Under the pieces are notes generated by a model. The model was not told where the DNA came from. It saw nothing but the letters and a program-made list of their open reading frames with translations, and searched no databases. The position numbers were made by a program, and so were the translations under genes. Source: a virus. Taken from it: 33,269 bases of DNA. How positions within the stretch are numbered: the stretch's first letter is position 1; every line of letters begins with the position of its first letter. The stretch lies in IMG/VR virus record IMGVR_UViG_3300005512_000177; one strand, given 5' to 3'. Shown one piece after another: positions 1 through 33,269 of the stretch.

Positions 1-123
1 GATGTAATTCTGTAGGTCCGTTATCTGTGATTCCGTCACTGCGAGTGCGGCCTGATGTGCCGTCACGTCTGACTGCGTCACGGTGTAGTCAGTGATGTAT
101 CCTGCCCCATTGGTCAGTTCATT
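1..123. repeat. Terminal direct repeat, copy 1 (identical to 33147..33269): circular-assembly overlap or terminal redundancy
   Basis: Bases 1-123 (gatgtaattctgtaggtccg...tggtcagttcatt) were compared base by base with 33147-33269 and are identical. This implies a unit length of 33146 bp. Confidence 0.95.
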
Positions 124-1620
124 GTTATTTGTGGGGATAGTTGGCTTGTTTGTTAGATCATTATACGATCCTGAAAAGTGTGATAGATCTGATATTTGTG
201 ATTCGGTTATGCTCAATGCTGACTGGTGTTGCGTGACATCCGCCTGTGAAACAGAGGTCTTGTAACCTGCGTCATTGGTGAATTGTGAAACATTACCTGA
301 CTTGTTGGTCAATGTGTCTGTTGAACTTGCTGTGATGTATCCAGCACCGTTGGTCAGTTCAGTGTTGTTTGTTGGGATAGTTGGTTTGTTGGTCAGATCC
401 GTGTATGATCCTGAGAAATGACTTAGATCACTTATCTGTGATTCAGTGATTGATAGTGCGGCTTGGTGTGCCGTCACATCACCTTCAGTGACCGTGTAGT
501 CAGTGATGTATCCCGCCCCATTGGTCAGTTCATTATTATTTGTAGGTATGGTTGGCAGTCCAGATAAGTCCCCATATGCTCCAGTTGATGCCACGGTGCT
601 CAATCCAAGGTTTGTCTTGGCGTTGGTCTTCTGCGTCGTGGTTAATCCCTGTGCGTTGGTATCTACCCGTAATCTGTTGCCCAATGCGGTTGAAGTCGTG
701 GTCGCGAAATTAGCATCATCACCCAGTGCGGCCGCCAACTCGTTGAGAGTGTTCAAGGCCTCTGGTGCTGTATCAACTATGCCAGCCACTTCTTGATCAA
801 CATATGAAGTTGTGGCGTATCCCGCCCCATTAGTCAGTTCATTATTGTTAGTTGGTATTGTTGGTTTGTTCGTTAAATCCGTATAACTGCCTGAAAAATG
901 ATTGAGGTCCGCGATCTGTGATTCAGTTATTGACAAGGCTGACTGATGCTGTGTGACATCTGACTCGCTCACGGAAGTCTTGTAGCCGCTGTCGTTGGTG
1001 AATTGTGAAACATTACCTGACTTGTTTGTTAATGTGTCCGTTGATGAAGCCGTGATGTAGCCTGCCCCATTCGTTAATTCTGTGTTGTTGGTTGGTATCG
1101 CTGGTTTGCCGGTGAGGTCAGCATAGGCACCTGAGAAATGACTCAAGTCACTTATCTGTGATTCTGTTATGCTCAATGCCGCTTGGTGTTGTGTGACATC
1201 TGATTCACTGACTGCTGTCTTGTAATTCTGTAGATCACTTATCTGTGATTCTGTGATTGATAGTGCTGATTGATGTTGTGTCACATCTGATTCTGACACT
1301 GAGGTCAGATAACTCGACAGGTCTGGTCCTGTCAAGGTCAGTGTGTCGCCTGACACCACTGCCGTGATGTTTTGAGTGCCCGCTATCTTGAATGTCTCAT
1401 TTTGTTTTACTAAAGTGCCTGTTGAATCATCACCAACAAATGTTATTCCAGCAGTATCACCATCTGAAGCATAACCTAAACTATTCCAAGTCTCTGATCC
1501 CGTTCCTATCTTGAATTTGTTTGTGTCTGATTCCCATCCAAACTCACCCGCCGCCAGTGTTGGGTTGTTGCTAGTCCAGTTGGATGCGGTATCTCTTCTT
1601 AATTGAATCTGTGTAGCCAT
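1..1620 (-). CDS. Tail fibre protein, N-terminal 540 codons of a gene that wraps around the window ends (continues 33146 down to 30903; 1287 aa in total)
   Basis: ATG at 1620-1618 overlaps the stop of ORF 1620..2099 (TAATG). Hand translation gives MATQIQLRRDTASNWTSNNPTLAAGEFGWESDTNKFKIGTGSETWNSL, the conserved phage-fibre / Mtd-N-like N-terminal motif. The frame stays open to base 1 and is in phase with track ORF 30903..33227 across the overlap (1620+33146-30903+1 = 3864 = 3 x 1288). Confidence 0.85.
   Translation of the reverse strand, partial: MATQIQLRRDTASNWTSNNPTLAAGEFGWESDTNKFKIGTGSETWNSLGYASDGDTAGITFVGDDSTGTLVKQNETFKIAGTQNITAVVSGDTLTLTGPDLSSYLTSVSESDVTQHQSALSITESQISDLQNYKTAVSESDVTQHQAALSITESQISDLSHFSGAYADLTGKPAIPTNNTELTNGAGYITASSTDTLTNKSGNVSQFTNDSGYKTSVSESDVTQHQSALSITESQIADLNHFSGSYTDLTNKPTIPTNNNELTNGAGYATTSYVDQEVAGIVDTAPEALNTLNELAAALGDDANFATTTSTALGNRLRVDTNAQGLTTTQKTNAKTNLGLSTVASTGAYGDLSGLPTIPTNNNELTNGAGYITDYTVTEGDVTAHQAALSITESQISDLSHFSGSYTDLTNKPTIPTNNTELTNGAGYITASSTDTLTNKSGNVSQFTNDAGYKTSVSQADVTQHQSALSITESQISDLSHFSGSYNDLTNKPTIPTNNNELTNGAGYITDYTVTQSDVTAHQAALAVTESQITDLQNYI
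432..810 (-). repeat. Intragenic duplication, copy A (about 379 bp) of the fibre segment '...YVD..APE(A/T)LNTLNELAAALGDDANFATTTSTALGNRLRVDT..TNAKTNLGLS..' ; partner at 32606..32984
   Basis: The two stretches align colinearly by eye at DNA and protein level, roughly 80-85 percent identical. The spurious antisense ORFs 503..796 and 32695..33153 in the track mirror each other for the same reason. Confidence 0.85.
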
Positions 1621-2099
1621 TATGCTGATGTTCCTCCGTTGATAGCACTGGTTCCACCATACGATGAATTAGCCGTGCCGCCATCAATATTTATTGCGTT
1701 GTTGATCGTGGTGGCATCTACGGTGATGACTCCACCAGTCGTGCCTATGCTGATGCCTCCAGCACCTGATAATTGTAATGTGCCTCCATCTGACACCACC
1801 ACCTGAGAGCTGTCTGGTGCTTGGACCGTTATGCCCTGTGCCTGGCTGGTGCCTTCAATGGTCAAGGTTGATCCATTCAGAGATGTTGATATTCCAGTGC
1901 CACCAGCTACCGTCAATGTATCACCTTGTTGTATATCTACTGATCCCGTGTCACCTGCTATTCCGTGTGACGAATCACGAAGATTGAGAAGCGTAGAATC
2001 AATATCTTCGAAACTTAAAGGTTGTCCTTTTCCTAGATTATTTGATGCTATCGTGCTTGAAGTCTGTTGCCTTGTTACGATTGACGCCTTTGTTGGCAT
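1620..2099 (-). CDS. Fibre-associated structural protein (short fibre / adaptor candidate)
   Basis: Track ORF of 159 aa. ATG 2099 is preceded by AAGGAG at 7 nt, and the stop overlaps the fibre ATG. The N-terminus MPTKASIVTR...STLLNLRD is paralogous to that of 2138..2854. It carries Gly/Thr-rich strand repeats (GDTLTVAGGTGISTS, GSTLTIEG) like the fibre module GDTLTITG. Confidence 0.6.
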   Translation of the reverse strand: MPTKASIVTRQQTSSTIASNNLGKGQPLSFEDIDSTLLNLRDSSHGIAGDTGSVDIQQGDTLTVAGGTGISTSLNGSTLTIEGTSQAQGITVQAPDSSQVVVSDGGTLQLSGAGGISIGTTGGVITVDATTINNAINIDGGTANSSYGGTSAINGGTSA

Positions 2100-2108
2100 A
2101 CTAGGTCT

Positions 2109-2126
2109 CCTTGTAATATTACAAGG
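2109..2126 (-). promoter_or_regulatory. Perfect 18-bp palindrome CCTTGTAATATTACAAGG sequestering the Shine-Dalgarno of 1620..2099
   Basis: The minus strand reads TAA-CAAATAAATAT-CCTTGTAAT|ATTACAAGG-AGACCTAGT-ATG. The SD AAGGAG is formed by the 3' arm of the hairpin plus the next 2 nt. Confidence 0.5.
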
Positions 2127-2137
2127 ATATTTATTTG

Positions 2138-2854
2138 TTAAACGTTACTATTATCGTGTATGTATTTCCAATTGTTGTTATCATAGTAAGCTGGCTTGTA
2201 ACCATTATCACTGATACATATCACCGCACCTGGCACACCATTTGGCATCGCCGTGGATGCGTGTATTGGCAGCCTATTGACACTGCTCAAAAACAATTCA
2301 CCTGATCCATTGGACCATGGACTACTCCCTACCACACCATCCGTGCTAGGATACTTGATCTCGTTGATCCGCACATCACTGACCTGGCTCAATCCCACTT
2401 CAAATGGAATGTTACCATTGGCCTGCTGTGCGTCACTACCATATATCCTGAACTTGGCGGTTGAAAGGAATGCCTGCCCCTGGTGATTGAAATCTATCTG
2501 TGCCGAATTAACACGCATATAATTTCCCAAGTCTGTGCCCGAGGCACCCGTCTCTGAAACCTGGAAAGAAGTGAATACTGAAGCGCTGGTCTCCGTGCTA
2601 CCACCACCCAAGTCAGCTACCGTGATATCGCCATTCGCGTCCGCGGTTATCACTCCACCCTGGAATGTTATCTGTGTGTCCGCTGTGATCGTGTGCTGTG
2701 TGCTGTCATCAGCCCGCAACCTCCAACCCTGGTCCCGCAGGTTGAGGAAATTTGAATCCAGCTCCGCGTTGGTCAGACCCGTTCCCTTGGGGATGTTGTC
2801 CGTGCTTACTGATGATGTTGATGCTGTCCTCGTGACTAATTTGGCCTTTGGCAT
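2138..2854 (-). CDS. Fibre-like structural protein
   Basis: Track ORF of 238 aa. ATG 2854 is preceded by GGAGAAGG. The N-terminus MPKAKLVTRTASTSS...SNFLNLRD is paralogous to 1620..2099. The remainder is rich in T/S/G/D, as in fibre shafts. Confidence 0.6.
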   Translation of the reverse strand: MPKAKLVTRTASTSSVSTDNIPKGTGLTNAELDSNFLNLRDQGWRLRADDSTQHTITADTQITFQGGVITADANGDITVADLGGGSTETSASVFTSFQVSETGASGTDLGNYMRVNSAQIDFNHQGQAFLSTAKFRIYGSDAQQANGNIPFEVGLSQVSDVRINEIKYPSTDGVVGSSPWSNGSGELFLSSVNRLPIHASTAMPNGVPGAVICISDNGYKPAYYDNNNWKYIHDNSNV

Positions 2855-2874
2855 ACCTTCTCCCGTGATTACCG

Positions 2875-3027
2875 TTATTTAATGTTCTTGCCCTGCGACT
2901 TCTCTGCCCTCCTGCGCCTACGCAGTTGGGTTATCCTCTTCATCTTCTCGATCGCTGGCTGATTCACAGCGTCCAACAACTGCCGCGTGTAGCTGTGTAT
3001 CTGGTGCTTCCTCTGCTCTGGTGTCAT
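2875..3027 (-). CDS. Small basic hypothetical protein (50 aa, MTPEQRKHQIHSYTRQLL...)
   Basis: The internal ATG of track ORF 2875..3150 forms an ATGA overlap with the stop of 3024..3506. The longer N-terminal extension is low-complexity acidic sequence lying out of frame over the basic tail of the upstream gene. Confidence 0.45.
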   Translation of the reverse strand: MTPEQRKHQIHSYTRQLLDAVNQPAIEKMKRITQLRRRRRAEKSQGKNIK

Positions 3028-3506
3028 TTCTTCTTCCTCCAGTGATGGCGACCCTTGCCCAATCCCTTGGGCTTCTTCCTCCTGCGTCCCTTGGTTGGGC
3101 GGCACATGGCCTCTGCCCGCGTCATCATCCTCACATTCCAGATGTGCCAACCCTTACGGGTGTCAATCCTGGCCAGGTTCAACGCTGACATATCTCGCTC
3201 CCACTCACCAGGTGCGGTCTTGTAAAGATCCAGGTAATCCTCCCATATAATGGTCCAGGCCTGACGCCAGAACTTGGCCTGCGCCCGCATCCTGTTGAAA
3301 CGCATCCGCAGCCGCTTGACCTCTGGGTCTGGTCCCGTCTTCCACAGCTGTGGCTGTGGGCCCTCCCTGAACATCACATAATACTTCGCTGGGTTCTCCC
3401 TACATCTCTTACGCTGGTTCCTGCTGGCCCTACGCCTACGCGCTTCGGTCCATCCAGCCTCTATCCCCCGCTTGCCCTTGTTCCAGGGTTCATTCTTGTT
3501 TCCCAT
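3024..3506 (-). CDS. Basic hypothetical protein, putative DNA-binding; paralogue of 3925..4251 with an extra NUMOD3-like N-terminal motif
   Basis: Track ORF of 160 aa. The ATG sits 1 nt after the stop of 3508..3906. The core LWKTGPDPEVKRLRMRFNRMRAQAKFWRQAW...LARIDTRKGWHIWNV aligns with LWKSGPDPELRARRLAFLRSRCQARYRGEPW...LTRKNIDAGWDLGNC. The N-terminal 'EPWNKGKRG' resembles the NUMOD3 motif of homing-endonuclease DNA-binding modules. Confidence 0.6.
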   Translation of the reverse strand: MGNKNEPWNKGKRGIEAGWTEARRRRASRNQRKRCRENPAKYYVMFREGPQPQLWKTGPDPEVKRLRMRFNRMRAQAKFWRQAWTIIWEDYLDLYKTAPGEWERDMSALNLARIDTRKGWHIWNVRMMTRAEAMCRPTKGRRRKKPKGLGKGRHHWRKKK

Positions 3507-3507
3507 A

Positions 3508-3906
3508 CTATTTCCCCGTGAAGTCGAACAGATCCGCCTTGGGATCCTTCTTTGGCATCTTGCTCAGGCCCGTGTCTGGATCAACTATGTCCAGTATTAT
3601 GGGCGATTGACCATTGACATCAGCGTTTATCAATCCAGGCTTGCCCTTCACATACCGCACACCAGCCGGAAACTCTATCGCTATCTCGCAGGGACTATTG
3701 TCCTTGAACACGCGCAACAGCGACGCCCAATGGACCACGTTCTGCGCGGTGGGATCAACATAAGTGTATTCATCCTTGATCTCATCACCCTCGACGGTCT
3801 GTAATCTGACCTCCGCTATCCTGTGCCCATATGGCTTGGTTGGTTTCTTGGGATTCTGCTGTGCTATACAGCTCCTCACCTTCTTCAATATTGATATATG
3901 TTTCAT
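3508..3906 (-). CDS. Hypothetical protein (132 aa)
   Basis: This is track ORF 3508..3912. ATG at 3906 (MKHISILKK...) is preferred over the GTG at 3912 because AGGAG lies 5 nt upstream of it. Confidence 0.6.
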   Translation of the reverse strand: MKHISILKKVRSCIAQQNPKKPTKPYGHRIAEVRLQTVEGDEIKDEYTYVDPTAQNVVHWASLLRVFKDNSPCEIAIEFPAGVRYVKGKPGLINADVNGQSPIILDIVDPDTGLSKMPKKDPKADLFDFTGK

Positions 3907-3920
3907 ATTCACTCCTATCG

Positions 3921-3953
3921 CCTATTATAACACACCACGCACAAAACTGCCTA
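3921..3953 (-). promoter_or_regulatory. sigma70-type extended -10 promoter for 3508..3906 (weak -35)
   Basis: The minus strand reads CTAGGCAGTTTTGTGCGTGGTGTGTTATAATAGG, i.e. TGT-TATAAT (-10 at 3929-3924) with TAGGCA 18 nt upstream. It shares the GTGTTATAATAG core with the three promoters below. Confidence 0.5.
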
Positions 3954-4251
3954 GATGATTCCTGTGATGCTGATGATGGCGGGTCATATTACCACGCCTA
4001 TAACGCACCTCACAATTGCCCAGGTCCCACCCCGCATCGATGTTCTTGCGCGTTAAAATCAAATTCTCCGCTGACCTCCCACGCTGACGCCAACGATCCA
4101 GGCTCCACAGCTGACACCACTGATCCAGGGTCAATGACCAGGGCTCACCTCTATAACGCGCCTGGCAGCGACTACGCAGGAACGCCAAGCGCCTGGCCCG
4201 TAGCTCAGGATCTGGCCCTGACTTCCATAGATGCGGTCTCGAACGTTTCAT
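3925..4251 (-). CDS. Basic hypothetical protein, putative DNA-binding; paralogue of 3024..3506
   Basis: Internal ATG (M67, MKRSRPHLWKSGPDPE...) of track ORF 3925..4449. The paralogue alignment starts there, and the upstream 66 codons overlap the lipoprotein ORF and an RNA hairpin and look non-coding. Confidence 0.55.
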   Translation of the reverse strand: MKRSRPHLWKSGPDPELRARRLAFLRSRCQARYRGEPWSLTLDQWCQLWSLDRWRQRGRSAENLILTRKNIDAGWDLGNCEVRYRRGNMTRHHQHHRNHLGSFVRGVL

Positions 4252-4264
4252 AATCTTCACACGC

Positions 4265-4309
4265 CCCACCCTTTGGAGCACACCCTGACTTATAAACAGG
4301 GCGGGTGGG
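4265..4309 (-). other. Nested stem-loop between the lipoprotein gene and 3925..4251
   Basis: Plus-strand CCCACCC (4265-4271) pairs with GGGTGGG (4303-4309). An inner CCCTG (4283-4287) pairs with CAGGG (4297-4301). No U-tract follows on the coding strand. Confidence 0.4.
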
Positions 4310-4324
4310 ACGCTGATGTATTTA

Positions 4325-4513
4325 TTACTTACTAGTTGGTAATGGTCGATAATTGGGATCACACCAATGCTCCCGAGGCGTGTTGGGATGGACGTTGGGA
4401 CACACTGGATCAGGATTGGTTGAACAGGATGCCAACAAAATGACCACACAGATCATCAGCACCCTGCCCAAACTTGTGCCTATGCTTGCCTTTTTATATT
4501 CAAACAATGCCAT
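4325..4513 (-). CDS. Small proline-rich lipoprotein (Rz1-like o-spanin or Llp/Cor-like superinfection-exclusion lipoprotein candidate)
   Basis: Track ORF of 62 aa. It has a basic n-region (KK, R), a hydrophobic core VLMICVVILL and the lipobox LLAS|C at Cys30. The 33-aa mature part CSTNPDPVCPNVHPNTPREHWCDPNYRPLPTSK has 8 Pro and 2 further Cys. A consensus promoter sits directly upstream. Confidence 0.6.
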   Translation of the reverse strand: MALFEYKKASIGTSLGRVLMICVVILLASCSTNPDPVCPNVHPNTPREHWCDPNYRPLPTSK

Positions 4514-4523
4514 AAGTGCTCAC

Positions 4524-4552
4524 ATTATAACACTGATCCCAAACGCAGTCAA
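4524..4552 (-). promoter_or_regulatory. Near-consensus sigma70 extended -10 promoter upstream of the lipoprotein gene
   Basis: The minus strand reads GGGGGCTTGACT-GCGTTTGGGATCAGTGT(17)-TATAAT-GTG, with TG at the extended -10 position. The -10 ends only 10 nt before ATG 4513, so the mRNA would be nearly leaderless. Confidence 0.7.
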
Positions 4553-4732
4553 GCCCCCTAATCTGTGCGTATTTTTGTAACGCCTTAAGGCCCTTACCAA
4601 TCACAAAAGGACAAGGACGGCCTGGATCCTTCTCACTCTCACACCAGGGTTCCAACCCTGACTGGGCCCGCCATACCAAGCGCCCTCACCCTAGGCGGCG
4701 TCACCCTTCATCAGCCCCCTTACCAATGGCCA

Positions 4733-4755
4733 TAAAAAAAAGCCTTTCGGCCGGA
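4733..4755 (-). terminator. Candidate rho-independent terminator (short GNRA-capped stem + U8)
   Basis: The minus strand reads GGCC-GAAA-GGCT followed by TTTTTTTT. It lies about 170 nt downstream of the stop of 4920..5261. The stem is only 3 GC pairs plus a G-U, hence moderate confidence. Confidence 0.45.
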
Positions 4756-4919
4756 TGGGGCTCATTGATGCGATCTCGTCCTCACTTCTAGGGCCCTGCC
4801 TAGGCAGTCCCTTCCATCATCCGGCCTACTCGGCCCCCTATCACTGGATCCCTTAAAAACTATAGCCCTTCCCTAAAACCCAGTGATATAGAACAATCTA
4901 GGGGGGCTAACTCTAAATC

Positions 4920-5261
4920 CTATTTCAGCCTGTCCATCCTCAACATCATCCAAGTCCATAATGGACTCTTCAACACCTGCTGATACAACCAATCAGGCAC
5001 TACAATATCCAAATCACCATCCTCCCATTCCAACTCATAATGGGCGTTGATATACTCACCATACTTCCGCTCTAGATATCCAACCATCATCCAATCAATC
5101 TGGACCATTGGACCCCTATCACTGGTCATTGTTATAAACACCCCATCACTGGCATCATAACCAAACTGGGCCTGGGTTGCTTGCTTACACTGCTCCAGCA
5201 AACCCTCACCTGCTGATCTACCATCCCTATACATATCCATATCCTCTACATTATCAAACAT
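4920..5261 (-). CDS. Acidic hypothetical early protein (113 aa)
   Basis: Track ORF. ATG 5261 is preceded by AGGAAGGA and by the best promoter in the window. The protein is rich in D/E and W. Confidence 0.65.
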   Translation of the reverse strand: MFDNVEDMDMYRDGRSAGEGLLEQCKQATQAQFGYDASDGVFITMTSDRGPMVQIDWMMVGYLERKYGEYINAHYELEWEDGDLDIVVPDWLYQQVLKSPLWTWMMLRMDRLK

Positions 5262-5296
5262 ATCTCTTTCCTTCCTTTAAATTAACCTATAAAACT

Positions 5297-5324
5297 ATTA
5301 TAACACAGGTTAGCACATCGTCAA
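5297..5324 (-). promoter_or_regulatory. Consensus sigma70 extended -10 promoter for 4920..5261
   Basis: The minus strand reads GGGGGCTTGACG-ATGTGCTAACCTGTGT(16)-TATAAT-AG. The -35 matches 5/6, the -10 matches 6/6, and TG sits at the extended -10 position. Confidence 0.8.
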
Positions 5325-5527
5325 GCCCCCTTACACACCTTACAACACCATCAGAAATGGTCAGAAAGGTGGGCTGGATCACCAAAACAACCTAATATGG
5401 GCTGATCTACCCCTAATATGGTAATTTCCAAACTTTTTTTCCAGGGGGTGCCAATCCGGATAATACACAACTACCTAATCAACCCAACTCACCAAAATAA
5501 CACCCCTCTATGCCCTAGCAATCGCCA

Positions 5528-6151
5528 TCATTCTGGGTCTGGAACACGGTCCAATCTTGCCCGCAAACGCTCACTCCTCTGCTGGCTACTACCTGTTATA
5601 CCACGGTCCGCACACAGCTGATCATACAATCGCCTGAACTGCGCGACCCTACACTCCCAACCTGGTTCAACTGGCACTTGGATGCTCACCGATATCAATT
5701 CCTTGCGATCACCATCTTCCGTTCCCCAATTGATCCAATCACGATCTATCGCCAGATTAATGCTGGCGGTCTTGTCCTCATACTCCCTGACCCTCTGCCA
5801 TTGGTCCAACTTCGATCTAACACGATGACGCCATTCGTTATCTATCATATCACCTCGGTTCCTACGCAACGACTTCAGCACGCTGGCACAATCATCACTA
5901 CCTGCGAACCAATTGATCCAATACTCACCCTTGGGCACCATCCCAGCCCTGTGGGTGGCCTTCTTCTTGACACTACGGAAAACTCGCTTCATCACGTCCT
6001 GCTGGCCCAATCCCATCAACACCTGGTTCTGACGCAACTGGTCTTCCAACCAGAACCTATCAATCAGATACACATACTTGCTGAGGTTGTTATCAACCCA
6101 GACCTGGCTGAACAGCCCATGGTCCAAACGCCTACTTCGCTTCATCAGCAC
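5528..6151 (-). CDS. Hypothetical protein (207 aa, Trp/Arg-rich)
   Basis: Track ORF. It overlaps the end of 6132..6737 by 20 nt (14 nt if M3 is the start). No motif recognised. Confidence 0.6.
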   Translation of the reverse strand: MLMKRSRRLDHGLFSQVWVDNNLSKYVYLIDRFWLEDQLRQNQVLMGLGQQDVMKRVFRSVKKKATHRAGMVPKGEYWINWFAGSDDCASVLKSLRRNRGDMIDNEWRHRVRSKLDQWQRVREYEDKTASINLAIDRDWINWGTEDGDRKELISVSIQVPVEPGWECRVAQFRRLYDQLCADRGITGSSQQRSERLRARLDRVPDPE

Positions 6152-6737
6152 CCCCCTTCTCGGGCATCACTATCTCATACACGCCCTTGACTATCTTGTT
6201 CCGGCACCAATGCTGGGTCTTGGCCGCGGTCTCTTCCTGATCAACACACCAATCACCATTCATCAAAAACACGTGCTTCCTGATCGACACCAGATACCAT
6301 TGATCTGCCCGCAACTTCAGGTCCTTTACGGCCATGGCCTTCAATCCAACATCAACCAACTTGGCCCCAACGAAATGTCCGAAACCATGGCTTACCTCGA
6401 CCAGACCATTATCTGTCGCACCAGCCCAGGTGCCACCTTTATTCCAATAGGCCCTGATATAATCGAACACAATATCGAACCTCACACCTGTGTAATAACT
6501 CACCGCATACACACCGCAATAGCCCATCGATGGCTGGTAAAGGCTCTCCCTGTAATGGGCTTCTAGTTTCCCCTTGCCCAGGCACAACCTGGCACCCTTG
6601 CCATTCAGCCCCAACTGATCACCCCTACCTGGGGCATCCTTCAACAACTTGACGCTCTTCAACCTGGTGTTCTTGTCTATGTTCTTCAACATGGCCTCTG
6701 CTACACCAACGGCATCCTTTAACTTACTCTTGTTCAT
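6132..6737 (-). CDS. Papain-fold / C39-like cysteine peptidase candidate
   Basis: This is track ORF 6132..6779 with the start moved to ATG 6737 (MNKSKLKD...). That ATG is preceded by AAGGAG at 7 nt, whereas the longer N-terminus overlaps the promoter -10. Motifs are 'YQPSMGYCGVYAVSYYTG' (Gln...Cys nucleophile context) and 'RKHVFLMNGD' (His then Asn/Asp), as in C39/CHAP-type peptidases. Confidence 0.5.
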   Translation of the reverse strand: MNKSKLKDAVGVAEAMLKNIDKNTRLKSVKLLKDAPGRGDQLGLNGKGARLCLGKGKLEAHYRESLYQPSMGYCGVYAVSYYTGVRFDIVFDYIRAYWNKGGTWAGATDNGLVEVSHGFGHFVGAKLVDVGLKAMAVKDLKLRADQWYLVSIRKHVFLMNGDWCVDQEETAAKTQHWCRNKIVKGVYEIVMPEKGGADEAK

Positions 6738-6767
6738 ATATTTCTCCTTTTTGTTTGTCATACTACT

Positions 6768-6795
6768 ATAATAACACACATACTGGATCCGTCAA
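6768..6795 (-). promoter_or_regulatory. Near-consensus sigma70 extended -10 promoter for 6132..6737
   Basis: The minus strand reads GGCTTGACG-GATCCAGTATGTGTGT(16)-TATTAT-AG, with TG at the extended -10 position. Confidence 0.7.
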
Positions 6796-6845
6796 GCCAT
6801 CACCGGGCATTTAGAATGCCCATAGCACAACACTTTTTTTGGGGA

Positions 6846-7961
6846 TTATATTTTTTTCTTGGCCGCTAACAGGTTTTTCCTATTACCAACATACTGGAAG
6901 GTGGCAGTGACCCTACCGAAACCCTTGACGCTGTCCTTGGTCAGCTCCGTGATCCCATGGCTGACCACATACTCGACCTTGTTACACAACCTGAAGTCTG
7001 GATCCCGCGACCTGGCCGCTATGAAGGCTGGATGGCTGGTGATCGCCTTCACTATGAAACCCTGCTGGGTGTAATGACGCATTATGGTCTTGGTGGCCAC
7101 TGCGCCTATGCCCACGCCCTGGTAATCGGGCAACACCACACTGCGGTGCCCCCTGATCACATTCTTCTTCTTGCCCATATTGTCCTTGACATAAGCGAAG
7201 AAGCCTGCTGGCTCACCATTGGCCAGAGCGATATAACACTCGGCCTGGCTGACCAGATTACGATTTAGATAATGATGCTCTCGGAACAACCTCCAGGCAG
7301 AACTATGACACCTTTTGATGTCAAGGTTGATCCTGGGTCGCCGAAGACGCTCCCGCGTGAATTTCGCTTGATCCACATAATACACCCAATCGGGTTCCAA
7401 CCATTCCAGGATGTCATAATGACAACTCAAAAGGACCATTCGCTTATTCCTACGCCTCGCAGTCTTGGCGAAGGCACAACTGCCTATCTTGGCCACATTA
7501 CGATCTATCACACTGGTGAATTCATCCACCACTATGGTATCCCTATCATCAAACAACAGCCTGGCCATCTCGACCCTGAAACGCTGACCATTGCTCAAGG
7601 TGTGGTAAGGCTGGAGCCAGCTGGGCGGACTGCTGAAACCCACACTGCTCAACACCTTGGTGATCTCCTCCGTGGTCTCGCTTTCTGGGAACGCGTCCAA
7701 CACGCTCCGATCCCTGGGCCAATCATCATAGCCCTCGTGATAATTTGACGCTCCAAAGCCCACGCGACCAATACTGGTCTTGCCCGCCCCGGATGGACCA
7801 ACTATCACACCAATGTTCCAATCCATATCCTCGATGGGGATATCCACCTGCCATTGCTTCTTCAACTTGCTCTCTGGACTGAGGTCAAACAGACCTTCAA
7901 CCTTGGTGCTCCTGAAACTCCTATTGTAATCGGTCTCTACTATATGGTTAAAACTCGGCAT
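6846..7961 (-). CDS. ABC-type ATPase (soluble NBD) fused to a C-terminal GNAT acyltransferase domain
   Basis: Track ORF of 371 aa; ATG 7961 is preceded by GGAGAAGAA. NBD motifs: Walker A GPSGAGKTS, ABC signature-like LSNGQRFRV, Walker B TIVVDEFTS, H-loop LLSCHYD. C-terminal half: WRLFREHHYL...GFFAYV...RSVVLPDYQGVGIG, which is GNAT motif A (Q/RxxGxG/A). Confidence 0.75.
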   Translation of the reverse strand: MPSFNHIVETDYNRSFRSTKVEGLFDLSPESKLKKQWQVDIPIEDMDWNIGVIVGPSGAGKTSIGRVGFGASNYHEGYDDWPRDRSVLDAFPESETTEEITKVLSSVGFSSPPSWLQPYHTLSNGQRFRVEMARLLFDDRDTIVVDEFTSVIDRNVAKIGSCAFAKTARRRNKRMVLLSCHYDILEWLEPDWVYYVDQAKFTRERLRRPRINLDIKRCHSSAWRLFREHHYLNRNLVSQAECYIALANGEPAGFFAYVKDNMGKKKNVIRGHRSVVLPDYQGVGIGAVATKTIMRHYTQQGFIVKAITSHPAFIAARSRDPDFRLCNKVEYVVSHGITELTKDSVKGFGRVTATFQYVGNRKNLLAAKKKI

Positions 7962-8467
7962 TTCTTCTCCAATTCTTCTGTGACATATCTGTGTAATTCC
8001 TTCTGCTGACCCTCGCTCTCACAATCAACAACCAACTCGAAAGTGGTTGGTTCTATCTTCTGGGTATCGCTGATGGCGAGGTCCGTCAAAATGTTCTCGA
8101 TCTCCTGCTGACTGAAACCGGTTGGGTTGTCATCAAGGTCCGCCAACTCCTGCTTCAACAGCTCCGGATCCCATTTGCTGTCCTCCTGGCTCCTGTTATC
8201 CAAAATCCTATACTCCTTGGCCTGTTCATCCGATCCCTTGAACCTGACCACTGGCACCTCTGCCATCTTAAGATGCTTGGCCGCACGCCATCTCGCGTGA
8301 CCCGCCACTATGACATTATTATGATCAATCACAATGGGCTGTTGGAATCCATAAGCCTGGATGCTCTCTGCCACCACCAAAACCGTGGCATCGTTCCTAC
8401 GGCTGTTCAACTGGTATGGTCGCACCTGGTCGGTGGCCATGGTCTCTAGAACCAACTCTGACGACAT
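7940..8467 (-). CDS. ParB/sulfiredoxin-like nuclease-domain protein (paralogue 2)
   Basis: Track ORF of 175 aa; AAAGGA lies upstream of ATG 8467. Motifs are 'VRPYQLNSRRN', 'GFQQPIVID', 'VAGHARWRAAKHL' and 'YRILDN', colinear with 8446..8970. Confidence 0.75.
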   Translation of the reverse strand: MSSELVLETMATDQVRPYQLNSRRNDATVLVVAESIQAYGFQQPIVIDHNNVIVAGHARWRAAKHLKMAEVPVVRFKGSDEQAKEYRILDNRSQEDSKWDPELLKQELADLDDNPTGFSQQEIENILTDLAISDTQKIEPTTFELVVDCESEGQQKELHRYVTEELEKKCRVLTI

Positions 8468-8970
8468 TTCTTGAATCCTTTCTGTTTGATACGGGTCTCC
8501 ACCTGATCCATATCCTCACGACTATCACACTGGACTATGATGTGGTGCTTCCTGTTGTGCTGGTGATCCTTGCCTATCAATCCCAATTCCGGGAACAGGA
8601 TATCGTCCAACTCCTTCAATCTGAAACCGGTGGCCTCCACATCTGGCAGGCTCTCGATCTCCTTCTTGAGATCAACGACATCCCAACGGGTGAAATCATG
8701 GGCCTTGTTGTCCATTATACGGTAAGCCCTGGCCTGTTTCTCATCCAGGTCAGCCACTATCACAGGCACTTCAGTGAAACCCAATTCCTTGGCGGCCGCA
8801 TATCTGGTATGGCCCACCACTATGGTCATCGATCCATCAACCACTATTGGTTGATTGAAACCATATTTCTTTATACTGGTCTTGACCTTGTCTATGGTAT
8901 CAATATTCCTACGGGGATTATGGGGATAAGGTTTTATTTCATCGATTGGTTTCTTGACTATATCCATCAT
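8446..8970 (-). CDS. ParB/sulfiredoxin-like nuclease-domain protein (paralogue 1)
   Basis: Track ORF of 174 aa. Motifs are 'IKPYPHNPRRN', 'GFNQPIVVD', 'VVGHTRYAAAKELG' and 'YRIMDN', typical of the ParB N-terminal (ParBc) domain. No ParA partner and no obvious HTH/dimerisation region. Confidence 0.75.
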   Translation of the reverse strand: MMDIVKKPIDEIKPYPHNPRRNIDTIDKVKTSIKKYGFNQPIVVDGSMTIVVGHTRYAAAKELGFTEVPVIVADLDEKQARAYRIMDNKAHDFTRWDVVDLKKEIESLPDVEATGFRLKELDDILFPELGLIGKDHQHNRKHHIIVQCDSREDMDQVETRIKQKGFKKCRQSWF

Positions 8971-9110
8971 ATCCCTTTCAATTGGAGTGAGCTGTATGGC
9001 TCACCGGATCCTAGGATGGATCCAATTTAGTCGGTTAGTTCTGCAAGGAATTATCGACCAACTCACTCCTTCTATATTTACACAGAACTGATCACAACAC
9101 ACATCCTTTA

Positions 9111-9128
9111 GGGTCTTCACGAAGACCC
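9111..9128. repeat. Inverted repeat GGGTCTTC-AC-GAAGACCC
   Basis: Perfect 8-bp arms read by eye. It is followed by a second hairpin, AGAAAT-N11-ATTTCT (9129-9151), and a T6 run. Confidence 0.7.
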
Positions 9129-9195
9129 AGAAATTCGCTACGCTCATTTCTTTTTTTCCAATTGGCTAACTCTCTTTATGTAGATTGAACTCATA

Positions 9196-9217
9196 ATTCG
9201 GCTATCTCTAGCCGAAT
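9196..9217. repeat. Inverted repeat ATTCGGCTA-TCTC-TAGCCGAAT
   Basis: Perfect 9-bp arms with a 4-nt loop. A further hairpin, GATACT-N7-AGTATC, lies at 9225-9243. Confidence 0.7.
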
Positions 9218-9555
9218 CATTTGGGATACTTTATGTGAGTATCACTCATCTGTAAGTCGCTGTCTAAACCAGGCGGTAAGGCTATACCTGTTCGCTCATT
9301 CTATCCTACGCGATCTAATCCATCCTGCTTACAATCATTATGGATCAAACTGGTGTTGCTTTTTCTCAGAGCACCATCATTTATTTTTAACAATCTCCTA
9401 ACGGGATTCACCTGTCGCTTTTCAGCCGCATTTCCCTGGACTTTACACTGCCTATCTATTGAAATTAAATGGAGCCTATTCCTTGCCTATACATCTATTT
9501 ATAGCGTATTTTTAAAAGCCTATTATTTTTAAATACAAACGGTGGTTTGTATCCC

Positions 9556-9575
9556 AATGAGATCTTACTCTCATT
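9556..9575. repeat. Inverted repeat AATGAGA-TCTTAC-TCTCATT
   Basis: Perfect 7-bp arms, about 40 nt upstream of ATG 9613. Confidence 0.65.
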
Positions 9576-9612
9576 CTCCAGCAAGCCACCTTCCACATTT
9601 TAAATAACCTAT

Positions 9613-10170
9613 ATGCTAATATGGTTCAATCATCCTTCGGTGGCCGGCATCGCCACCACACTACCCCTACAACCCAATGAAATTGGTTGTAACTATTTCT
9701 ATCAAATCAGGCCTACCGCACACATCGTGGTCTATGATCCACAAACCCGCGATCTCATTACCAAAGATACCAAAAACACCAAAATGTTCAATACCACTTT
9801 CTGGGCCAAAAACGGCTTTAAGACAGCATTTTTCAAAGAAGTCATCACTCCCACCAGGTTAAGGCCACAGGATTCTGGCACACTGGCCATCGCCCTGGCC
9901 CTATGGCATCTATCAGCAAAGGACATCACAATCATTGGATGTGGATGGCACAAAAATGACACATCAAGCCTATTCGATCAATACTACACACACAAAAAAG
10001 GGGCCAGCAAGATATCAAACCCTAAACTGAAATTGCTACGCAATTATCAATCTGAATTCAACATCAAGATTAGATTTGTATCTGATACTATTATAGATCC
10101 GGCGTTCGACCACCTGACGATCGAAGATCTATCCATCTCAAAGACCGCTGATATTTCCTATCTAAAATAA
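9613..10170 (+). CDS. Compact glycosyltransferase-like protein (GT42 / CstII-like sialyl- or Kdo-type transferase motifs); the only plus-strand gene
   Basis: Track ORF of 185 aa, which is long for AT-rich DNA. The motifs 'WFNHPSVAG', 'GCNYFYQ', 'DSGTLAIALALWHLSAKDITIIGCG' and 'THKKG' are colinear with GNGPS, CNQFY, TSG..A.AIALGYKEIYLSGID and GHSK as I recall them from Campylobacter CstII. No Shine-Dalgarno is present. Confidence 0.45.
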   Translation: MLIWFNHPSVAGIATTLPLQPNEIGCNYFYQIRPTAHIVVYDPQTRDLITKDTKNTKMFNTTFWAKNGFKTAFFKEVITPTRLRPQDSGTLAIALALWHLSAKDITIIGCGWHKNDTSSLFDQYYTHKKGASKISNPKLKLLRNYQSEFNIKIRFVSDTIIDPAFDHLTIEDLSISKTADISYLK

Positions 10171-10272
10171 ATTTACAGGTATGGTGTCCAACACACACAG
10201 ATTTCTTTGAAGCCCTACTACACTTGTAATATCCAAACACCAAAATCTTCAAATCAAAAATACTCTGTTTCA

Positions 10273-12639
10273 TTACGACACCGTGAAGGTTGCCGCACTG
10301 GCGTAATCACTTCTCCTATCTAACTCGTTACGCGAGGCGACCCTGATGTCCCATTGGTCTCCAGCACTGACTGGTCCCCATATAAACTCTGTATCGTTGG
10401 TCAGCCCAACGGTATAATAAGTCGAATCAGCGGCCCTCTTGACCTGGACGATATACTCCGTGGTGAATGGATCCGTTGATGCGGTCCAAGTGATATCCAA
10501 TTGTTCATCAGCTGTATAACCACTACCTGATAACGCGGTGCTCTGCGATACACTGATATTGGTCGGTGGGCTGACCAACAACGGATTAGGAAGATTTATC
10601 GTTGGCTTAGGTGCGGCCGCCGCCTGACCATCCAACACATAATCAGCACTATTATGTTCCGTAGCAACGAAACCTAAATCACCCCCAGCATTCATATTGA
10701 TACTTTCTATCCTGAACACACCATCAAAATTTAGATTCTTATTCTGGAGCCTGACGAGATCACCAACACTGACATCTGTCACAGCACTGGTGGTAGAAAA
10801 TTGGACAGCCATCTTGTTCCTACTGGTCTTGACCAATGTCTCGGCGATGTTCAACGCCCTCTCTCTATTCGCACAATGAGGCATAGCAACTTCCTTATCC
10901 AGCGGGATGTCATTGTCTTCTAGCAAATAATTGGCATACACACTACTATCCGAAGGTGGCCAGAACACATCATTAGGCTGGTAATCAGCATCAGGATCAG
11001 TATAAGTGACCCTCAATTGGTTTATCTTACGACTTTTACTTTCACCCTGGATCCTTAAACCACCAACCAACACATCTTCATCTATTATCTTGACCACTGG
11101 CGGTGGGTTTGGTGCGGCATCAATGTCCGCGATATTGCCCCCATGGGGAATTTTCAAGAAATACTTCCCAGCCTGGTATGGCATTATACCATTAAAGCTG
11201 GCCAATATACTCCTCACATTATTCAACAGGCTTTCTGAGGTCTCCAGCACACCATCAAACACACTGAACTTGCCCGTTGTGGTAGTGGTGTATGGCACCG
11301 TCTGATCACACTGCTGTGCGGCCAAAGCGATACTATCCCAATCAAAATAATCATTGGTCAGACCTTTTCCATAAATTGGATTACGCAAAAAATCAACCAA
11401 CACATTCACTGGGTTGTTATTATAGACTTCCGTCTCATCAGCATATGCGGTCGAATGCGCAACCGTGCTGGTGGTCGGTAATTCAACAGACCAAGAAATC
11501 GATCCACAAGGATCTGGTCCCTGCGACCCAGTAAAAGGTCCCACCGTTGAAGTCAATTGTATTTGGTATGTGCCAATTGCTGGGATCACTATATCTTCAT
11601 CAATGAAAGAAGTGGCAGGAGTGCTATCAGTAGTCGTCGCTGAATTATAAGGCCTACCATCAGTGTTACTATTGAAGATTTCTTGTGTTGGACCAGCATC
11701 GGTCCTATACACAGCATAATTCGTCACTACCGTTAGCAAATCACCTGGCGTGTTATCCCTAGCACTAGCGGTATTAACCATTTTTATTTTGACCAAAGCA
11801 TTGGTGCTCGTTGTGGTAAGGAAAATATTACCCGTATAATTTCCTCCCCTGGTCAGCGGAATCGGTGGTCTCGTGACATTGGTTCCATTAGCATAATTGC
11901 CCGTGTAACCTACCGTGCTCGTGGTATCACTTGGCCCACCATTATTGGCATTAGTGATTGTTCCATCAAAATTCTGTGAATAACCAGACAATACATTGAA
12001 AACTTTCTTGCCTTGGATCCTTACCTGGATTTTAGGTATTCCTGATCTATAAGGATTATTATCAGCGTCCTCTTGGTTCTCGATCTTCTTCCATCTAAAC
12101 CTACAAGCCAAATAAGCCACACCTCTCAACCTATGGTTGGTGCCCCATCCTGGTGCTTCCTGTAGCAGTGTTGATACCGTCTGGTCTTCCCTACCATCGA
12201 AGAATTGTGTGATCAACCTATCCTGATACGGACCAGAACTTGGTGATCCCTGGACCCCATGGGCGTAACTGCTGACCACTACCTCTTCATCATCAATGAA
12301 AATTTGATCGATACCCTGGACCTGACCCTCACAAATGGCCAAAGCCACATAAAGGTATTCATTGTCCGTGCCATTGGTCGAAACGAACACCCGATAACCA
12401 CCAACACGCCTTTGCCCATAAATCACAGGTATATTACCCACACCAGAATCCTTGTTCAATAATGGACCTAGGATCTGGTTATTGACTTGCCCTGCGGTTA
12501 AATCACCACCACCCATTGAAGGCATAGCGAAAGGTGAAGCGACTATATCAACAACCGCCTTGACCGTATCAGTGACAAAATCTATGGCATCATCAACAAA
12601 ATCTTTTACCTTATCAAAAAATTTCTTATGGAACGGCAT
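10273..12639 (-). CDS. Tail tip / host-specificity protein (lambda J - GTA g15 family) with C-terminal fibronectin-III-like domain
   Basis: Track ORF of 788 aa, the last gene of the tail module. 'IPVIYGQRRVGGYRVF...YLYVALAICEG' is the hallmark N-terminal motif of J-like proteins. The C-terminus 'LDITWTASTDPFTTEYIVQVK...WDIRVASRN' is FN3-like. Confidence 0.75.
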   Translation of the reverse strand: MPFHKKFFDKVKDFVDDAIDFVTDTVKAVVDIVASPFAMPSMGGGDLTAGQVNNQILGPLLNKDSGVGNIPVIYGQRRVGGYRVFVSTNGTDNEYLYVALAICEGQVQGIDQIFIDDEEVVVSSYAHGVQGSPSSGPYQDRLITQFFDGREDQTVSTLLQEAPGWGTNHRLRGVAYLACRFRWKKIENQEDADNNPYRSGIPKIQVRIQGKKVFNVLSGYSQNFDGTITNANNGGPSDTTSTVGYTGNYANGTNVTRPPIPLTRGGNYTGNIFLTTTSTNALVKIKMVNTASARDNTPGDLLTVVTNYAVYRTDAGPTQEIFNSNTDGRPYNSATTTDSTPATSFIDEDIVIPAIGTYQIQLTSTVGPFTGSQGPDPCGSISWSVELPTTSTVAHSTAYADETEVYNNNPVNVLVDFLRNPIYGKGLTNDYFDWDSIALAAQQCDQTVPYTTTTTGKFSVFDGVLETSESLLNNVRSILASFNGIMPYQAGKYFLKIPHGGNIADIDAAPNPPPVVKIIDEDVLVGGLRIQGESKSRKINQLRVTYTDPDADYQPNDVFWPPSDSSVYANYLLEDNDIPLDKEVAMPHCANRERALNIAETLVKTSRNKMAVQFSTTSAVTDVSVGDLVRLQNKNLNFDGVFRIESINMNAGGDLGFVATEHNSADYVLDGQAAAAPKPTINLPNPLLVSPPTNISVSQSTALSGSGYTADEQLDITWTASTDPFTTEYIVQVKRAADSTYYTVGLTNDTEFIWGPVSAGDQWDIRVASRNELDRRSDYASAATFTVS

Positions 12640-13100
12640 TATCTTTTTATCCTATATAAAGTCTGAGGTTCAGCCATCATAGCGATGGTTTCTTTAAACA
12701 CCTCACAATCATTACACAATGTCCAATTATCACTGGTCTTCACATCCTTAATATCAAGATCATCAATCAATTTTGACACAGGATTTAACAATTTGCGATA
12801 ATTCTCAGGGGTCCTGAATTCAGGTAAAAGGAAAATAGAATCTATAATTGCGAATCCGGAATCATCATAAAACCTAGCACCCACATCAACAAAAACGAAG
12901 CCTATTAGCGTATTCATTTTATACAACCCAAAATTAAAACTTTCAATCCTACGCGACATATCATTCTTCAACTGCGTCATTAAGATATCATCTCGAATTT
13001 TTTCTATACCTTTCTCCACCAACGACATCTTGACCATATTGAACAACTGGCCTATATCTCTCCCCACCATCCTTCTAATCCTGATATCATCTATGATCAT
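12639..13100 (-). CDS. Hypothetical protein in the tail module (weak GNAT-like pattern)
   Basis: This is track ORF 12639..13115 with the start moved to ATG 13100. GGGAGGA lies 5 nt upstream, and the ATG forms a TAATG overlap with the upstream stop. 'GFVFVDV...FAIIDSIFLLPEFR...YRKLL' loosely resembles GNAT beta4-alpha3 but lacks the Gly-rich motif. Confidence 0.55.
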   Translation of the reverse strand: MIIDDIRIRRMVGRDIGQLFNMVKMSLVEKGIEKIRDDILMTQLKNDMSRRIESFNFGLYKMNTLIGFVFVDVGARFYDDSGFAIIDSIFLLPEFRTPENYRKLLNPVSKLIDDLDIKDVKTSDNWTLCNDCEVFKETIAMMAEPQTLYRIKR

Positions 13101-13681
13101 TATGTCCTCCCCCATTTAATATCTGTTTGTATCTGTGGAGCAAATTCAAATCCCACATCATTAGCAAAAAATCTCTGCTGGCTATCACTATTAGTCCTCC
13201 TACCAGCCAACTTCTCATAATCAGCAAATTGACTACCAACATTAAATGACAAGGTAGCCGTATCTTTGGATTCACTAATATTGAAATCCTTTATCCTACC
13301 ATCAAAATATTGGAACACCTTGGTGCTATCGAGAGACAAATTATCATCTAACACAGCCCTGTATATAACCACACGCCTATCAATATATTCATTATTCAAC
13401 ACATACCCCAATGTAGTATAATCAACTGCGGTAAAGGCAACACTCATTGAACCAATTTTAAGATCCTTTGTCTCCTGGACATTACCCAGTCCAATGAACT
13501 GGCCCTGTGCCAAATAAGAATTAACACCTGCGTCTGGTGCGCTGGCACTATCATAATCCAGGTCAATAATACCATTATTGAAATACAAAGCGGTCGCTAA
13601 ATGGATTTCAATCAGATCAACTACCCTGATTTGCCGACCCGACAATGAAGTGATCAATCCCGAAGACAATCTTCTCGACAT
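13100..13681 (-). CDS. Distal tail / hub protein (GTA g13 - DUF2163-like position)
   Basis: Track ORF of 193 aa. The call rests on position, second gene after the tape measure, and on translational coupling at both ends. Confidence 0.5.
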   Translation of the reverse strand: MSRRLSSGLITSLSGRQIRVVDLIEIHLATALYFNNGIIDLDYDSASAPDAGVNSYLAQGQFIGLGNVQETKDLKIGSMSVAFTAVDYTTLGYVLNNEYIDRRVVIYRAVLDDNLSLDSTKVFQYFDGRIKDFNISESKDTATLSFNVGSQFADYEKLAGRRTNSDSQQRFFANDVGFEFAPQIQTDIKWGRT

Positions 13682-14271
13682 TAATGATCCTCTGCTAATG
13701 AAATTTCTATTCTGGAAGTGCCATCTAGATTGGTCTTGAACACCTGCCTATCACTCATCAACATCATTTTGAAAGGCACATCATTATAAATTATCGTTGT
13801 GGTGTTATCAACCTCGTGCTCTAATCTAGGCGTAAATTCAAAAGTATCCTCACTACTCAAATCTTGATTGACATCAGCAGTCAGCATATACACTTTATCG
13901 TGATTACTGAATTTTATGAAATCACCACTCTTAAGAGTGCCTCCACCTCCATTGGCTCGCACACTGGATAAACCAGCCACATAGTCTTGAGTGACCAATG
14001 GTGTGCCTGTGGCATTATCACTACTGGTTGATCCATATATTGGCGGCACAAAAGTGAAACTGCCCAACATTCCTTCTTGCTTGGCCAAAAACGCAAACAA
14101 CTCTCCCTGCTCCGCACGGTCTAATGACTTACTCGTGACCGTCATCAACCAATGCTGTGATCCTACTGCTTTCCTATATGTGATACCACTCAAACTTTCA
14201 GTGATCCTTGTAGTGGTCTCACTGGTGATTGACGCACTAACAAAAAAATTCGTTGATAAAGTTCCACTCAT
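13681..14271 (-). CDS. Distal tail protein (GTA g12-like position)
   Basis: Track ORF of 196 aa, immediately downstream of the tape measure with 1-nt stop/start overlaps. Confidence 0.5.
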   Translation of the reverse strand: MSGTLSTNFFVSASITSETTTRITESLSGITYRKAVGSQHWLMTVTSKSLDRAEQGELFAFLAKQEGMLGSFTFVPPIYGSTSSDNATGTPLVTQDYVAGLSSVRANGGGGTLKSGDFIKFSNHDKVYMLTADVNQDLSSEDTFEFTPRLEHEVDNTTTIIYNDVPFKMMLMSDRQVFKTNLDGTSRIEISLAEDH

Positions 14272-16346
14272 TAAACCAGACTCCTTTGCCCATTTTCATT
14301 CAACGCCTGGTTGATCACACCTATGATGGTGTCTTTCCTCTCTGCCAACAAAGTATCAAAACCTGCGGCATCTACAGCATTGATGTTAAAATTAATTACC
14401 ACTTCTGTGCTTCCACTCCTACCATTTGGCACGATACTGCCACTCGTCCTAGGACGGAATTCTTCGGGGCCATCCTCACCAACCATATATGTCTCACCCG
14501 GCACAACAGGACCTCCCCTACGCCTACCTTGGTATTGTGTTCCTTTTATGGCATTCACCTGCGCCATACCTGCCGCCAATTGGGCCGCCGCGAATATGAA
14601 ACTGAAAGGTGGTGGATAAGTCGATAGCGCATTAGTCACACCCTTATATGTGTTGATCAATGCCTCTGCTATCTGGACTTTTTTCCTAGCCTCGAACGCC
14701 TTCTTGTTGAAAGTGGCCAGGTTATCTAACATACTCATAAACCCTGCCTGACCTATTTCTACCTTCTCTTTGGTAGTCATATTTTCTAGATCTAATTCAT
14801 CAAACTTGCCCTGCTTGATCCTATCAAGATTATCCTTATGGATCTGGGCTTTCTTGTTGGCTTCTTCTTGTTCTAATCTACTCCTCTGCGCAATGGCATC
14901 CTTGGTGATGATGGTCTTTAATTGCTCAAACTCTCTATGGTTGATTTCACCAGTATCATATAATTTTTTTGTCCTATCCAATTGCTCTTTTTCTTTACGA
15001 GCGATGGCCTGGATCTCGGTTTCATTCAATTGTAAAAGATTATCAACGAAACTCTTGTTGGCACCTTTTAGATTTTCATAATTGATGATATTGGCTTCTA
15101 TGGCCTTGGCCAATCCAGCCTCCCTAGCAGTGATCTCTGGCAAGATGGTCCTGTAATCTTTATACTGCGCATTTATGTTCTGTAAAACCCTAGCCTGTTC
15201 TAGTCTCTTCTGATTCAATTCCTCTAATTCAGCTTTTTCTTCTTCCGTGAGCTCTATGACCTCATTGCCAAGATCCATATAGTCCTGTATGCCCTGCGAT
15301 GCTTCATCAGTCTTATCCTTCAACATCGCGAACGCAGTGGCCACACCAGCAACTGCCGCCGCCAACAATATCAATGGATTGGCCAATGTGGCGATATTGA
15401 ACGCCGCCATCGCTATGGTAGCACTCCTAATGGCAGCCGCCATCCTCAAGAACATCGCACCCACCTTTAGACCAATCAAGCCACCCAAGGCCATCATAAC
15501 AAGATCACTATTGTCTTTCAAGAATTTTAAGGCATTGCCAGTTCCGATAATGGCCGATGCTAAACCCTGACCTATCGCCGTGGCGTATTCATCTATTACA
15601 TCCGCATTATCTTCAAAGAATTCATTGAGATCACCCAATTCACTATTCAAGGTATCAAAGAATTCCCTGGATATCACATCTTGGAATTTGAACAATTTAT
15701 CCTGTAACATTGAAAGGGTTCCTTCTAATGTTTCAGCAAACTCATCAGTGGCACCACCAAACTCTCCACCCTTACCAAACACCCTTTGGAACGCTTCTCT
15801 GGTCTCTTCTATAGAAACCGTAGCACCTTCTTTGAATCCTAACAGAGCCCTCACACCTCTTTCCCTAAAGATGTCAGCTGATGCTATACCACCCGACAAG
15901 GCCCGTTGGATCTGCTCACCAGTGGTCTGGAAATCTAATCCAGTAACCGCGGCCACATTACCGGTGATCTCTAAAATATTTTTCAATTCATCAGCATCTT
16001 TAGCCACAACAGCCAAATTACCTGATGCCGCTGATATCTGTTCAAGGCTGAACGGAACCCTACCAGCAAATTCAGTCAAGGTGTCAAATGCTCTGGCACC
16101 TTCTTCAGCACTACCAAATAAGAATTTGAACCTTAGGCCAAGACCCTCGACCTGCTTTCCAACATTGATCAAACTGCTGATCGCCCTACCAGCACCGATG
16201 GCCGCGATCGCTCCAGCGGCGACCTTCGCCGCCGTGCCAAGATTGAAGGAGGCCTTCTGCGTCCTACCCAATGCCCTTTCCAGATTATCAATCCGCTGGG
16301 TGTTCTTTACTACGACATCAAGGTCTATTCTTTGTTTTGTAGCCAC
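14271..16346 (-). CDS. Tail tape measure protein
   Basis: Track ORF of 691 aa with a GTG start after GAGGAG. It has long coiled-coil E/K/Q-rich segments plus a central hydrophobic block (LVMMALGGLIGLKVGAMFLRMAAAIRSATIAMAAFNIATLANPLILLAAAVAGVATAF). It follows the G/T chaperone pair. Confidence 0.85.
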   Translation of the reverse strand: MATKQRIDLDVVVKNTQRIDNLERALGRTQKASFNLGTAAKVAAGAIAAIGAGRAISSLINVGKQVEGLGLRFKFLFGSAEEGARAFDTLTEFAGRVPFSLEQISAASGNLAVVAKDADELKNILEITGNVAAVTGLDFQTTGEQIQRALSGGIASADIFRERGVRALLGFKEGATVSIEETREAFQRVFGKGGEFGGATDEFAETLEGTLSMLQDKLFKFQDVISREFFDTLNSELGDLNEFFEDNADVIDEYATAIGQGLASAIIGTGNALKFLKDNSDLVMMALGGLIGLKVGAMFLRMAAAIRSATIAMAAFNIATLANPLILLAAAVAGVATAFAMLKDKTDEASQGIQDYMDLGNEVIELTEEEKAELEELNQKRLEQARVLQNINAQYKDYRTILPEITAREAGLAKAIEANIINYENLKGANKSFVDNLLQLNETEIQAIARKEKEQLDRTKKLYDTGEINHREFEQLKTIITKDAIAQRSRLEQEEANKKAQIHKDNLDRIKQGKFDELDLENMTTKEKVEIGQAGFMSMLDNLATFNKKAFEARKKVQIAEALINTYKGVTNALSTYPPPFSFIFAAAQLAAGMAQVNAIKGTQYQGRRRGGPVVPGETYMVGEDGPEEFRPRTSGSIVPNGRSGSTEVVINFNINAVDAAGFDTLLAERKDTIIGVINQALNENGQRSLV

Positions 16347-16479
16347 TCGCTCTCTGTCTCCTCATTTGTTGGTTGGCGTAATCTTGTTGTTTCTTGATCC
16401 AAGCGGACCAAAGATCCAATTCCAACACAGACAATTCCATAACATCCTTTATCGGCATCTTGAGCCGATCAGCCAACAT
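16318..16479 (-). CDS. Tail assembly chaperone, gpT-like segment (53 codons; free-standing or the -1 frameshift extension of 16509..16856)
   Basis: Not in the track because it is under 60 aa. Hand translation gives MLADRLKMPIKDVMELSVLELDLWSAWIKKQQDYANQQMRRQRASGYKTKNRP, resembling gpT-type segments (L..rl.m....l...S..El..W.A+). Its frame is -1 relative to 16509..16856 and is open from 16524. Confidence 0.55.
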   Translation of the reverse strand: MLADRLKMPIKDVMELSVLELDLWSAWIKKQQDYANQQMRRQRASGYKTKNRP

Positions 16480-16508
16480 TATTATGAAACCTAACTCCGT
16501 GTTGGTTT

Positions 16509-16856
16509 CTATTCCTTTATTACATCACCAATCGGTTTCCTGATACCTATGTTATTGATCTGCCCAGCGACCTTAACGATCACTGCGGGATCGGCCTCAT
16601 TCATCAAATTGACTCTGTCCGCATCAACAAAGATCCTCTTGCCATCCTTGTCCAACGCTTTTATTATCAGTGATTCAACCAACGCCTCGACCGTCTTACC
16701 TTGTGATTGTAATTCGATAACCTTGGCCTCATCTCTGAACGCATATGTCCTTTTACAATAAACATCCATATCCCATTCTTCTACCCTTATCTTTTCCAGC
16801 TCACCAGCTATCGCTTTCTGATAATGGTTTGCTATCTTTTCTAATGCCTTACTCAT
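16509..16856 (-). CDS. Tail assembly chaperone, gpG-like
   Basis: Track ORF of 115 aa. The call rests on position between the major tail protein region and the tape measure, and on an acidic C-terminal half. Confidence 0.6.
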   Translation of the reverse strand: MSKALEKIANHYQKAIAGELEKIRVEEWDMDVYCKRTYAFRDEAKVIELQSQGKTVEALVESLIIKALDKDGKRIFVDADRVNLMNEADPAVIVKVAGQINNIGIRKPIGDVIKE

Positions 16857-17155
16857 CTTGTTCTCCTATTTTTTACTGTTTGTCTTATTGCGGGTTTCAA
16901 TATACCACGACCTTTGGTCTGCTTACTGTAATTGTTCTCGAGTCGTTCAATATACGGCACCCTGTTTTCTAATGTAACTTTCTGTTTTGATCTTCTGCTG
17001 TTCCACCCCCTTCGTGCCTTACCCTCACGGTATGGAGTCTGTGTCTTGACATTCTGTAAGAGTTCATCACCAAACGCAAACAATTCCGTCTCCACATCCT
17101 TGCGTATCTTTTTCATCGTGATACGCACACTAGGGGTGAAACTGACTCTGATCAT
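16853..17155 (-). CDS. Hypothetical basic protein with HK97-gp10-like motif
   Basis: Track ORF of 100 aa. 'TPYREGKARRGW' and 'VPYIERLEN' resemble the TP..TG.LR..W / YA..VE.G motifs of HK97 gp10-type tail-completion proteins, but a position after the major tail gene is atypical. Confidence 0.4.
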   Translation of the reverse strand: MIRVSFTPSVRITMKKIRKDVETELFAFGDELLQNVKTQTPYREGKARRGWNSRRSKQKVTLENRVPYIERLENNYSKQTKGRGILKPAIRQTVKNRRTR

Positions 17156-17580
17156 TACAATTCAGTTCTAACCAAATCTCCGGTTCCTTGAAACTGAATT
17201 GAACATTCTACAGCTCCGTCGAAATTTGACGTTACAGAATGTCCTGTCACGATGATGTTTCCTGCTAACTTAATACCAGTCGTCTCACCTGACGGGAACA
17301 ATTCTATTTTACCGATAGAATCTGGATTCTCCATATAACTTAGGAAGTTAGTTTGTCCAGCGTCATCATCCCTTAGATACACATCTAGAGATCCTGAATA
17401 CTGAGCCAAGCCAGCTGTGTAAGTTCTTGAAGTCTCCCCCATTACTGTGGTTTCGATCGTTCCAACCTCACGGTCTATAGTGAAAGATCTAACCGAAGCA
17501 ACTGAAGCCACGGTAGAATCATCGCCTACAAATTTGATGACTCCACTCTCGCCTGTATATACACCACTATTAATAGCCAT
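17155..17580 (-). CDS. Major tail protein
   Basis: Track ORF of 141 aa. Size, position and an all-beta-like composition (TP901-1/GTA g9-like; 'TIETTVMGETSRTYTAGLAQYSGSLDVY') support the call. Confidence 0.65.
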   Translation of the reverse strand: MAINSGVYTGESGVIKFVGDDSTVASVASVRSFTIDREVGTIETTVMGETSRTYTAGLAQYSGSLDVYLRDDDAGQTNFLSYMENPDSIGKIELFPSGETTGIKLAGNIIVTGHSVTSNFDGAVECSIQFQGTGDLVRTEL

Positions 17581-17584
17581 TGTA

Positions 17585-17800
17585 TTACTCCTTGTTGTTT
17601 AGATCTTCTGGACCAGAAAGATCAGTGATTGATTTAACCTCTACCTCACCCACCTCAAGTTTTAATTTCGGTAAGCTCTTCTTAATTGGTTTTGGTTTTT
17701 GATTATCAGGATTAAAGGTCCATCCTGAATCCAAATGTGCTTGGACATTCAATCCCCGCACTTTTTTTGAATTTTGATTCTTATACATTCTAACACTCAT
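17585..17800 (-). CDS. Hypothetical protein (71 aa)
   Basis: Track ORF, coupled to the upstream gene by a 1-nt overlap. Lys/Pro-rich. Confidence 0.5.
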   Translation of the reverse strand: MSVRMYKNQNSKKVRGLNVQAHLDSGWTFNPDNQKPKPIKKSLPKLKLEVGEVEVKSITDLSGPEDLNNKE

Positions 17801-18237
17801 TATACTACTCCTTTTTTATACCTATATCTCACTTCAACCGTCACTACTACTTCTCCTAGGGGGAGTTCCCTTTCGACCACCTCAATTGCTATCACACGAG
17901 TCGTAACGCTATGAATGTTGTCCGCTGATAAGGTTATATCCCTATCCCGCGACACTTCAAGCGTCTCTTCTATACGCTCAACTATCTCGTTCCTGAGCGT
18001 GTCTATCTCTGTGCCTCTGACATAACATCTCAAATTGTATGTGATTATACCTAACCTCTCATCTGTGGTGATATCTTCTCGGCTTTCATCACCTGTGATG
18101 ATTAATATTGCTGGGAACTGCGTGATCGCCAATTTCTGGACATCAAAGAATACCCTGCTCACTGACCCCACAGCAGGATCCGTCATATTCTCTAATTGTT
18201 TCTGTAAATTGATTGCTATATTTTCTCTGGCTGACAT
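17800..18237 (-). CDS. Neck / tail-terminator-type protein
   Basis: Track ORF of 145 aa. The call rests on position between the connector gene and the major tail gene, and on a size and pattern reminiscent of DUF3168/gp11-type proteins. Confidence 0.45.
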   Translation of the reverse strand: MSARENIAINLQKQLENMTDPAVGSVSRVFFDVQKLAITQFPAILIITGDESREDITTDERLGIITYNLRCYVRGTEIDTLRNEIVERIEETLEVSRDRDITLSADNIHSVTTRVIAIEVVERELPLGEVVVTVEVRYRYKKGVV

Positions 18238-18689
18238 TACCTTACCAATCTATTATGATGGAAGGATTGCCTTTCTGTCTCTGAATAATTTCCACTAGAA
18301 TCCAGATCGTAATTAACACCCACCCGTAAGATCAAATCAAATTCTTCTTCAAACTTGACCTTATAATATTGCATTTTTTCTCTAAATGAATCACCATCAG
18401 GATCGAAGGTTGATAACCTTGGATAGATGTATTCACTTAAAACGTGATACACGGCCGCTCTGGTGAATTGGCTAGCGTCCAATCTGCTCGGACTTAACCT
18501 ATCATTACTACCACCAGGCAGAGTGATGTCATTCCTACCATAGTCAGCCTTTGGCCACCATCGGATGTTCAACAACCTGATGATATCATCGTAAGACTTC
18601 TCGTGGAGCTGATCAAATTGAGCAATACCATATTTTTGGATGTCTGGTTCGTATTCTAGGATATCTGCGTCATTAGCAAATGTGCTCAT
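18237..18689 (-). CDS. Head-tail connector / adaptor candidate
   Basis: Track ORF of 150 aa. It is the first gene after the capsid terminator, and AGGAAGGA lies upstream of ATG 18689. Confidence 0.45.
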   Translation of the reverse strand: MSTFANDADILEYEPDIQKYGIAQFDQLHEKSYDDIIRLLNIRWWPKADYGRNDITLPGGSNDRLSPSRLDASQFTRAAVYHVLSEYIYPRLSTFDPDGDSFREKMQYYKVKFEEEFDLILRVGVNYDLDSSGNYSETERQSFHHNRLVR

Positions 18690-18753
18690 AAAGGTCCTTC
18701 CTTATTTTATAGAATTAGGTCCTTCCTAACTCTAATGATATTTATTTGGATAC

Positions 18754-18791
18754 AAAAAAGGCGAGCCTAAACAATCCAGTCTAGCCCGCCT
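18754..18791 (-). terminator. Rho-independent terminator after the major capsid gene
   Basis: The minus strand reads AGGCGGGCT-loop-AGGCTCGCCT followed by TTTTTTG. The two wobble positions pair only in the minus-strand RNA (G-U), which fixes the orientation. Confidence 0.8.
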
Positions 18792-18822
18792 AATTTGTTA
18801 AACTAAAAGGGGTTTATCCCTA

Positions 18823-19692
18823 TTAGCCGATTACTTTAGAACCTTTAACTCTACAAGCATAAGACGCCTTCACAAGTGCCGTTTTAACAGCAGTTGATCC
18901 AACGAACTCTGTGTGACGCATACTTGCGTCCCTTTGAGATTCAATTCTTAAAGGTCTTTTGATCACGTGCGCGAACGCAGTTGGTGAGAACACACAACCG
19001 TGAGCATCAGTGCCTACTGAATCGTCTTGGATGCCAGTGCTTTGAAAAATTTTCACATTGAATAATTTTCCAACATACGCTGAAGAACTGATTAAAGCGT
19101 TACCAACATTTGATATCGCATTCGCACTATTCCCATAACCAGCACCTGCTAATGATGAAGCCAATTTGTATGCTTGACCCGGGTGGATCACACAATGATA
19201 ATCACCTTCTCCATCAGTTGGGGCGTTGTTATTTCGTAGCGTATATACGGCCTGAAGTATGATATCTGGAGTGATTAAAGTTCCATTATCACCAACACCT
19301 TGAGCGATGTTAGCTTCTGTGAATAGACTGAAAGCATTTGTATCAACCTTCTCACCTATGGCCGATCCGATCATCTGTCCCACATCGCTACCCATATTTC
19401 TAACGGTAGATTCTGATAAAAGGTCAGATACATCGATTCTAGCTTGAACTTCAGCCGCAGTAACATCAATCTGAGCAATCGTGAAATTAGTATCAGTAAC
19501 TTCAGTTGTCTGATTTTGTTCTTGAGCGGTTATTTCTGGATACACAGGAATTTGCGCTGTAAGACCAGGCGTTCCTGACATATCATAAGTCGTAAAAACC
19601 TTATCCGCAATTGATTTTTCGGATTGGGTGAATACGGCCTCTTGTAGCATATTCGTTAGAATCTGCGTGTCGTTTATATTTGTATTAGCCAT
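18823..19692 (-). CDS. Major capsid protein (HK97 fold expected)
   Basis: Track ORF of 289 aa. It follows the scaffold gene, has a strong SD (AAAGGAG) and is followed by a strong terminator, as expected of the most highly expressed late gene. Confidence 0.8.
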   Translation of the reverse strand: MANTNINDTQILTNMLQEAVFTQSEKSIADKVFTTYDMSGTPGLTAQIPVYPEITAQEQNQTTEVTDTNFTIAQIDVTAAEVQARIDVSDLLSESTVRNMGSDVGQMIGSAIGEKVDTNAFSLFTEANIAQGVGDNGTLITPDIILQAVYTLRNNNAPTDGEGDYHCVIHPGQAYKLASSLAGAGYGNSANAISNVGNALISSSAYVGKLFNVKIFQSTGIQDDSVGTDAHGCVFSPTAFAHVIKRPLRIESQRDASMRHTEFVGSTAVKTALVKASYACRVKGSKVIG

Positions 19693-19724
19693 TTGCTAAT
19701 CTCCTTTTGTGTTAGAACTATAAC

Positions 19725-20435
19725 CTAGATAACGTTGGGATAAATCTTCCTTCGCATCTCAGCATATAGTTGTCTTTGTTTAGGATCATTAAGATCCAAT
19801 TTGTTTATATCAACATTTTTGCTAACACCTTCGGGATTTTGATTTGAACTTGACCCTGAACCAGTTGGTCCTGCTTGAACAAAATGCGGATTATCTTGAA
19901 GCCACATTTTAACTGCGTTTTCCACATCCAACGGCTCTCCAGTTTCAGTGTATTTCGTGTTTCCTGTCCTAGGATCCACAATCTCAACTGCCCCTGTTTC
20001 TGACATCCTGACCTGCTCTCTCACAAGTTTTACAACCTGTTCAGGATTGACTGCCTTATATTTGCTCGCCGCATTTATAAGAGCACCATCAACCTTGATC
20101 TTGGTCAATTCATCAGTAAGAGTAGATATCTTTGAGTTGGCCTTTTCAGCCTGCTCTTTCAATATCTTTTCAAACTCACCCTTTCGCTTTTGCTCTTCCA
20201 ATTTAGATAGCTCTTCCTTTTCTAGCAATTGCTTATAGGTATTAACATCAACACCATCAAATTGTTTCAACACACGCTCTTCACCGTGCTTTCTAGCACT
20301 TTTCATCGCGGCATCAAATTGTTCTTTGGTATAAACTGGTTGATTATCAGTTCCCTGCGTTGGATTATTTTTTGAGTCTTCTTGAGCAGGCGCAGTGCTC
20401 TGTTCAGTATTGACTTCCAATGTTTCATCACTCAT
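19725..20435 (-). CDS. Scaffolding protein
   Basis: This is track ORF 19725..20450. ATG at 20435 (MSDETLEV...) is preferred because GGAGGA lies 7 nt upstream. It has an acidic N-terminus and long E/K coiled-coil stretches (LLEKEELSKLEEQKRKGEFEKILKEQAEKANSKISTLTDELTKIK), and sits directly before the capsid gene. Confidence 0.65.
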   Translation of the reverse strand: MSDETLEVNTEQSTAPAQEDSKNNPTQGTDNQPVYTKEQFDAAMKSARKHGEERVLKQFDGVDVNTYKQLLEKEELSKLEEQKRKGEFEKILKEQAEKANSKISTLTDELTKIKVDGALINAASKYKAVNPEQVVKLVREQVRMSETGAVEIVDPRTGNTKYTETGEPLDVENAVKMWLQDNPHFVQAGPTGSGSSSNQNPEGVSKNVDINKLDLNDPKQRQLYAEMRRKIYPNVI

Positions 20436-20497
20436 TGTGGTGTCCTCCATTTGTTTGCAACGCTGGATAACGTTGAATAATATTATTTATTAACAAA

Positions 20498-21052
20498 TTA
20501 ATAGAACATCTCACTATTGGGATCTAACCCCCAGCATTCATAATATCCACTATTACGCAATTGACCTTGGGCTTTCTTTAATTTGTCTAACTTCTGAATC
20601 ATTATCAAAGGTGCCTTGCCATAACTGAAACTCACACCCTTATGCTTACCTTTATTTTTGGGATGATCATACAACACAGCGAATTCCTTATTTTTATCAT
20701 GGCCAACTCTACACAGCATAGCCAGCTGTTTCTCACTTATCTTGCGATTGAAATATAAAATGACAATATCCAGATTAAAGCAATCAAACAGATCGCAACA
20801 CTGATCAATCTGGTCCAGCACATCCACCTTCGCAACTGCGATCTGTATTTTGCGATCCGCAAGTGCTCTTTTCGCATACGGACAGATTGCCGCTCCACTC
20901 GCCTTATGAGTTTTAGCAACAACCTGTCTGATCCACTTCTCAATGTCTTTACTTCCTACGACCACTTGGTTTTCGCGGCTTCCTTCTACCTGACATTGGC
21001 TTTTTCCTTCTTCCACTTGCTGGCATTTTAGACCTCCTAGTTCGAGAGCCAA
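20498..21052 (-). CDS. Cys-rich hypothetical protein (184 aa)
   Basis: Track ORF with a TTG start. It has ten Cys, including 'ICPYAKRA' and 'QCCDLFDC'. No family recognised. Confidence 0.5.
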   Translation of the reverse strand: MALELGGLKCQQVEEGKSQCQVEGSRENQVVVGSKDIEKWIRQVVAKTHKASGAAICPYAKRALADRKIQIAVAKVDVLDQIDQCCDLFDCFNLDIVILYFNRKISEKQLAMLCRVGHDKNKEFAVLYDHPKNKGKHKGVSFSYGKAPLIMIQKLDKLKKAQGQLRNSGYYECWGLDPNSEMFY

Positions 21053-21075
21053 TTATGGCCCTACCTGTTGTTGTG

Positions 21076-21324
21076 TTAAGACCGGCCATTTATTGGCTCC
21101 CTGCCTTTGTTTTTTGATGGAGCATACAACTCCAACAATTCCATTCCACGATAGTGTGCCGCTTTCTTGATTTTTATCAATGCCTTACGAGCCTGTTCAG
21201 CATATCGCCTACTGGGACGCTCTATCAGCTTCTCCATCGCAGTGAAATACTGGACACATAACATCTTAAACTGCTCGTGCCTGGCTGATTCAACAGGTCT
21301 CCTATATATCCGCGCTATGCCCAT
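21076..21324 (-). CDS. Small basic helical hypothetical protein (82 aa)
   Basis: Track ORF, coupled 1 nt to the upstream gene. 'YAEQARKALIKIKKAAHYRGMELLEL' is an amphipathic basic helix. Confidence 0.5.
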   Translation of the reverse strand: MGIARIYRRPVESARHEQFKMLCVQYFTAMEKLIERPSRRYAEQARKALIKIKKAAHYRGMELLELYAPSKNKGREPINGRS

Positions 21325-21560
21325 TATTCCATATCCTCTGATTTTACAGGACTAAAATTGATACTATGCCAAGGTGCTGTCAGTCCGTGGCTATTTTTAT
21401 ATATCTCACCCGTCTGGACGGATTGGGCTGCCATAAACTCCTTGGTGCCGTTGCCATTACGTTTTTTTTGGATCACTTTACAAGGTCGCCATTCCTGGCC
21501 CCTAGCATAGAATTTGTAATGATTGGTCTTCTGACCTTTTGAAGTTTTAACACCAGCCAT
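21324..21560 (-). CDS. Small basic hypothetical protein (78 aa)
   Basis: Track ORF directly after the portal gene. Confidence 0.5.
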   Translation of the reverse strand: MAGVKTSKGQKTNHYKFYARGQEWRPCKVIQKKRNGNGTKEFMAAQSVQTGEIYKNSHGLTAPWHSINFSPVKSEDME

Positions 21561-21577
21561 TTCAACATACCTCTATG

Positions 21578-23158
21578 TTATGTCTGAATGTTTGAACCAG
21601 GTGTAGCATCATTAGATTCTCCATCAAATAAAGAACGTATTTCTGGATGTAATTCCATAATCTGTTCATTGGTATAACCTTGCTCTATCATCTGTCTCAT
21701 ATGCGCAATCATATCTTGCGGCGATGTCATAGCTGGATGCTGTGTCTGAGTGTTGATCTGTGATTGATCCATTTGAGCCATTAACTCTTCCTTGGCCTCC
21801 TCATCTGGTTCTATTATTTCTATGATCTTCTCATCAATCTTCTGCCTGATCCTAGGATCTGTTGGGTTCGTATCAGCCGCTTTCTTTAGGATGTCCATTT
21901 CATAATTCCTGTCCCTGATGTTGAATACACTTGGATACTTGATCTCACCATCCCATTCCATATTTTGGAATCTGGCGAACAACCTGAACAACTGCTCTTC
22001 AGCGAGTTGAAGATTCTTACTCTTTTCAATCAATTTGGTATCTAACTGAAGCATTTCAGTCTGTAAAGCGATGCCTGACATAGACCTCTGTTCAATCGCC
22101 CTAACACTACCAAGATGTCCCATCCTATCAATCGCCTTGATCTTGTTATCGATTGAATTAAGTATCATATCTATTGATTGACCTGATGGTTGTAATAAAG
22201 AAGGCCGTAATCCAGGATCTAATTCATTTGGTATCGTTATAATAGCACCCGCTCCAGCACTAGCTTCAGTATCAATAGTTTTGACCAATGTTGGATGTCC
22301 TGATATCCTTATCGTCTGTTCAATCTCACTTAACTCATTATAGATCGCATTCTGCATATCAGCTATATCACCAATATCAGAAACTCCAATACCTCGCGAT
22401 GGCGATCTCTGCGCATAAACCCATACCGCAGGGATTCTTCCCAATTGGTTTGGCATCTCTGAAATAACTTTCAAAGGTTCTGACGAATCTGGATCATAAT
22501 TTTCAACATACACTTTATCTTTGGTGAATGTTCTCAGGTAATATTTGGTGTTTTGGTTATAAGCCCTCTGCTCCTGTTCAAACAATCGCAAGAAACTTAA
22601 ATCATACAATCCATTTGGCAGCCTTTCAAATTCCCAATCAATAATATTTTGGGGAGTGTAGATTGATCCATATGGTCTGATGCCTTGCTGTAATTCTTCC
22701 GCCCTTGTGCCAACAACCGTGGATGGTTTATCAATCAACACTAAAGCGTGACCATATATGCTAGACTGGATATTGACATCTCTCATAAATTGATTGAAAT
22801 CCCTACCCTCCAGGTCAGTGTCTTTCATAAACGCCTCTAATTCAGGACTATTAGCAATATTACCAAATTCTCTCTTTGGTTCATTCCTAAACAGGAAACT
22901 ATTATAGATATGGATTATGCTACGACAATGATTATCTAAAGGTGTCTGCGCGATCCTATTGACATATTCAGCTGAATTTTCATTGACATACTTGGTTAGA
23001 TAATTGCCCAACCTATACTGCGCTCCGCCAGAATAAGATCGTTGGAGGAAATTCCACCTGTTTATGTAATTCACATATTCTTCGTGTAAAGGTATTCCCT
23101 CTAAATTTGGAACTGCTGAATCTCTATCGTTGCTGTTTGTTAAATTATAATCTGCCAT
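21578..23158 (-). CDS. Portal protein
   Basis: Track ORF of 526 aa. Its ATG abuts the TerL stop (TAGATG). The call rests on size and its position after the large terminase. Confidence 0.75.
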   Translation of the reverse strand: MADYNLTNSNDRDSAVPNLEGIPLHEEYVNYINRWNFLQRSYSGGAQYRLGNYLTKYVNENSAEYVNRIAQTPLDNHCRSIIHIYNSFLFRNEPKREFGNIANSPELEAFMKDTDLEGRDFNQFMRDVNIQSSIYGHALVLIDKPSTVVGTRAEELQQGIRPYGSIYTPQNIIDWEFERLPNGLYDLSFLRLFEQEQRAYNQNTKYYLRTFTKDKVYVENYDPDSSEPLKVISEMPNQLGRIPAVWVYAQRSPSRGIGVSDIGDIADMQNAIYNELSEIEQTIRISGHPTLVKTIDTEASAGAGAIITIPNELDPGLRPSLLQPSGQSIDMILNSIDNKIKAIDRMGHLGSVRAIEQRSMSGIALQTEMLQLDTKLIEKSKNLQLAEEQLFRLFARFQNMEWDGEIKYPSVFNIRDRNYEMDILKKAADTNPTDPRIRQKIDEKIIEIIEPDEEAKEELMAQMDQSQINTQTQHPAMTSPQDMIAHMRQMIEQGYTNEQIMELHPEIRSLFDGESNDATPGSNIQT

Positions 23159-24406
23159 CTATACTCCTGTTGCTCCTGTTTGAAAGTTGAATCTCTGGGG
23201 CTCCACATTCATTTGTTTCTTGGTTATTGGATACAAGAAACTGATCAAATAACCTAAAGAATCGTTTGCGTGATCCCATCCTTCATCCTTTGTTGGCAGG
23301 TTAGTTCCGGCCTTGTAAGTATGCCTGATTAAACTATTTATTAGGGCTTTACACTTAGGGTCTATAACTACACCTCTTATACCCATGGCACTACACAGCT
23401 TACTATTAACACTATTGATCCTATCACGGATACTCATATGCCTGCTTGGCATTTTCAATATGAAACCATTGTTCTGTAAGATCGAAGCATCAGTCCTCCT
23501 AGCACTACTGGTTCGCCTCTGTCTTGCCGCTGGATCAGGATAAGCAAATATTTTTTTGCCAGGATAACGCCTTAAAATCTCCTCACACATCTCATCCGTG
23601 TTGGAACTCCATATCTGTATTTCATCAAACACATAAACGATGTTGTCCTTGATATATGACACGGTAGCAAACATTGGATTGAGGTTAAAGTCAATACCAA
23701 TATGGACAGCAGTGACATCCTCTGGCACCGCAACATTCTTAACATTATGTTTCATATCGAACCCATAATATATCACACCAGAATAAGTTTCAAAAGTGGC
23801 CTGATACTCCTGGCGAAATGTCTTGGCATCTAGATCTTTTTTAGCTTGTTCTATCTCCTCGTCAGGAACCATACCTCCATCAATAGTGGTATATTGCCAA
23901 CTCTGCCAATTTTCATCTGTGGTCTTTTGCCCCTGTTGATATAGATCGTGGAACCAATTCAAACCCTTTGGGGTTCCTGTAAAAAAAACGTGGCCACCTG
24001 TGTCTGACAATGTTGGTCTCAACACTTCTTTCCAGGCCGATTCTGATATGTCAGCGGTCTCATCTAGCACTAAAAAATTTAGACCAACACCACGAAGTGA
24101 GTCCGGATTATCAGCACCTCTTAGGCATATCCTACTGCCATTACGAAGATGTAAAGTCAATTCTGCTTCGTTGGCCTTCTTAATCCAATTGAGGTCATTC
24201 AGCATTTTTTTAATCTGAACCCATACTACCTGCTTGGCCTGTCTATATGATGGGGCAACATACCAACAAAGTTGATTTGGTTGCCGGGCGAAATATGCCA
24301 ACTGCCTGATTGCTAAAAAAGTTTTTCCGAAGCGTCGGCCTGTCACAAGCACTTTGAATCTAGCGGGATGATCTGCGACTTCCTTCTGAGGTAAAGATAA
24401 TTTCAT
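23159..24406 (-). CDS. terL: Terminase large subunit
   Basis: This is track ORF 23159..24424 (TTG start). ATG at 24406 (MKLSLPQKE...) is preferred because it forms a TAATG overlap with the TerS stop. Motifs: Walker A-like 'VTGRRFGKT', Walker B 'FLVLDETAD', and a C-terminal nuclease region with 'GIDFNLNP' and 'DHANDSLGY'. Confidence 0.85.
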   Translation of the reverse strand: MKLSLPQKEVADHPARFKVLVTGRRFGKTFLAIRQLAYFARQPNQLCWYVAPSYRQAKQVVWVQIKKMLNDLNWIKKANEAELTLHLRNGSRICLRGADNPDSLRGVGLNFLVLDETADISESAWKEVLRPTLSDTGGHVFFTGTPKGLNWFHDLYQQGQKTTDENWQSWQYTTIDGGMVPDEEIEQAKKDLDAKTFRQEYQATFETYSGVIYYGFDMKHNVKNVAVPEDVTAVHIGIDFNLNPMFATVSYIKDNIVYVFDEIQIWSSNTDEMCEEILRRYPGKKIFAYPDPAARQRRTSSARRTDASILQNNGFILKMPSRHMSIRDRINSVNSKLCSAMGIRGVVIDPKCKALINSLIRHTYKAGTNLPTKDEGWDHANDSLGYLISFLYPITKKQMNVEPQRFNFQTGATGV

Positions 24407-24711
24407 TAAGCATCTTCTGGCCAAGGTAAAGGATCATTGCTTTCAGTTTCTGTTGGTGAATCCTGTTGAGAAAGATAATTTTTTCCTAAGAATATTAACA
24501 TCCTTACATCCTTATCCTTGACCGCTTTTTCATATTGCGCCCTTCTCAAACCCTTTTTACCTTCTGCTCTGCCTTTTTCAATCACATCTTTGTATCTCTT
24601 CTTGAGATTATCAACACTGGTGTCCATCACCATCGCGATCTCTTCGTAACTACACATTATCAGTGCCAGTCTTTCAATCATATCTTTATCAAGTTTGTAT
24701 GACTTCGCCAT
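24406..24711 (-). CDS. terS: Terminase small subunit
   Basis: Track ORF of 101 aa directly upstream of TerL. It has an HTH-like 'CSYEEIAMVMDTSVDNLKKRY' and 'MLIFLGKNYLSQQD', typical of small terminases. Confidence 0.65.
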   Translation of the reverse strand: MAKSYKLDKDMIERLALIMCSYEEIAMVMDTSVDNLKKRYKDVIEKGRAEGKKGLRRAQYEKAVKDKDVRMLIFLGKNYLSQQDSPTETESNDPLPWPEDA

Positions 24712-25058
24712 TATAATGTTTTCTCCGCTACTATTATTCTAAAACTTCTTGCGTCAGTATCGCCCTGTGTAGTGACGATCGTTACTTTGACCGTATATGT
24801 ATTTTGTGCGGTGCCATTATGGACTCTTACACTGACCACTTTACCCGAACTTATTATAACATCTGTGTTTGCGTCTGTAGGTAATGCCAAAGGTGATAGA
24901 TCACCTGATATTGTGCTGATGCTGACACTAGCAGATAAAATGCTGTCTCCACTAGCGAGGTAATCGGTAAAATCTAATCCATATTGGATGTTACTATCTG
25001 GATCTTTGACAAAATATAATCCAGCGTTATCCTTTCGTGCGCCTGTTAAGTTTGCCAT
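24711..25058 (-). CDS. Small Ig-like fibre/tail-associated protein
   Basis: Track ORF of 115 aa. The pattern 'VKDPDSNIQYGLDFTDYLASGDSILSASV...YTVKVTIVTTQGDTDARSFRIIV' matches a family I recognise next to fibre genes in many phages (KDP...LDY.FDWS..L..GDTI...). Confidence 0.5.
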   Translation of the reverse strand: MANLTGARKDNAGLYFVKDPDSNIQYGLDFTDYLASGDSILSASVSISTISGDLSPLALPTDANTDVIISSGKVVSVRVHNGTAQNTYTVKVTIVTTQGDTDARSFRIIVAEKTL

Positions 25059-27145
25059 TACGCCTCACTCCTTACTCTTGGAGTTGTAAATCTTGATGAT
25101 AATGCTGGTATTTTCAATTTGATACTCCTTGTTTCTTCTGGGACTAAAACTGTCCTTGTTTCTGCTGTTATCATATTTACTTTATTTTCACTATCAACTA
25201 AAGTTATTCTATTTTCACTTACTGGCGATAATTGCCTGGTTTCACTTTCAACCTTTATTATATTGAAAGGATCTGCCTGGAAGAATAATCGTCCCACCAA
25301 TACTGTGCTGTGAAGAGCTGTAATTGCCGTCGCCGCACCGTGTATGAAAGATGGTATCGTTTCTGATGTTGAAACTATTACGGTAGTATCTATCGCTCCA
25401 CTTGGTTTGAACGACGGCTCTACATCTACCACTGCGAATGTTCCACTTATGTCAGCAAATGTGTCAGTTATCGCAGAAGCAGTCAATACAGGTGAAAAGG
25501 CCCCTGTGATTGAAACTGGTGTGTCAGAAAGTGTAAATTGGTAATTTCCTATCAATGTTGGCGTGAATGCCGTTGTGATATCACACTCAAATTCTAAAAT
25601 ACCACCAGCATCACAAGCCACTGAAGCAGTGCTTGAAATTTCCACATTAGCCGCTTTTTCAAAAGCACTATTTTCATCTATAGTAAATGTGCCAGCGAAT
25701 GTTACAATTTCAGTTCCTACTTTGAATGAAGGACTGATTGTCATTTCTACTTCATTTGCTAATTCAAATTCTCTATCCCAAGTATCTTCTGGCCAATTAT
25801 CCCAACCTGATTCATCACCTAACCAAGTCAGCACAGGCCAGTTTTCCCAATCAGTCGTTGCTAGGAAATCCCAAGTGTATTCACCTTCATTCAACGAGAA
25901 GTTATCTACAGCGAAACCAGTCTCGAAATATGTGTTTAAGTTGAACGAATTCCAAGTGTAATCACCTGCGATATCATAGATCATACTAGCGGTGGTTGTC
26001 ACCGTGTGAGCCGGTGCTATATTGAAGTTGGTATCAATTAATCCGTGAATTTTGTTACCATCAATTGATGAAGTAAATGCTGAACTGATAATGCTGTCTG
26101 AAAAAACCAAGTTAGCATATGAAAGAGTAGCATCAAAAAGAACTGTGGTATCTATTCCTGTGTCAAATTTTAAATTACTTTGATTGGTGGTTGAACTTGT
26201 TATAACAATATTGCTCCCACTAAATTTTCTATTTGCGGACTGCTCACTGATGCTGACTACTGAGCTGATAGATGCCTCACCTTGGAATGCTACGGTTGGA
26301 ACTACATCCATACTTGCCGTAGTAGATATTTCACCAATCGTATCACTGCCTACACCATCAATCGTATATAAATTGGCCTCCCAACTCCTCTGAACGGTGC
26401 CTTTGAAATATATCTTTGGTTCATATGAACCACCAGGATTCGTTATGGGTTCTAATCTCAATCGCACCATACCCCAATTTGCTGTCATAGAGGGAGATGA
26501 GAAATCTAATACGAATCCTTTGCCTATGTGTCCAGTCAATTCACCACCTGTGACACTGCTTCCCTGTGAAGTGAATGTAATGGTTGCTCCACCATTACCA
26601 TCTAACGGACTTGAGGCCGTTATTGTCTGATTGAAATTGGCAGCAGTCAAATTCTGTATAAAATTACTATTACCACCACCACTCTTACCATTTTCTGTGT
26701 AGAAAAAATCAAAACTAGTTGGCACCACATAACCACCATTCAATGTGGTGTGTGTTACCTTAACACGCGGAACATATTGACCAGTTACAACCGCTCTACA
26801 TTTAGAGCTTGTCAAAACTGCGTCTAATGAAGTCCTAGGATCCCTGTTGTCTAGATCCGCCTGAATTGCTTTTATACCCGAATTCTGTCTGTTGGGCGCT
26901 GCCGTGGCCGCGGCTTCTGTGGCACCTGCTCCATAAGCTGGTGTGTTGATGCCAGTGATATTATTGTATGCGAAGAATGACCAGCTTGACCCATCATCAT
27001 CATAATGGGACAGCGTAGAGGTTCCACTATCATCTACACTTTCATCTGTGGGTGTGATACTATAGATGTAGTAATTTAAGTCTGTGGGTGTGGTAGTCCT
27101 ATTACCCTGACCATCTACATATATGAATTGTTTTGTATCAGACAC
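25058..27145 (-). CDS. Large structural (fibre/side-fibre-like) protein, 695 aa
   Basis: Track ORF with a GTG start. It is T/S/N-rich beta-type sequence with a Trp/acidic patch (TWDFLATTDWENWPVLTWLGDESGWDNWPEDTWD) and a C-terminal oligo-repeat. Confidence 0.6.
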   Translation of the reverse strand: MSDTKQFIYVDGQGNRTTTPTDLNYYIYSITPTDESVDDSGTSTLSHYDDDGSSWSFFAYNNITGINTPAYGAGATEAAATAAPNRQNSGIKAIQADLDNRDPRTSLDAVLTSSKCRAVVTGQYVPRVKVTHTTLNGGYVVPTSFDFFYTENGKSGGGNSNFIQNLTAANFNQTITASSPLDGNGGATITFTSQGSSVTGGELTGHIGKGFVLDFSSPSMTANWGMVRLRLEPITNPGGSYEPKIYFKGTVQRSWEANLYTIDGVGSDTIGEISTTASMDVVPTVAFQGEASISSVVSISEQSANRKFSGSNIVITSSTTNQSNLKFDTGIDTTVLFDATLSYANLVFSDSIISSAFTSSIDGNKIHGLIDTNFNIAPAHTVTTTASMIYDIAGDYTWNSFNLNTYFETGFAVDNFSLNEGEYTWDFLATTDWENWPVLTWLGDESGWDNWPEDTWDREFELANEVEMTISPSFKVGTEIVTFAGTFTIDENSAFEKAANVEISSTASVACDAGGILEFECDITTAFTPTLIGNYQFTLSDTPVSITGAFSPVLTASAITDTFADISGTFAVVDVEPSFKPSGAIDTTVIVSTSETIPSFIHGAATAITALHSTVLVGRLFFQADPFNIIKVESETRQLSPVSENRITLVDSENKVNMITAETRTVLVPEETRSIKLKIPALSSRFTTPRVRSEA

Positions 27146-27174
27146 TCAAGCATCCCAGAAATGTTAAAGACTTA

Positions 27175-27684
27175 TTAGTCTAAACTAATAGCAAGGTTGC
27201 TGGCTGAAATCGTGAATTGGTCGCCTGAACTTACAGTTTTAGGCGTGGTCAAAGCACCGAAAAACAACACATTGCCACCTGAACTATTGTCCATAATTGC
27301 GATATGAGTTACTGTTGATCCATAACCAGCATCTGTGGTGTAATTTGCTCCTGCTACTGGAAATGAAACTTGTGTCGTATTTTTAATCTGACCTGTGTTG
27401 TATCCACCTGCTGAACCTGCCGCTCCGAATGTGACCGATTGTCTAACATACTGGGTTGAACCACCTGTTGTAATTTCAAAATCACCCCAATCCGATGCTG
27501 ATCCTGTAGCTGAAGTTCCTGATTCTAAAGCACCTGCTACATTATTGCTGTTATCGGCGAAAAGCGCCACATAAACAGTTGCTGGCGGTTGGTATCCCGC
27601 ACCTGTTCCTGCTGTAAGGCTACCATTGCCATATCTTAAAACGTGATTTAAAAGAGTGTCTTCTAAATAATTTGACGCTGACAT
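27175..27684 (-). CDS. Conserved fibre-associated protein
   Basis: Track ORF of 169 aa; AAAGGAGAC lies upstream. The pattern 'NYLEDTLLNHVL...VYVALFAD...YVRQSVTFGAA...VSFPVA...THIAIMDNSSGGNVLFFGALT...SGDQFTISASNLAISLD' matches a family widespread beside tail-fibre genes (N..EN.LL...F......Y.AL.T..P....G.EVSG..Y.R). Confidence 0.55.
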   Translation of the reverse strand: MSASNYLEDTLLNHVLRYGNGSLTAGTGAGYQPPATVYVALFADNSNNVAGALESGTSATGSASDWGDFEITTGGSTQYVRQSVTFGAAGSAGGYNTGQIKNTTQVSFPVAGANYTTDAGYGSTVTHIAIMDNSSGGNVLFFGALTTPKTVSSGDQFTISASNLAISLD

Positions 27685-27733
27685 AATTTTGTCTCCTTTG
27701 TAAATTTACAGTTTTATTTATTTGTTCAACAAC

Positions 27734-28276
27734 TTAACTTTCCAACTCGTATATTGTTATCGTGTATGAAGGAAAGTTGAAACCAAATCCACCACCTGGG
27801 CTCATAGATACCAATTGGGTCAATTGATTGCTTGAGAATGTGATGTTGCCAAGATTAGTGGCCGTGAAGTTGATTGGAATACCCCCAGTGTTTGTTGAAC
27901 GGGATCCTGAAAAAGTTGCTGAATTGGAGAATGAGAAGCCTGATGGCAGACTATTGACATTGGCGGCCTGCCCCACCCCAACCTGTGCGGAATAAGTGGC
28001 CGCTGAATTGGCACTATTGAAGGCCGTGGCACTTGAGATGCCAGTGATCTGGACATTGTAGGTGCCGTCCGCTATTGGTATCACCTTACCATTGGAGGTG
28101 CCCACTGGTGTGCCCGCTATGTTCAACTCATCTTTCGTAACATCAAAACTCGTGCTCATCATATTAGATCCAACAGCAGATCCACTCTTTCCACGAAGCA
28201 CTATCACGGTCTCCAATGGCACGAACGCCGCTGATGACGATGTGGTCAGTATGTTTCCCTTGAATCCTAATGGCAT
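27734..28276 (-). CDS. Hypothetical structural protein (180 aa)
   Basis: Track ORF, coupled 1 nt to the upstream fibre gene. S/T/N/G-rich. Confidence 0.5.
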   Translation of the reverse strand: MPLGFKGNILTTSSSAAFVPLETVIVLRGKSGSAVGSNMMSTSFDVTKDELNIAGTPVGTSNGKVIPIADGTYNVQITGISSATAFNSANSAATYSAQVGVGQAANVNSLPSGFSFSNSATFSGSRSTNTGGIPINFTATNLGNITFSSNQLTQLVSMSPGGGFGFNFPSYTITIYELES

Positions 28277-29112
28277 TATGTGGTGAAGTCCTGTGCTATG
28301 TTGCCAAGGTAATTGGTGCCATCATAGAACACGGATACCACATCAATGTCTCCCGCACCAGTTGAAAGTGTTGGTGCCCCACCTGGGAACTTGACGGAAG
28401 TGAATGAGCCAGTCCTTGAACCCGTGCCATCCTGTGTGATGATGATCATTATTGATTGTCCCGCAACCATATTTGATATGGTGAATGTGGCGTTGGTGGC
28501 CAGCGTGACCGTGTGGACTGGTGCCGTGCTGGCATCCACACTGATTGACGCTGAACTGGTAAGTGCGTTGATGTCCTCCTTGTAGCCCACATTGAATCTC
28601 ACTATGTCATCAAGGTCTATGGTGTCACCTGATGATTGTATGGTTGAATTGGTTATTGTTAGATCACCATTGCCATCATCAGTGATGTAGCCTGCGTCAT
28701 TAGTGAATGAACTGACGTTAGTTGGAGCACCCGTTAGGCTTGAATATGTGAAATCCTGTGCGGTGCCCGTGATGGTTAATGTATCACCTGATACTGCTGT
28801 GGTGATGCCCGTGGCTCCCGCTATCTTGAATGTCTCCCCTGGATTGACCGCCGTGCCAGTTGAGTCGTCACCCACGAATGTGGTGGCTGACACCGCTGAT
28901 CCAGTGGCGTCCGTGTCCAGCTCGAATCTCGAGTTTGAAGTGTTGTATTTGAGGACCTGTCCGTTGGTGGGACCATCTATGTTGAACATATCAATGATGG
29001 CATTGACGTTATCCACGTTCTGCTTGATGTCCGCCCGTGCTAAACGGGGTGAGTCAGAGCCTGAGTCAAGGTTGGCTGTTGATGCTTTTGTTCCTGTTGG
29101 CCAAGTCGCCAT
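28276..29112 (-). CDS. Tail fibre protein (278 aa) sharing shaft module and C-terminal tip domain with the large fibre
   Basis: Track ORF. It has a fibre-type N-terminus 'LDSGSDSPRLARADIKQNVDNVNAI' and the shaft module 'FVGDDSTGTAVNPGETFKIAGATGITTAVSGDTLTITG'. Its C-terminus 'HTVTLATNATFTISN...IITQDGTGSRTGSF...VVSVFYDGTNY' aligns with the C-terminus of the 1287-aa fibre. Confidence 0.75.
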   Translation of the reverse strand: MATWPTGTKASTANLDSGSDSPRLARADIKQNVDNVNAIIDMFNIDGPTNGQVLKYNTSNSRFELDTDATGSAVSATTFVGDDSTGTAVNPGETFKIAGATGITTAVSGDTLTITGTAQDFTYSSLTGAPTNVSSFTNDAGYITDDGNGDLTITNSTIQSSGDTIDLDDIVRFNVGYKEDINALTSSASISVDASTAPVHTVTLATNATFTISNMVAGQSIMIIITQDGTGSRTGSFTSVKFPGGAPTLSTGAGDIDVVSVFYDGTNYLGNIAQDFTT

Positions 29113-29138
29113 AGTGTGTCTCCTTTTTCTGTATTTAA

Positions 29139-30893
29139 TTAGATCGTGTCAGTCTTTATGATCCTGTAGTAGTTGCCGCAGGTGATAACACCCACGCCCT
29201 TGTTGATACGCATACCACTCAAGGTCTTTGTGCCTGAAGAGGCTGGTATCGTGCCAAGGTCTATGGTGTCCGCTATCCTGCTGATGGTTGGTGCCGCACT
29301 GCTCTGTGGCACTATCTTGAATATGCTCACATACACGTTGGTGCTGGTGGTCCAGGCCACGCCAAAGTAATCGCCCTCCAGGGCGAACAGGGCCGTGTTG
29401 GCTGGATCGTATGCGGTGCTGGAACTATCACTGCCATTCACCGTGCTGACCTGTATGTTGTTGCTGGCTGGCGTGGTCTGTCCGCCCAAGCTATTGCCAA
29501 ACGCCTGTGATATACCCGTGCTGTCAGAGTCAGCGTAGATCAGGGTCTTGTTGTTAAAGTTGTCGTTGGTGTTCTGGTCAGGGTTGCCTGAACACGCGGT
29601 CAGCAGTAGGTTGCCTATGTCAGTGACGCTGGCACAATCACCGTAGAGCCCAATGTAGTGGTCTCCAATCTGTATGGCCTTCATCTTGGCCCTGATCTTG
29701 GCCTCCGCCGCGTCCCTGCCCGTGTTCCAGCCCGTCTGGTATTGTCCGTAGTTGTTGTCAGAGTTATCGCCACCAGCAACGTAGAACTCAGAGCTTGTTG
29801 TCTGGTCCTCCAAGTGCCCAAACCTCTGGTGCGTCCAGTTGAACTTGAACATTCTGCCAGTTGGGTGGAAGTTCGCACTATCTCCAAAGCCCTGACTGGT
29901 GCTGGCGTAGGTGAATGCCACCGTGTGTATGCCTGCCACTGATGTGGTGAATAGTGGGTCGCCCACCGTCCTGGTGAAGGGGATTAGGAAGTTGTCCTTG
30001 TTCTGTTGCGGATACTGGTTGCCGTCACCACCATATGTGGTCTGCCAGAGCACGGTGCCACCACCCTCAAAGTGTGACCTCATCTTGTTATTAGATTCAA
30101 CATAGTTGGGACTGGTGTCACCAATCACATTGCCATCGCGTTCCAAGAGTGCGGAACTGGGCGAGTCAATCAGGTCCTGTGTGTTGGCTATCCTGTAGGG
30201 CGTGAAGAACTGCCTGTTGGTTGCGGTGATGTTGTCGTTGTTCTCTGGGTTTATGGCCCACACCTGTAGGTAGTTGGTCTTGGCGTCGCTTGGCCAACCC
30301 AGGCCATTCTCATCCGTCTGTGATCCACCAAACTCGCCACCATAACTGCCACCATTGTAAGTGTTGAAGTCTCCAGTGTAGGGGAATCGCTCTGAAAGTG
30401 TGACCGCCACGCCCTCGTGTGGTGGTTTGTAGGTGCTGTCCTGGTGATAGAACTTGTAGAGTCCGCTGATCTTGGAACCACCGTTCAGGCTGTCGCCGCC
30501 CCAACTGTATGTGACCAGGCTACCATCATCGTCTGTGCCCGTCAGCAACACCAATGGGCCATAGCCCCGCATCGTGCCCGTGTTGGCGTGATTGCCGTAT
30601 AACTTGAATTGTCCAGCGGTGGCATCATCTGTGTCCGCTATGAACAGGGCCACCTTATTGACTGACCCATCCGTCAGCACCAATGCCCCACGCCCACCGC
30701 CAAAGCCGTGTGCGTTCATTGGAGTGGCCGTCACGCTGATTGAACTTGCGATCGCCGTGGATGTGTCATCCACCCACTGTTGCCAGGCTGAATCGTTGGT
30801 GCCGTCATAGGTGCTCCAGTCCGCGGTCCTGCCCGTGCCGCCTGATGATGAGCCGCCTATCCAAACTGCCCTGCCCGCTCCTGGGAATGTCAT
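29139..30893 (-). CDS. Large hypothetical structural / receptor-binding candidate (584 aa)
   Basis: Track ORF in the fibre block, G/T/S/N/Y/W-rich. No family recognised. It lies in the GC-richest part of the late region. Confidence 0.55.
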   Translation of the reverse strand: MTFPGAGRAVWIGGSSSGGTGRTADWSTYDGTNDSAWQQWVDDTSTAIASSISVTATPMNAHGFGGGRGALVLTDGSVNKVALFIADTDDATAGQFKLYGNHANTGTMRGYGPLVLLTGTDDDGSLVTYSWGGDSLNGGSKISGLYKFYHQDSTYKPPHEGVAVTLSERFPYTGDFNTYNGGSYGGEFGGSQTDENGLGWPSDAKTNYLQVWAINPENNDNITATNRQFFTPYRIANTQDLIDSPSSALLERDGNVIGDTSPNYVESNNKMRSHFEGGGTVLWQTTYGGDGNQYPQQNKDNFLIPFTRTVGDPLFTTSVAGIHTVAFTYASTSQGFGDSANFHPTGRMFKFNWTHQRFGHLEDQTTSSEFYVAGGDNSDNNYGQYQTGWNTGRDAAEAKIRAKMKAIQIGDHYIGLYGDCASVTDIGNLLLTACSGNPDQNTNDNFNNKTLIYADSDSTGISQAFGNSLGGQTTPASNNIQVSTVNGSDSSSTAYDPANTALFALEGDYFGVAWTTSTNVYVSIFKIVPQSSAAPTISRIADTIDLGTIPASSGTKTLSGMRINKGVGVITCGNYYRIIKTDTI

Positions 30894-30902
30894 AGTGTCT
30901 CC

Positions 30903-33269
30903 TTATGAGTATGTTGGTCCAATGGTCCAGTAATATGTGTTGCTGGTGCCGTTGTATCTTGAAAATATATAAACCGTCTGTATGTCATTGGCACTACTTA
31001 CTGAACTGGTGGTCACGCCATTGGCGAACTTGAATGTCTCTCCACCTGATGCGGAGAATGTCATCGTCCTTGATCCCGTGCCGTCCTGGACCAGGTAAAG
31101 CGTCACACCCACTGACTGGTTTAAGTCCGTGGGAAAGTTGCTCATCGTGAATCCCGTTATGTTTGATGTCAGTGTCACGGTCTGTAGGTTTCCGTTGGCC
31201 CAGTCTATGGTGTATGTGCTTCCTGAACTATGCGTGGTGTTGTATGACCACTCGTTGAATTTTTCTAAAGCACCTGGTCTGGTCTTGACCTTGTCAGTTT
31301 CAGTTTTAAGAAGGTATGGTGTGTTGGTGCTACTCCAGTATTGATCACTTTCCATATGGAACGCGGTGTAGTTGGTCATAGTCTGTGTGCCGTTGCCGTA
31401 TTGGCTGTGGCCCACTGCGACACCATACACATTGGTGGCACTCACGGTCTGGTTGCTGTCGCTTCCACCCGCGACAGCGGTGCTGATCCTGGCACCATAG
31501 AGGTTGGTCAGTGATATGTCACCAGTGTAGTATCCACCGTAGTCATCACCAATCGCTGAATACACACCCAGCCCCCTGTGTGTGCCCACGGTTGATGCGT
31601 TCGTGGTGTCGCTGTTGCCAGCGTAGGTGGCTATGCTGAATGCTGTTCCACGGCTTGACCCAGTGTTGGTGACATTGGAACCGTTGTAATCAGTTGATGT
31701 CACATTCTCGTTCCTGAAACGGGCTGATCCAGAATCTGAATCCGTGCCGTCCAGTTTAAAGAATGTGCTGTTGTATTTGTATTTCCTGGTGCCTGGTGTT
31801 ATGCCCGTGACCACATCGTGCTGGTGCGTCATCCCTGCCAACCTGTAGTCTGATGATGTCCAAGGTTCCAGTTCGCCAGCGTTGAGGTTGGGTGCCCCGT
31901 TGGCCTGTAGCAGGATCTTGCCCGTGCCTGACGATTCTATCTCAAAGTCCGCGTTTGATGAGCCTGTGCTCATCTTGTTGCCCGTGAATACTATGTCTCC
32001 CGTTGATGCCGCCCCACCTGAAACTGAAGTGAATGAGAGATTGCCTGCGCCGTCAGTGGTCAATACCTGACCATTAGAGCCGTCAGTGGTTGGGAAGTTG
32101 AATCCATCTATCACGACCTTGCCAGTGCCGCCTGGTTGTAGTGTTAAGTCCGCGTTTGAAGGTGCGGAGATGGTTGATCCCGTGAATGTGATGTCACCCG
32201 TTGATGCTGATCCACCTGAAACCGTGGTGAATGTGAAGTTGCCCGCACCATCCGTGGTCAATACCTGACCATTTGAACCGTCAGTGATTGACAGGTCCGT
32301 CAGTGCTGATGGTATGGTTGGTGTGCCTGACAATGATGAGTAGGCACCGTCAAACGCATCAGTGATGCCGTAGCCTGCTATGGTGGTTGGTTTGCTGGTG
32401 ACATCAGCGAATGCCACTGAAGTCAGATAACCAGCACCATTGGTCAGTTGGTTGTTGTTCGTTGGTATGGTTGGCTTGTTGGTAAGGTCCGTGTAGGATC
32501 CTGAAAATGTTGAATAACCAGAGTCATTGGTCCATTGGCTGATGTTTCCTGACTTATTGGTCAGTGTGTCAGTGCTTGAAGCCGTGATGTATGAGCCAAG
32601 ATCTGATATCTGTGATTCTGTTATGCTCAAGGCGGCCTGATGTTGTGTGACATCGCCTTGCGTGACTGAATAGTCAGTGATGTAGCCAGCACCATTGGTC
32701 AATTGGTTGTTGTTCGTAGGTATAGTTGGTGTGCCTGTTAGATCAGAGTATGCTCCAGTGGAGGCCACCGCTGATAAGCCCAAGTTGGTCTTGGCATTGG
32801 TTTTCTGTGTTGAAGTCAGACCTTGTGCCGCCGTATCAACCCGTAATCTGTTGCCCAACGCCGTGGATGTTGTTGTAGCGAAGTTGGCATCGTCACCCAA
32901 GGCCGCCGCTAATTCGTTCAGAGTGTTAAGAGTCTCTGGTGCTGAATCAACCGTGTTGGCTATGGCGGTATCCACATATGAAGTTGAAGCATATGAACTT
33001 AAATCTGGTCCTGTGACCGTTATCGTGTCTCCTACCACTGACACCGTGGTGTTCTGTGTGCCCGTGATCTTGATGTTGTCATTGTCCTTGGCTGAAAAAC
33101 TTGTGCCTGTGCTGTCATCACCAACTATGGTGATGTTGGCATCAGTGATGTAATTCTGTAGGTCCGTTATCTGTGATTCCGTCACTGCGAGTGCGGCCTG
33201 ATGTGCCGTCACGTCTGACTGCGTCACGGTGTAGTCAGTGATGTATCCTGCCCCATTGGTCAGTTCATT
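30903..33269 (-). CDS. Tail fibre protein, C-terminal part of the wrap-around gene (true start is ATG 1620; 33147..33269 duplicates 1..123)
   Basis: Track ORF 30903..33227 begins at an internal GTG, and the frame stays open to the window end. It contains the fibre motifs 'APETLNTLNELAAALGDDANFATT', 'TIPTNNNQLTNGAGYIT' and a tandem 'DGSNGQVLTTDGAGN..FT.VSGG'. The C-terminal tip domain carries 'QDGTGSRT'. Confidence 0.85.
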   Translation of the reverse strand, partial: NELTNGAGYITDYTVTQSDVTAHQAALAVTESQITDLQNYITDANITIVGDDSTGTSFSAKDNDNIKITGTQNTTVSVVGDTITVTGPDLSSYASTSYVDTAIANTVDSAPETLNTLNELAAALGDDANFATTTSTALGNRLRVDTAAQGLTSTQKTNAKTNLGLSAVASTGAYSDLTGTPTIPTNNNQLTNGAGYITDYSVTQGDVTQHQAALSITESQISDLGSYITASSTDTLTNKSGNISQWTNDSGYSTFSGSYTDLTNKPTIPTNNNQLTNGAGYLTSVAFADVTSKPTTIAGYGITDAFDGAYSSLSGTPTIPSALTDLSITDGSNGQVLTTDGAGNFTFTTVSGGSASTGDITFTGSTISAPSNADLTLQPGGTGKVVIDGFNFPTTDGSNGQVLTTDGAGNLSFTSVSGGAASTGDIVFTGNKMSTGSSNADFEIESSGTGKILLQANGAPNLNAGELEPWTSSDYRLAGMTHQHDVVTGITPGTRKYKYNSTFFKLDGTDSDSGSARFRNENVTSTDYNGSNVTNTGSSRGTAFSIATYAGNSDTTNASTVGTHRGLGVYSAIGDDYGGYYTGDISLTNLYGARISTAVAGGSDSNQTVSATNVYGVAVGHSQYGNGTQTMTNYTAFHMESDQYWSSTNTPYLLKTETDKVKTRPGALEKFNEWSYNTTHSSGSTYTIDWANGNLQTVTLTSNITGFTMSNFPTDLNQSVGVTLYLVQDGTGSRTMTFSASGGETFKFANGVTTSSVSSANDIQTVYIFSRYNGTSNTYYWTIGPTYS
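31890..32290 (-). repeat. Tandem 198-bp (66-aa) duplication inside the fibre gene
   Basis: 'gtcaatacctgaccatt(a/t)ga(g/a)ccgtcagtg' occurs at 32059 and 32257. The protein units are TDGSNGQVLTTDGAGNFTFTTVSGGSASTGDITFTG... and TDGSNGQVLTTDGAGNLSFTSVSGGAASTGDIVFTG... Confidence 0.85.
32606..32984 (-). repeat. Intragenic duplication, copy B (partner of 432..810)
   Basis: See copy A. The protein segment is TSYVDTAIANTVDSAPETLNTLNELAAALGDDANFATTTSTALGNRLRVDTAAQGLTSTQKTNAKTNLGLSAVASTGAYSDLTGTPTIPTNNNQLTNGAGYITDYSVTQGDVTQHQAALSITESQISDL. Confidence 0.85.
33147..33269. repeat. Terminal direct repeat, copy 2 (identical to 1..123)
   Basis: See copy 1. Confidence 0.95.

Follow-up and report, generated by a model that had tools for sequence, protein, structure and literature searches.

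A phage ABC ATPase::GNAT enzyme obligately linked to ParB-like partners, and its possible role in acylation of phage DNA

In the viral DNA analysed here (IMG/VR record IMGVR_UViG_3300005512_000177; 33,269 nucleotides, hereafter the window), two ParB-like proteins, ParB1 and ParB2, are encoded with an enzyme that joins an ABC ATPase to a GNAT acyltransferase (ABC::GNAT). ParB partner and enzyme are obligately linked, and both halves of the enzyme retain their catalytic motifs. Our tentative explanation, to which we give as a whole somewhat less than an even chance, is that the three proteins make up one machine of a large phage-specific family, which would perform ParB-assisted, ATP-coupled, acyl-CoA-dependent acylation late in infection, with phage DNA as the presumed target. 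The architecture is not rare, as the original prediction had implied: the family comprises 1041 clusters at 50% identity (E <= 1e-30), every context read is phage or prophage, and PHROG lists it as phrog_11143, 'unknown function'. We found no paper describing it, although the ABC classification of Krishnan et al. 2020 may hold a description; the module is very widespread among viruses yet unstudied.

All the predicted overlapping reading frames are present on the minus strand, and their coordinates were confirmed. ParB1 (8446..8970) encodes a 174-residue protein with a ParB/Srx N-domain, ParB2 (7940..8467) its 175-residue paralogue and the fusion gene (6846..7961) a 371-residue protein, with a 22-nt overlap at each of the two junctions. 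A 108-nt gap separates the fusion gene from orf201 (6132..6737), which encodes a clade-specific accessory protein with homologues in the same context; orf207 (5528..6151; 205 residues from the ATG at 6145) is also clade-specific. The gap holds a minus-strand promoter-like site matching the consensus (TTGACG-16-TATTAT, 6795..6768), followed by an AAGGAG ribosome-binding site and the ATG of orf201 at 6737. The promoter proposed before orf201 therefore has a consensus match in its favour, but promoter-like sites in the region are no more numerous than in shuffled controls; orf201 and orf207 may form a separate transcription unit. By pattern match, a minus-strand hairpin with a T-run after orf207 (5388..5404) is predicted as a possible end of transcription. 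The AT-richer intergenic region between ParB1 and a divergent plus-strand reading frame (8971..9612) probably controls the module; a weak minus-strand promoter-like pattern (9266..9238) and a 12-nt inverted repeat (9193..9220) lie within it.

Both ParB-like proteins match Pfam ParB_N above its curated cut-off (8e-14 for ParB1, 3e-9 for ParB2), and their 37% identity over 161 residues (E 4e-36) agrees with the paralogous pair proposed earlier. Profile searches found no HTH in either, and neither these searches nor the gene context revealed a ParA nearby, again as predicted. In ParB1, the distal, extra paralogue, the NTP-binding-type N-domain aligns with the CTPase domain of Noc/Spo0J and is accompanied by a helical linker and a small C-terminal domain; the GERR motif is changed to GHTR in ParB1 and to GHAR in ParB2. 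When compared with proximal ParBs from other clades, ParB2 scores higher than ParB1 in 45 of 61 cases and is likely to be the orthologue of the lone ParB partner present in most other phages. ParB1 matches phrog_620 over its full length (4e-47), the N-terminus of the phrog_498 DNA methyltransferase (2e-37) and that of the PADLOC Type II MTase model (3e-21). These similarities support placing the pair in the ParB subfamily seen at the N-terminus of phage DNA methyltransferases. Phage and prophage fusions of a ParB N-domain to a DNA methyltransferase (phrog_498; PADLOC MTase_II, PDLC03229) match over residues about 2-130 at E 1e-35 to 1e-37. Experiments on short phage ParBs without an HTH have demonstrated activation of a DNA-modifying enzyme on dsDNA (PMC13229309).

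The 371-residue fusion scores 34.1 bits against Pfam ABC_tran (cut-off 25) and 33.0 bits against Acetyltransf_1 (cut-off 20.7). Its ABC domain (residues 1-205, minus strand, 7347..7961) carries Walker A GPSGAGKT (7776..7799), the signature LSNGQ (7584..7598), Walker B TIVVDE (7521..7538), the D-loop SVIDR (7500..7514) and the H-switch CH (7419..7424). The GNAT domain (residues 206-371, minus strand, 6846..7346) contains motif A, HRSVVLPDYQGVGIG (7104..7148), with the Q-G-x-G-x-G loop, the pyrophosphate-binding loop typical of acyl-CoA-using GNATs. All these motifs are invariant in 39 homologues, down to 44% identity, as are GNAT residues H272, R273, P278, D279, Q281, G282, G284, G286, H310 and P311. 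An AF2 model of the fusion (pLDDT 84.5) gives the C-terminal half the canonical GNAT strand and helix order, upholding the predicted fold, and Foldseek matches the N-terminal half best to ABC nucleotide-binding domains (E ~1e-7). Judging by motifs and model, the C-terminal half is a genuine acyl-CoA-type GNAT; its similarity to any solved GNAT is weak, and no specific similarity to Mom or TmcA/NAT10 was detected, which counts against DNA acylation. The ABC domain is soluble and compact, and is atypical in that no Q-loop Gln is conserved among the 39 homologues. In one homologue an intein lies just after Walker A; inteins are often found in conserved phage enzymes.

Among solved structures, the ATPase is most similar in sequence to the ABC-F proteins New1, ExpZ and EttA (E 2e-6 to 6e-6), a result that would suit an RNA-directed or anti-defence enzyme. 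The ABC domain would then resemble that of ABC-F translation factors, ABC::GNAT would acylate host tRNA, rRNA, aminoacyl-tRNA or a defence protein, and ParB would be an NTP-dependent regulator only. Precedents are TmcA, whose GNAT is coupled to an ATPase and acts on tRNA, and the GNAT toxins that acetylate aminoacyl-tRNA (see also PMC13219725). The ABC-F matches, however, span only about 40-70 residues around the signature, many transporter nucleotide-binding domains match too, and the fusion has a single such domain, whereas ABC-F proteins carry two in tandem with a linker. With an obligate ParB partner from a DNA-methyltransferase-associated subfamily, a late-gene position unlike that of typical early anti-defence genes and no PADLOC match beyond a generic ABC one, we regard this explanation as improbable.

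Cooperation of the three proteins had been predicted, and a gene-neighbourhood survey agrees with it. Counting same-strand ParB genes within 2.5 kb upstream, 85 of 88 evaluable ABC::GNAT loci (97%) have one, and in 74 of these 85 it ends within 10 nt of the ABC::GNAT start or overlaps it. In 11 of the best 150 representatives of the family, one ParB::ABC::GNAT polypeptide of 558-623 residues unites all three parts, and Salmonella phage SSU5 and a Rhizobium phage have a split ParB-ParB-ABC-x-GNAT-like arrangement. From adjacency, gene overlap and fusions, ParB and ABC::GNAT are a tight functional unit.

Genes for TerS/TerL follow the module directly in at least 33 of 64 evaluable loci. This slot is a late-gene position, so the earlier label 'early operon' is not supported; the position could also point to a packaging role instead of modification. 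We consider it unlikely, though worth weighing, that this role is packaging-coupled protein acylation, in which ParB and the ABC domain would track phage DNA while the GNAT acetylates DNA-bound proteins, be they host nucleoid proteins such as HU or the phage's TerS, TerL or portal, so as to free or prepare DNA for the terminase or to control packaging. The module immediately precedes terS/terL in very distant phages, in a few loci without any ORF before TerL, and one representative resembles an ABC::GNAT-TerL fusion, although this sole case may stem from faulty assembly or gene calling. A GNAT is known to acetylate HU, and the commonest GNAT activity is protein lysine or N-terminal acetylation, which favours a protein target and counts against DNA. 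Against packaging-coupled acylation, the module lies away from TerL in the window's clade, in Mu-like phages, in a T4-like Aeromonas phage and in phage Jace, and DNA methyltransferases fill the same slot in related phages: before terS/terL, Streptococcus phage Javan29 has a ParB::adenine-MTase with a SAM synthetase where Javan523 has ParB and ABC::GNAT. In the window itself the module does not adjoin terminase genes, which also counts against late DNA modification, as does the possibility that orf201 and orf207 are transcribed separately.

Other neighbours suggest chemistry. In phage Jace and metagenomic relatives, an Asp_decarbox (2e-33) and a CoA_transf_3-like protein are encoded immediately downstream, a place taken by a Formyl_trans_N protein in Gordonia NHagos, Burkholderia phiE255 and Pseudomonas Komp_PAO1_1. 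These acyl and one-carbon enzymes fit an acyl-transfer pathway, and simple protein acetylation would hardly explain them. The two Mu-like phages among these, phiE255 and Komp_PAO1_1, carry ABC::GNAT after their tail-fibre genes, the position that mom has in Mu.

The same neighbours speak against a mechanical or regulatory factor for packaging initiation, in which ParB would be a nucleotide-gated clamp at a pac-like site, the ABC dimer would bridge or clamp DNA, like ParB with SMC, and the GNAT would sense CoA or acyl-CoA. Synteny with terS/terL is compatible with such a factor, ParB is known to load the ABC-type SMC ATPase on DNA, and ABC-only genes adjoin the ParBs in SSU5-like and Rhizobium phages. 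In these 'ABC-only' phages, however, a separate GNAT-like gene comes next, the GNAT catalytic residues and motif A are invariant in the 39 homologues, and most loci already contain a recognisable TerS, making this role very doubtful.

For acylation of phage DNA, the short HTH-less ParBs would act as nucleotide-gated DNA-associating adaptors, a role suggested by their likeness to the ParB domains of phage methyltransferases and to a ParB that activates phage thymine dioxygenases on dsDNA. They would bring the enzyme to replicated phage dsDNA or switch it on there. The ABC domain, through ATP-driven dimerisation and ATP hydrolysis, would power exposure of a base-paired exocyclic amine, a role that the TmcA/NAT10 ATPase serves for ac4C in RNA. 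The GNAT domain would then move an acyl group from acyl-CoA to the DNA. In phages without donor genes the donor would be acetyl-CoA; where genes for aspartate decarboxylase and a CoA-transferase-like protein follow, it would be a less common acyl-CoA, for instance beta-alanyl-CoA. Added before or during packaging, the modification might shield DNA from host nucleases, change its charge, or both. We know of no module-carrying phage with acylated DNA. Published findings bear on the link to DNA: a phage ParB without DNA-binding domain is required by a DNA dioxygenase on dsDNA (PMC13229309), Mom is a GNAT acylating N6-adenine in dsDNA (PMC13219725), and fusions of ParB-fold proteins occur with methyltransferases in phages and with an acetyltransferase in bacteria (PMC12704722). 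Adenine carrying an N-acyl group at N6 is reportedly unstable in that modification (PMC13219725), which counts against DNA acylation.

Among the closest known systems are the ParB::methyltransferase fusions, which in related streptococcal prophages take the slot before terS/terL that the module occupies. Both link ParB with a group-transfer enzyme that a donor-supply gene can accompany (SAM synthetase for the methyltransferase; aspartate decarboxylase or CoA-transferase-like protein for the module). The module differs in having an ABC ATPase::GNAT, predicted to be ATP-dependent, instead of a SAM methyltransferase, and a ParB that is usually separate. For the thymine dioxygenase 5mYOX176 (PNAS 2026, PMC13229309), a short HTH-less ParB likewise adjoins a post-replicative modifying enzyme; ParB176, with a nucleotide-binding and a C-terminal domain, is needed for activity on dsDNA, but 5mYOX176 is an Fe/2-oxoglutarate dioxygenase without ATPase, while the module's activity is predicted. 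TmcA/NAT10 resembles the fusion in carrying a P-loop ATPase N-terminal to a GNAT in one polypeptide (an acetyl-CoA GNAT in TmcA/NAT10), and offers a mechanistic analogy for coupling ATP hydrolysis to acylation of a nucleobase exocyclic amine. The match is weak (TmcA, 2zpa, ranks 12 in the fold search with a global TM of 0.28; NAT10 gives E 0.74, no specific similarity), and TmcA has a helicase-type (RecD-like) ATPase, DUF1726 and tRNA-binding domains and an RNA substrate, whereas the module has an ABC ATPase, no RNA-binding domain and a ParB partner. Mu Mom (Nat Commun 2026, PMC13219725), a DNA aminoacyltransferase, is also a late phage GNAT-superfamily enzyme and acylates an exocyclic amine of dsDNA; it stands alone, uses Gly-tRNA and has neither ATPase nor ParB, while the module's GNAT keeps the acyl-CoA-type loop and retrieved no sequence or fold match to Mom. 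In 7-deazaguanine DNA modification, the ParB-like NTPase DpdB partners the DNA-modifying enzyme and supplies the nucleotide hydrolysis that it requires (summarised in PMC12839542), but the enzyme is a transglycosylase and the system, a bacterial defence island, lacks an ABC domain, in contrast to a late-gene phage acyltransferase.

The suggested echo of peptidase-containing ABC exporters, of which the locus would be a remnant or variant secreting a peptide, is effectively refuted. Transporter nucleotide-binding domains are the closest structures to the ABC domain, and orf201 has the Gln…Cys…His…Asp order of C39, with Gln68-x5-Cys74, His121, His155 and Asp166 invariant; this part of the C39-like layout stands, but C39 membership is not confirmed. 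Searches of Pfam, PHROG and NCBIfam gave no family match for the seven orf201 members, even at E <= 10, and a PDB fold search gave nothing better than E 0.28. The Q-loop Gln needed for coupling to membrane domains is not conserved, no transmembrane-like segment occurs in the module proteins or their neighbours, as predicted, and there is no membrane domain at the locus or in about 100 related loci. A low-confidence model of orf201 places the Cys at a helix N-terminus and the His and Asp on strands, with papain-like secondary structure, so that orf201 is possibly a papain-like thiol enzyme. Its homologues are limited to seven clusters of one clade, against more than 1000 for the family, and in the contexts read all lie downstream of ParB-ParB-ABC::GNAT. 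orf207 is unrelated to orf201 and matches no family in profile searches including Pfam, PHROG and PADLOC. It overlaps the end of orf201, a position kept in relatives, and the two might be accessory or tailoring proteins in this clade.

The module comprises three minus-strand genes, ParB1 (8446..8970, 174 aa), ParB2 (7940..8467, 175 aa) and ABC::GNAT (6846..7961, 371 aa), with a 22-nt overlap at each of the two junctions. Both ParB proteins score above the curated cut-off of PF02195, the ParB N-domain (51.8 bits for ParB1 and 37.2 bits for ParB2, against 26.3), and are full-length paralogues with 37% identity (E 4e-36), in agreement with the original prediction of a paralogous pair. Aligned to the CTP-binding domain of Noc and Spo0J, their N-domain keeps the nucleotide-binding boxes: box I reads NPRR or NSRR, box II has GHTR or GHAR for GERR, and box III has DN for EN. 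On sequence grounds, ParB1 and ParB2 are assigned to the ParB/Srx superfamily, with a CTPase-fold N-domain that is predicted to bind nucleotide. According to Pfam they carry ParB_N alone, without an HTH parS-binding domain, and they stay below the cut-off of TIGR00180; no ParA-type family was found among the called neighbours or the scanned window proteins. The absence of ParA and of a ParB HTH had been noted before. As canonical ParABS systems have both, a partition ParB was ruled out. ParB1 and ParB2 match phrog_620 over their whole length, while their residues 2-130, approximately, match the N-terminus of phage DNA methyltransferases (phrog_498, E 1e-35 to 1e-37); the PADLOC Type II MTase model also matches them, by the N-terminal part of the methyltransferase (3e-21 and 5e-18). 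In 45 of 61 comparisons, the proximal ParB of other clades is closer to ParB2 than to ParB1, and therefore ParB1 looks like the extra copy of the pair.

The 371-aa ABC::GNAT protein scores above the curated cut-off of PF00005 (ABC_tran). Across 39 aligned homologues, with identities as low as 44%, the motifs GPSGAGKT, LSNGQ, TIVVDE, SVIDR and CH are invariant and in this order, with Asp146-Glu147 forming the Walker B motif and Cys180-His181 the H-switch. In the same alignment, no Gln is invariant in the stretch from Walker A to the signature, where that of the Q-loop would be expected, and the helical subdomain is short, about 60 residues. The N-terminal half belongs to the ABC ATPase superfamily, lacking the Q-loop Gln. 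The protein also matches PF00583 (Acetyltransf_1) with 33.0 bits, above the cut-off of 20.7. GNAT motif A, H272-R-x-V-x-L-P-D-x-Q-G-x-G-x-G286, is invariant in the 39 homologues, its Q281-G-V-G-I-G286 part included. In the AF2 model (pLDDT 84.5, pTM 0.78), the second half has the canonical order b1-a1-b2-b3-b4-a3-b5-a4-b6-b7. Profile match and modelled topology both place this half within the GNAT fold, upholding the two-domain reading of the gene, and acyl-CoA-dependent transfer is predicted for it.

In a full-length fold search, the N-terminal half matches the ABC nucleotide-binding domains of WzmWzt, MalK, MetN, HlyB and SufC (E about 1e-7), and TmcA (2zpa) appears at rank 12 with a TM score of 0.28; because the ABC matches dominate, this search does not place the GNAT subfamily. 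A profile of the GNAT half gave nothing specific among solved structures, with SpeG at E 0.13, NAT10 at E 0.74 and no Mom. Some of the ABC matches are to transporter components, and an ABC domain beside a C39-like peptidase had earlier been seen as an echo of peptidase-containing exporters. No protein of the locus contains a membrane-spanning segment (no hydrophobic segment reaches 1.6), and no permease gene occurs in the gene lists and annotation tables examined for the window and related loci. The lack of a membrane partner, already remarked in the original prediction, rules out a transporter or exporter and, any membrane domain being absent, makes a remnant of an exporter one of the less likely explanations of the module.

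In TmcA and NAT10, an ATPase works together with a GNAT that acetylates cytosine N4 in RNA. Their ATPase is of the helicase type and is combined with a GNAT_acetyltr_2 and a tRNA-binding domain, whereas that of ABC::GNAT is of the ABC type; with no TmcA-type Pfam domain and the poor NAT10 and TmcA matches, membership of this family was ruled out. To our knowledge, Mom is the only known case of GNAT-type DNA modification. It acylates the N6-adenine of dsDNA (PMC13219725) and is a stand-alone, aminoacyl-tRNA-dependent enzyme, unlike ABC::GNAT, which is fused to an ATPase. Neither the profile search (E ≤ 1) nor the fold matches listed include Mom (8BV8), and this assignment was also rejected. The module belongs to none of the canonical ParB, ABC transporter, TmcA/NAT10 or Mom families, and Pfam, PHROGs, NCBIfam and PADLOC scans returned generic domains or 'unknown function' alone, with no specific named family.

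Over its whole length, the 371-aa protein matches phrog_11143, annotated as 'unknown function' (2e-103). An exhaustive profile search of 1.84 billion representatives yielded 1041 clusters at 50% identity with E ≤ 1e-30 and 3276 with E ≤ 1e-10, and, at 90% identity, one word-indexed search gave at least 6895 clusters and another at least 7684. Cultured carriers comprise prophages of Streptococcus pyogenes, S. dysgalactiae and S. mitis, phages of Lactococcus (P335), Oenococcus, Gordonia, Rhodococcus, Arthrobacter, Porphyromonas, Leptospira and Nonlabens, Burkholderia phage phiE255, Pseudomonas phage Komp_PAO1_1, Pseudoalteromonas phage SL25 and T4-like phages of Aeromonas and Vibrio. Further prophage copies were found in Corynebacterium diphtheriae, Amycolatopsis and Nonomuraea. 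Homologues are annotated as 'hypothetical', 'ABC transporter' or 'ATP binding cassette-like protein'. A full-text literature search, in which comparative-genomics surveys were only partly covered, returned no description of the family, consistent with the original impression that the architecture is not a described system. Some homologues are longer. One of 715 aa (P0249) contains an intein with Hom_end_hint and LAGLIDADG homing endonuclease matches just past Walker A. In two others, P0272 (807 aa) and P0342 (755 aa), the profile match is broken into two or three stretches, and insertions may be present here as well; the N-terminal 540 residues or so of P0272 have no Pfam match. In P0372 (856 aa), ABC::GNAT is followed by a TerL-like region of about 525 aa (E 1e-9 to 1e-11 in comparisons with the TerL proteins from three loci), a single case that could be a real fusion or an artefact of assembly or gene calling.

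The neighbourhood of the fusion was surveyed with HMMs on stop-to-stop segments of about 100 loci (80 from IMG/VR, plus others), a few of them near-duplicates. A same-strand ParB_N ORF lies within 2.5 kb upstream of ABC::GNAT in 85 of the 88 evaluable loci, i.e., those with at least 650 nt upstream of the gene. In 74 of these 85, its end overlaps the ABC::GNAT start or is at most 10 nt away, and 15 loci have two or more ParBs. Among the best 150 representatives, 11 are single ParB::ABC::GNAT polypeptides of 558-623 aa, their first 190 residues or so being a full-length ParB (E 1e-26 to 1e-48). The domains also occur on separate chains: the series ParB, ParB, a 212-aa ABC protein, a small ORF and a protein of about 295 aa is found in both Salmonella phage SSU5 and Rhizobium phage RHph_N1_15, and hhalign pairs the last protein with the GNAT half (E 3e-4 and 1.6e-3) across the W…HY and R-x-V-V…Y-[QR]-G-[IV]-G motifs. 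The annotation of Streptococcus phage MismyG likewise gives the ABC and GNAT parts as two genes. ParB, ABC ATPase and GNAT are shown to form an obligate, phage-specific unit, which has kept its catalytic motifs intact and mostly lies together with packaging genes.

Several individual loci deviate from this arrangement. Streptococcal prophages have the ABC::GNAT reading frame in two parts, and tblastn aligns it as two pieces; Streptococcus phage Javan523 (5001..6070), like other S. pyogenes prophages, has a 225-aa ABC part and a GNAT part of about 89 aa. The gene may be a pseudogene with a frameshift, use programmed frameshifting or be truly divided. In a C. diphtheriae prophage (5426..7796), ABC::GNAT has a protein of about 190 aa on each side; the downstream one weakly matches ParB_N (E 0.001), and therefore the ParB partner may be able to lie after the enzyme. 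In the T4-like Aeromonas phage PX29 (3896..7046), ABC::GNAT is PX29p085, amid uncharacterised genes. The second gene downstream, PX29p083, gives a borderline match to N6_Mtase (E 5e-4), and Pfam finds no ParB in the flanking PX29p083, 084, 086 and 087.

The commonest gene order is ParB – ABC::GNAT – small ORF – TerL, the small ORF being TerS (phrog_309) in the two largest groups. A TerL-like ORF starts within 3 kb downstream of ABC::GNAT in at least 33 of the 64 loci that could be evaluated; this count is a minimum, given the diversity of TerL families and several known terminases that were missed. In RHph_N1_15, TerL is located about 2.9 kb past the ABC gene, while the SSU5 cluster is at the end of its linear record; ABC::GNAT matches are often found at contig ends or as the second gene on the map. 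The module typically heads a late, packaging operon. Since it mostly sits just before terS and TerL, the 'early operon' label of the original prediction is unsupported. Exceptions to this slot are the clade of the window, Mu-like phages, T4-like phages and phage Jace. In the Mu-like phiE255 and Komp_PAO1_1, the gene follows the tail-fibre genes, the place where Mu carries mom. In Streptococcus phage Javan29, the slot before terS/terL contains a SAM synthetase, a ParB::adenine methyltransferase and cytosine methyltransferases, and in Javan523 the matching slot is taken by ParB and ABC::GNAT.

Variable downstream neighbours point to acyl chemistry. Directly downstream of ABC::GNAT, Gordonia phage NHagos, phiE255 and Komp_PAO1_1 encode a Formyl_trans_N (phrog_9240) protein, and these proteins are related to each other across host phyla (E 1e-34 to 1e-76). 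In phage Jace and metagenomic relatives, the same position is occupied by an aspartate decarboxylase (2e-33); next comes a protein whose match is to the N-terminal portion of family III CoA-transferases (2e-8 and 3e-5). Such donor genes are absent at most loci, the window included. Komp_PAO1_1 also encodes an HI0933-like FAD/NAD flavoprotein (6758..7933, 2e-63), about 1 kb downstream of the ABC::GNAT–formyltransferase pair with opposite-strand genes in between; perhaps it acts as another tailoring enzyme.

Phages often have ParB-fold proteins joined to methyltransferases, and a bacterial fusion partner is an acetyltransferase (PMC12704722); a phage ParB without a DNA-binding domain is needed by a thymine dioxygenase specifically on dsDNA (PMC13229309). 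In such ParB-assisted DNA-modification modules, a short, HTH-less ParB lies beside or is fused to a group-transfer enzyme, as here; judging from its domains, the module fits this type, the new part being the ABC-ATPase-coupled GNAT. We infer a mechanism in which the ParBs would be nucleotide-gated adaptors on dsDNA, ATP-dependent dimerisation of the ABC domains would open access to a paired base, and the GNAT would move an acyl group from acyl-CoA onto the DNA, late in infection. At most loci, including the window, a common acyl-CoA would be the donor; where aspartate decarboxylase and the CoA-transferase-like protein are present, beta-alanine might be made and then loaded on CoA as a non-standard donor. 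Separately, an aminoacyl group, once transferred, might be formylated on its free amine by the PurN-like enzyme, by analogy with the action of PurN on glycinamide ribonucleotide.

That DNA is the acceptor of the GNAT has, in our estimation, close to an even chance. The more specific proposal, of a new class of DNA hypermodification in which an ATP-driven, acyl-CoA-dependent N-acyltransferase writes an undescribed acyl or aminoacyl mark on dsDNA nucleobases before packaging, is put forward tentatively, as appreciably less probable; the groups written would be acetyl or more exotic, for instance beta-alanyl, later formylated. The main rival to a DNA acceptor is acylation of DNA-bound proteins, tied to packaging; the proximity to terminase genes would suit it, the likeness to ParB-assisted DNA-modifying enzymes speaks for DNA, and we consider this rival rather unlikely. 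A mainly mechanical packaging role, against which the invariant GNAT motif speaks, and RNA or host-protein targets are both less likely.

If the module acylates DNA, it would be a second GNAT-type route of DNA modification, mechanistically unlike Mom, and the first case of a DNA modifier working with an ABC ATPase. One of the larger unannotated phage families (phrog_11143, 1041 clusters), which adjoins terminase genes in phages of Firmicutes, Actinobacteria, Proteobacteria, Bacteroidetes and spirochaetes, would gain a function, and the emerging rule by which ParB-fold proteins serve DNA-modifying enzymes as adaptors would be widened. Thousands of phages, including S. pyogenes and C. diphtheriae prophages and SSU5-like phage-plasmids, would then carry an undescribed DNA mark, with a bearing on evasion of restriction and defence, sequencing artefacts and phage engineering. 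Should the target be protein, the biology would still be new, namely a conserved ParB-ABC-GNAT machine with a link to DNA packaging. Several cultured phages carry the module, and the question of acylation is therefore directly testable.

Behind the module, after a 108-nt gap, lies orf201 (6132..6737, minus strand, 201 aa in independent gene calls), with AAGGAG ahead of its ATG at 6737; the start of orf207 (5528..6151, minus strand) overlaps its end. A promoter-like site precedes orf201, as predicted, and a terminator-like hairpin follows orf207, both kinds of site being no commoner than in shuffled sequence. Relatives at 67% and 44% identity invariably have orf201 and an orf207-like gene behind ParB-ParB-ABC::GNAT; therefore, all five genes travel together in this clade. 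The two were compared as possible paralogues and this was rejected. Homologues of orf201 form seven clusters in all, across which Gln68-x5-Cys74, His121, His155 and Asp166 are invariant. In a low-confidence model (pLDDT 68), the Cys is at a helix N-terminus and the His and Asp residues are on strands, a papain-like layout as far as this model can be relied upon. The earlier C39-like designation is not demonstrable: Pfam gives no match at E ≤ 10 for any of the seven members and the best PDB fold match of the model has E 0.28, with scattered weak matches to the papain-like DUBs, Josephin and ATG4. In the viral fold library, only uncharacterised phage proteins of 120-150 aa were matched, the best being from Sphingomonas phage Kharn (E 8e-8).

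The window is from a siphovirus-like phage or prophage of aquatic metagenomes. It encodes TerL (23159..24424), directly preceded by a TerS candidate (24406..24711, minus strand; phrog_309, E 3.5e-4), portal, scaffold, major head protein, tape measure and a J-like tail protein (10273..12639), and the module is placed after the tail genes. Upstream of the TerS candidate, 25058..33227 (minus strand) contains a 695-aa protein of unknown function, a head-protein-like ORF and tail-fibre- or baseplate-like proteins, a gene order that is unusual for a siphovirus. The GC content is mosaic, 0.50-0.54 at 28-32 kb and 0.47-0.53 at 3-9 kb, module included, against 0.38-0.45 in the head and tail genes at 10-28 kb, which suggests that the module region and the right-hand tail-fibre-like genes have another history than the structural core. 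Scans for tRNAs and repeats in the region upstream of the module gave nothing relevant. The sole sizeable plus-strand ORF (9613..10170, 185 aa), without a family match, diverges from the module over a 640-nt AT-richer spacer and is kept in the JGI copy of the contig. On the minus strand, a 62-aa ORF (4325..4513) overlaps, in another frame, the start of a 174-aa ORF (3925..4449); with its hydrophobic N-terminus and lipobox-like LLASC, it is possibly a small lipoprotein, such as a spanin or exclusion protein.

Follow-up and report, generated by a model that had tools for sequence, protein, structure and literature searches.

The genome of an uncultured siphovirus, IMG/VR record IMGVR_UViG_3300005512_000177, changes its base composition twice, at the borders of a head/tail core that is AT-richer than the surrounding early and fibre genes. 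This raises the question of whether the two steps mark segments of different descent, a lasting compositional compartment or a fault of assembly. In the initial annotation, they were taken for a recent chimera of two lineages or for a chimeric assembly. Segmental GC content in phages has been textbook knowledge since lambda, and it is well established that tailed phages evolve as mosaics and exchange, among other modules, tail-fibre/receptor-binding cassettes. The GC step of the present genome likewise probably represents the seams of a recombinational mosaic, the modules of which have different histories.

Closed genome and compositional step

The window, i.e. the whole stretch of 33,269 nucleotides analysed, closes into a circle of 33,146 bp. 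Its terminal 123 bp (33147..33269) are an exact copy of bases 1-123 and constitute an in-frame assembly overlap. The large fibre ORF (3864 nt, single terminal stop) runs unbroken through the circle join, all genes are intact, and all but one are located on a single strand. The contig represents the entire genome of an uncultured siphovirus, assembled as a circle, and is related to uncultured contigs of viral and metagenome collections that probably stem from aquatic or marine habitats. Megablast of positions 9000-28000 against cultured phages yielded no match, and the nearest cultured TerL proteins (phage DSL-LC06, several pelagiphages and Vibrio phages) share only 45-53 % identity (protein mode), which is too remote for host placement. 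TerL scans of genome collections (with a single protein and with a 7-sequence alignment) reached ~52 % identity at best and returned neither a prophage nor a host assignment; for this reason we infer, rather than observe, the origin of the two compositions.

Fitting two segments to the circle by maximum likelihood placed change points at 8820 and 27960, in agreement with the sliding-window profile and with the switch points originally read from sampled lines (8.9-9.0 kb and 27.2-28.0 kb). The core has a GC content of 41.5 % and the remaining arc of 50.3 %, a difference of 8.8 points; the log-likelihood gain is 126 and two segments are favoured by BIC. A four-segment model (52.5, 45.8, 50.8 and 41.5 % GC) performed nearly as well. 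While the step proposed in the initial annotation was thus recovered, its size of ~15 points was too high an estimate, since the 60-nt lines sampled for it, although close to the given values upon recount, represent extremes. Long alternative-frame ORFs are likewise more frequent in the GC-rich arc (about 0.9 versus 0.6 per kb in the core), as is to be expected, since stop codons are AT-rich.

The step is carried by third codon positions, with a GC3 of 0.39 in the core and of 0.57 in the arc. When synonymous codons are redrawn according to genome-wide usage and the proteins are left unchanged, an arc-minus-core GC3 difference of -0.006 ± 0.010 is expected, versus +0.178 observed (z = 19); the step is real and far outside chance. 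Non-coding DNA (~1 kb only, part of it possibly coding) has 46.4 % GC in the arc and 38.4 % in the core. The same null bears on the notion that Gly/Thr/Ser-rich fibres and Arg-rich early proteins raise the GC content at equal synonymous usage. G, S and T are indeed abundant in fibre proteins, as are R and W in early proteins, and on protein content alone the arc would be expected to gain 1.3 GC points. The observed coding difference, however, is 8.2 points, and together with the GC3 deviation this led to rejection of amino-acid content as the main cause; its probability as an explanation is close to nil.

The initial assumption that a step of this kind is unusual for a phage is not upheld: the same fit applied to lambda separates 57.0 from 44.2 % GC, a larger difference than the present one. 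Both genomes have contiguous, third-codon-position based GC blocks with boundaries at module borders. The sign, however, is reversed, the structural core being AT-rich here and the head/tail left arm GC-rich in lambda, and the AT-rich part of lambda includes leftward-transcribed genes, whereas the present genome is single-stranded in coding except for one gene. Non-random GC3 'genome landscapes' in phages were described by Lucks et al. (2008; PMC2266997), who weigh mosaicism and translational selection as causes.

The AT-rich conserved core (8841..27726, minus strand) comprises packaging, head and tail genes called by PHROG and Pfam matches. Following an intergenic region (8971-9612) and the single plus-strand ORF (9613-10170), it encodes a J-like central fibre (10273-12639), Dit (13681-14271), tape measure (14271-16346), tail tube (17155-17580), major capsid (18823-19692), scaffold (19725-20450), portal (21578-23158), TerL (23159-24424), TerS (24406-24711) and a fibre adaptor gene group consisting of a Gp77-like protein (24711-25058), a 695-aa ORF (25058-27145) and a Gp80-like protein (27175-27684). 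The core is nearly unchanged in sister contigs from other metagenomes (96-98 % nucleotide identity), with values of 96-99 % for the independent contigs L001, L025, L043 and L060.

Junctions and modules of the GC-rich arc

Similarity to sister contigs drops at both GC boundaries (GC and identity breaks at 8820/8840 and 27960/27726-27727). At junction 1 (8820..8850), the GC change point at 8820 and the identity break to L043 at 8840 both fall within the first ParB gene, some 40 codons after the start codon, and the reading frame is kept. L043 is collinear with the genome over 16325-8552, at 95.8 % identity right of position 8840 and 81.9 % left of it. In the ~300 bp left of the break, G/C faces A/T of L043 at 32 sites and the opposite applies at 11, resulting in 51.3 versus 44.3 % GC, i.e. 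a ParB allele 7 points richer than its sister.

The adjoining GC-rich early module (2138..8840, minus strand; 50.8 % GC, GC3 0.61) harbours genes for two ParB-N proteins (7940-8970), an ABC-ATPase::GNAT fusion (6846-7961) and two paralogous small basic proteins (3024-3506 and 3925-4449), next to further ORFs without assigned function (within 2138..8840). Among viral contigs, ORF 6132-6779 has no relative, and ORF 3925-4449 is matched by G002 and two distant contigs only. G-ending codons are preferred among those ending in purines (0.79), C-ending ones among those ending in pyrimidines are not (0.41).

At junction 2 (27685..27960), identity to the sister contigs breaks off at 27726/27727, within the spacer that separates the stop codon of ORF 27734-28276 from the beginning of the Gp80-like gene; the GC change point (27960) lies inside ORF 27734-28276. 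L060 and L025 are 95.5-96 % identical to the genome over 22940-27726; their collinearity ends exactly at 27726/27727, beyond which identity is 81-88 % or sequences are unalignable. The arcs of L060 and L025 also have 48-52 % GC.

The GC-rich fibre cassette (27727..33146, minus strand; 52.5 % GC over 27961-32400, GC3 0.49-0.68) prefers both C- and G-ending codons and comprises a 180-aa ORF (27734-28276) with no relative above 53-58 % identity, a phrog_677-like fibre connector (28276-29112), a 584-aa ORF (29139-30893) and the C-terminal part of the large fibre (30903-33146). The latter continues into an intermediate block (1..2099, minus strand; ~45.8 % GC over 32401-2224), which carries the N-terminal Mtd_N part of this 1287-aa tail fibre (1620 to 1, continuing at 33146) and a 159-aa gene (1620-2099). 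GC3 climbs along the fibre, with 0.35 at its N-terminal and 0.6-0.67 at its C-terminal end. A diversity-generating retroelement, suggested by the Mtd_N domain, was rejected, because none of the ORFs scanned gave a reverse transcriptase match (PHROG/Pfam); such an element would also not produce a kilobase-scale GC shift. Insertion of a site-specific island or moron was discarded as well, given that PHROGs/Pfam revealed no integrase, no tRNA gene was found, and no repeat >12 nt is common to both junctions.

Genealogies of the modules and alternative readings

Third-position divergence from the sister contigs is 3-11 % in the core, 32 % in ParB and 23-24 % in the fibre genes, thus differing 3- to 6-fold between blocks. 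Towards L056 the relation is reversed, with 20 % in a fibre gene and 53-58 % in the core. In the core tree, the genome groups with L060 (SH-aLRT 99) and L056/L057 belong to the other major clade (99), whereas in the arc-gene tree it groups with L056 and L057. For clades chosen with the trees already in view, core data reject a clade of the genome with L056 and L057 (delta lnL 184, AU p = 5e-7), and arc-gene data reject its union with L060 only marginally (AU p = 0.053). Divergence pattern and conflicting trees indicate that the blocks differ in genealogy.

The gene for the fibre connector (28276-29112) shares 95 % amino-acid and 91 % nucleotide identity with L055/L056, the TerL of which is only 69-72 % identical. 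A GC-rich fibre gene next to a divergent terminase in these contigs supports a chimera in the form of exchange within the family. Relatives of either composition exist: G001 is AT-rich (about 40 % GC) with a step of 5 points only, G006 is GC-rich (48.7 %) with a step of only 4 points, and L055/L056 have 48-50 % GC throughout. The complete genome G002 (terminal repeats) has a matching two-part layout with the same gene boundaries (44.4 vs 50.9 %). GC level and codon regime of the fibre cassette match those of family members that are GC-rich throughout. In one fibre gene family, GC3 ranges from 0.40 to 0.58 among contigs of unlike composition at 83-95 % protein identity. Across the family, fibre-block GC3 follows the core in G001, G003, G006 and G007 and exceeds it in the present genome (+0.18) and G002 (+0.08) in the genome table and likewise in the sister L060; the fibre excess is therefore lineage-specific.

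The proposed chimera of two lineages thus gains support from identity breaks, divergence, conflicting trees and relatives of both compositions, but requires amendment in three respects. Both 'lineages' fall inside one syntenic phage family, the arc is not one block (early and fibre codon regimes differ, with an intermediate stretch between them), and the early GC excess recurs in 6 of 7 relatives and is, hence, not simply recent.

The same combination of alleles could also originate from assembly, if the core of one co-occurring strain had been joined to the arc of another via conserved syntenic stretches. Metagenomes do contain closely related strains side by side, as with L025 and L043 from a single sample, and among the viral contigs searched no independent one joins these exact arc alleles to this core. 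The circle, however, closes with an in-frame overlap and intact genes, junction 1 lies within a gene of preserved reading frame, and L043, L060, L025 and complete G002 share the AT-core/GC-arc architecture at the same gene boundaries. A chimeric assembly, the alternative offered by the initial annotation, gained no support from these independent contigs and appears very unlikely; since they share the architecture, the compositional step would stand even if the allele combination were artefactual.

A further alternative dispenses with any swap: early and accessory genes would be held in place at higher GC3 by selection on codon usage or mRNA, or by a region-specific mutational regime, and the step would simply be inherited. 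Early GC3 exceeds that of the core by 0.14-0.22 in 6 of 7 related genomes or contigs (early/core 0.61/0.39 in the present genome, 0.47/0.31 in G001, 0.62/0.46 in G002, 0.49/0.35 in G003, 0.53/0.39 in G007 and 0.48/0.30 in L145), with GC-rich G006 alone lacking the offset, which agrees with a persistent compartment no less well than with repeated import. Contigs L141-L146 share early-module genes, GC3 step and codon-class pattern, and in L142-L146 the step occurs at the same J-like/ParB junction. The dinucleotide signature of the early module also resembles that of the core (delta* of 29-106 against three core segments, 44-94 among these segments); delta* is noisy at 6 kb and does not separate the two, and therefore cannot decide between import and maintenance.

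A maintained compartment, however, leaves the fibre block unexplained, as this tracks the core in G001, G003, G006 and G007. By functional class, early genes exceed the core in 6 of 7 relatives, and the fibre block behaves inconsistently. Equally unexplained are the coincidence of identity and synonymous-divergence breaks with GC breaks and the 7-point excess of the ParB allele over its sister within the same 300 bp. In G005, the ParB-ATPase module even has the opposite sign (GC3 0.18-0.34 vs 0.41-0.49 in the core), and per-ORF GC3 inside early regions is heterogeneous (0.32-0.76), as for a mixed gene pool. We regard this alternative as a whole as rather unlikely. Its more specific form, in which early genes are kept at a GC3 of ~0.5-0.6 with a strong preference for purine codons ending in G irrespective of core composition, seems somewhat more doubtful still; early-expression selection (codon or mRNA needs after DNA entry) or transcription-linked mutational asymmetry may account for such upkeep. 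Under the mosaic reading, which we prefer, the early part of the step is an older, family-wide property rather than the product of one recent event, its source possibly being a shared pool of early genes.

Proposed exchanges and their significance

In the mosaic proposed here, the fibre cassette would have been swapped with a GC-rich lineage of the family (G006 or L055/L056/L059-type) through recombination close to or at gene borders. The exchanged segment would span 27.73-33.15 kb and reach on into the large fibre, covering its C-terminal two thirds, while the N-terminal anchor presumably retained its core-like composition; the exchange may consist in import of the arc or in the core having been swept in. 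The early module (2.14-8.84 kb) would represent a GC3-rich allele, with a crossover to the core within the first ParB gene at ~8840. We infer that the two compositions arose in lineages with unlike mutational equilibria, probably in different hosts, that exchange took place during co-infection and that the time elapsed since would be too short for the compositions to converge.

In bacterial genomics, the gradual convergence of acquired DNA of atypical composition on that of the recipient is termed 'amelioration'. As under this concept, atypical GC3 marks segments of other history in the present genome. TerL GC3 among its relatives, however, ranges from 0.33 to 0.63; with such variability the family lacks a definable stable recipient composition, and the direction of transfer is not readable from composition alone. 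Breakpoints at or near gene borders, conflicting module trees and a fibre with conserved N-terminal anchor and variable C-terminal part agree with tailed-phage mosaicism in general, from which the present case does not differ in essence. Modular phage evolution is reviewed in the discussion of PMC2266997. What the present genome adds is the presence of donor-type and recipient-type compositions in one syntenic family, the seams being visible as GC steps.

The contig can be recorded as a true mosaic genome and does not have to be set aside as misassembled. Its two junctions are placed, one in ParB at 8840 to within ~20 bp and the other in the 27726/27727 spacer. Host prediction is affected insofar as a composition-based assignment would conflict between the two arcs. 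The fibre cassette represents, on this reading, the recently exchanged part and probably sets host range. The genome is also useful for studying how modules are exchanged among uncultured siphoviruses of this abundant group.

Circular genome organization and gene content

The identity of bases 1–123 with bases 33147–33269 shows that the assembly closes into a circle of 33,146 bp. Across the join, the large tail-fibre ORF (1620 to 1, then 33146 to 30903) stays in a single 3864-nt frame with one terminal stop. According to the ORF map of the window, every gene but one locates on the minus strand. Identities and order, given here in the direction of transcription, derive from PHROG and Pfam scans. 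The intergenic region (8971–9612) is followed by genes for two ParB-N proteins (8970 to 7940), an ABC-ATPase::GNAT fusion (7961–6846) and small proteins without assigned function (6779–2138), together the early module, and by a 159-aa gene (2099–1620). Next come the 1287-aa fibre (1620–1 and 33146–30903; N-terminus Mtd_N), a 584-aa ORF (29139–30893), a phrog_677-like fibre connector (28276–29112) and a 180-aa ORF (27734–28276). The core (8841–27726) comprises a Gp80-like fibre protein (27175–27684), a 695-aa ORF (25058–27145), a Gp77-like adaptor (24711–25058), then TerS, TerL, portal, scaffold, major capsid, connectors, tail tube, tape measure, Dit and tail protein, and a J-like central fibre (12639–10273). 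The sole plus-strand gene, ORF 9613–10170 (185 aa), has no family match; it is kept at the same position in the relatives G001 (56% identity) and G002 (49%), and a weak homologue (29–33%) in G006 and G007 adjoins the capsid gene instead.

No tRNA gene was found in the window, and no replication, lysis or integrase genes were recognised by PHROG and Pfam scans of its ORFs of at least 80 aa. Nothing closely similar turned up among cultured phages, where the most similar TerL proteins reach 45–53% identity (phage DSL-LC06, several pelagiphages and Vibrio phages).

A paralogous pair (3024–3506 and 3925–4449) encodes small, very basic, Arg/Trp-rich proteins with the common motif LWK[ST]GPDPE, matching no Pfam or PHROG family; their homologues are GC3-rich (0.46–0.72) in every relative, regardless of the relative's own composition. 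The annotated GTG start of 3925–4449 is probably set too far upstream, since homology starts near residue 67. The 1287-aa fibre gene (1–1620 and 30903–33146) harbours many internal direct repeats (e.g., ~396 nt at 73–75% identity, with offsets of 720 and 972 nt), in agreement with the modular fibre described in the initial annotation.

Extent and codon-level basis of the GC step

An AT-rich core at about 9.0–27.5 kb, set off by some 15 points from a GC-richer arc, had been proposed in the initial annotation. The step itself exists: the sliding GC profile runs at 46–55% over 1–9 kb, 37–45% over 9–27.5 kb and 50–54% over 28–33 kb, and a two-segment maximum-likelihood fit on the circle places change points at 8820 and 27960, with 41.5% GC inside and 50.3% outside. 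Contiguous GC blocks are statistically supported (LLR 126), the two-segment model being favoured by BIC, and four segments fit almost equally well (27961–32400, 52.5%; 32401–2224, 45.8%; 2225–8794, 50.8%; core, 41.5%). The amplitude, however, is 8.8 points; the original counts of 60-nt lines were reproduced within 2 points, and the overstatement arose because the sampled lines exaggerate the contrast.

The step is located at third codon positions. Per-gene GC3 amounts to 0.28–0.49 in the core and 0.49–0.72 in the arc, except for the fibre N-terminus and gene 1620–2099 (0.36–0.44). A null model that keeps the proteins unchanged and resamples synonymous codons at genome-wide frequencies predicts an arc-minus-core GC3 difference of -0.006 ± 0.010 versus +0.178 observed (z = 19); protein content explains just 1.3 of 8.2 coding-GC points. 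Provisional non-coding stretches differ likewise (46.4 vs 38.4% GC), the arc share comprising only ~1 kb, some of it possibly coding.

The arc is a composite rather than uniform. The C-ending share of two-fold pyrimidine codons and the G-ending share of two-fold purine codons are 0.29 and 0.45 in the core, 0.41 and 0.79 in the early module, 0.68 and 0.71 in the C-terminal fibre block, and 0.48 and 0.46 in the N-terminal fibre block; along the large fibre, GC3 rises from 0.35 at the N-terminus to 0.60–0.67 near the C-terminus. In dinucleotide signature, the early module is as near to the core (delta* × 1000 of 29–106) as core segments are to one another (44–94), and the fibre block is far from both (139–184).

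Segmental GC is already known in phages and the window adds another example of low novelty. Lambda (J02459) yields a larger step with the same two-segment fit (57.0 vs 44.2% GC, LLR 396), and lambda as well as many other phages possess strongly non-random GC3 landscapes, for which mosaicism and translational selection have been considered as causes, tail genes being often mosaic (Lucks et al. 2008, PMC2266997). The window differs from lambda-type landscapes in that the sign is inverted, its structural core being the AT-rich side, and in that its two parental compositions both occur inside one syntenic family.

Junctions and conflicting histories of core and fibre connector

At junction 1, contig L043 from another metagenome is collinear with window 16325–8552 at 95.5% identity. 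In 250-nt windows, identity is 92–99% in the core except for one tape-measure patch, and falls to 90% and then 83% on entering the ParB gene. The base-level alignment breaks at 8840 (95.8% identity to the right, 81.9% to the left); the change point of the GC fit, 8820, is 20 bp away. To the left, the window carries G/C against A/T in L043 at 32 sites and the reverse at 11 (51.3 vs 44.3% GC); at third positions, ParB diverges by 32% and six core genes by 3–11%. The tape-measure patch (15250–15500, 250 nt) is 74% identical within surroundings of 96–98% and may stem from gene conversion over a short tract or from a difference in repeat length.

At junction 2, contigs L060 and L025, also of samples other than the window's, are 95.5–96% identical to 22940–27726, and collinearity ends at 27726/27727, within the spacer separating the stop codon of ORF 27734–28276 from the Gp80-like gene's start. 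The sister-lineage contigs L043, L025 and L060 trace to samples 3300044657 and 3300044676. Past 27727, the 180-aa and 584-aa ORFs are replaced or hardly alignable and the other fibre genes are 81–88% identical, the arc of both contigs likewise having 48–52% GC. Third-position divergence is 5–9% in the core versus 23–24% in fibre genes. No att-like repeat joining the two junctions was found.

A chimeric assembly as the source of the step, also raised initially, would accord with the window's exact allele combination being found in no independent contig. It is nevertheless unlikely given that the circle closes in frame, every gene is intact, junction 1 lies within an uninterrupted gene, and the AT-core/GC-arc architecture recurs in three independent contigs (L043, L060 and L025) and one complete genome (G002). 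A strain-level chimera would alter allele pairing, yet leave the compositional step in place.

A true mosaic also fits the reciprocal identities of the fibre connector (28276–29112) and TerL. The connector of contigs L055/L056 (48–50% GC) is 95% identical to the window's at the amino acid and 91% at the nucleotide level, their TerL (GC3 0.62–0.63) only 69–72%; corresponding connector (aa) and TerL values are 93% and 69% for L057/L058 (TerL GC3 0.50), 90% and 81% for L059 (0.61), and 86–88% and 99% for the sisters L060/L025 (0.37–0.38). Relative to L055/L056, third positions are saturated in the core (53–58% divergence) versus 20% in the fibre gene. Maximum-likelihood trees agree with this pattern: Gp77 plus TerS pairs the window with L060 (SH-aLRT 99) and places L056/L057 in the other major clade (99), and the fibre connector pairs the window with L056, then L057. 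With groups chosen after the trees were seen, core data reject a window+L056+L057 clade (delta lnL 184, AU p = 5e-7), and arc data reject a window+L060 clade just marginally (delta lnL 14, p = 0.053).

Base composition across the syntenic family

Queries with portal, ParB, ATPase and fibre connector retrieved uncultured viral and metagenome contigs that form a syntenic family, several of its members being complete or nearly so. G001 (30.2 kb, terminal repeats) has ~40% GC and a best two-segment difference of 5.1 points; G002 (31.7 kb, terminal repeats) switches between a core of 44.4% and an arc of 50.9% at the window's gene boundaries; G003, G007 and G008 (29–32 kb) have 41–43% GC with differences of 3–6 points; and the partial G006 (24.6 kb) has 48.7% throughout. 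The window's step is the largest of the family.

The major capsid protein (18823–19692) is 86–89% identical to those of G001/G002 and only 26–28% to those of G003, G006 and G007, while the flanking head genes stay at 52–71%; the family thus has two very divergent capsid-gene types at one syntenic position. The distal-tail block 10273–14271 (Dit, tail protein, 158-aa ORF and J-like fibre) shares 60–84% protein identity with GC-rich G006 and only 35–47% with G001/G002, though these are nearer for head genes; its GC3 is 0.37–0.44 in the window versus 0.51–0.56 in G006. Judged from these identities, it is an additional mosaic block concealed within the AT-rich core.

Length-weighted GC3 of core, early and fibre compartments is 0.39, 0.61 and 0.57 in the window, 0.31, 0.47 and 0.27 in G001, 0.46, 0.62 and 0.54 in G002, 0.35, 0.49 and 0.32 in G003, 0.39, 0.53 and 0.38 in G007, and 0.55, 0.51 and 0.56 in G006; contig L145 has 0.30 (core) and 0.48 (early). 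Among these genomes, fibre-block GC3 usually follows the core and is enriched only in the window's lineage and, less so, in G002, which fits import of a GC-rich cassette. Early GC3 exceeds core GC3 in six of the seven, the window included (exception, G006), and contigs L141–L146 display a step at the same J-like/ParB junction. Owing to this recurrence, the early-module share of the step is not one recent event.

The proposed two-lineage chimera is, therefore, supported by the sequence comparisons in a refined form: identity breaks, divergence and trees point to two histories in one genome, with the arc being composite and the early excess family-wide. The early module can be read in two ways. 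Early genes may move through a common pool with its own composition, for which the very uneven per-ORF GC3 inside early regions (0.32–0.76) can be cited; the ParB / ATPase::GNAT module of the more distant relative G005 (locus L042, 19.6–21.3 kb) has GC3 of 0.18–0.34 vs 0.41–0.49 in the core, opposite in sign to the window. Alternatively, a force acting in place may keep the GC3 offset. Under either reading, exchange belongs to the explanation, because the window's early allele demonstrates a crossover relative to that of its sister.
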